Shown here: positions 1 to 64,000 of the stretch, in pieces
Position numbering within the stretch: the stretch's first letter is position 1
How the letters are laid out: every line of letters starts with the position of its first letter
Source: Eledone cirrhosa
Taxonomy: Eukaryota
Direction of reading: 5' to 3'
Assembly (NCBI GenBank): GCA_964016885.1
Contig: OZ024742.1
Coordinates: 104,594,001-104,658,000, forward strand
DNA: 64,000 nucleotides
The notes under the pieces: model-generated
Databases searched by the model: none
What the model saw: only the letters and a program-made list of their open reading frames with translations
What the model was told of the DNA's origin: nothing
Made by a program: the position numbers and the translations under genes

Positions 1-171
1 TTGCTTCACCTCGGGCCTATTAAGTAAAGACAGACCCTGCGCCATCGTTCCCAACCCTCTTAACCTATTCCTTACCAAACTAACAACTCTCTCCTTCCAT
101 TCCCCAAACACCTTTTGCTTCCACGGTTACTTTACCCAATTTATTCAATTATCTGCATTGTAGCAACTATA

Positions 172-415
172 TATCATCATCATCATCATCATCGTTTAAC
201 ATCTATCTTCCACACTAGCATGGGTTTAGACGGGAATTGTCCTACTTGAGGCAAGATTGGTCGGGTGACCGTGTCTCGCTCGAATAGGACTGTCTGGCAG
301 GTTTTCTACAGCTGGATGCCCTTCCTAACACCAACCACGTTTACAGTGTGGACTGGAAGGTTTTTACCGTGTTACCTACACAGCCACATTACAGCGTGGA
401 CTGTGCGTTTTTTTA
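172..415 (-). mobile_element. RTE family A 3' UTR fragment with (ATG)n tail
   Basis: Reverse complement matches the 3' UTR at about 26480-26717; CAT repeat at 175-193; abuts a (TA)n tract. Confidence 0.85.
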
Positions 416-458
416 ATATATATATATGTGTGTGTGTGTGTATATATATATGTGCATA

Positions 459-513
<55 letters not shown>

Positions 514-639
514 ATATATGTGTATATATATATATGTATATTATAGTATAGCTTTTCTTTTCAATATTATACACCCTCCCCAAGTGATACATATGGGGAC
601 ACATTCTCATGTCTGTGTATAACCCATGGATATATATAT

Positions 640-785
640 TATTAATAATTTTCCATTTATTACTATTAATAATATTATAATACTCCAGATGAAATTTCCA
701 CTGTAGAGTGCTTCATATCTGTTATGAACATAATTCTGTTGAATAATCATCAAAAAAGCATATAACTCATTGTTTTGATATATAT
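640..785 (+). mobile_element. Downstream fragment of the class-A hammerhead/Penelope-like family (no ribozyme retained)
   Basis: TTTCCATTTATT...TACTCCAG...CTGTAGAGTGCTTC..ATCTGTTAT matches the reverse complement of 31990-32085 and is similar to 59325-59365; TA-flanked. Confidence 0.55.
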
Positions 786-1602
786 ATAAAATAAAAATGG
801 CGTAGTCATACAATACATATATATATATACATGCACACACACAAACCAATTTTTTTTACAAATTTCTAATTCCCTCATTTTCCATCACTTAATTTTATTA
901 TTAAAGAAAAAAACTGAGGGTGGTAGATTAGAAGAGTTGTTAGAGCATTGGAGCAATGCCTTACAACATCCCCCACCCTGGAATGTTAAGCAATTTATTT
1001 ATTCAATAAACAAAACCTCACAATGTCAAGAAAGGCCATTGACATTATATAAAAATAATTGAACAGTATCTAATAAAAACAAAACACACCACTAAGGGAG
1101 TGGGGAATGAAAGAAGAAAAAGAAAATGAAAGGGAGAAAAAGAAAGAAGGATCAAGCAGTGAAAGAAAGGAAGAAGTGGAGGACAGTCACTACATCACAG
1201 TCTGAGAGGTGCCTCAGTCAGCCCCATGGACAAAACAGCAAACGGGTTAATGTGGAGAATAACGAAAGGCACCTGGTAGGGCTCCCTTCTCAAGTGGGCC
1301 ACCATCTTTCCAGCTTTACAGAGAAAGTCAGCAGTGTGGCAACCAAAGATTAGGCCTCAATGGAGACCACTGCAGTTGGTCAGGCCCTGATCATCTGAGT
1401 TCAAATCCCACCCAGGTCAACTTTACCTTTCAGCCTTGTGAGGTCGGTAAAGTAAAGTACCAGTTAAATACTGTGGTTGATATAATTGCTGGTCAGAAAG
1501 AATTATTAAAGAAAAACAAATTCATTTTAAAAATTATTTTATATAAAAATTATCTAAATCTGAAAAAATGTTTGCTTCATGAGAAATCTACTTATATATA
1601 TA

Positions 1603-2095
1603 ACCAGCAATTTCTCTGTCTGTCTGTCCGACAGTGGAAACACGTGCGTAGAGAGAGAGTGAGAGTGAAAGAAAGAGACAGACTACGAGAGGGGGATAGC
1701 GGGAGGGAGAGAGAGAGAGAGTGAATAGACGCTAAAACACGTGCTACAGAAACATTACCTTCCCCTCTCCACTGACTTTGGTCACTGAGGCCGAGGGAAT
1801 CACGCTGAGCGCGTCATAATGACGTAATGCAGACAGCCAGACATACAGACAGGTATTATAAGGGCGCAACGTTATATCTATGTATCTATCTAAAAAGAAA
1901 GACGAAGAATTATATAGAGAGAACGCTAAATCGCCTAATGCGGTCCCTAGGGCATTGAAAATTTGAAATAATTTTTGCTCAAAACACTCACAGGACCATA
2001 AGTATTACATGTCTAAAGTTTGAAAACAATCGGTTGGATGGTTCTCAAGTTTTAGTGAGCTGACAGACAGACATTCTCTGTTTTAGATATATAGA
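1603..2095 (-). mobile_element. Non-autonomous Helitron, minus copy
   Basis: 5' end TCTATATATCTAAAAC at 2095; 1820-2095 is a diverged inverted copy of 2133-2425; 3' end only tentative (CTGG|T near 1603). Confidence 0.6.
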
Positions 2096-2132
2096 CTAGC
2101 AGAAAACCGCCCGCCGTGTGGTTTTTTGCTAG

Positions 2133-2705
2133 TCTATATATATAAAACTGAGGATGTCTGTCTGTCTGTGTGTGTGTGAGTTTGAACTCCTAAAGCTAGA
2201 GAACCACCCAACCGACTGTTTTCAAACTTTACACATGTAATACTTGTGTTTCAGGGAGTGTTCTGAGCAAAAGAAATTTTCAATTTTCAATGCCCTAGGG
2301 ACTGCATTAGGCGATTTAGTGATCTCTCTCTATAATTCTTAGTCTTTCTCTTTTTAGATAGATACATACATATAAGGTCGAGCCCTTATAATATCTGTAT
2401 GTCTGGCTGTCTGCATTACGTCACTTCCTACAATTTGCTCTGTGCCCAGAACGCACCCTTATAATATCTGTCTGTACGTCTGGCTGTCTGCTGCCTCTGG
2501 TTATTCGGCCACCCTTGCTCAAGACAAATCTCACACTCATTCCCCAAACAGTTGGTAAGTGCACACAACTTCTTCCTCACGTTTTAAGCCACAGTGTTGC
2601 TTACTTACGTACCACCAGCCGTGGTTGTGGCAATACTAAGCTTAGCTAAGGCGGTTATATATTTCACAATACCTTATCCCGTGCAACGCCGGGTACCACT
2701 TCTAG
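2133..2705 (+). mobile_element. Non-autonomous Helitron
   Basis: Starts TCTATATATATAAAACTG; ends with hairpin CCCGTGCAACGCCGGG (2678-2693) then CTAG (2702-2705) followed by T. Confidence 0.8.
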
Positions 2706-2907
2706 TAAAGTATAATTTTCATAAATATTTGATTCTGAAATATTTGTCCTCCTGGTCTCCTGCCACCACTACATTGTTTTATATGGTAACATGTGCATGT
2801 ATGTAAATTCATTTACACACATACACAAGCAGGGAAAAGTGGACGTAAAATGGAATGATGAAATGATGATGACACACTCATCATTTTATGTCCACTTTTC
2901 ATGGTCA

Positions 2908-3068
2908 ATTTATTAAAGCTAAATAGTGAGTCTTGTTACTCTGGAATTTCACCTGTGATAAACAGGTGAAACTCCAGAGTAACAAGACTCACTATATAGC
3001 CCTAATAAAATGAATATATAAACTCTACTTCAGTATTGAGGACTCTTTTCTTTCAGCTGTCAACCACA
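2908..3068. mobile_element. Short fold-back element, probable Penelope-like pLTR fragment
   Basis: About 100-bp palindrome centred on CACCTGTGATAAACAGGTG-AAAC; second copy at 24110-24275; AATAAA follows; ends in (TA)n. Confidence 0.55.
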
Positions 3069-3369
3069 TATATATATATATATATATATTTACACACACA
3101 AATGTACATACGTTCACAAAAATACATATATAATGTACAAGTATGAACAGACTCACACACAACACACTCTCACACACACACATACTCCCTCACACACAAA
3201 TATGTTTCACATATCCATGGATATTTAGTAGTGCCAGAATTGTAGATAAATGAAAAGCTTCTGCCAAAATCTGAAGTGTTTATGTTTTAAGTATATAGTT
3301 ATGAAATAACAAAGAGAAATGTATCAAACTGGGTGGTCAGTCTAATGATTTACACACACCAATATATAG

Positions 3370-3570
3370 ATGAATATGAAAGTGTGTGGTTTAGAGGTTA
3401 GGGTGTTTAGTTCACTTTATTTCACATTGATCCAGTCCTCAGCTGGCAAAAATGAGTTGTGTCTGTAAATTCATATCACACACTGTGATATCACACACTG
3501 TGTCATGCTGAATCTTCCTGAGAATTGCATAAAGGGTGTCTTTGTCTGTGGAATTCTCAACCACTTAAAC
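3370..3570 (+). mobile_element. SINE family 2 (tRNA-like head), decayed
   Basis: CACTTTATTTCACATTG..CCAGT..CTCAGCTGG..TGTCATGCTGAATCT..CTGAGAA shared with 7335-7660 and 30340-30830. Confidence 0.65.
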
Positions 3571-3574
3571 ATAT

Positions 3575-4160
3575 TTTACCCTTTTGATACCAAACCAACT
3601 GACACCACTCCTCGTTCTATGATACAGGACTGTTTATTTCAAATTGCTTATATTTATCTAAAAATCTTCCATTATAGTTTCATCCTTACGGGGTCAATAA
3701 AATAAAGCATCAGTAGTGTACTGGGTTGATTTAATCGACTTTCCCCTCCCCTTCAAATTGCTGGTCTTCAGCCTAAAGTAGAAACAATTATAGTTTTATA
3801 TAAAAAGGTTTGTTAAGCCATGTTCCAAATAGCATCTTAATAATGAGAAAGTTAATGTATATACTCGAATATAAGCTGACCCCTTTATTTTGTGTCTGAG
3901 AGATGAGCAAAAATCCAAACCCCACTTTTAAGTTGAGACAACTAATCAACACATTGTTTAGATGGCATATATAAACTGCATTCCCCCCCCCCCCACCCCA
4001 TTTTACCATCAAATTTTTGGTCACATATTTCTTCGTTTATATTCAAGTATCTATGGTAAGTTATATTACTAAATACTGAAAATTCTTTTAATATTTTCAA
4101 AATTATTTGAAAAATCCTAAGCAGAATCTGTCATTAAAAATATAGTAACAAAAGGGTTAA
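3575..4160. mobile_element. piggyBac-like MITE family 2 carrying nested SINE and mariner/pogo MITE
   Basis: Ends (T)TACCCTTTTGATACCAA and GTAACAAAAGGGTTAA; related ends near 4605-4998, 16265-16750, 40890, 42272. Confidence 0.55.
3856..4058. mobile_element. Tc1/mariner-pogo-type MITE
   Basis: TIRs GTATATACTCGAATATAAGCTGA ... TTTATATTCAAGTATCTATGGTA; further copies at 38480-38550 and 53490-53696. Confidence 0.65.
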
Positions 4161-4729
4161 AACTCACATCTACTCTGTACATGTCCAAGCTAGAAAGTAT
4201 AAGGACATTTCTTTCATTAAAAACTGACAAAAAGAACAAACATTTTTTCTCTGGATTTGTTGCTTTGTTTAACTAAGATAATTGTAAGAAAAAAAAAGGG
4301 GGGTTTGACGACACACACACCTAAGACAACACTGTATAATGAGAATTTGAAGAAATCTTAATTAAGAGAACATTTTTTGTTTTCTATCCAAATAATTTAA
4401 TTAATGGTTGTTGTTGTTGTGGTGGTGGTTGTTATTCTTTAAGCCTCATATCAGACAGTTCAAACAAATTTATGATCAAAGGCACTCCAGCCATGACAAT
4501 TCCTTATTTTTTTTATGACTTATGTACCTAGGAATACATTATTCAATATGTTCTTTTCTCAAAGTAGTCGGGTGTAATCGATGGAGGTGTTTTTTATTAA
4601 AGTCGTTTAATACCAACTTGCTCAAAACCACCTCTGGTTCTATGGAATAAAATCACCTATTTTAAAGGGTTTCCAATTAAATCAAAAACCTTCCAACAAT
4701 TTTACATTTGTTAAATTATATTACAAATA

Positions 4730-4829
<100 letters not shown>

Positions 4830-5322
4830 CTCATGACAGTCACTTGTAATTGGGTATGATTTGGGGTGTTAGATTTCTTTTACACATTAAAGTTAAACAA
4901 TCAATAATGAAATAATTAATAACATTAGTAAATCTCTTCAACTTCTTTGATAACTAATTCAAAGTATTTCACTAGAATTACAGTAACAAAAGGGTTAAGG
5001 CAATAGAGTGATTGGGTTACTATTTCTATAGCAGATCAATCAATTGTATAGAGACACTCTCATTGGGTTTTGGTTAAATATGGATCATTAAAAATAAGGG
5101 CATTCTATGTAACCATTGCACCAAAAAGACACCAATATCAGTATGAAGTCTGCCATGGAGTCTGAGAGATTAATTCCTACTTTAACATGGAAAATAGCCT
5201 TAAAATGGTTCTTGTTGTTATTGCCTGTATATAAGCTGGAAAGAAAACGAAACATGTAGGTGTACAGATGTACAATCTAACTCATAAACACAGTTTAGAA
5301 ATTGGCAGTGGCAACTTCAAAA

Positions 5323-5672
5323 ATACAGATATAATATAGACACAAACACATATATATATAGTCTAACAAAGTTCTTTCGTTGCACATCTGCAACATCGTC
5401 AGTGGTGCTATTATGTTTCTTTTGTTAGACTATATATATGTGTTTGTGTCTATATTATATCTGTATATTTGACCGTTGGTCAGTCAATGGTAAACATTGA
5501 GGACCAAATAAATTAACTGATATAAAAGATACAGAAGCAAAAACCAACCAAACAGTGAGTGTTCTGATATTATTTCTGGCAATGTTATTACAACAATATG
5601 ACACTCCTCAAGTATAACAATATTTGTTTCGACACATGATTTCATATAAAAAAACCACGCAAAACAAATATA
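5323..5672. mobile_element. Penelope-like pLTR fragment with inverted duplication (family C)
   Basis: Arms 5323-5370 and 5420-5467 flank a hammerhead; downstream sequence matches 32845-33050 (inverted) and 33120-33180. Confidence 0.7.
5365..5406 (-). ncRNA. Minimal hammerhead ribozyme motif
   Basis: Minus strand: ACCA CUGACGA U GUUGCA GAUG UGCAAC GAAA GAAC UU UGUU; perfect core and 6-bp stem II, imperfect stem I. Confidence 0.7.
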
Positions 5673-5687
5673 TATATATATATATTT

Positions 5688-6025
5688 TCATTTCATTTCA
5701 TTTTATGTCCGCTTTTTTCCTGCTTGCAAGGGTGGGACGGGAACAGATTCTGGCTTGATTTCTACAGCTGGATGCCCTTCCTAACACCAACTTCATTTAC
5801 AGTGAGTGCTGGGTGCTTTTTTGCCGTGGCACCTCCAAGACCACTTTGCAGTGGTATGATATGGACCCCAGTCCCTATCATCTCATTTCTACAGCTGAGT
5901 AAACTGGAGCAATGTGAAATAAAGTGTCTTGCTCAAGGAAACAACACATCACCCGGTCTGAGAATTAAACTCACAATCTTTCGATTGCAAGGCCAATGCT
6001 CTAACCACTAAGCCATGTGCCTCCA
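5688..6025 (-). mobile_element. Chimeric tRNA-head/RTE-tail SINE
   Basis: Head GGAGGCACATGGCTTAGTGGTTAGAGC...GAGTTTAATTC; body matches RTE 3' UTR at 8770-8850; tail matches RTE family B; near-identical copies at 17987 and 31412. Confidence 0.8.
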
Positions 6026-6032
6026 TTATATG

Positions 6033-6069
<37 letters not shown>

Positions 6070-6073
6070 GTAT

Positions 6074-6911
6074 AGATTGTATGATGCCTGTATACTACGA
6101 ACAGCAATGCTACATGACAGTGAGACATGGGCATTATGTGCAGAGGACCTGCGCAGACTGGAAAGGAATGAAGCATGCATGCTCCGTTGGATGTGTAATA
6201 GTAATATATGTGAACGACAAAGCATAAATGAACTAAGTGAGAAATTAGGAATAAGAGGGATCAGATGCTGTTTACTCGAGAGAAGACTACATTGGTATGG
6301 CCACGTGATGCGCATGAAAGACGACAGCTGTATAAAAAGTGCAGGGCGATCAAAATTGACGGTAGTTACGGAGAAGGTAGACCCAGAAAAACCTGGGACG
6401 ACTTGATAAATTCCGACCTTACACACTTGCACCTCTCTAAGACAATGTCACTGGACCGAGATCTTTGGCGCTACGCAGTAATACAGAAGACCCGCCTTGC
6501 CTATGTACAAAGCAAAACCTACAGTCAGTAGGCACCTCTTAACCAAATATACACCCCAATCCACTACCCCTACCCTATCCTCCCACTCCCACCAACACCA
6601 CTCTCTCCGTGTAAACTTGGTACCACAACATCCAGTCCAAATAAATGAGATTGAGATCGTGCCGGTGTCACAAAAAAAAACATACAGTCCACGCTGTAAT
6701 GTGGTTGTGTAGGTAACATGGTAAAAAGTTCCCAGTTCCACACTGTAAATGTGGTTGGTGTTAGGAAAGCCATCCAGCCGTAGAAAACCTGCTAGATAGT
6801 CCTATATGAGCGAGACACGGTCAACCAACCAACCTTGCCTCAAGTGGGACAACTCCCGTCTAACCCATGCTAGCGTGGAAAATCGACGTTAAACGAAGAT
6901 GATGATGATGA
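6074..6911 (+). mobile_element. RTE family A, 5'-truncated and frameshifted
   Basis: RLYDACILRTAMLHDSETWAL...ERRLHWYGHVMRM..GRPRKTW homologous to the 24985 ORF; 3' UTR and (ATG)n tail; TA flanks. Confidence 0.9.
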
Positions 6912-7085
6912 TATATATATATATAATAGGTTGATGAGACTAGCATGGGTTTCACTGCTAGTATCGGTTGCATCTCAGCGTACTCAATAGGTAATGTTAA
7001 GTAAACTCCCAGAGTAGACACATAGTTATTCGCTTTAACACAACACACGTAAATGGGGACCTTCAATCTATACCCGATATATATA

Positions 7086-7317
7086 TCATCATCATCACCG
7101 TTTTACGTCCATTCTTCCACGCTAGCATGGGTTAGACGGGCTGTCCTGTTGTGGGCAGTGTCCAGTCGGCTGACCATGTCTTGCTCATACGGGAACTGGT
7201 TCTGGCTTGATTTCTACAGCTGGATGCCCTTCCTAACACCAACCTCATTACAGTGAGTGCTGGGTGCTTTTTTGCTGTGGCACCTCCATCACCCAATCCG
7301 AGAATTGAACTCACAAC
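7086..7317 (-). mobile_element. Chimeric SINE variant with RTE-A2 tail
   Basis: 7086-7285 matches the reverse complement of 8770-8960; joined to SINE-head fragment CATCACCC..GAGAATTGAACTCACAAC. Confidence 0.7.
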
Positions 7318-7334
7318 TATATATATATAGTAAA

Positions 7335-7620
7335 GGCATATACTTTAGGGTGATAGGCTCACAAGTGTAAGGTCTTAAGTTCAATTCCCAGACCAAGCAG
7401 TGTGTTGTGTCCATCAGTAAGACATTTTATTTTATGTTGCTCCAGCCTACTCAACAAGCAAAATAAGTTGTAACTGTAATTCAAGCAGCTAACCATGTCA
7501 CCCATTGTGTCTTGCTGAATCTCCCTGAGTACTATATTAAGGGATCATGTATCTATGAAAGGCTCAGTCACATACATATTAATTTCTCAAACAGGCAGTT
7601 CTGTTGATTGAATCACTTGA
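7335..7620 (+). mobile_element. SINE family 2, decayed
   Basis: tRNA-like head (AGTTCAATTCCC), then core TTTATTTTATGTTGCTCCAG and GCTGAATCTCCCTGAG. Confidence 0.65.
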
Positions 7621-7877
7621 AGTACTTACAGAAATGACAGAGGTCCAACACACACAGACACACACACAGACACACACACAGACACACACACACACACACA
7701 CACACACAGATAAAGAGATAAAAAGGAACACTGAGATAGACAGATATGAATGAATATACAGGAAGTTGATATAAATTGCTATCAAAATTTAGTGACCAAA
7801 TTTATTGAAGCATAATAAAAGCTAAAAAAAAATGCTATAAAAACTTTCTATTAAATAGAACATGGTTAATAGATATT

Positions 7878-7998
7878 TAGTAGTAGTAGTAGTTGGTGGT
7901 GGTGGTGGTGGTAATGGTGGTGTTGGTGGTGATTGTGATGGTGGTTGTGGTGGTGGTGGTAGTTTAGTGGTGGTGGTGGTGGTAGTTTGGTGGTGGTG

Positions 7999-8050
<52 letters not shown>

Positions 8051-8092
8051 CAGCAGCCGCCACAGAAGCAGCTGCAGCAATAGTAGTAGTAT
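7878..8092. repeat. (GGT)n/(TAG)n trinucleotide microsatellite
   Basis: Seen directly; similar tracts at 21600-21772, 39990-40600, 41680-42040, 45920-46120. Confidence 0.95.
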
Positions 8093-8379
8093 TAAGTGTT
8101 TCTAATATAGGTACAAGGTCAGTTAGTCAATTAAATCTACCCCACTACGTGACTGGTACCTTATTTTGTTGACTCTAAAAGAATGAAAGGCAAAGTTGAC
8201 ATCAGTAGGATTTGAACTCAAAATGTTAAGAGCCTGAATAAATAATTTTTTCTACTTTTAGCACAAGGCCAGCAATTACCCAGTGCATTATTTGGCATTA
8301 GGAAGAGCATCCAGCCATAGAAAACCAGCCAGAAACACCCCTATATGAGCGAGACATGGTCACTTGATACAACTTGCCT

Positions 8380-9036
8380 TTAACCCTTTAAAGTTCAAAC
8401 CGACCAAAACCGGCCAGAATTCTCTACCTCCTTCTGTTGAAACTGGCTGTAACTGGTCACTCAAACTGATGTTAAGGTATTGTTTTCAAAATAAATACTT
8501 TCAAAATCTCATAGATTCGATATTATGTGAGATGACCTGGGGTGAGGTGATAAAAGCCGACCTTACCCAATTACACCTCTCAAAAGCAATGACACACGAC
8601 CGTGACCTCTGGCGTCACGCAGTAATACAGAGTACCCGACCTCCCATGAGTACAAGCTGAAGCATATAGACAATATGCCCCCACTCCCCCCACCGCAAGG
8701 TGGTCGTGGAGGTGCCACGGCAAAAAAGCACCCAGCCCACACTGTAAAGTGGACGTGTAGGCACCACGAAAAAGCACCCAGCACTCACTGTAAATGAGGT
8801 TGGTGTTAGGAAGGGCATCCAGCTGTAGAAATCAAGCCAAATCAGTTCCTGTATGAGCAAGGCATGGTCAGCCGACCAGACACTGCCCACAACAGGACAA
8901 CCCGTCTAACCCATGCTAGCGTGGAAGAACGGACGTAAAACGGTGATGATGATGATGATGATGATTATGTGAGGTAAAGCCTTTACAATGAAAATATAAT
9001 AGTATATATAGAGTAATGTGAATGCTAAAGGGTTAA
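8380..9036. mobile_element. piggyBac-like MITE family 1 interrupted by an RTE 3' end
   Basis: TTAACCCTTTA... and ...TGCTAAAGGGTTAA ends; the RTE insert is flanked by duplicated ATTATGTGAG. Confidence 0.75.
8532..8964 (+). mobile_element. RTE subfamily A2 3' end
   Basis: TWGEVIKADLTQLHLSKAMTHDRDLWRHAV, 3' UTR, (ATG)n tail, 10-bp TSD. Confidence 0.85.
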
Positions 9037-9929
9037 ATGGGACCCGTCTAACCCATGCTAGTGTGGAAGATGAACGTTAATTGATGATGATGATGATGAT
9101 GATGATGATTACTGGTACTTTATTTTATTAACCCTGTAAGGCTGAAAGGCAAAGTTAACCTCGGCAGATTTGAACTCAGACAGTAAATGGCCATAACTCT
9201 ATGCTGCGTACCATAGTGTCTGGCACTCTACCGATTCTGCCAAATGACATTTTATCTGATGTTCTAACAACTCTGTTAATCTACTACCCCCACCGCCCTA
9301 ATAATAATTGTTTTTACTTTAGGCACAAGGCCAGCAAATACCCAGTGCATTACTGGTACTTTATTTTATTGACCCCGTAAGGATGAAAGGCAAAGTCAAC
9401 CTCACTAAAATAATAATAAAAGCTAAAATAATAATAAAGGCTAAAATAATAATAAAGGCTAAAATAATAATAATAATAATGATAATTTCTTCAAAATTTG
9501 AAAAAAAAATCCTTCAGTTAGTATTTTTCAAAAGTGACAAAAGATAAAGTACTGCAAGGACATCAAGTTTTGGTAAAAGAAAGGATTATTGAAGAAAGAG
9601 ACTGAGGGATTGATGTTAGCAACACAGAAACAGGCTCTAAGGCTAAATTGAACTAGAAGAATTATAGATAAGAAAAATTATTCATCCAAATATAGAATGT
9701 GCAACAAAACTGACTATAATTCACATAATCAGGATGGGGTATATATGAAGGCATGTACCAGAGGTTCTCAAAGTGGGCACTACTCCTGGGGGTGAGCAGG
9801 TTCAGGGTGTGCTGGGTGGTGGGTAGATGGTAAAGATGATACAATAGTACATTAAATATCCAATGATACATATTATATATAAATAAAGTAAAATAAAAAA
9901 TATATATTATTTATTTATACATAGTATAT

Positions 9930-10950
9930 ATCATATTATTTATTATATATAAATTAACGATTTTATTTATTATATATTATTTAATATATATAAATTAACG
10001 ATTTTATTTATTATATATTATTTAATATATATAAATTAACAATTTTATTTATTATATATTATTTAATATATATAAATTAACGATTTTATTTATTATATAT
10101 TATTTAATATATATAAATTAACAATTTTATTTATTATATATTATTTAATATATATAAATTAACAATTTTATTTATTATATATTATTTAATATATATAAAT
10201 TAACAATTATATTTATTATATATTATTTATTATATATAAATTAACGATTTTATTTATTATATATTATTTAATATATATAAATTAACAATTATATTTATTA
10301 TATATTATTTATTATATATAAATTAACAATTTTATTTATTATATATTATTTAATATATATAAATTAGCAATTATATTTATTATATATTATTTAATATATA
10401 TAAATTAACGACGATTTTATTTATTATATATTATTTAATATATATAAATTAACGATTTTATTTATTATATATTATTTAATATATATAAATTAACAATTAT
10501 ATTTATTATATATTATTTAATATATATAAATTAACGATTTTATTTATTATATATTATTTAATATATATAAATTAACAATTATATTTATTATATATTATTT
10601 AATATATATAAATTAACACTTTTATTTATTAAATATTATTTAATATATATAAATTAACAATTATATTTATTATATATTATGAATTGGCAGTATCAGTAGA
10701 GGGTCGGACGCCAGGCTTTCCAGCATAGTTACGTCCCTTTACGATCTGAGTTCAAATCCCGCCTAGGTTAACTTTGCCTTTCATCCTTATGGGGTCAATA
10801 AAATAAAGTACCAGTAATGCACTGGGTTAATTGCTGGCCTTGTGCCAAAAGTAGAAACAATTATTTAATATATATAAATTAACAATTTTATTTATTAAAT
10901 ATTATTTAATATATATAAATTAATAATTTTATTTATTTTATATTATTTAT
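9930..10950. repeat. 41-bp AT-rich minisatellite
   Basis: Unit ATTTTATTTATTATATATTATTTAATATATATAAATTAACG/A, about 20 copies, interrupted at 10680-10862. Confidence 0.95.
10680..10864 (+). mobile_element. SINE family 1 (tRNA-like head, Nin-like core), well-preserved copy
   Basis: TGGCAG..GTAG A-box-like, GAGTTCAAATCCC B-box, core GCCTTTCATCCTT..GGGGTCAATAAAATAAAGTACCAG, end GTAGAAACAATT; more than 20 copies in the window. Confidence 0.8.
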
Positions 10951-12219
10951 AGTTTAAGTGTAGGCAGGTCTCTGGAAATAGGGTTGGGGCATGCTGAGGG
11001 TATAACATGGCCTTGAGGGGGTCCGCGACCGAAACATTTTGAGAACCTTTGCCATATACAATATGTTTATTTATAATAAACATACATAAGTCTTGCTATG
11101 AATGTTTTAAGCTGTGATTATGTCACAGCTATCTTTGTAACCAGGCACTAGTGTTTCTAGATTTACTCATTCTGTACAGAAACAGTTCTCACATTGCTTC
11201 TGAGAGATCTGTGACTTGATCACATCTTAAAGCAGCATTCATAGTGAATTATATATGTTTCTCAAACATAAATATATTGTATCTGCCTTCATATCTCTAT
11301 TGTGAATCACACTGTTAGTGCTACTGCCAATTCCCATTGTATCAGAATGTTCACAGTGCAAAAAGTCTCAACATGATAAAATTGCAATAATAATTCACTG
11401 AAATTTTTGCAAGAGATTCGGCTTCGCATGCATTGTAAGAACTATAATAATTTTGAGGGAACAGAAATAAAAGTCCTTGAAAATGATCAAGTGGGGTTGT
11501 TATAGGACTTCACCTCTTCTCTTAAAGCCCTAAGCATATGCTTATTTTGTTTAACCCTTTAGCATTTAAACCAGTTGTATCTGTCCAGAATTCTCTCATC
11601 TTTTTCTGTTCAAATCAGCTGTAACTGGCCACTCATACTGATGTTAAGGTATTGTTCTCAAAATAAATAATATCAAAATTTCATAGATTTCATATTATGT
11701 GAGATAATTATGTGAGGTAAAGCCTTTACTGGGAAAATATAGAATGCAAACAGAAAGGAGACTGAAGCCCAATAATTCAGATATTGTGGATATTGAAAAA
11801 GAAAATATGCCTTGTAATTAACATATCATGTCCAGTTGAAACTAGAATAAATAAAATGTTGAATACTATTCTGACTTGAAGTAGGAAATTCTCAAATACT
11901 GGATGATAATGTTAGGATCCAACTAAATATCTATCATTGGGGCTTTAGGAAGAATTTGTGAGTAAACTTTGAAAAGCTGGATCTTAATCTGGGAATGGAT
12001 GCAATGCAGAAAACTTTTTTACTTGGATCAACAAGAATTATCTAGAAAATCCTTGATATACAAAGTAAGGACAGCTATGAACTGTATGAAAGGACCTTAA
12101 TAGGAGAAATGACAAGAATACTTCTCCTAGACCTTGGAGTGTGGTCCAATAGGAAATATAATTAAAACAGTTACTACATCAATATAATGCAATAATAATA
12201 ACAATAATAACAATAATAA

Positions 12220-13185
12220 TGATTTTTACTATAGACACAAGACCAGCAATTTGGGGAGAAAGGAAAGTCGATTAAATCAACCTCAGTGCATTACCAGTGC
12301 TTTATTTTATCGACCCTGTAAGGATGCAAGGCAAACCTAACCTCGGCAGGATTTGAACTCAGACCATAAAAGACCATAAGTATATGCCACTAAGCATGTT
12401 GTCTAACGCTCTAAATAATAACAGTAATATTAAAATAATGTTGTCTCTGATCAAGATGAAGCGAGAGTGTATTTGAATACATATAAAAATGAGAAAACTG
12501 ATCACTAGAACAGCTGTTAAAACAGCTAAATGCTGTCAAAGACAGTGATGGACAAAATGCCTCAGACAACGGAGACCAGCAGCTAGTGGTCAACAGGGAG
12601 ACAATCCACAAGGTGGGTGACAGGCAGATGAAATATAGAAAAGATTGAAAGAGGAGAATAAGGTGAAGTGTGTTGGCACACAAAAGTGACTGGAAGAAGA
12701 AAATAAAGAAAGGCGATGTACAAGACAAGTTTACACACACACATCTTCACCCTCATCAACTCTCAAACCAGCAAAGGTTTCTGATTTAGGCACAAGGCCA
12801 ACAATTTTGGGGAAGAAAAAGTCGATTATATTGACCCTTGTATTAAACTGTTACTTTATATTATCAAAAGGATGAAAGACTATGTTGACCTCAGTGGGAT
12901 TTAGAACCAGAATGTAAAGGATTATATCTAGATGCTTCAAAATATTTTGTTCAATGCTCTAATTATAACTTCTAAATTAGGCACAAGGCCGACAATTTGT
13001 GGGGAGAGGGAAAGTCAATTAAATGAACCCCAGTACATAACTGGTACTTTATTTTATCAACCTTGGAAAAATGAAAGGCAAAGCTCACTCTATGACAAGA
13101 TTAAAACTCAGAATGTAAAGATCCATGAGATAAATGATGCAATGCATTTTACTGAACACCTAACAATGCTGCTAATCTACCACCC
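12220..13185 (-). mobile_element. Cluster of SINE family 1 copies (12220-12410, 12775-12960, 12965-13185)
   Basis: AGGCACAAGGCC...GGATGAAAGGCAAAG...GAACTCAGA in each. Confidence 0.75.
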
Positions 13186-13194
13186 TTCCAATGT

Positions 13195-13632
13195 TACAAC
13201 AACAATAATCTGGAATATGGCAACCCACATAGACAGGACAATCAAGGCCAATTGATCAGATATTGCTGTTAAGGAGAACCAGGAAAGAAAGATCAGAAAG
13301 ATCAGAAACAACAGATGATAATGTATCTCTAAAAAATGTAGAAATTATCCAACTATAAAGATCTAGAAATAGAGATAACCAGAATGTAAAACAATCCCTG
13401 GAATAACAAGTGCATTGGAAATTATTATAGAATGTGAAAATAAATTCAAGACCCAAACCCCATGATTTACAAATATGAACACCATACAGAAAGTAACACT
13501 ACTAGGCTCTGCACACATATAACATAGAAAACAACAAACAAAATAAAACACTGCACCTATGCAAGGAGTACAGAGCTGTGCTCTCTAGTGCAATGGAAGC
13601 ACATAATAAAACTAACATGACTGAAAAATAAT
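13195..13632 (+). pseudogene. Decayed R4/Dong-like LINE 3' end (restriction-like endonuclease region)
   Basis: Pieces translate as TIIWNMATHIDRTIKAN*SDI, NYKDLEIEITRM, IQKVTLLGSAHI, resembling the R4/Dong RLE C-terminus; ends toward (TAA)n. Confidence 0.7.
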
Positions 13633-13830
13633 TGTTTCTGATTTAGGCACACAGCCAACAATTTTTGAAGGAAGGGAAAGTTGATTAAATTGACCCCAGT
13701 GCATTACCGGTACTTTCTTTTATTGACCCCATAAGGATGAAAGGCAAAGTTAACCTTGGCAGGATTTGAACTCAGAATGTAATGGGAAATAACTATATGC
13801 TGCGCTGCCCTACTGATACTGCCAATCCAC
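13633..13830 (-). mobile_element. SINE family 1 with 21-bp TSD
   Basis: CTAACATGACTGAAAAATAAT at 13612-13632 and 13831-13851. Confidence 0.85.
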
Positions 13831-14622
13831 CTAACATGACTGAAAAATAATAATAATCATTTCTAATATATGCACAAGACTTCAAACTTGTTGATTTTAT
13901 TAAATCAATACTTAACACAGGTCGATAAAATATTTTTTCAACACTGAAAGGATGAAAAGTAAAGTTGACTGTGGTGAGATTTTAATCCAGAAGATATTTT
14001 GTCAGTTGCTCAAATGAATTGACCAATTCATGAGAAAAAGAAGAAAATTATTATTATAATAACAATGATAATAGATGACAGGTTAAAAACTTACAATGAA
14101 TTTTCTTTGAGTTCTTTGAGGTACTTTAGTATGTACGTATGTGAATGTATGTGTATATATGTATAACAAATTTTTCTTTTTTAGATATGCGAGAAACTTT
14201 CACAAACAAACACATACAAACAAGTCTCAGGTATTTAATCCATTCTATAAATCTCTGGCTTATGACTATATATCTTTACAATTGTTTTTGCCGTGTAAAA
14301 TATTGGGATGCAATGTTACTTCAGAAGTCTAATTTCTGTAAATCTGTCCTGTGAAAACCAGAAATATAATCTATAATTATATATACACATATACATATAT
14401 ATGTGTAATTATATATACACAGGTATTGGAGGAAAAATGATCTAGTGCAGTTCAAATTGGAAAGTTAAGAGCATGTGGAAATAAGGTGAAATTGTGGAAT
14501 ATTATGTTCCTGAAGTATAAAGAAATTATGCCGAGGTCTTGAGGTCTTTGGAAGTATCTGAACAGGCTGCTTGAACCACATAGTTAAACACAATGACAGA
14601 ATATGTGTGAATAAGTAGGTGG

Positions 14623-14685
<63 letters not shown>

Positions 14686-15084
14686 GAGAGAAAGAGAGAG
14701 AGGTGGGGGAGTGAAAGAGACAGATAGATGGAGGGGGATTGAGAAAAAAAAGAGTAGGGTATGTTGAAAAGAAAGAGGGAGGAGTGAAATGGATGGAGTA
14801 AGAGTGAAGGGTGTGAATTATAAATACAGAAAAGAATAATGTGGAAAGTATGGATACTGGGTGGGGCATCAGAGCCCAACGAAAACTATACAAGAGAAAG
14901 AAAGAGAGATAGAGAGAGGGTGAGAGTTGAAGAGAGGTAGAGAGAGAGAGAGAGTAGTGGGAGAGATAGCTGCTTGAAGTTGACAAACAAAAATCCTGCT
15001 GAGTTGGCCAATAGAGGGAAGGAAAAGAAGACAAACACACACTATAGGTAGTCAGGCAAGCTACTCTCTCACCTGACCTAATAA

Positions 15085-15375
15085 TTTACTTCTACTTTTG
15101 GACAAGGCCAGCAATTACCCCAGTGCATTACTGGTGCTTTATTTTATCGATCCTAATAATGGTTTCTTATATAGGCACAAGGCCAGCAATTTTGGGGGAG
15201 GGAAAGTCGATTAAATCGACCCCAGTACGTGGCTGGTACTTCATTTTATCGACCCCATAAGGATGAAAGGCAAAGTTAACCTCGGCAGGATTTGAAATCA
15301 GATCATAAAGGGCCGTAACTCTATACTGCAAAGCATGGCGTCCGACCCTTTACCAATACTGCCAATCCACCGCTC
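15085..15375 (-). mobile_element. Nested SINE family 1 copies
   Basis: Short copy 15085-15150 plus full copy 15160-15372; TTTTATCG.TCCTAATAATG duplicated. Confidence 0.8.
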
Positions 15376-16796
15376 TTTTATCGTTCCTAATAATGAAATG
15401 TATTTCTTTTCCTCACAAAGTATCCATGAATAAGGGAAATAATTTCTTCCCTCCCCCCTGCATTGACAGGTATCAGAGAGTAAGGTAATCTTTAAATTGC
15501 CACAATCACTGAAGTGTTCATAAAGATCGGGGTGGAGGGTAGAATCCAATTTGACACAGGATATGTGGATGAAGAGAAAGTTGTTTAATGGTGTAGACTA
15601 AAGAAAATGTCACAAAATAATATTTATAAACATAAAAAAAAATGATGATAACGATGATGAAAATGGTGATTATTGAAGTGCTAATGCAACTGGTAATGTT
15701 GATGGTGTAGGGTAGTAGGACATTTGATAAGAATCACAGTTTTCCATAGTGTGGAGAATTTTTATCTTTTGGGGAAACAATAGCTTGGGACTCAAATAGT
15801 GCTTAGCTGTTGAAAAATCCCTTTAGTAGAATTTTGATTATGTTGGTAATATATGGGCCTTAAACAGCAGTTGCCTCTGAAAGCATGTGCTAGTATTTGT
15901 AGTGAGGGAAGCAAATATGGCGTAACTCACTATGTTTGATCAGAGGACAGAAATTGCATGCTACTGAGTAGATGTGGTGTGTAATCATGTCTTTAATTGA
16001 CTAGGGATTTTTGGGGGGCTCTAGTGAGTGCATTTTATGACACCAGCACTAAGGAGGTTGAAGAGTTCTACCAACACTGTTTGGTAGGTTTTTCTATAGC
16101 TGGATGATTACTGTCACAGTTTTTAATTTATAATGGTAGGAAATGGAGTCCTTTCAAGCATGATACATTGTCAGAGAGTGATTCCATTATATATTTGGAT
16201 TGAGACTGGTCACAATTTTGTGTCATAGGTTGTAAACAATAGTAACTTTAGGTATATATACCATTGACATTTTTCGCCTTTATCATACAAAACTGCCTGA
16301 AACCACCCTTAGTTCTATGATACTAAACTGTTCAGCTTAAAATGTTTATATTTATCTAAAAATCCTCCATCATAATCATATACAATAACCTTTGATAAGA
16401 TATGTACCAAACATCAGCTTAATAATGGTTTTTGATTTAGGTACAAGGCCAATAGTTTTGGGGGAGAGAAAAGTCGATTAAACCAACTCAAGCACATTAC
16501 TGGTGCTTCACTTTATCGACCTTATAAGGATGAAAGCAAAGCTAACATCAGTGGCATTTGAACTCAGAATGTAAAGAGCTATAACTCTATGCTGCAAAGC
16601 ATGTTGTCCAAAACCCTACTGATCCATCAGCTTAATAAAGAGACAGTTATCTATATTACTAAATCACTCCAAATTCCTGATTGTTTTCAAAATGATTTGA
16701 AAATCATAGGCTATGTCTTTCAGTAGAAATAAAGTAACAAGATGTTTAAGCTATAGCCTCTATATTTAGTTTATATAATATACATATATGTATGTA

Positions 16797-16884
<88 letters not shown>

Positions 16885-16891
<7 letters not shown>

Positions 16892-17879
16892 GTGAGGTTT
16901 TTTTTACAAAATGAAAAATAACCGAGGTGTCCTACACGAGTGAAAGTATAAAGAAAAAGAGATGAAATCGAAAATGCAACTGAAGTCTTATTTTTTTAAA
17001 AAATATATATATTTATTTGGTTCCTTTACCGGTTTCGCAGTTCTTCTGCTTTTCAAAAGGTGAGTTGAGATGGAAGGTCTGTGGTTTTTCTCACATCTGG
17101 TTGGTCTCTGAATGTTACTTGTTTTATATGGAAAAAGTGGCTCGAAATTCCAGGTTTTTCGAGAAGTAATTTGATTGGTTTGTCAATAATTATAATAAAT
17201 TTCGCGCCAGTTCGCGTTACAATAGTTCTTCAAATAAGAGAGGGGGGGGGGGGGTTGTCACAGGTTGTTTTTTCATATATGAGTGTTTGAATTTCTTTTT
17301 ACTTGAAAAAGGAGGCTCACGAAGGCTTTTTTTTGGTTGGTTATAAATGAAATTTGGCTGTCACGTGAACAAGTTTTCATTACATTTTTGCGCCCTTATT
17401 TGGAAAACTATTCTGTAGTCTTTATAGTGAATGTTATGACAATGGAGAGATAGTGGTCAAGAGAAAAGGGATTGGGAGAAATGTTCTGGTTCAGTGAATA
17501 TGGCCAGCTCGCCGGGGTGTCAGAGTTCAGATTTTCTATTGAGACTGAAGATATGTATGTGCCCCCCCCCCCCCCCCCCCCCCCTCTCTTATTTGAAGAA
17601 CTATTGTAACGCGAACTGGCGCGAAATTTATTATAATTATTGACAAACCAATCAAATTACTTCTCGAAAAACCTGGAATTTCGAGCCACTTTTTCCATAT
17701 AAAACAAGTAACATTCAGAGACCAACCAGATGTGAGAAAAACCACAGACCTTCCATCTCAACTCACCTTTTGAAAAGCAGAAGAACTGCGAAACCGGTAA
17801 AGGAACCAAATAAATATATATATTTTAAAAAAAAATAAGACTTCAGTTGCATTTTCGATTTCATCTCTTTTTCTTTATA
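16885..17879. mobile_element. Penelope-like family C element with about 310-bp near-perfect inverted arms
   Basis: 16947-17254 is the reverse complement of 17562-17879; same sequence at 33180-33495; long (TA)n on both sides. Confidence 0.75.
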
Positions 17880-17905
17880 TATATATATATATATACATAT
17901 ATATG

Positions 17906-17949
<44 letters not shown>

Positions 17950-17953
17950 TATG

Positions 17954-17986
<33 letters not shown>

Positions 17987-18369
17987 CATCATCATCATTT
18001 TACGTCCACTTTTCCCTGCTGCAAGGGTGGGATGGGAACTGATTCTGGCTTGATTTCTACAGCTGGATGCCCTTCCTAACACCAACCTCATTTACAGTGA
18101 GTGCTGGGTGCTTTTTTTCCGTGGCACCTACACGTCCACTTTACAGTGTGGGCTGGGTGCTTTTTTGTCATGGCACCTCCACGACCACTTTGCAGTGGAA
18201 TGAGAGGGACCCCAGTCACTATCATCTCATTTCTACAGCTGAGTGAACTGGAGCAATGTGAAATTAAGTGTCTTGCTCAAGGAAACAACACATCACCTGG
18301 TCTGAGAATTCAACTCACAACCTTTCGATTGCAAGCACAATGCTCTAACCACTAAGCCATGTGCCTCCA
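17987..18369 (-). mobile_element. Chimeric tRNA-head/RTE-tail SINE
   Basis: Same structure as 5688-6025, with one extra internal 42-bp-like repeat; TA flanks. Confidence 0.8.
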
Positions 18370-18512
18370 TATATGTGTGTATATATATGTATATATATAT
18401 ATGTGTGTGTATATATATATATATGTATATATATACATATATATCATCCTCATCATCATTTTACGTCCGCTTTTCCCCGCTTTTCCTATATATATATGTA
18501 TATAATACATAT

Positions 18513-18547
<35 letters not shown>

Positions 18548-18553
<6 letters not shown>

Positions 18554-18642
18554 GTGTGTGTGTGTGTCCCCCTGCTTCAATGTATACACCTATATATTAG
18601 AATGCTGTTGAAGTGTGTATACATTTTTTGGGACACCCTGTA
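18548..18642. mobile_element. Tiny Tc1/mariner-like MITE
   Basis: Ends TGGGACACCCTGTA; inverted copy at 55497-55581; TA flanks. Confidence 0.55.
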
Positions 18643-18665
18643 TATATATATATATATATACATAT

Positions 18666-18696
<31 letters not shown>

Positions 18697-19251
18697 TGCT
18701 ATGACCTGCTCAGTTGCTTTTGATTTGTTAGTTAGGACAGCCATGATTGAGGAAACATATGATCAAAGGCATTTCAGCTTTGATCATCTCATCTCAATTT
18801 TCAAAGATAGTATCTAGAATAAAATCATGTTAAGTGAGGTATTTTTTTAATGTTTCAGAGTGATTGGGCTGCTATTTCTAGCAGGTAAACTGACAATATA
18901 GAAGCTGTCTCATCGACCTATCCAGTTAATAAATACAGGTTACTGTCGACTTTTTTAACATTTTTTAACATCCACAAACCTGGCCTATCTATTTGTTATT
19001 TGTATATCTAGTAATGTTGTTGACTGTCACACTCTGTGGTTTATGTAATAAAAATACCATGTATGTGTAATCAAGCAAAAATTACTTCAGTTAAATGCAC
19101 ACACACACTACAGGAATGGATATAATCACACAATAATCACTGCCCTAGGAATTCAACTTATTGAGTTATAGTGACTCCATCTTGATATAAACATGGTGGA
19201 GCTCATCTCTCTGTACATCTAAAAATAACTGATTTCATTGAGAGTTAAAGC

Positions 19252-19307
<56 letters not shown>

Positions 19308-20353
19308 TCAACTCTAGGACTTGAATGATACTTTATTGATTCCAAAGGATAAAAAGTAAAGTTGACCTCAGTAGTATTTCAACTCAGAATACAGAAACAC
19401 ATAATGAATACTGGAAGGCATTCTATCCAATACCTTAATTACTCTGCCAAATTACTATCTTATCATTATTTCTCTAAGAACAAAAATACATAAAAATAGT
19501 TAAAGTCTGTTCCAAGCCCTGAGGCTTACCATGTCAGAGCTTATCCTAGTTTCCTTGTCATTAAGCAACTGAGAGTACAAGGCTCTTCTCTGGATGAGAT
19601 ATTAGTCAATCTCAAGTTTAATCCCCAAGTACTGCTGGCACTCATTTTCAGTTGAGTGAACTGGAGCAACATGGAACGAAAAGTCTTGCTCAAGGATGCA
19701 ATGAACTGTTGAATCAGGACCTCAAACTCTCAACCTCATGATCATGAGCCTAACACAACACCCTGACCATAAGACTATGCATCTTCACTCTAAGAACAAT
19801 TAAATGAAAAACCAAAAGCAAAACTATAAACAAATCATAATGTAGAGTTTTTCCATTGAAAAAAAATCTCAGAAAAAATTCTGTTTCCCAGAGATAATAT
19901 AGGTTGTAGGTTTTGTTGATTCATTAAATGACATTTCATTATGACTGGAGTGATTTTACAGACTGACATATTGTAAATATTCCACCGAAAAACGGTTTTA
20001 TTCAGGATTGTTTCCTGTAGAAGTGTGACATGACATCATGAAAACAGTAATTTTCTTTAAAGTATTTTGATAAACTATTTGAACAGAAGGAGCCCCATGG
20101 GGTGGGGTGGCTGTTGTAGCAGGTGTCACTGGCTATTGCCTGCAGAAATGCCTTTTCCATTTCATCTGTGGGTGCGAAACGCCACTCAGATTTAGGTGTA
20201 GTGTCTGTCCCCCTCTCCTTTTCCCCCTTTCTTTCATTCATTAATAATCCTTGCCTTTTCCTCTCATTTATAGTCTTTTGCAATGCTACATTTTTTTTCT
20301 TTTATGTTTGACTAAATATTAATTTATATATATATATATATTAAAATAGATAT

Positions 20354-20505
20354 CTGATGATTTTTTCTGATGATTTCTTCCGAATGAAACAGTTCTAATC
20401 CCATAGAAGCCATTTCTATATTAAACTTGATGTTTACACTCTACTAATGTAATGAATACCTTACTTACTGTGGTTATCCTTAATTGAAACTGGGGCTAGG
20501 ACTCA
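20354..20505 (+). mobile_element. Short TA-flanked element with decayed hammerhead-like motif
   Basis: CUGAUGA UUUC UUCC GAAU GAAA CAGU UC; stem I poor; related copy at 36825-36940. Confidence 0.4.
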
Positions 20506-20522
20506 TATATATATATATATAT

Positions 20523-21030
20523 AAGAGGGTGTTAAAGTTTGCTTGAAGCATTGTGAAATGTGTAAAATACGTATTTAAGAAAGCCACAACAATGCAGAGG
20601 GAAATCTCGAGGTAGGAAGTGAAAAATAGATAGGAAAAACAGGTGAAAGTGAAAATTGAGAGAGACAAAGATGAAAACAAAACAAAGGTAGAAGGGTTAC
20701 CGTAGTAGAGATTTAATCCCAATATTTCGGGCTCACGCCCATCAACGGGGGAAAGTTCCAAAAGAGGGGGAACAGGCCAAGCGGAGAAAGTTGTGATGTC
20801 GTTAAGAGAGGAATGCCGTTTGGCCTGTTCCCCCCCTTTTGGAACTTTCCCCCGTTGATGGGCGTGAGCCCGAAATATTGGGATTAAATCTCTACTACGG
20901 TAACCCTTCTACCTTTGTTTTGTTTTCATCTTTGTCTCTCTCAATTTTCACTTTCACCTGTTTTTCCTATCTATTTTTCACTTCCTACCTCGAGATTTCC
21001 CTCTGCATTGTTGTGGCTTTCTTAAATACG

Positions 21031-21037
<7 letters not shown>
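20523..21037. mobile_element. Fold-back element with about 218-bp inverted arms, probable Penelope-like pLTR
   Basis: 20563-20780 versus 20820-21037 near-identical inverted; each arm carries a hammerhead-like fold; (TA)n flanks. Confidence 0.7.
20848..20883 (+). ncRNA. Variant-core hammerhead-like motif (mirror copy at 20717-20752, minus)
   Basis: UCCC CCGUUGA U GGGC GUGA GCCC GAAA UA UU GGGA; helices intact, core CCGUUGA instead of CUGANGA. Confidence 0.5.
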
Positions 21038-21111
<74 letters not shown>

Positions 21112-21116
<5 letters not shown>

Positions 21117-21190
21117 ATGTTTAACCCCAACGGCAGAGCGCAAGCCGTTTTGACGGCTATTTCTGGACGAAGAAATAGCCGTCAAAACAT
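21112..21190. mobile_element. Short hairpin element, same family as 57331-57512
   Basis: GAAAATGTTT.ACCCC.ACGGCAGAGC..AA.CCGTTT.GACGGCTATTTCTGGAC shared; internal 18-bp-arm hairpin. Confidence 0.6.
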
Positions 21191-21621
21191 GGGTTATCTA
21201 TATGGGTTATCTATATATACATATAGCATGGGTTATCTATATATACATATATTTACATATATGTATATATAGATAACCCATGCTAGCGTGGAAGATGGAC
21301 ATTAATCGATAATGATGATGATGTGATTCATTGAATTACAATTACAGTCCATTCAATGGGCTTCCAAACAGTTTCTGTCTACCCAATTTCACTCACAAGT
21401 CATGGGGGTGACCTAAGGATATGTTAAATGACATTTGCCCAAGATGCTGGATCCACACATCCAGTCAAACAACAAATGTTGACTGACACCTTTAGCTAAT
21501 CTCTCTAAATACACCCAATTCCATTCTCTGCATACTTACACCAGTCTTGGCCTTGCTTTTAAAGCAGCCTTATTATTGGCCCAATCAGAAGGTTGATATG
21601 ATGATGATAATGATTATGATG

Positions 21622-21702
<81 letters not shown>

Positions 21703-21718
21703 GGTGGTGGTGGTGGTG

Positions 21719-21758
<40 letters not shown>

Positions 21759-22169
21759 GATGATGATGATGAAAATACTTTACAGTTCATAGCTACTGAT
21801 CTGTTTGTTAACTTAAGCATAGTGTTCACAGTTCACTGAGCTGCTGAGCTGTCAGGTGTAGGTGCCAAATCATCTTGGAATGTTAACTGCAATAATCAGA
21901 AGAGATTGATTCATCTACCAGCTGCTCCACACTATCTAAATAGAAATACAGCTAGGCTGCAGTCCTTAATGAAAGTAGAGCTAGTTGTCAATCCTTAATG
22001 AAAATACAGTTAGATACCAACTTCTAGAATTCTCTTGGAGTTTAGAAAGCATAGAATATCTGCTTTATTAATATATTACATGTATGAACCCATATCTTTT
22101 GATGGAGTTGCAGGGATGTTGTTGTGACATATGGTGTGTCTTGTACATTTTAAACCTGGCAGAGCCTAT

Positions 22170-22410
22170 CATCTTCTTCGCCTCCTTATTCCTGAGAGAG
22201 TCGTGGGGGCAGGGTCCTCAAACACTCCTTCCAGTGGGTCCTGACAGAAGCAACCATCTCCAACTGAACCAGCTGGATCACCAAGCAAGACCAGCCAATC
22301 TCATGGATGTTATCCAACCATCTTGCTCGGGGTCTAACCCTGGGTCTCTTGCTAGTTGGTATTGCCCATAAAATCTGTCCTGCGATTCTTTCCTGAGACA
22401 ACTAACCACA
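22170..22410 (-). mobile_element. Decayed RTE-like LINE 3' end (third family)
   Basis: KRPRVRPRARWLDNI...WKECLRTLPPRLSQE; related tips at 24040-24090 and 36690-36770. Confidence 0.6.
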
Positions 22411-24109
22411 TGCCATAATATATGAAATGTGTCATCTGTACAGCTCTTCCTCCCAATTAAACAATAAATAAAATTATCTTCCTGGATAATGGGTTTTATT
22501 ATCATTATCATTTAACGTCCGTTTTCCTTGCTAGCAAGGGATTCTCTATCCTACATAAATTTCCATAAAGAAAACAGGAAATCAGGAATGTAATCTCATG
22601 AACCATTTTGAATATTTATTTAGTGCCTTTACTGTTTGATAAATCAACTTATGGAACTCTATTTCACCACTGTACCTGTTTGCAGCTAGGTATGACTGAG
22701 CCAAGGTGGCAAATTGAATATTTGACTGTTGGATAGAATGTTTTGCAGTATTTATTTTGTCTCTCTGTGTTCTCTGAGTTCAAATCGCCCAGAGGTCAAC
22801 GTTGCCATTTATCCTTTTGAGGTTGATTAAAAAAAAAAGAACCAACTCAGCGTTTCTTTATACCTTCTCTCTCTTCTTCTCTGAAAGAAATTATCTGTGG
22901 GATGAGCTCTGCTAGATTTACAATGCCCAAGATGGCACCCTTATGGCTCCATCAGGAGTTACAGAACAATACATAAAAAATAAAACTATTGAATTGTACT
23001 TCATCACTGAACCCGTTTATAGTTAAATATTACTGAACTGTTGAGAGTTAAGTAACTTTTATAATACACTGCAATATGTATCACAAGGTACAAATAGCTA
23101 ATTCTCTGGTATCTGGCTATTGGAAATATTGCTGAATTTATTTCCCTTCCATGGACACTACTGAGGTTTGAACTCCTACACAGAAGCCTTAAAAATTAAA
23201 TCCAATTCAATTTAGTACACTTCAAGTTGTACAGATCTCAGTCAGACATGATAATTGTTTCAATCACAGACACAGGGACAGAAATTTAGAAGGAGGATGG
23301 GGTCACTCAATGATATCAACCCCAGTATTTGAGTGATATTTTATTTATCAACTCTCAAGAGAATGAAAGGCAAAGTAGACCTCAATGAAATTTAAACTCA
23401 GAATGTAAAAAGCTTGAATAAATACTACAATAACAACAATTTCTTCATAAGCAATAAAAGTACGATGTTACTAGACTAGTTAATTGTTACTTATCTCTTT
23501 TGATACCAATCCAGCCCAAACTCCAGCCTGATTCTATGAACCATAACTGCACATTTAAAGGATTTCTATTTACATTTAAATCTTAAATATAATTTTAGTA
23601 AATCATATAAAATCCTTTATTAATTAATTAAAATAGCGTGTATTTCATGGAACATACAATCTCAAAAGGGTTACATTCACACATTCCCTTAGAGGTTAAC
23701 TATGTGTGTCAGTTTTTGGACCATGTATTTTCTTCAACACCTCTGGTTCCATATTTTCTATGAAATACACTGCTCATGAAAGAGTTAAGCTATTGATCCC
23801 CTACCCACATGAGATATGAAAGGTAAAAATGATTTGGTAGGAATTGAACACTGATCTGTGAGTCATTTAGTTAGATACTGTAAAAGACATTTTGTACAGT
23901 ATGACACAACTATGTTGAATTCACTAGCTTCAATTTGATAAAATAACTAAGGTTTTTATGGAGGAAGCTTACAGGAAATCTTGATATGCACACTGCTTCT
24001 TCTTTTTTTCCTCCTCCTCCTTTTTCTTTTTCACCCACTAATTCCTGAGAAGGTCATGGGGGCAGAGTCCTCAAGCACACCTTTCAGAGGATGCAGTTCA
24101 AAGCAATTC

Positions 24110-24275
24110 AATACCAAAGTAGAGTTTTAATATTCATTTTATTAAGGCTAAATAGTGTCTTGTTACTCTGTAGTTTCACACCTGTCTATCACAGGGTTAT
24201 TGTGTGATGACCCTGTGATAAACAAGCGAAACTCCAGAGTAACAAGATTTAGCTTTAATAAAATTAATATATATA
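24110..24275. mobile_element. Fold-back element with truncated hammerhead
   Basis: Inverted arms around ..GTGATGA CCCTGT GATAA ACAAGC GAAA CTC CAGAG; same family as 2908-3068. Confidence 0.55.
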
Positions 24276-24309
24276 TTTATATATAAACTCAAAATTAACT
24301 TATACATGT

Positions 24310-24888
24310 ATTTACACCCTCAGCCTCCTGATTCCTCTCCCACCACCCCTCTATCCACACACGCACAGACACTCCGACCTACAACCCCCCCCCCCCCCCT
24401 CTTCCTGAACATGCAACCCCGTTCTTCCCCCAACCCTTACTTTCACATACACACACACACACACGTACACCTACACACACACACCACCTTCAGCCCTCCC
24501 CGCTCGGACACCCCATCTCCCTCTCCCCACTCCACCCGCCACCACCCCTACACACCCCACACCCTTCCACCACCTGTTTTACCCCTTTTTAATTTCAGTT
24601 TATTTTGATCATGCTTTATATTTATTTTTATTTCATTCCTTTTATTTTGATCATGCTTTATTTTTATTTTTATTTTTAATTTCATTCGCACCGTTTCCTT
24701 TCGCTATATGTCTCTCCACCACTCCCCTACACACCCTTTAAACTCTGTTCCCACACACTTCTCACCTGAGGAAGGGCTTATGCCCGAAACGTCGTTCCCC
24801 ACCACCACCCCACTCTCCAGAGCGTGAAATTAATAAACATTCGTTGTACTGCCTCTCTGTTTTGTTCCTGTTCAAATTTTTCCATTAT
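24310..24888 (+). mobile_element. Penelope-like 3' region (C-rich UTR, hammerhead, AATAAA)
   Basis: Hammerhead core at 24766, AATAAA at about 24832, ends in (TA)n. Confidence 0.6.
24762..24797 (+). ncRNA. Minimal hammerhead ribozyme motif
   Basis: CUGAGGA A GGGC UUAU GCCC GAAA CG UC; canonical core and GUC site; stem I only 2 bp (AC/GU). Confidence 0.65.
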
Positions 24889-24901
24889 ATATATATATAT
24901 A

Positions 24902-24935
<34 letters not shown>

Positions 24936-26717
24936 GGAAAACGTAATAGCGCAACTAATCAGAGAGAGAATTGACCTAGATGAAATGCAGTTCGGGTTTG
25001 TGTCAGGCAAAAGTACCACAGACGCTCTTTTCATAGTACGACAACTACAGGAGAAGTACCTAGCTAAAGGTAAACCCCTCTACTTAGCTTTTGTCGACCT
25101 GGAGAAAGCCTTCGACAGAGTCCCCCGCTCCATTATCTGGTGGGCTCTTAGAAAACTAGGCGTTGACGAATGGCTTGTGAGGGCTATACAAGCCATGTAT
25201 AAAGAAACAGTCAGCAAGGTTAGAATTAACAACGAATATAGTGAAGAGTTTAGCGTAAAAGTTGGCGTCCATCAGGGCTCTGTTCTCAGCCCCCTACTAT
25301 TTATTATTACCCTTCAGGCTATAACAGAGGAGTTCAAGACAGGCTGCCCATGGGAACTCCTATACGCAGACGACCTGACACTCATAGCAGAATCAATGGC
25401 CGAGCTAGAGAAGAAATTCCAAACATGGAAGCACGGCCTAGAGTCAAAAGGACTTAAAATTAACCTGGCTAAGACCAAAGTTCTAGTTTGTAGAAAAGAA
25501 AACAAGGCGGCGGTCCCTTCTGGGAAATGGTCGTGCTCGGTGTGTAGGAAAGGCGTAGGTAGAAACTCCATTTTATGTCCTAAATGCAAAGTATGGGTGC
25601 ATAAAAGATGTAGTGGGATCACAGGTAAGCTAACTAAGAACATAGATTTTACATGTGGCCGGTGTTCTGGTGCAATAAGTAGCAGCAAGTGCCCACAAAA
25701 TACTAGCTCTTTCAATTGCGCAGAGGGTTCTATAGAAATAGTGGACAGCTTCCGTTACCTGGGCGATAAAATCAGCAGTGGCGGAGGGTGCTCTGAAAGT
25801 ACTGTAGCTAGAGTCAGAACTGGTTGGAAAAAGTTCAGAGAGCTTATACCACTATTAGCTGTTAAAGGGTTCTCCCTAAAAATGAAAGGCAGGTTGTACG
25901 ATGCCTGCATACGAACAGCAATGCTGCATGGCAGTGAGACCTGGGCATTGTGTGCAGAGGATATACGCAGACTAGAGAAGAACGAAGCTTGCATGCTCCG
26001 CTGGATGTGTAACAGTAATATACGTGAACGGCAAAGCATAAACGAACTAAGGAAAAAATTAGAGATAAGAGGGATCAGATGTTGTTTACTCGAGAGAAGG
26101 CTACGTTGGTATGGACACGTGATGCGCATGAAAGTCGATAGCTGTATAACAAAGTGCAGGGCAATAAAGATAGACGGTAGTCACGGAATAGGCAGACCTA
26201 GAAAAACCTGGGACGAGCTGATAAACTCCGACCTCACACACTTACACCTCTCCAAGACAATGTCACTGGACCGAGACCTTTGGCGGTACTCAGTAACAGA
26301 GAAGACCCGCCTTACCTAAATATATAGTAAAACCTACTCCAGCCAGTAGGCATCTCTAACAAAATACACCCCGTCCCACCACCACCACCCCACCCCATCC
26401 ACACCACCCCGTTCTATGTAAAGTTATGTTGGTGCCGCGCCATCCAGGCCGAAACAAATGAGATCGTGTAGGTGTCACGAAAAAAAAACACACAGTCCAC
26501 GCTGTAATGTGGCCGTGTAGGCAACACGGTAAAAACCTCCCAGACCCACACTGTAAATGTGGTTGGTGTTAGGAAGGGCATCCAACTGTAGAAAACCTGC
26601 CAGACAGTCCTATGCGAGCAAGACAATCACTCTTGCCTCAAGTGGGACTACCCCCGTCCAAACCCATGCAAGCGTGGAACACGGACGTTAAACGTTGATG
26701 ATGATGATGATGATGAT
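24936..26717 (+). mobile_element. RTE-clade LINE family A, 5'-truncated, young
   Basis: Open RT ORF, about 400-bp 3' UTR, (ATG)n tail, TA on both sides. Confidence 0.95.
24937..26319 (+). CDS. Reverse transcriptase (RTE ORF C-terminal part; endonuclease missing) with PHD-like finger
   Basis: QFGF, AFVDLEKAFD, GVHQGSVLSP, LLYADDL, FRYLG, RRLRWYGHVMR, GRPRKTW; frame open from 24937 to the stop. Confidence 0.95.
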   Translation, partial: ENVIAQLIRERIDLDEMQFGFVSGKSTTDALFIVRQLQEKYLAKGKPLYLAFVDLEKAFDRVPRSIIWWALRKLGVDEWLVRAIQAMYKETVSKVRINNEYSEEFSVKVGVHQGSVLSPLLFIITLQAITEEFKTGCPWELLYADDLTLIAESMAELEKKFQTWKHGLESKGLKINLAKTKVLVCRKENKAAVPSGKWSCSVCRKGVGRNSILCPKCKVWVHKRCSGITGKLTKNIDFTCGRCSGAISSSKCPQNTSSFNCAEGSIEIVDSFRYLGDKISSGGGCSESTVARVRTGWKKFRELIPLLAVKGFSLKMKGRLYDACIRTAMLHGSETWALCAEDIRRLEKNEACMLRWMCNSNIRERQSINELRKKLEIRGIRCCLLERRLRWYGHVMRMKVDSCITKCRAIKIDGSHGIGRPRKTWDELINSDLTHLHLSKTMSLDRDLWRYSVTEKTRLT

Positions 26718-27231
26718 ATATATGTATATAAGTTAATTTTAGGTTTAATCAATACATATAAAATATATATCGATAATGTTTCTCAGTAAAAGCTCAATAA
26801 ACTCAATTGAGAAACAAACTAATATTTTATACATATATACATATATAGCAAATGATATGTAAATTTAAATATAAATTTAAAGCCATATGCATAGAATACT
26901 TAGATGGCCAAAGTACACTTCTGTGTATGACTTTAAATTTGGATTTAAATCTACATATCATTTGCTATCATCATCATCATCAGGCATTAGACAGGCCCTA
27001 TTTTGAGGCAAGTTGTGTCTGGTGACCGTGTCTCGCTCATATAAGGGTATTTCTGGCTGGTTTTCTACAGCTGGATGCTTAATGCCAACCACATTGACAT
27101 TGCTATATATATTAAAAATGCCAATCGCATGTTGTATGGTACTATGGCACCCCTACAACATAATTAAGAGTTTCAGATACCTATATACAACGTAAGCAAG
27201 ACCACACGTTTGGTGAGAGAGGTTAGTCAAT

Positions 27232-27458
27232 TAAACCTTTAGCATTTACATTACTCTATATATATACTATTGTATTTTTGTGGTAAAGGCATTACCTTAC
27301 ATATATATCTCACATAATATTGAATCTATGAAATTTTGATATTATTTATTTTGAGAATACCTTAACATAAGTATGAGTGGCCAGTTATGGCCAGTTTGAA
27401 CAGAAAGAGGTGAGAAAATTCTGGCTGGATACAGCTGGTTTAAATGCTAAAGAGTTAA
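27232..27458. mobile_element. piggyBac-like MITE family 1
   Basis: ACCTTTAGCATTTA ... TAAATGCTAAAGAGTTAA; inverted relative to the 8380 and 46645 copies. Confidence 0.7.
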
Positions 27459-27910
27459 ATCAACATAGTAATTGAATGGTACTTTATTTTATTGACTCCA
27501 GAAAAATGACAGTTGACCTCAGCAGGATTTGAACTCAAAATTTATAGAGCTGAAACAAATACCACAACACTTTGTCTGATGCACTAATAATACTACCAAT
27601 ACATCGTCTGCATTCAATATGATATAGTGACATCATTAAGGAGGGGTATCCTGAACAATCTTTTCATTTTTAAATATTTACATTTTTACAACCCTTCCTT
27701 CCTACAGAAGAATAACATTTTTAAAACCCCTAAAATACGGTCAAGTTTCTTCTGTTGCTAACTTGGACTATTTGTAGTATGTCACACTGACTGTGTCTCC
27801 CCACCCACTATTATTTTGCTAAGTGTAATAAGTCACAAAGAAGGGATTTTTTAAGAATCACTCACTTCCTACTCCAGTATCATTGGCCAGCGGCATTAGT
27901 GTAGTCTTGG

Positions 27911-27950
<40 letters not shown>

Positions 27951-28295
27951 GAGAGAGAGAGGGCTTGAACAAATGCCACCAGGCATTTTGTCTGATGCCC
28001 TAATAATTCTGCCTTACATATATATATATATATGTATATGTGTGTGTGTGTATATATATATGTATGTGTATATATTTCGTTTCTGAATTTGTTTAGCAAG
28101 ATTCTTTATCTGAAAACGTGTGTTGAAACCGATATTGTTAAACTTTGGGAGGGTCTTGTTGCCAATAAGAAACACACGCACCAGTTGCTTTCACTCCAAT
28201 TTATTATAAATTAAATTTATAAATTTAAGAATTTATAAATTTATAAATTTCCGGTTGGTTGGTTGGTTCCACAACCGGACGGTTATTCATATATT

Positions 28296-28338
28296 GTCAA
28301 AGTTCTTTCGTCACACATTCTGTGACCTCTTCAGTGAC
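28296..28338 (-). ncRNA. Minimal hammerhead ribozyme, intact
   Basis: GUCA CUGAAGA G GUCACA GAAUG UGUGAC GAAA GAAC UU UGAC: 4-bp stem I, 6-bp stem II, CUU site. Confidence 0.85.
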
Positions 28339-28522
28339 TGGGGATTCTTCTCTTTGTTTTGTGCCTCTCCTTTGTTCTGTCCTACGCCATCTTGTTTTTG
28401 TGTGTGTTGTGTGTTTCGTTTGCGCATGTGTTACATCCAGGTGTCTGTGTGTGTTTTTATTTGTTTATTTACATGTTACTGGTTGGTTGTTTCTTCTATG
28501 TGTGTGTGTTTTCATTTTGTCC

Positions 28523-28690
28523 TTAATTGTAAGTTGTGATGTTGTTATTCCATTCATGTTTTCTATTTAATTTTGGTTGGAGTTCATTTATGTTTATTGC
28601 TTCTGTGATTTGTCTAAACATTGCGTCTTTTCTGTGTGTAGATTTTATTTTTATTTCTATGTTCTCTAATTTGCCCTTATGTTCTATTTT
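28523..28690 (-). pseudogene. C-terminus of Penelope-like GIY-YIG endonuclease ORF
   Basis: Hand translation KIEHKGKLENIEIKIKSTHRKDAMFRQITEAININELQPKLNRKHEWNNNITTYN*; the RQxxEAxxI...LNxKxEW pattern is typical of PLE endonuclease ends. Confidence 0.75.
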
Positions 28691-28824
28691 AGTAACTGGA
28701 AATTTATAAATTCTTAAATTTATAAATTTAATTTATAATAAATTGGACTGAAAGCAACTGGTGCGTGTGTTTCTTATTGGCAACATGACCCTCACAAAGT
28801 ATAACAATATCTGTATATATATAT

Positions 28825-29195
28825 AATAATGAAATAATAATGAAAATATTTTGTACAGTGCTCAGGTGCACTACAACTTATCAAAAGTGTATGTATAGTA
28901 CATCGGGTAATGTACAAACGTCAGGAAAATGAACAGTGCATGAGTCATGATATACACATGTGTGCATGTGTATGGAAGGGGTACATCAGGTGTAGTTTTG
29001 GCTAATTTTGGGAAGCATGAGGGTTTTAAAGGATGCAGTGTTTCGGCAGCTAACAACTGACGCAGGCAGTTTGTTCCATGCTTCGGCAACTCTAAGTGTG
29101 AACAAATGTTTCTGAAAGTCATGGGAGCTGTGCTGTTTTCTGATTTTGTATGCATGTCCACTTGTGTTAGACACATGGAGATCAAAAAGGTTGGG
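28825..29195 (-). mobile_element. CR1-clade LINE 3' fragment
   Basis: SNTSGHAYKIRKQHSSHDFQKHLFTLRVAEAWNKLP, homologous to 57691-57900. Confidence 0.85.
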
Positions 29196-29720
29196 TCACG
29201 TTCACTTAAAAATATTTTTTAAATAATTAAAATATACACAGACATGTCTCTCTTTCAATCTACTTTCTCAGAACCACTATATTTTTCTCTCTATCTTTCT
29301 CTCTCTCTATTTATGAAGCTACCCAGAAAAACCATGTTTCTCGGGAACCCATGCTCCAATTTATGCGAAACTTGTTTTATTCAATTTGTATTCCCATTTC
29401 AGGAGCAACTTCCTTTAAAAGTATTTTCCAATGATGCGCCATTTTGGCTGTATTAAATTACAGACAAGACACAATCACAGAGTTTTAGTAGTATGTAGAT
29501 ATATAAATATATTAGAATATGTGATTAAAATATCGCAGTATTTTAAACATTCAAACATTAACTGAGTGACCATCTAATGCTAGTGGGTAGAAAAATTTAT
29601 ACACTCACACTCACTCATACATATATACAATATGTATGTATAGTTGGAAAGAACAAACAAAATGCAGGAGTCAATTGTTCACAGCTGTATTACGTTCATG
29701 CTTAGTGGGAGTGGAGGAGT

Positions 29721-29756
29721 TTTCGACATTTCGGACTGAAGTCGTTCATCAGGAAA
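29721..29756 (-). ncRNA. Minimal hammerhead ribozyme motif
   Basis: UUUC CUGAUGA A CGAC UUCA GUCC GAAA UG UC GAAA: 4-bp stem I, GUC site, one stem II mismatch. Confidence 0.7.
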
Positions 29757-29872
29757 GTTGAGGGGAACTCCGAGAGGGAGTAAGGAGGGTTGTAATGAGG
29801 GAAGTTATGTATGTATCTATATATACACTCACAAATAAATATATACATACATAGGCACAGAAAAGGAGAGAA

Positions 29873-29982
<110 letters not shown>

Positions 29983-30339
29983 CACCAGATTCTGAACCAA
30001 AATACAACCAGCAGGTGATCTGTAAATTATCAAAAAGTTTTCAAAGATTTTGATTCACTGATATTATTGAAGTTTTCTCCCTTGCTTTTTCTTGGGTTTT
30101 AAACACTCTTATTTGGAGTTTTTGTCTCCCAATTACTTGGATAATTTCAGCTAATCAACATTTTTCAACTCACTATATTACATACATGAAATCCTGCTCT
30201 ATGTGCATTTAGTATTCAGTGTTTACCATTCAGAGGTTAAAGACTTTATTCAGAATATTTTCATTCATCAATATTGTTAACAAATTCCATGTACATTCAT
30301 TGTATATGAGATAGTGTGGGAATGTTTCAACTTTCACTA

Positions 30340-30830
30340 TTTCCAATGACGATTGCTCCAGTTGTTCAAGCAACAGAACAATTTGCTTGTGAAATTAACA
30401 TGCAAGTGGCTGAGCATTCTACAGACATGTGCACGTTTAACATAGTTCACAGAAAGATTTAGCATGACAGTGTGTGACATGACTGGCCCTTTTGAATTAC
30501 AGATACAATTTATTTTTGTCAACTAAGTGTACTGGAGCAATGGGAAATAATTGTTTCTACTTTTGGCACAAGGCCAGCAATTACCCAATGCATTACTGGT
30601 ACTTTATTATATCGACTCCGTAAGGATGAAAGGCAAAGTTAACCTCGGCAGAATTTTAACTCAGAATGGAAAGGGCCGTAACTCTATGCGTCAAAGCATG
30701 GCGTCCAACCCTCTACTGATACTGCCAATAATGTTACATGCTTAGGGATGCAATGTGTCAGCAGGGATTGAACTTGTAAGTTTATGATGGTGAGCCAAAC
30801 ACTCTAACAACTAAACCACACGTCTTCATT
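30340..30830 (-). mobile_element. SINE family 2 split by a SINE family 1 insertion (30550-30728)
   Basis: Family 2 core breaks at GGAAATAAT and resumes at about 30730. Confidence 0.7.
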
Positions 30831-31411
30831 TTGTGGTATAGGATAATCAATTAATATACCATGGGTGTGTCTATAGGACATAGTAGAAGCTGATTACTCA
30901 AATGGAAAATATGACATAATTCTGTTATTTAAGATAACAAGGGTGACATCTTGTAGGCAATCATACAAAACCTGTCTACCTACCACCTGCGCTCTCACAC
31001 CTGTCTGTCTGTCTGTCTCTGTCTCATTATTTTTTTATTCTTTAGACTGATCTTCTTGTTGTTATTACTGTAGTTATGGTAGTTGTTATTGTAGTTCATG
31101 TTATATTCGGGTTTACAATAGCTCAATGTAATAGTAGTAGTTTAAGTTATATACCATCCAGTAAAGATTTCAAATTCAGGCACAAAGACAGCAATTTGGG
31201 GAAGGTTGAAAAGTAAAGTTGACCTTCCAGGGTCAACAAAATAAAGTACCAGTCAATTACTGGCGTTGATTTAATTGACTATTGCTTTCAAGAAATTGCT
31301 GGCTTTATGTCTAAATTACAAATCATTATTGGTTGGATATCATCATCATCAGCATCATCATTGGTTTTATGTCTGTATTTATAATATGTATATATCTATC
31401 TATATATATAT

Positions 31412-31753
31412 CATCATCATCATCATTTCATTTTACGTCCGCTTTTCCCTGCTTGCAAGGGTGGGACGAGAACTGATTTTGGCTTGATTTCTACAGCTGG
31501 ATGCCCTCCGTAACTCCAACCTCATTTACAGTGAGTGCTGGGTGCTTTTTTGCCGTGGCACCTCCACGACCACTTTGCAGTGGAATGATATGGACCCCAG
31601 TCCCTATCATCTTATTTCTACAGCTGAGTAAACTGGAGCAATGTGAAATAAAGTGTCTTGCTCAAGGAAACAACACATCACCCAGTGTGAGAATTGAACT
31701 CACAACCTTTCGATTGCAAGGCCAATGCTCTAACCACTGAGCCATTGCCTCCA
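31412..31753 (-). mobile_element. Chimeric tRNA-head/RTE-tail SINE
   Basis: Near-identical to 5688-6025. Confidence 0.8.
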
Positions 31754-31756
31754 TCA

Positions 31757-31826
<70 letters not shown>

Positions 31827-31967
31827 GGCACATTACTACTATCGATAAATCACTATATCAATTTATCATGATCAATCAACCTTCTTAGACGATTGTAAAA
31901 CAATGAGCTAATTAAGCACTAAACACACCATTTGCTGTCAATGTTCAACATATATATATATATATAT

Positions 31968-32296
31968 AAGCAAAGAGATATTTAATTTGCTGCTAATTCA
32001 ACAAATTTATTTATTATAACAGATTTGAAGCACTCTACAGATTTCCTGGAGTATAATATCAATGATATTAATAAATGGAAACTATATTTATAAAACCATA
32101 TTTATTTTATTATATATATTTCAAGGGTACCAAAAAAAAATGAAACCTGAACCTATAAGGTTTGGTTTATCGGGTATACCACTATTTATAAAACAAATTT
32201 TGTATTTTATCTGATGAGAGCGTACCAAAGTTTTTTTTGGTACCCTTGAAATATATATAATAAAATAAATATAGTTTCCATTTATTAATATCATTG

Positions 32297-32300
<4 letters not shown>
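31968..32300. mobile_element. Class-A hammerhead element with inverted duplication
   Basis: 32058-32140 is the reverse complement of 32231-32299; TA tracts at both ends. Confidence 0.75.
32203..32267 (+). ncRNA. Hammerhead ribozyme, class A
   Basis: UAUUUUAU CUGAUGA GAG C GUACCAAA-loop-UUUGGUAC C CUU GAAA UAUAUA UA AUAAAAUA: 8-bp stem I. Confidence 0.88.
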
Positions 32301-32327
<27 letters not shown>

Positions 32328-32842
32328 CATATGTATGTCTGTACCAGTAGAATCTTCTCTCGTGCCTAGTTACATCATTCACGCACATTAACATTACACT
32401 GGTACATATACACTCACTCATATATTCACACATACACATATACATAAACATATATTCACACACACACACACACACACACATCATCATCATCATCACTGTA
32501 CTGGTACAGACATATGATGCATATTGATGATGATTGGTGGGTGAAGAACTGTCAGGAGTTCCAAGTAGAATGAATTTGCAGAAAAACCTAGACAGAAATG
32601 GTGTGAGCTAATCTCAGGATGTGAAACCTAACAAAGGAGAAAATGGAGTGAAGGTGGGGGAAAGATATGCTGGAGAAGACTCTTCTAAACCATGCAAACT
32701 TTGAAAGACACATAAAATTGATAATGATAATAGGTAATCCGCTGGCTGGATAGGATGGTAAATAGAGCAGTCACAATGCATAGAAAACGTGAAACTAATA
32801 AGACTTTTTGTACCTCTGTTTGTTGTCTCCTTGAACTATTTA

Positions 32843-33495
32843 TATATTGTTATATTTGGGGAGGGTCATATTGTTATAATATTGTCAGAAATAATAATAG
32901 AACACACTCACTGTTTGGTTTGGGTTTATTTTTGCTTCTGTATCTTTTATATCTCCATAGTTAATTTATCTGGCAATCAATGTTTATCATTGATTGACCA
33001 ACGGTTAAAAGTACAGATATAAACATATATATATATATAGTCTATCAATGTTCTTTCGTCACACATCTGTTACATCATTAGTGGTACTAATATGTTTCCT
33101 CCCGTTGTATCGTAATGCCAAATATAACAATATCTGTTTCAACACATGATTTCATATCAAAAACCTTGCAAAACAAACATATATGAAAAAACAACCTGTG
33201 ACAACCCCCCCCCCTCTTATTTGAAGAACTATTGTAACGCGAACTGGCGCGAAATTTATTATAATTATTGACAAACCAATCAAATTACTTTCTCGAAAAA
33301 CCTGGCATTTCGAGCCACTTTTTCCATATAAAACAAGTAACATTCAGAGACCAACCAGATGTGAGAAAAACCACAGACCCTCCATCTTTTGAAAAGCAGA
33401 AGAACTGTGAAACTGGTAAAGGAACCAAATAAATATATATATTTTAAAAAATAAGACTCCAGTTGCATTTTCGATTTCATCTCTTTTTCTTTATA
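32843..33495. mobile_element. Penelope-like family C element with internal inversion and decayed hammerhead (33044-33085, minus)
   Basis: Minus: CUAAUGA U GUAACA GAUG UGUGAC GAAA GAAC; orientation flips at about 33118 with CCAAATATAACAATAT present in both orientations. Confidence 0.7.
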
Positions 33496-33521
33496 TATAT
33501 ATATATATATATAAGCTTTCA

Positions 33522-33646
33522 CTGTATTTTTTTTACTAAAGAAATTTTTAGCCTAATAGCAGGGTTTAAAACCCTCTTTCTCCATTTCCTAAAGTGTTTT
33601 ATCAGGCTAAAATTTCTTTAGTAAAAAAAAAAACACCGAAAGCTTC
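33522..33646. repeat. Inverted repeat (about 43-bp arms) between microsatellites
   Basis: AAGCTTTC..TTTTACTAAAGAAATTTTTAGCCT / AGGCTAAAATTTCTTTAGTAAAA..GAAAGCTT. Confidence 0.75.
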
Positions 33647-33688
33647 TATTTCTATTTCAAACTTCACTCGCTGGCTATTTCAAAACAA

Positions 33689-33737
<49 letters not shown>

Positions 33738-33829
33738 AATAAAGATTCAGTGAGAATCGCATTTTCGGCGGGCAGGAATATATATATATGTATATATTAT
33801 ATATATATTATATATATATAAGTTTGTTT

Positions 33830-33867
<38 letters not shown>

Positions 33868-34122
33868 AGTTAATATAAATTAATATATGATAAACACCTA
33901 AGTGTTTGTATTGTAAAAGACGAAGTTAGCTAGAATGAAATAAACTAATTCAAATAAATATAGCTTGCCTGTATCGATTTAAAATAATAAATCAATATAC
34001 ACAAACTCATATTGGCAAATAGCCGTGGTACCTGGACAAATTTAAATTTCACGGCTCAGAAATGCTTCTTTCTTTGAGCTAATTAATTGTAAATGACTGT
34101 TTGAGTTTAAACTCTAAATATA

Positions 34123-34162
<40 letters not shown>

Positions 34163-34196
34163 TTTGTTTTGTATATATATATATATAATTATATAT

Positions 34197-34952
34197 GATC
34201 CTGGGTACACAAGAGATGTAGCGGGATAGCAGGCAAACTAACAGGAAGGGAGAAATACGTATGCAGTAGATGTACAGGGAAATTAGACAGTAGAAGTCGC
34301 ATTGATAGACACATTTTTCAAATGCAGGCGGGTGCTATAGAAGTGGTGGATAGCTTCCGGTACCTAGGAGATCAGATTAGCATGGGAGGGGGGGGGGGGT
34401 TCCGAGGCCATAGTATCTAGAATAAGGATGGGTTGGAAGAAGTTTAGGGAGCTGCTTCCTCTGTTGATGAAGAAGCGTTTCTCCCTGCGTACGAAATGCC
34501 GGTTATATGATGCCTGTGTGAGGAGCACGATGCTGCATGGTAGTGAGACATGGGCAGCAACTGCGACGGCTGGAGAGAAATGAGGCAAGCATGCTCTGTT
34601 GGATGTGCAGTGTCAATGTGCGCGAACGACCCAGCATGAATGTGTTGAGAGAGAAACTGTGTCTGAGAGGGATAGAATGTAGTGTACGAGAGAGGAGACT
34701 GAGGTGGTATGGACATGTGATGCGCATGGAGGATGACCGATGGGTGAAGAAGTGCCAGGAAATGCCAGTTGAAGGAAGACGTGGTAGAGGTAGACCACGA
34801 AAAACATGGGCGGAGGTGGTGAGAACAGACCTCAGATCATTGAAGCTCACGGTGGAGATGATGAAGGACCTTGACAAGTGGAGAGATGCTGTGTTGAATA
34901 AGACCCGTCCCACCCTTGCAAGCAGGAAAAGCGAACGTAAAATGATGATGAT
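34197..34952 (+). mobile_element. RTE family B, 5'-truncated, disrupted
   Basis: WVHKRCSGIAGKL...CSRC, FRYLGD, RRLRWYGHVMRM, GRPRKTW; very short 3' end with (ATG)n. Confidence 0.9.
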
Positions 34953-35011
34953 AATATATATATATTATTCAGAATATTAATAAATGAAGACATTCACATA
35001 ATCAAAATATA

Positions 35012-35077
35012 TGTTTTATTATATATATTTCAAAGGTACTGTGTTGTTTTTTCAGTACGTCCTCGTCAGATAAAATA
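35012..35077 (-). ncRNA. Hammerhead ribozyme, class A
   Basis: UAUUUUAU CUGACGA GGA C GUACUG-loop-CAGUAC C UUU GAAA UAUAUA UA AUAAAACA. Confidence 0.85.
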
Positions 35078-35356
35078 CAGGAATTGATGTATGACATACC
35101 TCAATGGTCTTGATGGTTCAATTCCAGTATTGGCAGTGATTTATTACAACAAATCTCAACATTTATATACCATAAATAATAACATGATAAACTTAAACTT
35201 AATGAAGAAGAGGATGTGGAGCGAGATATAGGTATAAGGAGGGGGTGAGTATGAGGATTGCAAGAAGAAAATAAATAAATACATACATACATAAATATTT
35301 AAATGCGTAAATATACGTGATAGGGAAGAAAAATACGTATATTTACGCATTTAAAT

Positions 35357-35389
35357 ATGTGTGTGTGTGTGCGCGCGTGTGTGTGTGTG

Positions 35390-35441
<52 letters not shown>

Positions 35442-35825
35442 TGTGTGTGTGTGTGTGAGAGAGAGAGTGTGTGTGTGTGTGTGTGCGTGTGTGTGTGAGT
35501 GTATGTGTGTGTGTGTGTGTGCGTGTGTGTGTGAGAGTGTATGTGTGTGTGTGTGTGTGTGTGTGAGAGTGTATGTGTGTGTGCGTGTGTGCGTGTGCGT
35601 GTATGTGTGTGAGTGTATGTGTGTGTGTGTATGTGTGTGTGTGTAGGTGTGTATGTGTGTGTGTGTGTGTGTGCGCGTGTGTGTGTGAGAGTGTATGGGT
35701 GTGCGTATGCGCGCGTGCGCGCGCGCGCGTGAGTGTATGTGTGTGTGTGTGTATGTGTGTAGGTGTGTATGTGTGTAGGTGTGTATGCATGTATTTCTGT
35801 GCTTATGTGTGCATGTGCCTGTGTT
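35357..35825. repeat. Imperfect (GT)n microsatellite
   Basis: Seen directly. Confidence 0.95.
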
Positions 35826-36054
35826 AATGTTCATGCATGTGTATGATTGTGGCGCCCGTCTGTGCGTCTTCGTTTCAACACTGTTTAAAGTAAGTGGTGA
35901 TATTTGTTTATATTCCACATAAACAACACAGTCTGCAGCTAAGCACACTTGTCAATAGATTATGAATTGGTATTAGCAGGAATATCCAACTATAGGAAAA
36001 CTGCCTCAAAAGGTGCTGCCCGACTCATGTCAGCATGGAAAAGCAGGTGTAAAA

Positions 36055-36405
36055 ACATCATCATCGTTTTTACATCCATTTTCCATGCTTGCATGGATTG
36101 GACAGATCCTCTTCAGCACAGCATCTCTCCACTTGCCATATTTCTTCATTATCTCCTCTGTGAGTCTCAGTGATTTGAGAACAGTGTTCAGCCACCTCAG
36201 CTCAGGTCTTCCTTCGTCTACTTTTACTCCAGCTTCCTTCCACTGGAATTTCTTGTCACTTATTCACCCAGTGATCATCATGCATATGCATCACATGTCC
36301 GTACCAATGCCGTCTTCTCTCTTTCACACCACTTCAGATTCCTCTTCAACCCAGTTTCTCCCTCTGATCATCCAATCTCTACCTTTCTCTTGCATTTACA
36401 CAGCA
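36055..36405 (-). mobile_element. Old RTE-B-like fragment
   Basis: Degenerate match to 58488-58850; similar remnants at 43420-43610 and 45340-45540. Confidence 0.65.
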
Positions 36406-37142
36406 CACTATATACCATATTTCCCAGAGTCGAAGACGCTACTTTTTCTCAAAAATAAGTCTCAAAAATCTACCATGCATCCTGGAGGCTGAAGGCTGTT
36501 TATTATTTTTTTTCAAATTTTTGGTTGTCAAAATTAGGGTGCGTCCTTGAGGACGAAACGTCTTTGGCACCGGCATTCAAATATAGGTTTATTCATTATT
36601 TTTTCTTACAACATAGCTATGATGTTTCAGCAAAGTGAGATGACAGTTCGCTACGCTTCTTCAGAGAAATAAGCTGATGGTTGCTTCTGGCAGGACCTGC
36701 TGGAAGGAGTGTTTGAGGACTCTGCCCCAATGACCCTCTCAAGAAGAAGAAGGAGGAGAAGAAGATGATTTACTATAAGCCCCAACATTTTGATAGGTGG
36801 TATTCTAGTATTTATATATCTATATCATGATTCATACAAATGAAACAGTTCTCGTCCTGTAGAAGTTATTTCTATATATATAATAAAGATGCCTATATTC
36901 TACCAACTTATGGAGTATCATTTTTGACTGTGGTTATTCCCCCCCCCCCCCAGCACAATTTGAGAACCTACATAGAAAGATGTATATATGGTCATAAATA
37001 AAAACATTTGATTAATTGGTTATGTTCCTAAAAATGAGAAAAATATAGATAGTTATGCTTTTTTTGCATACCTTCGGATATGACAAATGTGATGTTTACA
37101 CCAATATATATATAATAATAATATATTTGTCATTCTGGAGCA

Positions 37143-37790
37143 ACACATACACACATGTGCTGACTTGAATACACATACACATACACACATGTGCTGACTT
37201 GAATACACATACACATACACACATGTGCTGACTTGAATACACATACACATACACACATGTGCTGACTTGAATACACATACACATACACACATGTGCTGAC
37301 TTGAATACACAAACACATACACACATGTGCTGACTTGAATACACATACACATACACACATGTGCTGACTTGAATACACAAACACATACACACATGTGCTG
37401 ACTTGAATACACAAACACATACACACATGTGCTGACTTGAATACACATACACATACACACATGTGCTGACTTGAATACACATACACATACACACATGTGC
37501 TGACTTGAATACACATACACATACACACATGTGCTGACTTGAATACACATACACATACACACATGTGCTGACTTGAATACACATACACATACACACATGT
37601 GCTGACTGGAATACACAAACACATACACACATGTGCTGACTGGAGTATACAAACACATACACACATGTGCTGACTTGAATACACATACACATACACACAT
37701 GTGCTGACTGGAGTATACAAACACATACACACATGTGCTGACTTGAATACACATACACATACACACATGTGCTGACTGGAGTATACAAAC
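37143..37790. repeat. 34-bp minisatellite, about 19 copies
   Basis: Unit ACACATACACATACACACATGTGCTGACTTGAAT. Confidence 0.95.
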
Positions 37791-39438
37791 ATAAATAAAC
37801 TGAAAAAATATAACCATATCACAGGTAGCTATGTGGAAAAAACAAAATGTAAGACGTTAAGTAAACAGAGATAAGGCAAATGAAGGAGATAGTTTAGATT
37901 CCTGAAGGTAAGTGTGCCATGACCACTAGCTGGTAGAGAGAGAGAGGGAGAGAGAGAGGGGGAGAGAGAGAGGGGGGGATAGAAATATGATGAAAATTAA
38001 ATCTAGAATAATGATTCTATATAATCTTATATAGGGTTTATATGTGTAGGGTTCAGTCGGTACATTTGTCCATGGGACAGGAGAGCCAAAGAGAGACCAG
38101 GTGAATATCTGCCTCCACCACAAAAAAACAAAAAAACTCAGTCACTCAATGTCATTTTAAGAGGGGCTCTCATCCTTGAAGCTGCAGCCTAAAAGCAGAC
38201 TTGTTCTGCTCTGTAAAATATCTCTCAGAGGTGTGTTTTGGCTAGTTCTGTCTGGTATTTTGTTGTTGAGTAAGGTTGTGTAAGGAAAAATGATATATAT
38301 ATATTGTATCATGTCTCTGATATTGCGTAGACTAAGATCCCTACTGATGAAAGGTCTCTGATATGAAGGGTTTTTATATTGTGGTTAACTGGCTAATTGT
38401 ACTTTGCATTGTGTGTTTCAGCTAGTTTATACTAGTATTTTGCTGTTGGGTAGGATTGTACCATAAAAATTAGATATATGTGTATATACTCAAATATAAA
38501 CTGATCCAAATATAAGTCAAACCCCTGTTTTATGTCTGAGAAATAGGCCAGGCGGTGTGATTTCTATTATATGATAGTTTCAAAAAAAGCCCACATGGCT
38601 AAGTCTTTAGAATATAAATTCAAAATAGGGACCGCATAGGACAAAGACAATGGAAAAAAAAACAACGAAAAGACGGACAGTCCCATCTCATATATATCAT
38701 CATCACCATCATCGTTGTTTTAATGTCCACTTTCCCTGCTATACACACACATACACACACATTAACAATTTCATATGGTCATACATGCCAACATATATTT
38801 CATATTAAAAAAAAACCCAATAAATATAAAAATATGTATTCATTGCAACAGATGTAAAAGAGATAGAGTCATTTGCTTGACGTTTTGTAATGACAGGGTT
38901 TAATCAATAGTTGGTTAGCTCTGTTGATTTCAAGAACATTAGATTAATAAGTCTCTTAGCTATGACCATGAACAGAACTTGGCCCTCAGACTCAGCTTGT
39001 CAGTTTATTTTATATGATATACACTACATAACTTGTCTCGAAATACTGCCTTTCTCTAGAGAATTGACCCTTTCATTTCCATGTCTCTAATCAAAGACAC
39101 TGCCCGTGGTTTTCAAATAATTTTGAAAATCAAGAATTTTGAGGTATTTAACTCTTTCATGACCATATTTCTAAAACACTGCCTATAATAATAAAGAATT
39201 CAAAAGGATTTGGTAACATAACTAACTTTCTCATTGGGAAGCTGGTATTTAGTGCATAACAAACGTGTTTACATAAAATTCTGATGGGAGAGAACCAGGT
39301 GAGGTTTCAGGTGATTTGATATCAAAAGGTTAAATGCTCAGTGACATTTAAGCAGCAGTTGGATAGCTGTTGGACAGCAGTTGAATAACAGTTGGGGAAC
39401 AGTAGGACTATACATGTCCATTTAGTGTGTGTTTATAT

Positions 39439-39893
39439 CAGTGATTCCCAATGTAGAGTGCACACCTCACAGGGGAGCAATTTGAATATTCAAGGAGGGG
39501 ATGCAATTTGAATATGAGGGGGAGGGGGGCATTTGAAAATGATGTTAATGAGAGCAAACTTCAGGTTTTACCTTATTACTTTTACACCAAGGGAAATTTG
39601 GAACAAATTACTGTCGGAAACTCCTGTCTCACCTCCTCCACACATTATTATGTTACTTTGCCTTTCATCCTTACGGGGTCGATAAAATAAAGTACCAGTA
39701 ATGCACTGGGTAATTTGCTGGCCTTGTGCCTAAAGTAGAAACAATTATTATGTTATTGTGCATCTGGCATCACCCATACGCCAATTTGTTTACATTTTGT
39801 AGTTGATCATCGCTGTTTTTGTATCAAAGTGGGGCATAAAAATGTTTGAGATGTTCAGGTGGGGCATGGGGCACAAAAGGTTGGAAACCACTG
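39439..39893. mobile_element. hAT-type MITE with nested SINE 3' end (39655-39745)
   Basis: TIRs CAGTGATTCCCAA / TTGGAAACCACTG; TSD GTTTATAT / GTTTATGT. Confidence 0.8.
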
Positions 39894-41447
39894 GTTTATG
39901 TTGAGGGACAGGTGTACCCCTTTCCACCTCACCCTGCCCAACTTCTTGTATTTTATTTAGCCTTAAGAAAGAAGTCTTGTTTGCTGTGTTAATAGTGGTG
40001 GTGGTTGTGTTGTTGTTGATGGTGGTGATGGTCAGCAGTAGGGGGGGGGGGGGTTGATGGTGGTAGGTAGCAGTAGTGGAGGGGGGGGGGGTGATGGTGG
40101 TAGTTAGCAGTAGTGGGGGTGTTGTTGTTGATGTTGGTGGTGATGGTCAGCAGTAGAGGGGGAGGGGTGTTGATGGTGATGGTCAGCAGTAGTGGGGCTG
40201 TTGTTGTTGTTGATGTTGGTGTTAGTCAGCAGTTGTGGGGGATGTTGTTGTTATTGTTGATGGTGGTGGTTGTTGGGGTGTTGTTGTTGATGTTGGTGGT
40301 AGTTAGCAGTTGTGTGTGTGTGTGGGGGGGGGGTATTGTTGATGGTTGTAGTGGTTGCAGTGGTGGTGGTGTTGTTGTTGATGGTGGTGGTAGGGGTGGT
40401 GGGGGGGTTGATGTTGATATGGCGGTAGTGGTGGTTGGCAGTAGTGAAAGTGTTGCTATTGTTGATGTAGGTGGTTGGTAGTGTTGTTGTTATTGTTGTT
40501 GATGGTGGTGGTGGTTGGCAGTAGTGGGAGTGTTGTTGTTATTGGTTAGTGATGGTATTGTTGGTTGTGGTAGTGGTTTGATGGTTTACTGATAGTAGTT
40601 GGTGGTATATAGTGTTTACTGTTTGGATGGCTAAAAATAGATTTTTGAGTTTTTCTGGGAGGAGAAACATCTTGGAGGATTTTAATTGAGAAGTTTGAAG
40701 TGATGATGGCAGAGATAGTGTGTTGTTTGTATATGACTGGGAGGTTGGTGCTGATTAATTTGGTGCTGTTTTAACATCAAGTAAGTCCTGGTTAAGCAGA
40801 CGTGTGATCAACGGCATTACAATCATGGCTAACTCATTTTTAAAAAGGTACTCTGCACCCTGACTATATTATTCAGTATGTTCTTTTTTAACCTTTTCAT
40901 TACCATATTTCTAATGAAGCATAAGGTGTATGATTTTTAAATCATCCTGAAAATAATCAAGAATTTGGAGGGATTTAATAAAATATCTTTCTCATTATTA
41001 AGCTGATGTTTGGAGCATAACTTAACAAAAGCTCATATACAATATCATGATAGGTTTTTAGATAAATATAAACACTTTAAAATAATTTTATATCGTAGAA
41101 CCACAGACAGATTAAGACCTTTTGAGGCTTCAGGCATTTAAAAAACTATGGTGTCTTCTCTTCTTATCTATATATAATGTTTGCAAAAATAAACTTATTT
41201 TGGAATGCCAATTACATTTAATTTGATTAAAATGGTGTCCTTCTTTCTTTGATGTCCCAAGTATAGGCTTATTTTGCTTAATGGTTAATATAGCCCTGCA
41301 TAAAAGCAGGGGTTAAGATGCTAGGGTAGGATTTGAAAGAGATTTGGTTATTTCTACTGAGTTAAAGAACCACATGGAATATTTTTCATTGACTCACTTG
41401 GTAGTGGTGGCAGTGTGTGTGTTAAGGTTGTAATATTAGTAAATGAA

Positions 41448-41665
41448 AGGGTGGTAGATTGGCAGAATTGGTAGTGTTGGATAAAATGTCATTGCAGTAT
41501 TTATTCTGGTCTTTTAAATTCTGAGTTCAATTCCTGCCAAGGTCAACTTTACCTTTCATCCTTCCAGGGTCAATAAAATAAAATACCAGTTAAGTACTGG
41601 GGTTGATTTAATCAACTTTGCCCTTCCCTCAAATGTAATGGCCTTGTGTCTAAATTAGAAACAAA
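41448..41665 (+). mobile_element. SINE family 1, full length
   Basis: GGTGGTAGATTGGCAGAAT...GAGTTCAATTCC...CCTTTCATCCTT...GCCTTGTGTCTAAATTAGAAAC. Confidence 0.8.
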
Positions 41666-44600
41666 ATCAATATTGGTGAATGTAGTGGTGGTGGTGGTAT
41701 GGTGGTGGTGGTGGTGTATGTTAGGATTGGAATACTGATGAATGTATTGGAGATGGTATGGTGGTGGTGTGTGTCAGGGTTGTGATACTGATGAATGTAT
41801 TGGTGATGGTATGGTAGTGGTATGTGTCAGGGTTGTGATACTGGTAAATGTATTGGTGATGGTATGGTGGTGGCGTTTGTGTTATTGTAGTAGTGGTGAT
41901 AACTAAATACTGTTTATGGGTTTATGGGTGGTAGTAGTGGTGGTTCTGATTGTGTTGGTGATTGCTGTAGTAGCAGATTGTATTTTTTTTTACTAATGTA
42001 ATGGTTGTGGTGTTAGTGGTGGTGGTAATGTTGTAGTGGGAAGTATGAAGATAAAAACCACATCTTGAATTATCAGCTATTTTTGTGATTAGCAGAGCAG
42101 GGTGGGGTAAGTTGAAGCAATTATATTGCAGGCTATATCGAGAATCTTGTTTCTTCAGAGATTCACAGAAGTTACAAGGAAAATAGAAAATATAATTTAC
42201 TCACCCTTTCATTTACATATACTATCACAAAAAATATTTCCATATTAAATTTTTTTTTTTAATTGATAAATTTAACCCTTTTGATACCAACTCCCCTGAC
42301 ATTACTCCTGAAATAAAACTGCTCGTTTTTAAAATGCTCATATTTAAATTAAAAACTTCCCATAAAATTTTGTTAAGTTATGTTTCAAATATCAGCTTAA
42401 TCCTTTAGCATTTACATTACTCTATATTTACTATTGTATTTTTGTGGTAAAAGCTTTACCTCACATAAATATCCCATATCAGCAACATTGGTTAATCATG
42501 TGTATTAACATTAACACTGTTTTTTGAAAATTATATGAATGTGACTTTTTCTTTTTAAATGCAGGATGTAGTTTACTTGCTGAAATTAGTTTAATCCTTT
42601 TGATATCAAACTGCCAAACACAGGCCCTGGTTATACAATACTTATCTAAAAACCTCCTATCATAATTTTATGTAAGAACATTTCTAAGTTCCAAACAGTC
42701 CAGCCCATGCTAACATGGAAAAACAGATGTAAAATAATGACAATGATGATGATATATGTGAACATGTTTGAGTGTGATGGGTTTCCACACAGGTTTCAAC
42801 TGCCAAAGTTCCCTTACATAGCATTGGTCAGTTAGGCCCAAAGCTACTGAAAACACTTGCCCAAGGTGCTACGTAGTTAGAGGGAACATGAAACCATATG
42901 GTTGAGGAGCAAACCTCTTAACCACATGGTCATATAGCTTATTGAAAATGACAAACAATGGGTTGGAAGGACCTTTTAGTTGTGTCAAAGATTTGACCAT
43001 CTCCCTAGTGTTGATGATCTACAAAATAAACAATCACCCAATACAGCCTGTAAAGTGGTTGGTGATAGGAAGGGCATCAAACCATAGAAAACCTGTCAAA
43101 CAAAGGGTCAGAAGGACCCTTCAATTGTGTCAAAGACATTAAAACATTCCCAATACTCATGTCATGATAAAATGCACTTGGTAGAGAGTAGAAACACATG
43201 GAAGCAAGATACAGGTTCCTGGCCCATCTGAGAGGTCAGTAGCTCCACTTAAGTACTGATATAGTTTATTAAGACTGCGTCCAACCCTTGCTGGTAGGGA
43301 AGATGGATGTTAAATGATGAGCCTGATGATGATGACAAAGTGATGACAATAATTGAATATATAAAGTCTTGCTTTTATTGTCCAGTCTACTACATTCCAC
43401 TGGAATCATCATCATTATCACCAGTTTATGTCTGCTTTGTCATGTTTACATGGATTGGACGAGTCTCTTCCAACACAGCATTCCTTCATCTGTTGCATTC
43501 CTTTGGTATCTCAATTGTGAACCTCAGCTGTTTGAGAGTAACCTTCACCACCTATGACCAGATCTTCCTTGGTCTTCCTCTACTGTTACAACCTTCCATT
43601 GGAATGCCAAGTATAAATATAAATCTCCAATGACCTTAAAGGTTAATAAAAAATGAAACTCAAAATAGATGAGAACAAGCATTTTATGTTGAATTCTATT
43701 TTGTAATATATTACTTATCTCCAGAATGTGATGCAATCATAGTTGTCTGGGAGTTTTTTTTTAAAAATCTGATAGTTTTATGTTGCATCTCACTTGCATA
43801 TATCTCTCATAGTTATCTCTAGATTCATTCCCCATTCCCTCCATTGAATCAGCTGTCCATTATATCTCTTTATCTCAATATCCTACATATTATTTTTGTT
43901 TCAGAATTTTTCTTTTAATCTATGTAGTTCAATAGAGCAGCAGTTTATTGAGTGTGTTTTTGTTTGGGGTGTGGTTGGGTGTTGGGAGAGTTGAAATTTA
44001 TCAAAATACAAACTATTTGTTTCCTCACTGTGGGATGATCCCCGCTCCTTCAGCAGACTACATGTAGCTGTCTCTCCCCAACCTTTTCATTCCCATCCCT
44101 ACATGGATGAGGAGACATTGAGCATCCTAGTGTTGCTATGGTGTATTAGCGGTGTGACAATAAAATACACCCAGCTTATTCTGTAAAGTGGTAGAGTTGG
44201 AGCTATAATAAAATGCATCTATTGGGAGGTTTGCTGTATATTCTAATTTTTGTTTTGTGTATGAGGGGCCCTCCAAACCTGAAGTGCCATGGGTCCTTCA
44301 TGGTCTAAGTCCAACCCTGATGCTGGTGCCACACTAAAATTCACCCTACACGCTATAAAGTGGTTGGTGCTTGAACAGAGACAACATTGGGTAGAGAGAA
44401 CACTTTAGCATTATCAAGAACATAATAATTTCTTTACTGTTCGAATGACTAATATATTTAATTTGAATAACATTACAAGTAGAAGAAAAAAAAAAGAGAT
44501 GGATGAAGATGTCTTATTCGGAGCCACATATCAGATTCTTCTAATTTTTGTGCTGTTATGCAGGAGTTTCAACACCTACATTGTGTAGTTCCAGTGTCAC

Positions 44601-44834
44601 AGTGGAAGGAACCAAAACATCTACAGAGTTATTTCACTATCTGATGAGACATTGACTCCTGCATTTGGAGACAGAGTACGGCAGCACCCTAAGTACACAA
44701 GTATCTTTACTAACTATCTGGTATTCAATATTTTCATTTGTTATTAGCCTCCTTTTAGTGGACTTTGATTTAGCTGTACTATATGCCCCTTGGTAAATTT
44801 GACACTGTAAAATCTCTATGGTGCCCCTCTTCTC

Positions 44835-45218
44835 TTAACCCTTTGGTATTTAAACCGGCTGTATCCGGCCAGAATTTTCTCACCTTTTTCTGTTCAAATC
44901 AGCCATAACTGGCCACATATACTAATGTTAAGGTATTGTTCTCAAAATAAATAATATCCCCCCCCCCCCTCCATACACACACACATGTATATCATGACTC
45001 ATACACTGTTCACTTTCCTGACATTTGTACATTATTCTATGTACTATACATGCACATTTGACGAGTTGTAGTGCACCTGAGCACTGTACACAGTATAATT
45101 TCATTATTATTATTATTATTATTATCAAAATCTCATACATTCGATATTATGTGAGATAAAGCGTTTACCACAAAAATACAATAGTATATATAGAGCAATG
45201 TAAATGCTAAAGGGTTAA
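44835..45218. mobile_element. piggyBac-like MITE family 1 with nested CR1 3' tip (44958-45124, plus)
   Basis: TTAACCCTTTGGTATTTA / TAAATGCTAAAGGGTTAA; the insert matches the CR1 3' UTR and ends in (ATT)n. Confidence 0.8.
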
Positions 45219-46644
45219 TGCCCTAAGCATGAGTATATTTTGCTTTATGGTTAATCAAGCCTTGTCTCATCACTTTTTGGCCATCACACACAGCTTATTT
45301 TTCATGAGCCACTACAGGATATGTACCAACACACCATACACTGCTCATACACCTCATGGATACAACATCAAAACTCTGATATATGAATCATACATATTTA
45401 TTGGTTAGTGTTTGTCCTCCATCTCCCTACCATACAACGCCAATCTTTTGGTCATGCCAAACATCATCCAACCTCTCCAATTACAACACATCATCCATCT
45501 GACTTGTCTTTTTGCCTTCATGTCATTACATTGTCATATTTCTAACACATGTATCATATTTATTGGCTACTGTGTGAGTGTAAGAGAGAGATAGAGAGAG
45601 AGATATAGAGAGCGAGACAGAGAGAGAGACAGTGAGAGAGCATAGAGAGAGAGAGTGGGAGAGACAGTGCATATATATATATATACACAAAGAGAGAGAG
45701 AGAGAGACAGATAGGCATAGAGGGCAGTATATATATGTTCTTAATTGCCGACAAAGATACTTGTTAGACACCATGCTGTCATAGGATAGAATACCTCTGG
45801 CCTTGCCCCTTCACAGCATTATTTTAGTTACCCAGGGAACAAAAGGTATATGCTGAAACCAAGGAACCAGAACCAGAATCCATAAGAGTTAGATCAAAGC
45901 TGTTTACAATATTAATGATACCCACCACCACCACTACTGCCACAACCACCAGCACCACCATCACCACCACCACCACCACCACAACTACCACCATGAACAT
46001 CACCACCGCAACCAACACTGCCACCACCATTATCACCACCACCACACCACCACCACCACCATTAACACCACCACCACATCCGCTACCTCCCCACCGCCAC
46101 CACAACCATCACCACCACAAGTATTGTCCTCTTTTGACATCTAATTTGGCAACATATTTATGTCAAGACTTCCGTTTGTCTCACTGTCTCACTCTATATA
46201 AACATCTCAAGTTCAGAAGACTGTAATTATCATTTCATATAATAGAAATGGCCAGTACTCAGGTGGTAAGGAATCACCATTGTCTATATATTTGGTCGCT
46301 TGGTGAACAGAATAAACTGAATTCTATTTAGTAGTAAGCCAAAAGTATGGAGCAAGCTACTGAGAACCCATTGACCTATGGTGTGGCCCTCTTTAGATTT
46401 TCCCATTCAGTTCTATTTACTATAATTACAACAACAGTGCCCTTGAGAAATTAAGGTCTCTGATTTGATAGGGTTGCTAGAGCGTTGGATATTTGTTCCG
46501 GGTCTCTGCATTCTTAGTTCAAATCCTGCTGAGGTTCACTTTACTTTTCATCCTTTTGAAGTCAATAAAGAAAGAACAAGATCTGTGTTGGTGCAACCCT
46601 CCCTCATCCCAGCTTTGTCACATCCCGGATCAAGGGGTGATGGT

Positions 46645-47083
46645 TTAACCCTTCAGCATTTAAACCGGCCGCATCCAGCCAGAATATTCTCGGCTCTTTC
46701 TGTACAAACTGACTGTAACTGGCTGCTCATACTTATGTTAAGGTATTGTTCTCAAAATAAATAATTGTTTCTACTTTAGGCACAAGGCCAGCAATCACCC
46801 AGTGCATTACTGATACTTTATTTTATCGACCCCCTAAGGATGAAAGGCAAAGTCAACCTCGGCGGGATTTGAACTCAGATCGTAAAGGGACGTAACTATG
46901 CTGGAAAGTATGGCGTCCGACCCTCTACTGATACTGCCAATCCATCGCCAAAATAAATAATATCAAAATAAATAATATCAAAATTTCATAGATTCGATAT
47001 TATGTGAGATAATTATGTAAGGTAAAGCCTTTACCGTGAAAAAACAATAGTATATATAGAGTAATATAAATGCTAAAGGGTTA
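46645..47083. mobile_element. piggyBac-like MITE family 1 with nested SINE family 1 (46765-46948, minus)
   Basis: TTAACCCTTCAGCATTTA / TAAATGCTAAAGGGTTAA; SINE TSD CAAAATAAATAAT. Confidence 0.85.
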
Positions 47084-47479
47084 AGAGAGTGTCTGTTTAC
47101 AACTGCATGAGCACCTAAAACACTTAGTGAAAGTATAGTACATATTATTAAGACACTTGTGAGTGATTGCTGTAATTGTTAAGCCCATGAGAAATGCATT
47201 AAAATCAGAACATTCCATCAAATTTATCCCTGATCATTTCAGATTTCATAGCAATCCAAATTATAAGGAAGAAAAAGCATGATAAATGCCACCATAATCC
47301 GTAAAGATTTATAAAGCTTAATTTCAGATTCACTGATAGTAAGCAATTTAGAAATATATGTCTCCCATGTAAAGCTAACAGCTAACATACCTAATAGATA
47401 TGTATCTATACCTATATAACATAATTATATATATATACAATATATTAACAAATGGAAACTATATTTATAAAACCATATT

Positions 47480-47545
47480 TATTTTATTATACATATTTCA
47501 AAGGCCACCAAGGCAGATTATGGTGCGCTTTCATCAGATAAAATA
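47480..47545 (-). ncRNA. Hammerhead ribozyme, class A
   Basis: UAUUUUAU CUGAUGA AAG C G CACCA-loop-UGGUG GC C UUU GAAA UAUGUA UA AUAAAAUA; flanks match 32065-32125. Confidence 0.85.
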
Positions 47546-47647
47546 TAATACAGATTAGTTTTATAAATAAATATTAACATACCCTGAAAAAATGCAACCT
47601 TAACAGTTGGAGCTTCCTGGATAGTATATATATATATATATATATAG

Positions 47648-47715
<68 letters not shown>

Positions 47716-47826
47716 CAGTTCCCCGTAGGACTAACAATACACCCAGGAGCTGGACATATCGATGAATTGACAGAGTGGAATACATTTCAACACCATGTTT
47801 ACCTGTTCTTTCTACATTAATTTGTA

Positions 47827-47883
47827 CTGCCTGAAGAGGTCACAGCCAATAATAGCTGTCACTGAAATATATATATATAGCAG
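47827..47883 (+). ncRNA. Hammerhead ribozyme, class-A architecture in an unrelated 220-bp TA-flanked element (47713-47935)
   Basis: CUGC CUGAAGA GGU C ACAGC CAAUAAUA GCUGU C ACU GAAA (UA)5 UA GCAG; AATAAA about 10 nt downstream. Confidence 0.82.
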
Positions 47884-50800
47884 AGAATTTATAATAAATG
47901 AAGCCAAATTTAACATGTTTGACTTACTTATTTTATATATATATATATATATACATATATATATAATTTAGTATCCTTCTCAGATACACAATAAAATGCC
48001 TGTAGTCATTTCCGTCACCAGTCTTAGATGTTCAGGTGGAGTGGGGGGTTCAGATTCTTCTGGGTGGTCATTCTCTCACAAGGGACATATTTCAGAATGT
48101 TTTAATTTTTTTTATAAACTATTTTATAAATCTGAGGGTGCTCTATTAAAACGTGTGTGTGTATAGGATGGGGGACAGAGCCTTCATCCCTTCACCTGGC
48201 AGTAGTTATCAGCCACTTGTCTAATTATGCAACTTCTTGGCAATATTGCCGCTACTAATATCTATATTAAAGTAGGCTGCTGGGAGTTCATAGAGTTCTC
48301 ATGCTTTAAAGTTCTGGCTGAGCTTCAAATCACTGATGCAGCAAAGAGGAGGGAAGAGGCACATATATTCCATCACTGATATCATGGGGGGAAAACCACT
48401 AGAGGTTTTTGCATAAAGAGGGCAGGCCCATGGTTTGTTGTTTTTGGGATGTAAGCCAAGACATGATCAACCCCAGCTGGATCAAAGGAGCAAGGGGATT
48501 ATATGTTGAAAGACCCATTAAGCAAAGTAGGCACATACTTAGAGCATCAAAGGAAGAGGGGCAACAATTTATTCAAATTAAATGTATCATTCCAAAAGAA
48601 TTTGTCTTGCAGACTTTATATAAGAGGAACATCATAATCTTTTAAGTGCTTAAGGACTTAATCTGGCCTCCCTCTCTATCCTATATTGTCTTCTTTGTTT
48701 CAAGACAAGCATGACTAAATTTTAAGAAAAACAACATTACTTATGTATTTAAGCTAAATGTGGACACGGTTACAAAGCTTTGACATTTCAGAACACATAA
48801 AGCAAAACTAGAACACTGAATTTATCATGTAAGTATTAAGCATCATATTCATAGTGGAAATAGAATGGCACAGGTGGAATTCAAGCCATTCTAAGGGAAA
48901 TTAACAAAATATATGCTGTGATATGGTGACTTTGACCAAATAACAGAATTGGCTCTGATATTGTCTTCCTGAGAGCTCACTGAAACATATGATAATGAAC
49001 AGCTCAAAATTCTCAGGTAAAACTTAAATCATTAGCAGTGCTGGCTAACAATGTAAAATGTAATAAATTGTAAAATAATTATCAAAGAATAAAGAAAAAC
49101 AAAGCTCAGAATAAAATTTAAAAGTCTATTTCAAAACTAAAAAGAGTGTACGTAATATTTTTTATAAACAACCAATCCATTAAACTAAGAATATATTGTT
49201 TTTTATCGGAGTGAAAGAAACGTTTTCAGATAAAGCAGACATTTCTAGAATATTTTGTAACTCTAATCTCACTTAGCCACCACAAAATGTCTTAGAATTT
49301 GATGAAATTCTTTCCCTGATGATTCAACATGCAAAAAAAAAAAAAAAAAAGACAGTTCACACCTATGTAGGTTTAGCTGGCCTCCTACAAGATTGAATTT
49401 TGGAAAAATAAGGAAAAAACAAAAACAAAAACAAAAAAAAGCGACAAAACGAGAAGAATTTGTAATATATTATGATAATATTTATAATTTAACTTTAACT
49501 TTCTCATTATAAAACTAGTGTTTAGAACATAACTTAAAGGCTCTTACATAAAATTATGACAGAAGCTTTTTAGATAAATACAAGCACTTTATAAAATGTT
49601 TTTGTATCATCTGATTCCCCACTCACCCTAAAAAAATTAAAACCCTTGGTTTTGAGAGGAAAGCTGAGTGTTGTGTAAGGGTGGCGGAAGGGACATACTC
49701 ATCATCATGATAAGCAACAACCTATTACAGTCACCACTGGTAGTTCACCTTATCAAAGTATCAGGTGATGCCCGTGTGGGTGCTTGTTAGTTCCAGCCCA
49801 TCACTGTCACCTACAGTAAAGATGAAAACGTATTGGCTAGCCTAAAATAAATATTAGAATGCAGCTCCGGCACCCCTTGTGGTGTGTAACCGATTGATAC
49901 ACATTACTTTCGTTTTGATTTTATAGTTTTAGAATTAGTGTGCTATTAAAAAATGAATACAATATTAAATTAATAAAAGAAAAAACAAGAATATATTAAT
50001 CACCTAAATATAAATAATTTAATTATATCATTATATTATAAACTGGAGTTGCTTAAATGAAAAATGAATGGATAAAAATGTAAAAACAACAGAAAATGCA
50101 GTAAAGTTTACACAGAAAGAGATCTGGTTCAAGGGAGATAATTCTGCATTAAAAATTATATTTTCATACTAGCTTATGTTTTGGAGTAGGTAAATTCCTT
50201 GATGTAAGCTCAGTGGACACCAGTTTTATGTATGTGGAGAATATCACAGGCCACAATGTTTCACCTATACAGCTCATTCTAATCCTTTTAATACTAAACC
50301 CATGATATTATTTTAGAATTTTTTGTTAAGTAATGTTCTAAATATCACCTTAAATGAAAAATTTAGTTATTTTATTAAATTCCTCCAAATGTTGGTTATT
50401 TTTGTATGAATTGAAACATATGGGAAGTGTATTTTATTAGAAATTAAAAATGGGTAGTGTTCTCTGTAGCACTGCCAAACTAATGACTTGGTAGACATTT
50501 TCTACAAAAGTTTGGCTTGAAATTTACTTACAAATGATATTACAGTTCACCTTTGTCAACATTCAAACTTTTCCTAAGAATCATCATCATCATTATTTTA
50601 TGTCTATTTTCCATGTTAGCATGGTTAAGACAGGTTAACATTTTCTGAAACTAGACTGGTCAAGTGACCACATCTGGCATGGATTCAATGGCTGGATGCC
50701 CTTCCTAATCACCAGCACTACCACTTTACAGAGTGAGCTGGGTGCATCATGGCACTATAATTACTTCCTTACAAGAGGGTGCTCATTACTCACTTTATGT

Positions 50801-51404
50801 AGCCATCTAAGGTTAGGATGAAAGGCATTTGAATACACATAACAACACCATGTATACATATACATCTACATACTTAAAACTAAACATATCCACACTGAAC
50901 TACATACATTTATAGTTAATTCCGTACAGGTACACACACTCACATATATATACTTACACACTATCATAACTCAACATCCATTTTTCATGCCAGCAAGTGT
51001 TGAATGTGTTGTCACAGAGCAAATAAATATTCAATCAGTGCTACTAAACTCTCAGACGGGGTGACTGTTGCATCTCATTTACATTCGTTTCTACACTCTA
51101 CACAGTGTACTGGGTTCATTTTATCGTGTCATCAGCACTAGGGAGGTTGTCATATCTTAGACACAACTGAAGAGTCCTCTTATCTTTCATGGCTTCTACA
51201 GCTGGATGTCCTTTGTATTACCAGCCTTACAGTGTGTATTGGGAGCATCTTTTTGTGGTACCAGCACTAAAGTGGTTATTGTGACATAACTAAAGAATCC
51301 TCTCACCATTTTTAGCATGGTTTATATGGCTGGAAGACCTTCCTAAAACCACCTACCTTACAGATCATCTACCAGGTGTGTTTTATTGTGGCACCAGCAA
51401 TAAT

Positions 51405-51450
<46 letters not shown>

Positions 51451-51624
51451 ATATATTTACTCACATGTACATACATAAGTATGTACCTACATACATACTT
51501 ATATACTTACTCATATATACATACATATACACACACATAAATAACTATAGCCATGGACAGATTATTCATTCTGAAACATTCTAATAATTTATTTTTCAAT
51601 ATATATATATATATATATATATAT

Positions 51625-51702
51625 ATCATCATCATCATCATTTTACGTCCGCTTTTCCCTGCTTGCAAGGGTGGGACGGGTCTTATTCAGCACAGCATCT
51701 CT

Positions 51703-51705
<3 letters not shown>
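51625..51705 (-). mobile_element. 80-bp 3' tip of RTE family B
   Basis: Near-identical to 58495-58575; embedded in (TA)n. Confidence 0.85.
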
Positions 51706-51753
<48 letters not shown>

Positions 51754-52004
51754 TATACAAAGAGCAAAAAATGACAATAACAAAAACAACTCTAAAAATA
51801 TTTCCTCCCCCTCCTCCTCCTCCTCCTCCACAACCACTGCTTCCCCCTCCTTTGTAGTTATAATAGGAACATATAAAAGTAAATAGATAAATATGAAAAA
51901 TCTAACATTAATACCACAGGCAGATGTTTGTGATATTACAAAATGTTTTGATACAATAATTTTATTATGATGAAATTATTTCTATATTGTTCTGCACTAT
52001 TTAG

Positions 52005-53137
52005 TAAACATCCATTGTTGAGTATATGTGAGTATCTGGTGTGTTTAACATCCAGTGTTGTGTATATATGTGTATCTGGTGTGTTAAACATCCAGTGTTG
52101 TGTATATATATGTATCTGGTGTGTTAAACATCTATTGTTGTGTATATATGTGTATCTGGTGTGTTAAACATCCAGTGTGGTGTATATGTGAGTATCTGGT
52201 GTGTTAAACATCTATTGTTGTGTATATATGTGTATCTGGTGTGTTAAACATCCAGTGTGGTGTATATGTGAGTATCTGGTGTGTTAAACATCTATTGTTG
52301 TGTATATATGTGTATCTGGTGTGTTAAACATCCAGTGTGGTGTATATGTGAGTATCTGGTGTGTTAAACATCCAGTGTTGTGTATATGTGAGTATCTGGT
52401 GTGTTAAACATCCATTGTGGTGTATATGTGAGTATCTGGTGTGTTAAACATCTATTGTTGTGTATATATGTGTATCTGGTGTGTTAAACATCCAGTGTGG
52501 TGTATATGTGAGTATCTGGTGTGTTAAACATCCATTGTTGTGTATATGTGAGTATCTGGTGTGTTAAACATCCAGTGTTGTGTATATGTGAGTATCTGGT
52601 GTGTTAAACATCCAGTGTTGTGTATATATGTGTATCTGGTGTGTTAAACATCCAGTGTTGTGTATATGTGAGTATCTGGTGTGTTAAACATCCATTGTTG
52701 TGTATATATGTGTATCTGGTGTGTTAAACATCCAGTGTGGTGTATATGTGTGTATCTGGTGTGTTAAACATCCAGTGTGGTGTATATATATGTATCTGGT
52801 GTGTTAAACATCCAGTGTTGTGTATATATGTGAGTATCTGGTGTGTTAAACATCCAGTGTTGTGTATATGTGTGTATCTGGTGTGTTAAACATCCAGTGT
52901 TGTGTATATGTGAGTATCTGGTGTGTGGTGTATGTGTGAGTATCTGGTGTGTGGTGTATGTGTGAGTATCTGGAGTATGGTGTATGTGTGAGTATCTGGA
53001 GCGTGGTGTATATGTGAGTATCTGGTGTGTGGTGTATGTGTGAGTATCTGGTATGTGGTGTGGTTCATGTGTGAGCATCTGGAGTGTGGTGTATGTGTGA
53101 GTATCAGTGTGGTGTATGTGTAAGTATCTGGTGTGTT
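52005..53137. repeat. 40-bp minisatellite switching to a 26-bp derivative
   Basis: TATCTGGTGTGTTAAACATCCAGTGTTGTGTATATGTGAG to about 52914, then TATCTGGTGTGTGGTGTATGTGTGAG. Confidence 0.95.
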
Positions 53138-56100
53138 GACCCAATATTAGAAAGTATTATCATTATTGTCATTAGGGCAATGAATTTATGGAATTACTAG
53201 AGCATTGGGCATAATACTTTGTAGCATTTAGTTAGTTCTATGTTCAAACCCCACCAAGGTCAGCTTTGCACTTCACTCTTCATAAAATAAAGTATAAGTA
53301 AAGTATTAGTGTCGATATAATCAACTTTCCCCTCTCCCCAGAGGGTGGTAGATTAGCAGTATTGATAGAGCAACAAACCAAATGCATTGAAGTATTTAGT
53401 TATGACTTTCTACATTGTGAGATCAAATCCTGTTGAGGTCAACTTTGTCATTCATCCTTCTGGGGTCGATAAAATAAAGTACTAGTCAAGCATACTCGAA
53501 TATAAGCTGATCCAAATATAAGTCGACACTTTTTATTTTATGTCTGAGAAATGGACAAAAATGCAAACCACATTTATAAACCGAGGCAGCTAATCAACAC
53601 ATTATGTTTAGATGAAGAATATAAGCCAACACCCCCATTTTACCATTGATTTTTTGGTCACATATTCCTCGGTTTATATTTAAGTATATATGGTACCAGT
53701 TAAGTACTGGAGTTGTTATAATCGACTTTCTCCTCCTCACAATATTACAAGTCATTATTAGTGGATTGGCAGAATCGGTAGAGGTACCAGTCACACAGTG
53801 ATTTAATCGACTTTCTCCTCTCCTTCAAATTGCTGGCCTTGTGCCTAAATCAGAAACCATTATTATTGTCATTATTGTCACTCTGCAATTCATTTCTTTA
53901 ATCACAGGAGACAAACTAACAAAAGAAAATATTCAAAAGTGACATCAATGTTGTAACATAATTTAATAATCTATTCAGGTAGATAATTAGACAGACAGGT
54001 GAAATTAAAACTCCTTATTCATATAGGAAGGAATTGGACCTAGATTTTATTAGTCCCTTTTTTTAAATATTAAAAAAAAATTGCTGAACTATTAAACTCA
54101 GTTTTACAGTGCTATCATTGCTTGCAACAGTGAAGGGAAACACCATGTAAGATCTATATTGAAGTTGAATGGATTATACAGAGACGACCACTGTTGACTT
54201 GGCCAATCAAACACTGACTCTTAGAATATTGAATTTTGATTGGTTGATTCATCCATATACAGTTCATTAGAGAGGGGGAGAGCGAGGGAGAGAGAGAGAG
54301 AGTGTGTGTGTGTGATATTCACTTTGTGGAAATTGATATTGTAAAAATAAGAACAAATATGTTTATTTCATAAAGGAATTCATTTCATAAAGGAATTTGA
54401 AGCTGATCGAATTTTGCAATTTATAAGGAATGGCATAACATTATTTTGTCATTTGAATATTTGATGACAACTACTATAAAAAGGATGCCTCACTCACACA
54501 CCCTCTCTCTCTCTCCCCCATGAAACACATATGGATGAATTGACTAGACATAAATCATCATTTAGCATTTTTTGACATTCAAGCAACTTGGTCTTTTAAA
54601 TTTCTTCCTAGTATGAATTGGTTGGTGACAACTAAAAGCAGAGTTTATCTATTTTCAAGCTGGCAAATTGCTGGGAAAATAAAATGCAAAAAACAATGAT
54701 GCCCTTATCCACAAATTAAAAAATGTACTAGAAGAAGATAACTGGACAACAGCAAAAAAATAATTGTTTCTACTTTTGGCACAAGGCCAGCAATTACCCA
54801 GTGCATTACTGGTACTGGACAACAGCAAAAAAAAATAATTATGAGATAATGCAGGTTTCTCATTTTGGCACAAGGCCAACAAATTTGGGGGAAGGTAAAG
54901 TTAATTAAACCAACCCCAGTACTTGACCGTTACTTTATTGTATCAACCCCAGAAGGATACAAGACAAAGTTGACCATGGTGAGATTTGAACTAAGAATGT
55001 GAAGAGCCAGAACAAATAGTGCAATAGCATTTTATCCACCATTCTACCAGTTCTGCCAATCCACCACCATTGTCAGTAAATAAGTCAGTAACAATCACTT
55101 TCTTGCCAAAATTCAAGTGGTGCCTGTTGACTCATTCTCTGACGAAACTGCATAACAGGGCAACAGCATCTAGGTCACTCTAAACTTGCACAGTTATGAA
55201 GGGTTAATGATTTAGAAGGTAAAATATCTGTTTACTTTTATCTTCTGTTCACTGAACATATTATGATGGCAACTTTGGGTATCTTTGTTAAATATTTACA
55301 TTATAAATCTTGTTAGCACATCTTTCTCACTTCTCTACACCGCTTTCTCCACTGCCATCATCATTACCATCATTATTATAGTAAATGTTGTGTTGCCATA
55401 AAGTGAAAGTAATTTCTCTCCCCACTCCACTTCCATCTCCACTTCACCATGTATATGTATATATGTATATATATATATACACACACACACACACATATAC
55501 AAAGTGTTCCCCCAAAATGTGTACACACTTCAACAGCATTCTAATAAATATGTATATACATTTTTTTGTGGCACCCTGTATATATATACATACACACTGC
55601 AATCTTCACATACTGACTAACTGAAAGGTTTGTTTGTATTTGTCCAAGCCTACTGAGAAACAGAATAGTTTGCTTGAAGAGAAGACTTTTACCAAAAGTG
55701 GCCAGATGTTTCTCAGAAATTTTTTTTATGAAATAATCATATCTTGTACAGATTAGCCTACATAGAAGGATTTTTTTTTGCATTTCGTTTCCTGTTTAGA
55801 GGTGCTTGTGTTTGGGGCGGAATTTTAAATTACCTTAGCACTGCAGTGGGTGTAATATAAGGTAAATATCCTCAGGAATGGCAAGGGAAGGCTTAGATCC
55901 AGTTTCAATCACCCATTAACTCTTTCATTATCATATTTCTTATGAAAGACACTATCTATAAATAATTGAGAATTTATAACTAACATGCTCGTTATTAAAC
56001 TGGTGGTTGGAACATAATTTAAAAGTTCTTACTTCAAATGTGAATAAATGAAGTTCAGTGGAGACTTCTGGTGTCCTTGGCCCTAGGGCTACCTCCCTAC

Positions 56101-56504
56101 TCATCACCATTGACTCAGAGCTGGCTACCCACAGGTGTGAGTCTTGCAAGCTGGAATGGCCCTTCCAGCACATCTCCCTCACCATCCTCCAGGGAAACGT
56201 CTTTTCTATTCTGTCCGCCAGGGCCATAGGGCGGCCAGTGCATGGGCCCCCAATAGTGAAAGATGGGGAGAATGGGAAGAAAGGAGGCAGTGACAGTGGG
56301 AGTTTGGTTCCTTTGTGTTCGGACCTGGTGTATATGTATATGTCTCATGGACACACACTCACATTAAATTATGATGAAAGACTATGATTTTCAAATAAAT
56401 TTTGAAAATAATCAAGAAAGATTTAGTAATATAATTAACTATTAAAAAGTTGGTGTTTTGAAAATAACTTAAGAAAGGATCTTGCAGAAAATGGATGTGT
56501 GTAT

Positions 56505-57310
56505 ATCATCATCATCATCATCCTCATCATCATTTAACATCCATCTCCACGCTAGCATCGGTTAGACGGGATTGTCCCACTTGAGGCAAGATTGGTCGGG
56601 TGATCATGTCTCGCTCATATAGAACTGTACCTGGCAGATTTTCTACAGCTGGATGCCCTTCCTAACACCAACCACATTTACAGTGCGGACTGGGAGCCTT
56701 TTTACCGTGTCTCCTACACCAGTGCTTCTCAAACTATCTGATGTGGCGGACAGGCATTTTTTTTTTCAAAGTGCCACGTACCGCTAATATTTCGTAGTAA
56801 TATTAATTTATACCGGAAACGATATATATAATGAATATAATAAAAGTTGACCATTTTTTTATCTTCTATTTATTTTGTAAACAAATAATACAATATCAAA
56901 ACATATAAAAAAGTAATAAAAAAAATAACAAGCAGTTTATTAACACAAAACTAAAAATTATATAACCTTAATCTTTACTAGTGTGAAAGGCCGCGTACCG
57001 GTAGCTGATGGTTCGTGTACCGGCACCAGTCCGCGGACCACCACTTTGAGTAGTACTGTCCTACATGACCTCATTACGGCGTGGACTGGGTGCTTTTTGT
57101 CATGACACCTACACAACCACTTTACAGTGTGGATTGGATGTTCTGTGGTACCAACATACCTTTACAGAGAAAGGGTGGTATGAGTGGAAGTGGGAGGATG
57201 AAGTAGGGGTAGTGGGGTGGGAGTATATTTGGTTAAGAGGTGCCTACTGACTGTAGGTTTAACTTCGTACGTAAGGTAAAGTGGGTCTTCCGTATTACTG
57301 CGTAGCACCA
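56505..57310 (-). mobile_element. RTE family A 3' end interrupted by a hAT MITE
   Basis: Matches 6470-6911 in reverse; CAT tail at 56507-56532. Confidence 0.8.
56720..57058. mobile_element. hAT-type MITE
   Basis: TIRs CAGTGCTTCTCAAA / TTTGAGTAGTACTG; TSD TCCTACAC / TCCTACAT. Confidence 0.85.
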
Positions 57311-57330
57311 TATATACTTATATATATATA

Positions 57331-57512
57331 GGAAAATGTTTGACCCCGACGGCAGAGCTCAAACCGTTTCGACGGCTATTTCTGGACTGTTGAAACGGCT
57401 TGAGCTCTGCCGTCGGGGACAAACATTTTCCTATTACCCACTCTACTAGCCTAAGTATTGAGTACTCTGGTGCGTTATGGTCCATCTGGTTCCTTACTAC
57501 ACCTCCTTCTTT
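57331..57512. mobile_element. Short TA-flanked element with 40-bp inverted arms
   Basis: 57331-57370 versus 57392-57431; each arm starts GAAACGG(C/T)TTGAGCTC, a possible hammerhead 3' half. Confidence 0.6.
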
Positions 57513-57531
57513 ATATATATATATATATGTA

Positions 57532-58236
57532 TATAATAATAATAATAATGAAATTATTGTGTAACTGCTCAGGTGCACTACAACTCGTCAAAGGTGCATG
57601 TATAGTACATAGAATAATATACAAATGTCATGGAAATGAATAGTATATGTGTCATGATATACATGTGTGTATGTGTATGGAGGGGGAACATTAGGTGTAG
57701 TGTTGGCGAATCTCGGGAAACATGGAGATTTTAAAGGATGCAGTGTCTCGACAGCTAACAACTGATGCAGGTAGTTTGTTCCATGCTTCAGCAACTCTGA
57801 GCGTGAAAAAATGTTTCCGAAAGTCATGGGAGCTGTGCTGTTTTCTGACTTTGTGGGCATGTCCACGTGTGTTAGACACATGGAAATCAAAAAGGTACTC
57901 AGGGTTGTTGTTGGCAAGATGGTTAACAATTTTGTGGGTGATTACCAAGTCAGTTGCCAGACGTCGGAGCTTCAATGTATCCATGCCCAGGGAAGCAAGG
58001 CGTTCAGAGTATGGTAGATGCCTGATGGAGGGTATTCGCTTGGTTGCACGTCTCTGAATAGTTTCCAGGCGGTCAATGTTCTGAGCAAGATAGGGGTTCC
58101 AGACTGGTGATGCAAATTCTAAGTGTGGCCGCACCATAGCCATGTACAGCCTTAAATAGAAAGCTGGAGAGCGGCTGACAAAGGTCTTGCTGGGTGATGC
58201 TAAGACACCCTCGGCCCTCTTGACAATTTTAGGATC
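57532..58236 (-). mobile_element. CR1-clade LINE, 5'-truncated
   Basis: LYMAMVRPHLEFASPVWNPY..DRLETIQRRATK..YSERLASLGM..TRGH..FFTLRVAEAWNKLP; (ATT)n tail. Confidence 0.92.
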
Positions 58237-58453
58237 CATATACACCAAATTTGACTGGAAGGATGACAGGAAGGATCTATTTGTACACCATGCTTTTACT
58301 CTTCCTACAGAGCCAAAATGGCCTATATACAGAATAAGATCTCCCAGATACACAACATAGACACCAGCATGGAAGAATTCTCACCTAAAAAAACTACTCA
58401 ACTTCTCCCACGAAACTTAAGTACCTGTATATGTCACTGTTGTAACTAATTGA

Positions 58454-58487
<34 letters not shown>

Positions 58488-58488
<1 letters not shown>

Positions 58489-59093
58489 TCATCATCATCA
58501 TCATCATCATTTTACGTCCGCTTTTCCCTGCTTGCAAGGGTGGGACGGGTCTTATTCAGCACAGCTTCTCTCCACTCGTCACGGTCCCTCGTCATCTCCA
58601 CCGTGAGCTTCAATGATCTGAGGTCTGTTCTCACCACCTCCGCCCATGTTTTTCGTGGTCTACCTCTACCACGTCTTCCTTCAACTGGCAATTTCTGGCA
58701 CTTCTTCACCCATCGGTCATCCTCCATGCGCATCACATGTCCATACCACCTCAGTCTCCTCTCCCGTACACTACATTCTATCCCTCTCAGACACAGTTTC
58801 TCTCTCAACACATTTATGCTGGGTCGTTCACGCACATTTACACTGCACATCCAACGGAGCATGCTTGCCTCATTTCTCTCCAGTCGTCGCATATCCTCTG
58901 CAGTTGCTGCCCATGTCTCACTACCATGCAGCATCGCGCTCCTCACACAGGCATCATACAACCGGCCTTTCATACGCAGGGAGAAACCCTTCTTCATCAA
59001 CAGAGGAAGCAGCTCCCTAAACTCCTTCCAACCTGTCCTTATTCTAGATAATATGGCCTCGGAACACCCTCCTCCCATGCTAATCTGATCTCA
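58488..59093 (-). mobile_element. RTE family B, 5'-truncated, open frame
   Basis: 188-aa ORF GGGCSEAILSRIRTGWKEFRELLPLL...GRPRKTW; (ATG)n tail; microsatellite flanks. Confidence 0.92.
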
Positions 59094-59116
59094 TATATAT
59101 ACATACATACATATGC

Positions 59117-59171
<55 letters not shown>

Positions 59172-59210
59172 TACAAATATTAATAAAATAGATGTTCTTT
59201 TGATCAATTA

Positions 59211-59265
59211 CATTTTATTATACATATTTCGGAGGTACAACAGTACGTCCTCATCAGACAAAATA
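59211..59265 (-). ncRNA. Hammerhead ribozyme, class A
   Basis: UAUUUUGU CUGAUGA GGA C GUAC UGUU GUAC C UCC GAAA UAUGUA UA AUAAAAUG. Confidence 0.9.
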
Positions 59266-59484
59266 TAATGATACATGACATACCCTGAGATGTTAAATGG
59301 TTAAGATTTAATCAAGTTATATTAATAACTCTGGAAAATTATTTTCCGTAGAGTGCTTCCAATCTACTGTAAAACTCATTCTTTGATATACTCATTGAAT
59401 TTTGTTTAACTCTTTAATATATATATATATATAACCCATGGCAGTATGGAAAAAGGATGTTAAATGATGATATACATATATATG

Positions 59485-59559
<75 letters not shown>

Positions 59560-59897
59560 GTATATATATACATATATACATAGAGGTACACACACACACA
59601 TATTTATACATTATAATGTATATATAAGAAAAAAAAGCTGTTTTAAAACAGGATGTAACATTTGTCTCCATAGACCAAATTTAGTCAGAGAATAAGAAAC
59701 TGTTTTCTTAAGGTCTTGTTTATAAAATAACTTTGGAAATTTGCCATCAGCTCCAATTTCTACAGCAATCTCGCAAAACACCAGATTTTACTGATTAAAA
59801 AAAAAATTCATTTGTATATATGTATGTGTATATATCTGTGTATATACATGCATATATATATATATATATATATATAAATATATATATATAAATATAC

Positions 59898-60030
<133 letters not shown>

Positions 60031-60139
60031 ATTACTGTTTAAAATCTATTTTAACATGGGTTAGACAAGTTGTCCCATTGTGAGATAAGCCAGATCAAGT
60101 GGCCGTGTCTTGGTCATACAGAACTGAGTTTGACTACAA

Positions 60140-60560
60140 AAGGATTTTCCGCTTACTATGAAGGGCAAATTGTATGATGTGTGTATGAACAGCAATGCTA
60201 CTTGCGAGTGTTCAAAGGACCTGTGAAGATTGGAAAGAAATGAAGCTGGCATGCCTTGATGGATGTGCAATAATAATGTACATGAAGGTCAAAGCATAAA
60301 TGAACTGAGAGCGAAACTGGGCACGAGAGGGATCAGATGTTATGTGCAGGAAAGGAAATTGTGTTGGTATGGACATGTGATGCATATGAAGGATGACAGT
60401 CGTATAACAATGTGCAGGGTGCTCAAAGTTAATGGAAGCTATGGAGTGGGCAGACCTAAGAAGACTTGGGATTTGGTGATAAAAGTGGAACTTACATAAT
60501 TACACATTTCAAAGGCAATGACACAGGATTGAGATCTCTGGCATTATGCAGTAATCACAT
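60140..60560 (+). mobile_element. Old RTE-A-like fragment
   Basis: QSINELRAKLGTRGIRCYVQERKLCWYGHVMHMKDD...GRPKKTW. Confidence 0.8.
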
Positions 60561-60700
60561 GTGCACAGGTCGAAGCATACACTTCATTGGTCTAGCAGGT
60601 CCTGCTAATCTGCATATATGATCTCCGGCTATGAAAACATCATTTCTGTCCATTCCCTTGTCTTCATAATTGAATTGCCTCGAAAATGTAACCTTATTTA

Positions 60701-60861
60701 CATGATTCTGTCTGATGAGATCACATGACTGGTCGCATGATTCTGTCTGATGAGATCACATGACTGGTCGCATGATTCTGTCTGATGAGATCACATGACT
60801 GGTCGCATGATTCTGTCTGATGAGATCACATGACTGGTCGCATGATTGAACCTAGCCACGG
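60701..60861 (+). repeat. 4 x 35-bp perfect tandem repeat of a hammerhead 5' half, ending in a decayed 3' half
   Basis: Unit CATGATTCTGTCTGATGAGATCACATGACTGGTCG; last unit continues CATGATT GAAC CTAG CC ACGG. Confidence 0.8.
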
Positions 60862-60928
60862 TCATCATTTGTATCAGCTTTGTTAATAAAGGACTTTTTA
60901 ACATCTACACCGAACTTCGCATTTTCCT

Positions 60929-61032
<104 letters not shown>

Positions 61033-61033
61033 G

Positions 61034-61068
<35 letters not shown>

Positions 61069-61411
61069 CTATATATAATAGAAACTAATTTATTTAATTA
61101 ATCAAAAAGCATTTTCCAGTCGCCCACAAACTCTATAGACTATTCAGTCCACCAAAAAACCTTCACATGATTGTTTAACCTGCTGGAATTGCAGACCAAA
61201 TCTGTCTCAAATCACGTCCTACCATCAATAAAAACAAAATTATATGTGAATGAATTAAGATAGATAAAAAATGATGATGATGAATAAGAGCCTTCCTTTT
61301 TTAGACAGAAGGATGTGAAATGAAGGAAATTTCACTGGTACTTCTAGCAGGTTAAGTAACCGTGTAAAAGAATCCTCACTGGTTAAAATATATATTGGGA
61401 CAAAAAAGAAT

Positions 61412-61705
61412 ATCATCATCATCATCATCATCATTGTTGTTTAACGTCCATCTTCCACGCTTGCATGGGTTTGGACGGGAGTTTTCCCACTTGAGGCAAG
61501 AGTGGTTGTCTTGCTCACATAGGACTGTCTAGCGGGTTTTCTATGGCTGGATGCCCTTCCTAACACCAACCACGTTTACAGTGTGGACTGGGAGGTTTTT
61601 ACCGTGTTACCTACATGGCCACATTACAGTGTGGACTGTGTGTTTTTTTGTCATGACACCTACACAACCTCATTTATTTCGGACTGGATGTTGTGGTACC
61701 TACAT
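61412..61705 (-). mobile_element. RTE family A 3' UTR
   Basis: Near-identical to 63110-63395. Confidence 0.85.
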
Positions 61706-61886
61706 AACTTTTGGGATAAAGTATTGACAGTTGTTGAATAATACTAATTACTATAGGTGGCAACTGTTTCAGTACTCAATACTTTTACATGAATTAGATA
61801 CTCGGTGTTAACAAGTGTCGATTAACACCACCACCTGTCTGCTACTTGTGTAATATACAGAGTGTTTATATAAAGAAAGAGATTGA

Positions 61887-62160
61887 AGTTTCAGTTCAAC
61901 ATATTATATTCATAATCACATGTAACACCGTTTTTTGCAAATGATCAGCTCAGAGCTTTAATCAGTTACAAAAAGCTCAATTTTACGATCAATTTTCTCA
62001 TCAGACACAATGGAGATTAGAAATTCAAATTCTAATCTTTATTGCATCTAATGAGTAACTGATCTTAGAGCTGAGCTGATTGTAACTGATTAAAGCTCTG
62101 GGCTGGTCGTTTGTGAAACATGTTACGTGTGATTATAAATAACTTATGTTGAACTGAAAT
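61887..62160. repeat. About 275-bp imperfect palindrome (fold-back MITE-like)
   Basis: TTTCAGTTCAACATA...CAGAGCTTTAATCAGTTACAA pairs with TTGTAACTGATTAAAGCTCTG...TATGTTGAACTGAAA; centre AGATTAGAA/TTCTAATCT. Confidence 0.8.
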
Positions 62161-62264
62161 CTGACCCCTCTTTCTTAATATTGGAACAAAAAAAAAAAAA
62201 GATATTGAAATGTGTTGTAAAGACTATATGACACATAGTGACAACAGTACATAACTAAGAAATA

Positions 62265-62450
62265 TGAGGGTTGGCGAAAAGTTCATAGGCTGTCTATGAA
62301 GCATTGATGCTAGAGTTGTGAAATCTTGCATGCATTAATTTCTACTCTTCTACATTGTTTCTTTCCAGGGACTATGTTGAGAAGTAAACCTCATTTGGTC
62401 ATTCCATGAAAGTATCTTGGTCAGCCTATGAACTTTTCAGCCAGCACTCA
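62265..62450. mobile_element. Mariner-like MITE
   Basis: TIRs TGAGGGTTGGCGAAAAGTTCATAGGCTG / CAGCCTATGAACTTTTCAGCCAGCACTCA. Confidence 0.75.
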
Positions 62451-63041
62451 CATATCTTTAAAAATCATTTCACTGTATTATATAACAATAATGGAAATCA
62501 TATGGAAATGAGGCCAAGAAAACAAATTCCACCAGAGAAATGATAGCAATGAAATGAAACCCAACCAATCCATTAAAATATTGCAGCATTTGCAACAGAA
62601 ATATCATGACTGAACATTATTGAAATGATATCTGAAAAATGCTTCACCAGCGTTAAGAATTAAAGAGTGGTAATATATTAGAAATGAATATGTGTATGCA
62701 CACACACACACACTAGGAGAGGAATAGGAGTAGGTATATCACTCGTTCTTTAACAAATGTGAGAAAGCTCAATGTATTAATTGCTTATAAAAAATACAGA
62801 GCATAATAATTTTAATTTAAGGGAAAAACCAGAGATGATACCTCAAATTATTTTATTAACTTCTAATAAAATGATCTGAAATATCATCTTTAATGTTTCA
62901 CTAATGCATATATAAAGTTTTATCATTTTATCATTTTTTTCAATTTTCAGGGAAATAAACATATTTGGAATGTTTACATGTCTATGTACTAAATGTGAAA
63001 AATTATATACACACTTACACTGTCTTGGTTACCTCTGTACA

Positions 63042-63074
<33 letters not shown>

Positions 63075-63109
63075 TATATACAGATATAAATGTATCATTC
63101 ATATATATA

Positions 63110-63858
63110 TCATCATCATCATCATCATCGTTTAACGTCCATCTTCCACGCTTGCATGGGTTTGGACGGGAATTTTCCCACTTGAGGCAAGATTGGTTGT
63201 CTTGCTCGTATAGGACTGTCTGGCGGGTTTTCTACGGCTGGATGCCCTTCCTAACACCAACCATGTTTACAGTGTGGACTGGGAGGTTTTTACTGTGTTG
63301 CCTACACGGCCACATTACAGCGTGGACTGTGTGTTTTTTTGTCGTGATACCTACACGACCTCATTTATTTCGGACTGGATGTTGTGGTACCAACATAAAT
63401 TTACATCGAAAGGGGTGGTGTGGATGGGGTGGGGGTAGTGGGGCGGGGTGTATTTTTGTTAGAGGTGCCTACTGACTGTAGGTTTCGTTTTGTACTTAGG
63501 CAAGGCGGGTCTTCAGTATTACTGTGTAGCGCCAAAGATCTCGGTCCAGTGACATTGTCTTGGAGAGGTGTAAGTGTGTGAGGTCGGAATTTATCAAGTC
63601 GTCCCAGGTTTTTCTGGCTCTGCCTACTCCATGGCTACCGTCTATTTTTATCGCCCTGCACTTTTTTATACAGCTGTCGTCTTTCATGCGCATCACGTGA
63701 CCGTACCAACGTAGTCTTCTCTCGAGTAAACAACATCTGATCCCTCTTATTCCTAATTTCTCACTTAGTTCATTTATGCTTTGCCGTTCATGTATACTAC
63801 TATTACACATCCAATGGAGCATGCAAGCTTCGTTCTTCTCCAGTCTGCGTATATCCTG
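63110..63858 (-). mobile_element. RTE family A, 5'-truncated
   Basis: 108-aa ORF matching the end of the 24985 protein; full 3' UTR and tail. Confidence 0.92.
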
Positions 63859-64000
63859 TTTATTATATTGAGCAGTTTTTTGTTTTGTTTGTTGATGTAA
63901 GTGTACTGTAATGTTTTTTTCTGTGACACTGTTAATGTTATGTAATGGGGAGGGGGTGCTTTGTGTTGTGTTGGTTTCTTCTGTGTTTGTTTGGTTTCTG

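Follow-up and report, generated by a model that had tools for sequence, protein, structure and literature searches.

A 5'-truncated Penelope-like element with a minimal hammerhead motif and a Nematis-like endonuclease end, very probably dead on arrival, in Eledone cirrhosa

The 64,000-nt stretch of Eledone cirrhosa DNA analyzed here (the window; contig OZ024742.1 of assembly GCA_964016885.1) holds, on its minus strand from 28814 to 28075, what is very probably a dead-on-arrival, 5'-truncated insertion of a Penelope-like retrotransposon (PLE) with a C-terminal, Nematis-like endonuclease (EN). The order of the parts, a tail-less head-to-head arm at the break, (TA)n flanks and a much-repeated family running on upstream were all seen directly in the sequences, and the surrounding DNA is eukaryotic-looking and rich in microsatellites. 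The first-pass annotation of this locus had named an ORF end, an AC-rich UTR, a hammerhead, about 200 bp of downstream sequence and an inverted duplicate of part of it, and each of them was found where it had been placed.

Structure of the element and the start of its ORF

Read along the minus strand, the element begins with an inverted arm of 121 nt, followed by 55 codons, a spacer rich in A and C, a type I hammerhead of the minimal kind, a pLTR and a one-sided tail set in (TA)n. Its outer flank (28815–28845) is (TA)n followed by (ATAATAATGAA)2, the 3' terminus of a LINE fragment that predates the element and received its insertion. This LINE end (28823–29200, minus strand), which we take to be of CR1/L2 type, received the PLE in its microsatellite tail and has copies at 57517–57705 and 45122–44965. 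The inverted arm (28694–28814, plus strand) is a 5'-truncated pLTR that stands head-to-head with the main copy and lacks a tail. It copies positions 28256–28128 with six mismatches and one 8-nt unit absent, which bears out the inverted duplicate of about 120 bp reported earlier at the 5' truncation, and it carries the ORF start ATG at 28785 plus 10 codons. A single base (28693) lies between the arm and the ORF remnant, against loose contig ends at 28692 and 28694.

The ORF remnant (28523–28692, minus strand) holds the last 55 codons of a GIY-YIG endonuclease and a TAA. The 55 whole codons run from 28690 to 28526 and the TAA from 28525 to 28523, with the end reading ...DAMFRQITEAININELQPKLNRKHEWNNNITTYN, and the remnant keeps the last CCHH-motif His together with the conserved R, E and N. 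This is the 55-codon ORF end described before, and it is followed by the AC-rich stretch also described then, a 3' spacer of 184 nt (28339–28522, minus strand; 53% A, 23% C). The hammerhead comes next (28296–28338, minus strand), with a helix I of 4 bp, an extra nucleotide at 9/10.1, a helix II of 6 bp and a helix III of 2 bp with an AA loop. Just 3' of it, a hairpin (28251–28278, minus strand) has a CCGGUU...AACCGG stem and a loop that is partly (AACC)n; the region 28240–28350 gave a z of −2.94 in one fold. No tandem hammerhead array was found in 27500–29500, which contains a single hammerhead together with the ORF remnant.

The pLTR body 3' of the hammerhead (28128–28295, minus strand) includes the start codon position of the ORF (28157–28155), which reads AAG in the window copy and has the ATG base in most of the contig depth in all four sequencing runs compared. 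The tail (28075–28127, minus strand) continues the N-terminal ORF codons; 40 nt of it, to 28088, are common to two sister elements, and it measures up to 53 nt if counted to the microsatellite. The 3' flank (28018–28074) is a (TA)n/(CA)n microsatellite, and no target-site duplication (TSD) is discernible. The window copy encodes no usable protein.

The inverted arm ends in ...AACAATATCTGT. The forward copy goes on for another 40 nt, which it shares with the 5.6-kb and 33.1-kb elements; in the 33-kb element, the inverted arm stops 4 nt before the end of the 28-kb arm. An ATG stands in register in three arms, at 28785, 32869 and 5598. Over 19 codons, seven of the ten differences between the 28-kb and 33-kb copies fall at third positions and five of the nine changed codons are silent; one of those changes makes a stop in the 33-kb copy. 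Because the ATG is in register and the differences are biased toward third positions, the pLTR end and the tail are, judged by their sequence, taken to encode the first codons of the ORF. The same arrangement is described for Pen2a_Av (PMC3846280). A profile search of the tail-encoded N-terminal peptide against the N-termini of 29 full-length relatives scored nothing. Pairwise scores for these N-termini were not significant (19 of 300 shuffles were as good; for the 33-kb sister, 26 of 300, with the third frame scoring equally), so their visual likeness was not used as evidence.

Endonuclease relatives, family copies and origin of the insertion

An exhaustive phmmer search of 1.84 billion proteins with the window peptide returned 23 matches at E ≤ 1e-3, the best at 8e-7. 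The remaining match aside (P0003, an unrelated repeat protein), 22 of these look like PLE endonucleases and align across the EN end with D, R, E and N invariant; R26, E30 and N42 are invariant in 23 aligned sequences. The similarity to PLE endonucleases that the first-pass annotation had predicted for this peptide was thus recovered by HMMER. Pfam GIY-YIG was found in five of the 23 matches, upstream of the aligned stretch and above the cut-off in two. By this sequence likeness, the window peptide is assigned to a PLE GIY-YIG endonuclease, of which it makes up the C-terminal half.

Fourteen such sequences, with the window peptide among them, were built into a profile that gathered 96 longer relatives. 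Of the 96, 57 match the window peptide (E < 1e-3), in most cases no more than a few dozen residues from the C-terminus. These relatives are RT-EN proteins of ~1,070 aa. A YxDD-type RT motif was counted in 80/96, YxG[EQ][TS] in 88/96, a short Cys linker in 60/96 and H-x4-H-x-G in 55/96; YxDD lies N-terminal to YIG in 42 of the 96 and C-terminal to it in none. When a profile of 72 long relatives was run against all six frames of the window, it gave a single match, at 28684–28532 (E 2.3e-12), covering profile positions 971–1022 of 1033. The window has the final His of CCHH, hand-read loose ends of other copies have the His before it, and the two Cys, which fall beyond the break, are seen in the relatives only.

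EN+ PLEs are defined by a telomerase-like RT and a terminal GIY-YIG domain. Relatives with a telomerase-like RT share 38–50% identity with the EN end in the window. A structure model of P0127, built from 71 sequences, reached a pLDDT of 87.8, and telomerases made up its 15 best structural matches (best Z 10.1, rmsd 4.1, 394 aligned residues). Telomerases were also the first three Foldseek matches to this model.

Several searches returned little. The Pfam RT model detects the relatives poorly (3 of 18 scanned), a Pfam scan of the 58-aa peptide gave no match and a word-index search of the same peptide against longer proteins gave none. No relative was found among viral contigs by protein search, and 30 exact 16-mer matches to viral contigs included none with real similarity to the element. 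Sequence searches of the PDB yielded only HslV at E 0.058, a chance match, and nothing for P0040. The top ESM Atlas clusters for the peptide were unnamed; the nearest named cluster (0.89) has GIY-YIG on 15% of its members and is a lead only. Of 10 clusters looked up, one had a name and none a clade name.

A metagenome scan recovered 58 related loci. RT similarity lay upstream in 20 of the 31 loci with room for it. A strict minimal hammerhead followed the stop by 92–308 nt in 16 of 48 loci in the sense direction and in 0 of 48 in the antisense direction, with none in 20 shuffles each; the corresponding distance in the window is 188 nt. The 16 positive loci represent 5 of 27 DNA clusters. The strict motif is absent in 32 of the 48 loci, several of which have variant cores and others none. 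In one locus, L065, RT and EN lie in a single open frame of 1,005 aa, and a hammerhead follows its stop at a distance of 92 nt. That hammerhead (L065:3155–3225) has a two-part helix I (3 bp, an internal loop and about 7 bp), as against the 4-bp helix in the window. An RT upstream, an endonuclease and a hammerhead downstream, which the first-pass annotation had expected of longer copies of the element, do occur together among the related loci.

Contigs from the four runs, representing four organisms, were aligned on 27950–29050. Many of them stop matching at 28690–28692, and 40 in X1 and four in X6 leave the window at 28692 with one consensus. Read by hand in frame, the loose letters beyond 28692 give S-S-V-L-x-Q-H, the His motif that precedes H-x-G in the relatives, and some records from X4, X6 and X7 also run beyond the break. 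Because contigs of other copies continue upstream in frame, the break is read as a truncation of the window copy. Among the contig pieces listed, the reach beyond the break is at most about 200 nt and none contains an RT. Together, the protein searches, the related loci and the contigs running past the break support the earlier reading of a 5'-truncated PLE ending in a GIY-YIG endonuclease.

Some of these observations would also be accounted for by a short non-autonomous element, akin to a retrozyme or a SINE, that retained its EN end and pLTR and was amplified in trans as a fixed unit, as opposed to a one-off truncation of an autonomous copy. The family is very repetitive, with 23,431 contigs aligned in X1 (part of them on the neighboring LINE); the hammerhead exceeds the ORF end in summed contig depth, in X7 to an extreme degree; neither of the two sister elements has an ORF remnant; and a preprint derives the retrozymes of animals from PLE pLTRs (bioRxiv 10.64898/2026.07.22.740005). 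We nevertheless consider such a unit improbable. The in-frame contigs upstream of 28692 in X1 and X6 and the records past the break in X4, X6 and X7 argue against it, as does the predominance of silent changes in the ORF end. Among the 40 variants listed of 112, 13 fall in the ORF, of which nine are at third positions and eight are silent, with no stop (P 0.017 against transitions only); the variants are not independent because they are pooled across the four runs. None of the nine indels among those listed lies in the ORF. The locus also lacks the tandem hammerhead array that defines non-LTR retrozymes (bioRxiv 10.64898/2026.07.22.740005). Still less credible, and hardly to be entertained, is a host-retained (exapted) ribozyme or small gene whose inverted repeat is an assembly artefact or a DNA-transposon-like terminal repeat: 115-nt inverted arms do flank the unit as terminal inverted repeats would and the hammerhead core is intact, but the arms differ at six sites and by an 8-nt indel, which a duplicated read would not show, the tail is present at one end only and in the same register in a sister element, the ORF has neither a start nor the GIY-YIG core, and no transposase or TSD was seen.

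Under the preferred reading, a truncated PLE insertion, a master copy in partial tandem would have been transcribed and its RT-EN protein would have nicked AT-rich microsatellite DNA, here (TA)n. Reverse transcription would have been primed internally on the RNA, a few codons past the start of the next ORF, and two adjacent start sites would have given the tailed end (28075–28088) and the tail-less end (28814). The hammerhead would cut ~142 nt before the ATG of the next unit. Synthesis of the cDNA would have halted after about 620 nt, within the EN, and another short cDNA, 121 nt long, would have been joined in inverted orientation. The nicking, internal priming, early cDNA stop and inverted joining in this scheme are drawn from PLE biology.

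Hammerhead motifs in the window

The hammerhead at 28338–28296 has its core CUGAAGA at 28334, one extra nucleotide before the 6-bp helix II, and then GAAA, GAAC and UU; the predicted cut is 3' of U17 at 28300. A strict descriptor picked out six such motifs in the window; over 100 block shuffles the mean was 0.02. An Rfam search of the whole window at the gathering threshold gave no hammerhead match. The motif had been called fully paired, which holds for helix II and the 4-bp helix I and fails for helix III, whose 2 bp and 2-nt loop are absent from the monomer fold (z −0.84 for a 66-nt piece). Between the 28334 and 5402 motifs, helix II has two compensatory changes. Loop III, GAAC, is a partial palindrome and is retained by each of the three kin in the window.

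The motif resembles the minimal type I hammerheads of metazoan PLEs (PMC4209133) in its long helix II, 4-bp helix I, nearly missing helix III, unpaired nucleotide between 9 and 10.1 and G10.1–C11.1 pair. It differs from them in that its GAAC loop III would form a dimer helix with two A-A mismatches, whereas most published minimal hammerheads have a palindromic loop III. Minimal PLE hammerheads are described there as cutting weakly and only as dimers, and the hammerhead of the Anolis Poseidon element PAc as protein-dependent and dispensable for in vitro insertion (PMC11167929). Because helix III cannot fold alone, the window hammerhead probably cuts only as a dimer or with the help of a protein. 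In X7, the summed contig depth over 28283–28356 exceeded that over the ORF end roughly a thousandfold; depth is not a copy number, and the excess is only a hint of an abundant hammerhead-only relative in that organism.

Ten hammerhead motifs in the window were compared. The other short hammerhead elements had been proposed to be 5'-truncated or non-autonomous PLE derivatives; kinship with the 28-kb element was shown for two of nine motifs (5402 and 33083), and the other seven share no detectable sequence with it outside the catalytic core. The first sister element (5322–5675) has an inverted arm with a hammerhead (core at 5402, minus strand) and a forward arm with the ATG at 5598 and the tail. 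The second (32844–33184) has an inverted arm with a decayed hammerhead (core CUAAUGA at 33083, minus strand; ATG at 32869), in which G5 is lost, and a short forward arm with the tail. Compared with the 28334 element, the two are 82–85% identical over about 40 nt at the hammerhead and 76–84% over 61–76 nt at the 3' end, while the middle of the pLTR is not alignable. The ORF remnant is absent from both. In the 5322–5675 element, the forward arm begins within about 3 nt of the predicted cleavage site and the hammerhead of the inverted arm is intact. In this single case, the forward arm could be a copy of self-cleaved RNA.

A second group comprises the motifs at 32211 (+), 35069 (−), 47537 (−), 59257 (−) and, more loosely, 47831 (+), with (TA)n flanks and a palindromic loop III of the TATRTA type; an inverted arm also accompanies 32211, at 32052–32135. 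The motifs at 24766 (24766–24800, plus strand) and 36664 (36664–36605, minus strand) stand alone, one of the two being without a loop III (GAAACGUC) and the other having a long, near-palindromic helix III. BLAST and profile searches of these seven found no sequence of the 28-kb element outside the core and no ORF remnant of its lineage. The 28-kb element thus does not anchor the seven, which may derive from other PLE families; a PLE origin is plausible for them from the literature.

Two further repeats were observed in the window. An open frame of 460 aa at 24937–26319 (plus strand) encodes a LINE RT, presumably of RTE type, with a PHD-like finger (Pfam PHD, E 2e-6) directly after the RT core match; related fragments lie at about 6.0, 34.5 and 58.5 kb. 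At 31687–31744 (minus strand), a tRNA-like match (Rfam RF00005, 38.6 bits), with similar sequence near 5950–6000, is probably the head of a SINE.

Known PLE clades and the RT3–RT4 insertion

PMC8557442 describes inverted copies truncated at the 5' end, tails at one end only, hammerheads in the pLTR and targeting of (TA)n as features of PLEs. Like the canonical EN+ PLEs treated there and Pen2a_Av in PMC3846280, the window element has a C-terminal GIY-YIG EN, a hammerhead in the pLTR, an inverted copy at the 5' break, a tail at one end (30–40 nt in those elements), a pLTR and tail with the first ORF codons, and a microsatellite target. The window element differs from them in having only 55 ORF codons left, a tail of 40–53 nt and no discernible TSD. 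Poseidon PAc of Anolis is similar in its AT-rich target, its minimal hammerhead and the two adjacent end points, internal RT start sites within the ORF start, that bound the tail (PMC11167929). The PAc ORF starts inside the hammerhead in that account, whereas the ATG of the window element lies about 140 nt downstream. Penelope and Poseidon lack the Cys linker seen in the relatives.

The Nematis clade is characterized in PMC8557442 by a reduced CX2-5CxxC linker with CCHH and a C-terminal EN. The window peptide and the loose ends share the H-x4-H-x-G and R-x3-EA-x8-P-x-LN spacing with Nematis_C4/Cr (Figs S1 and S2 of that source), and in 60 of the 96 relatives a short C-x-C-xx-C-x-C linker precedes the GIY-YIG core as in the Nematis rows of Fig S2, compared by eye. 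The relatives differ from Nematis in a D-x-M/L-x-R-Q-I/V motif, a K-x-E-W end and ORFs of up to about 1,090–1,120 aa. By the His spacing in the window and the linker of the relatives, Nematis appears to be the nearest clade, in a comparison of aligned rows only. No named Nematis protein was among the relatives returned by the protein searches.

The position and ending of the EN exclude Naiad, Neptune and Hydra. Neptune has a long Zn-finger linker and an EN ending in P-x-GLN, while the window peptide ends in QPKLNRKHEW and the linker of the relatives is short. The Hydra clade has no CCHH but has Cys motifs around the catalytic E, and the window peptide has no Cys and the CCHH His spacing. In Naiad/Chlamys the EN is N-terminal to the RT and there is mostly no canonical hammerhead, whereas the EN in the window ends at the stop and is followed by a hammerhead. 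Non-LTR retrozymes (bioRxiv 10.64898/2026.07.22.740005) resemble the window element in that a type I hammerhead is carried by short units that are non-coding and related to PLE pLTRs; they form tandem arrays without an ORF, and the 28-kb element is a lone unit in which an EN remnant and an inverted arm are present.

The relatives have an insertion between RT3 and RT4, at the IFD position, as do Naiad/Chlamys and telomerase RT, and the modeled relative as a whole has a TERT-like predicted fold. Measured from the RT3 Asp to the RT4 Gly, the distance is 127–136 aa in all 58 measurable of the 96 relatives and 129–133 aa in all 65 measurable of 73 further matches, with none short. Because these sets were gathered by mutual similarity, they show one lineage and not its range. 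Hand counts from Fig S1 of PMC8557442 gave 63 for the Nematis row of C. remanei, 84 for Naiad-Amil and 118 for human TERT, the Asp position of the last being assumed from the other rows. Canonical PLEs with a C-terminal EN are described in the same source as lacking an IFD. The RT3–RT4 segment of P0127, P0040, L065:1–3100 and their kin has conserved ELGLYL, CP and W motifs and a high-confidence fold in the model. L065 combines the C-terminal EN, the hammerhead and an RT with the long RT3–RT4 segment in one piece.

These observations allow a tentative suggestion, which we hold with less than even confidence, that the window element is a remnant of a widespread but unnamed lineage of PLEs with a C-terminal Nematis-like EN, a pLTR hammerhead, an ORF of ~1,070 aa and an RT with about 70 extra residues, folded with confidence in the model, at the insertion-in-fingers, which is longer than that of human telomerase. 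As the window holds no RT of this element, its fingers insertion is inferred from the relatives. Our literature searches returned no description of such a C-terminal-EN lineage with a fingers insertion, and those on the presumed host group gave nothing about the family of the window element; Repbase, Dfam, Arkhipova 2006 and subscription papers were outside their scope, and some of the long-span families may already be filed as Nematis.

The locus itself is ordinary, a dead PLE stub of a known kind that explains the two neighboring hammerhead elements. It is also a clean case of what PAc biochemistry predicted, two end points and an overlap with the start of the ORF, here in a PLE lineage distant from PAc. 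If PLEs with a C-terminal EN, a hammerhead and a long fingers insertion are truly unclassified, the spread of the IFD among PLEs and telomerases would be redrawn. If the insertion is homologous to the telomerase IFD, the lineage would be a new living model for the origin of the telomerase RT, and intact ORFs such as those of P0127 or L065 make the role of the insertion testable.

Follow-up and report, generated by a model that had tools for sequence, protein, structure and literature searches.

The five hammerhead motifs in the 64-kb stretch of Eledone cirrhosa DNA analysed here (the window) are type I hammerheads located in terminal repeats that belong to several families of Hydra-clade Penelope-like retrotransposons. 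They do not form a new ribozyme class, and their stem II carries an unpaired cytosine that is absent from the published relatives we compared. On the reading we favour, to which we give a probability of about 0.55, these RNAs would cut only as dimers, and the unpaired cytosine would be a selected contact point keeping cutting conditional. It is likely to tune the timing of the predicted self-cutting of the RNA.

Hammerhead motifs of the window

An earlier note had proposed five type I hammerheads, and all were recovered where it had placed them, with CUGANGA and GAAA cores at 32211+, 35069-, 47537-, 47831+ and 59257-. The catalytic core and NUH triplet are present in all five copies. Also as described there, each stem II consists of three basal pairs, a C opposite a C and an upper helix, and the cleavage triplet is always AUA. 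Stem I ranges from 4 to 12 bp. Bit scores below are those of a covariance model.

32203..32267, + strand: hammerhead 1, 79 bits; core 32211-32217, stem II 32218-32247, in which C32221 faces C32244, palindromic stem III 32251-32258, predicted cut after A32259
35012..35077, - strand: hammerhead 2, 73 bits; core 35069-35063, C35059 opposite C35035, predicted cut after A35020
47480..47545, - strand: hammerhead 3, 70 bits; core 47537-47531, C47527 opposite C47503, stem III AUAUGUAU, predicted cut after A47488
47823..47887, + strand: hammerhead 4, 59 bits; core 47831-47837, C47841 opposite C47860, expanded stem III of 12 nt (8 nt is the norm of its family), predicted cut after A47879
59207..59269, - strand: hammerhead 5, 66 bits; core 59257-59251, C59247 opposite C59234, stem I of 12 bp, predicted cut after A59219

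When the window was shuffled 100 times, block by block and preserving dinucleotides, no C-C hammerhead arose, and loose hammerhead matches averaged 0.21 per shuffle. The covariance model, built partly from the five copies, detected no sixth complete copy in the window; its further matches were half of a copy (32103-32195, -) and another kind of motif (36599-36672, -). The UUU basal strand of the 47480 copy likely reflects private decay, since other copies of its family read CUU. The upper stem II helix of this copy has a bulge.

The motifs lie in the following element fragments.

31965..32137, - strand, approximate ends: inverted, 5'-truncated second arm of the same insertion as hammerhead 1; hammerhead 3' half and long tail, ending in (TA)n
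32138..32297, + strand, approximate ends: terminal-repeat fragment with hammerhead 1, ending in (TA)n ~37 nt past the predicted cut
34962..35203, - strand: truncated element end with hammerhead 2, GGA-C-GUAC group, whose relatives sit ~2 kb behind a Hydra-type ORF
47430..47625, - strand, approximate ends: truncated element end with hammerhead 3, (TA)n on both sides
47713..47935, + strand, approximate ends: truncated element end with hammerhead 4
59165..59315, - strand, approximate ends: terminal-repeat fragment with hammerhead 5, ending in (TA)n ~52 nt past the predicted cut
59316..59417, + strand: inverted second arm of the same insertion as hammerhead 5, long tail, ending in (TA)n

Host elements

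Linkage of motif copies to element ORFs bears out the Penelope-like origin suggested in the earlier note, and the motifs are almost certainly repeat-borne Penelope hammerheads. The motif is found ~230 nt before a 743-aa reverse transcriptase (RT)-endonuclease ORF and again 1-2 kb after it, elements spanning 3.5-4.2 kb motif to motif. Five loci (L078, L094, L128, L130 and L131) document a single ORF with an RT plus, at the C terminus, a GIY-YIG-type endonuclease, pseudo-LTRs and an inverted truncated copy. By eye against section 11 of PMC8557442, L078 has the Hydra-clade motifs RWR, DKT, a CxCX5C linker and CxxC..CxH; most of its aligned relatives read RWK in place of RWR. As expected for this clade, CxxC and CxH surround the E and N, CCHH is absent, and insertion is into (TA)n, in which the window copies end. 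The same check of ORF motifs led us to drop a Neptune-clade reading. Pfam gave no significant match for four partial ORFs.

Longer copies of the 47827 family have their own Hydra-type endonuclease ~1.35 kb upstream. Another endonuclease ORF (L065) was rejected as partner of this family, the motif being found in 0/8 longer copies of that ORF. An abundant family seemingly devoid of the C-C proved to be antisense to the element's own coding sequence and contains no ribozyme.

For the most part, the genomic copies are short, 5'-truncated element ends, frequently arranged as inverted pairs in (TA)n, and they span the cut site. Among 163 copies examined, the distance to the first (TA)n downstream was 40-59 nt for 68 copies and 120-159 nt for 54, and the spacing from the motif to these two 3' ends is similar across all families. 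The 47827 copy had been noted for sharing no visible flank or stem I with the others; it ends before its tail, but full members of its family share both the tail motif ACUCC..GAGUGC and the end spacing with other families. Read depth of two runs of unspecified kind piles up on the repeat, which says nothing on cutting.

Protein trees were built from proteins of the same genome and search hits, disregarding row L054, a neighbouring element. Of the three C-C lineages, only two group together in the RT tree (95/99), and the remaining one falls among families without C-C, with no resolved place. The mismatch is kept in lineages whose endonucleases are 40-48% identical. Other Hydra-type families of the same genome spread without it.

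The unpaired cytosine of stem II

Genome-wide, the C-C pattern had 72,313 matches, compared with 22 for controls. Variants restoring a pair were rare (354 C-G and 543 G-C, versus 69,853 C-C), about as rare as copies with the catalytic knockout C3G (258); among the 100 matches listed of each, pair-restoring and C3G copies spread over all families.

Covariation was analysed on 33 representatives, which were hand-picked and are related to each other, so that significance against the shuffle control is overstated. Both sides change in 13/17 pairs, with a covariation score of 0.62 versus 0.31 for shuffled and at most 0.14 for slid alignments. Both-side changes affect 4/4 pairs of stem I and 7/9 positions of stem II. 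The pairs flanking the mismatch covary, as the earlier note had it for the basal ones. The predicted architecture, three helices open at stem I, is backed by this covariation.

The fourth position of stem II (columns 19/53) is unpaired in 33/33 representatives. Its left (5') base is C in 32/33, and its right partner is C, U in one family or A in one subfamily. The C-C had been put forward as a selected feature. Sequence comparison suggests that the mismatch is probably under selection, but the constant part is the left C, not the C-C. No catalytic core base and no base of the NUH triplet varies in the 33 representatives, core N7 is more variable than the unpaired C, and pair 10.1-11.1 is G-C in only 7/33. 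We found no invariant partner for the unpaired C in stem I, which varies from family to family in length and in where its bulge lies; neither the terminal loop nor the stem I bulge is conserved. A register with an extra base before stem II was rejected as a general solution because, even among AGG-type copies, it suits no more than some; the 3-bp register lacking this base suits every family. Among contigs of metagenomes and viruses, 0/66 pattern matches had proper stems and none had a Penelope protein nearby, which says little because these collections are not animal genome sets.

Stem III and pairing between copies

Stem III, first described as a UA repeat, is an 8-nt palindrome when counted from A15.1 to U16.1 (12 nt at 47827). 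Palindromes that are not repeats, such as AUACGUAU and AUGCGCAU, occur, and the idea of a slippage-tolerant TA repeat fares poorly, with 1,178 TA-expanded stems III against 69,853 copies (1.7%). The suggestion that stem III pairs between copies gained support. The palindrome centre covaries (UA 15, UG 11, CG 6; next pair AU 31, GC 2; 33 representatives), and predicted energies favour the duplex (-2.2 to -10.5 kcal/mol) over the monomer hairpin (+4.7 kcal/mol). One variant, AUACGCAU (4/170), pairs poorly as a dimer. Such a covarying palindrome would fit the known dimer mechanism, and the motifs would very probably cut as dimers.

Comparison with known hammerheads

The earlier label of a distinct class was too strong, because the motifs share their core, their topology, a palindromic stem III and their place in the genome with hammerheads already published for the Hydra clade (Craig et al. 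2021, PMC8557442, File S2). The latter, which include the octopus Hydra-1_Obim, are of the same type I with a standard core; like the Eledone motifs they have a palindromic stem III and mostly no extra base before stem II, lie near the element end with a (TA)n target, and accompany an ORF with RW[KR], DKT, CxCX5C and CxxC..CxH. They differ by a stem II that in most cases is closed and short and ends in a small loop, a stem III of 9-10 nt instead of 8, and elements "generally <3 kb" instead of 3.5-4.2 kb. A C-C at the fourth stem II position was found in 0/26 published Hydra rows; by our own count, a C is there but G-paired in 16/26.

The minimal hammerheads (min-HHR) of Penelope-like elements from metazoans (Cervera and de la Pena 2014, PMC4209133) are likewise found in pseudo-LTRs and in thousands of dispersed truncated copies, with a long stem II and a palindromic stem III (15.2-16.2) region. 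They have low activity and were proposed to cleave as dimers, the mode also predicted for the Eledone motifs. However, they have an extra base between 9 and 10.1, which Eledone motifs lack, a G10.1-C11.1 pair that is infrequent in Eledone, and almost no stem III. None of the 56 rows of their Fig S3 shows, by eye, three pairs followed by a C-C.

In the anole Poseidon element PAc (PMC11167929), the ribozyme is also followed downstream by two internal 3' end points delimiting the tail, and the target is also AT-rich; the Eledone copies would, like those of PAc, derive from uncut RNA. PAc belongs to another clade, its ORF starts inside the ribozyme rather than ~230 nt downstream, and its tail is 30-40 bp versus ~90 nt in Eledone elements. 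Its hammerhead needs the element's protein, cleavage is dispensable for insertion in vitro, the main template of its copies is uncut RNA, and no RNA-seq reads end at its cut site (PMC11167929).

Animal non-LTR retrozymes (PMC7229834; bioRxiv 10.64898/2026.07.22.740005) are also type I, with a weak palindromic stem III, and cleave as dimers; in axolotl, helix II is described with a U-U mismatch at its base. Retrozymes consist of non-coding units repeated in tandem, whereas Eledone copies are dispersed, at the places listed singly or as inverted pairs, and are linked to ORF-bearing elements. Rfam gave no hammerhead family at E<=5 across the window, nor at E<=10 when two short stretches that together contain three of the copies were searched. 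No description of the stem II C-C variant was found in the literature searched, the scope of which did not extend to Lunse 2017.

Discussion

An 8-nt palindromic stem III would not form a stable hairpin alone, so that two motifs would have to pair, either from both repeats within a single transcript or from separate RNAs. With only three pairs, the base of stem II would be weak, and the active fold would thus need help. The unpaired C would occupy the place where loop 2 starts in ordinary hammerheads, and stem I or the protein of the element itself would most likely recognise it as a specific base; for a base-specific contact as such, we put the odds slightly below even. Most RNA would stay uncut as reverse-transcription template, and a fraction would be cut. 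Base specificity is supported by the left base staying C in AT-rich repeats while the right one varies and by the G-paired C in 16/26 published Hydra rows, and the two-peak (TA)n distances, which resemble the start sites and tail of PAc (PMC11167929), also support the model. Against a contact point, the C-to-A subfamily and the C-to-U family have also spread. Moreover, since the third C-C lineage stands apart in the RT tree, the C could have been retained for a shorter time if terminal repeats were exchanged. A more specific version, a lineage-specific subtype in which the unpaired C replaces the loop 2 contact and docks the element's own protein, appears unlikely.

The mismatch might instead act purely as a brake, weakening stem II so that the template is rarely cut before copying, whatever the base. 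In silico, a closing pair stabilises the isolated stem II by 1.6-6.4 kcal/mol in 8/8 sequences and increases basal pairing, with 2/8 natural sequences close to zero; the scarcity of G-C at 10.1-11.1, the presence of the cut site in all copies and the spread of C-U and C-A forms all agree with this. Yet all families seen have C as the left base, with no fixed A, U or G mismatch despite AT mutation pressure, and other Penelope hammerheads transpose with long perfect stems II (PMC4209133), which makes a brake alone somewhat unlikely. An inherited accident, one ancestral mismatch kept through few master copies and repeat exchange between families, seems improbable: none of the neighbouring pairs has stayed the same, several having changed on both sides and to 3-4 pair types, but the mismatch never pairs, and core N7 varies more than the unpaired C. 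It is true that the mismatch position mutates at background rate in dead copies, so that copy counts alone do not show selection, and the trees leave open a single origin in a genome that also has families without the mismatch.

Lastly, the motif could have become a protein-binding hairpin, no longer a ribozyme, that positions reverse transcription ~50 and 140-150 nt downstream. The uniform spacing to the 3' ends, the lack of PAc reads ending at the cut site (PMC11167929) and the silence of Rfam hammerhead models would suit it; an invariant core and NUH triplet together with a covarying dimer palindrome are hard to explain without cleavage, and we regard this possibility as very remote.

Nearly all Penelope-like elements have hammerheads, which act weakly in vitro and are not required for insertion in the one reconstituted system. 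What they do for these elements is a question that the Eledone family makes addressable, as a natural mutational series (C-C, C-U, C-A, several palindromes, young near-intact elements) within one genome, with a single invariant non-core base that simple assays of cleavage or binding could address by mutation. The family also reveals that Rfam misses ~70,000 hammerhead-like motifs in one genome. If protein docking were true, these would be ~70,000 sites of a protein-switched, dimer-gated ribozyme deciding between cutting and copying.

Hammerhead motifs of the window

The window was scanned for CUGANGA, stem II, GAAA, NUH and stem I in succession. Of the six hammerhead candidates obtained, five have three basal stem II pairs followed by a C opposite a C, a type absent from 100 shuffles of the window. 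By direct inspection, these are the five motifs reported in the earlier note (copies 1 to 5).

Hammerheads and other features of the window
32203, +: C-C hammerhead, copy 1
35012, -: C-C hammerhead, copy 2
47480, -: C-C hammerhead, copy 3
47827, +: C-C hammerhead, copy 4
59211, -: C-C hammerhead, copy 5
36602-36669, -: different hammerhead-like motif (26 bits with our covariance model); 4-bp stem II base, loose upper part, 18-nt largely palindromic stem III, 5-bp stem I
24755-24800, +: ordinary minimal hammerhead of the Cervera type, with a GUC site, a tiny stem III and an additional base ahead of stem II
29715-29765, -: second Cervera-type minimal hammerhead, same features plus a stem II mismatch
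6005-6406, +: non-LTR retrotransposon RT ORF fragment
24937-26319, +: same
34522-34980, +: same
57691-58380, -: same
58512-59090, -: same
5958-6015, -: tRNA-like stretch (Rfam, 25.4 bits)
31687-31744, -: tRNA-like stretch (Rfam, 38.6 bits)

The RT fragments are putatively RTE-like and CR1-like; the tRNA-like stretches probably form the head of a short interspersed repeat. A covariance model was built from 33 hand-picked representatives. It gave the five copies 59-79 bits, having been partly trained on them, and detected no other complete copy in the window. Rfam reported no hammerhead family in the window. The copies are truncated element ends, and no ORF remnant of the carrier was found in the 64 kb. 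At 47430-47935, a (TA)n tract separates two truncated ends of different families, arranged head to head. Within each family several copies begin at the same short motif, located roughly 85 or 115-120 nt ahead of the core; this may be a truncation hotspot or a transcription start.

Conservation of the unpaired C

The C-C pattern matched 72,313 times in the 3.0-Gb Eledone cirrhosa genome (22 for the control), compared with 6,174 matches for a left C facing a non-C (control, 132) and 10,191 for a non-C left base (control, 1,921). C-C thus makes up 72,313 of 88,678 matches (82%); the remainder includes hammerheads of other families as well as antisense of the element's coding sequence. When the pattern also required the stem III palindrome, C-C gave 69,853 matches, C-G 354 (0.5%), G-C 543 (0.8%, some out of register) and the catalytic knockout C3G 258 (0.4%). 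Among the 100 matches listed for each, C-G and G-C forms were dispersed across all families and no expanded subfamily with a closed pair was seen. C-A and C-U forms occur as expanded groups.

In the 33 representatives, 13 of the 17 pairs tested vary on both sides, bearing out the covariation first noted. The covariation score was 0.62, against 0.31 in a shuffle test inflated by kinship among representatives and at most 0.14 in slid controls. Pair 10.1-11.1 is G-U (13), A-U (12), G-C (7) or A-C (1), the third stem II pair takes four pair types, and the fifth alternates between A-U and G-C. The fourth position is unpaired in all 33 (C-C 26, C-U 4, C-A 2, U-C 1). In the published Hydra rows of PMC8557442, a C stands there in 16 of 26, paired with G; the variant may therefore derive from an ancestral C that lost its partner. 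In stem I (alignment A2), U2.3 is present in 32/33 representatives, pairing with A or G, and in 18/26 of those Hydra rows, and may be a second base-specific constraint.

A Hydra-clade carrier

Many genomic matches form outward-facing pairs, the longer ones enclosing a GIY-YIG-type endonuclease, in agreement with the Penelope-like origin first suggested. In near-complete elements the motif lies about 230 nt upstream of a 743-aa ORF and recurs after a long 3' UTR; in one copy (L094) the order is inverted arm, repeat, ORF, repeat, (TA)n. The closest named homolog of the ORF is from argonaut (39%). Read against section 11 of PMC8557442, the element's ORF motifs (RWR, DKT, CxCX5C, CxxC..CxH) and (TA)n target confirm, at sequence level, that it belongs to the Hydra clade. 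A Neptune-clade assignment was dropped, these features fitting Hydra instead.

Copies extend across the predicted cut site. Among 163 fetched copies (a non-random sample), two end points were found downstream of it: the first (TA)n lies at 40-59 nt in 68 and at 120-159 nt in 54, with 23 having it elsewhere and 18 lacking it. In most of the families checked, that of copy 4 among them, an ACUCC..GAGUGC motif sits between the end points. This arrangement resembles the tail and internal start sites of the element in PMC11167929.

Three C-C lineages could be tied to ORFs: the AGG type (ORF L078), the GGA type (copies 2 and 5; L181, L184, L186) and the GGU type (copy 4; L226 and others). Common flanks link the families of copies 1 and 3 to the AGG type. 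Endonucleases of the three lineages are 40-48% identical to one another, and that of a C-U family shares 46-50% identity with them. For the RT segments, identity to L078 is 53-64%, against 50-52% for families without the mismatch. The AGG and GGA types group together in the trees (95/99 in RT), which do not settle the GGU type, so C-C need not have had a single origin. Other Hydra-type families (L058-L060, L120, L122-L123, L182) carry different hammerhead forms, with a 4-bp stem II base, an extra base or other palindromes; for L113-L119 no motif of their own was seen within 7 kb.

The motif is thus real and very abundant, a form of the Hydra-clade Penelope hammerhead that seems not to have been described before, rather than the distinct class once put forward. 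Our literature search found no account of a C-C mismatch in stem II, though Lunse 2017 might describe one, and none of 66 pattern matches in microbial collections was a real motif.

Stem III and dimers

Of 170 fetched motifs, 166 have an 8-nt stem III, as counted by a script requiring an even-length palindrome. TA-expanded forms across the genome number 1,178 against 69,853, which does not support the idea of a slippage-tolerant UA-repeat stem. Such rare forms are consistent with slippage following insertion, and the (UA)5 of copy 4 is likely decay of this kind. Pairing between copies fared better. The palindrome centre covaries (UA 15, UG 11, CG 6; adjoining pair AU 31, GC 2) in bases that cannot pair within a single strand, and the monomer hairpin is computed at +4.7 kcal/mol, against -2.2 to -10.5 for duplexes. 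Minimal hammerheads of Penelope relatives are described in PMC4209133 as cleaving as dimers with low activity; the palindrome covariation is direct comparative support for the dimer proposed in print. One copy carries a tandemly doubled hammerhead (L172:520-600), and three identical motifs lie about 5 kb apart at G000:C1:153246949-153256705; these may be tandem elements capable of dimers in cis.

Role of the unpaired C

The mismatch could be a pure brake that merely weakens stem II, and closing the pair in silico did stabilise the isolated stem by 1.6-6.4 kcal/mol in 8/8 cases. A brake, however, does not call for a particular base, whereas the left base is C in nearly all representatives (U-C in 1/33) and the right one is C, U or A, with no fixed G. 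This asymmetry favours a base-specific contact over a pure brake; a stem I partner for the C was searched for and none was found. In a related element the hammerhead is protein-assisted and uncut RNA is used as template (PMC11167929). That the C is a docking switch for the element's own protein seems rather unlikely. With a base-specific contact as the favoured reading, the ribozyme, whose cleavage is itself predicted, would be dimer-gated and weakly folded, and the unpaired stem II C would act as that contact.
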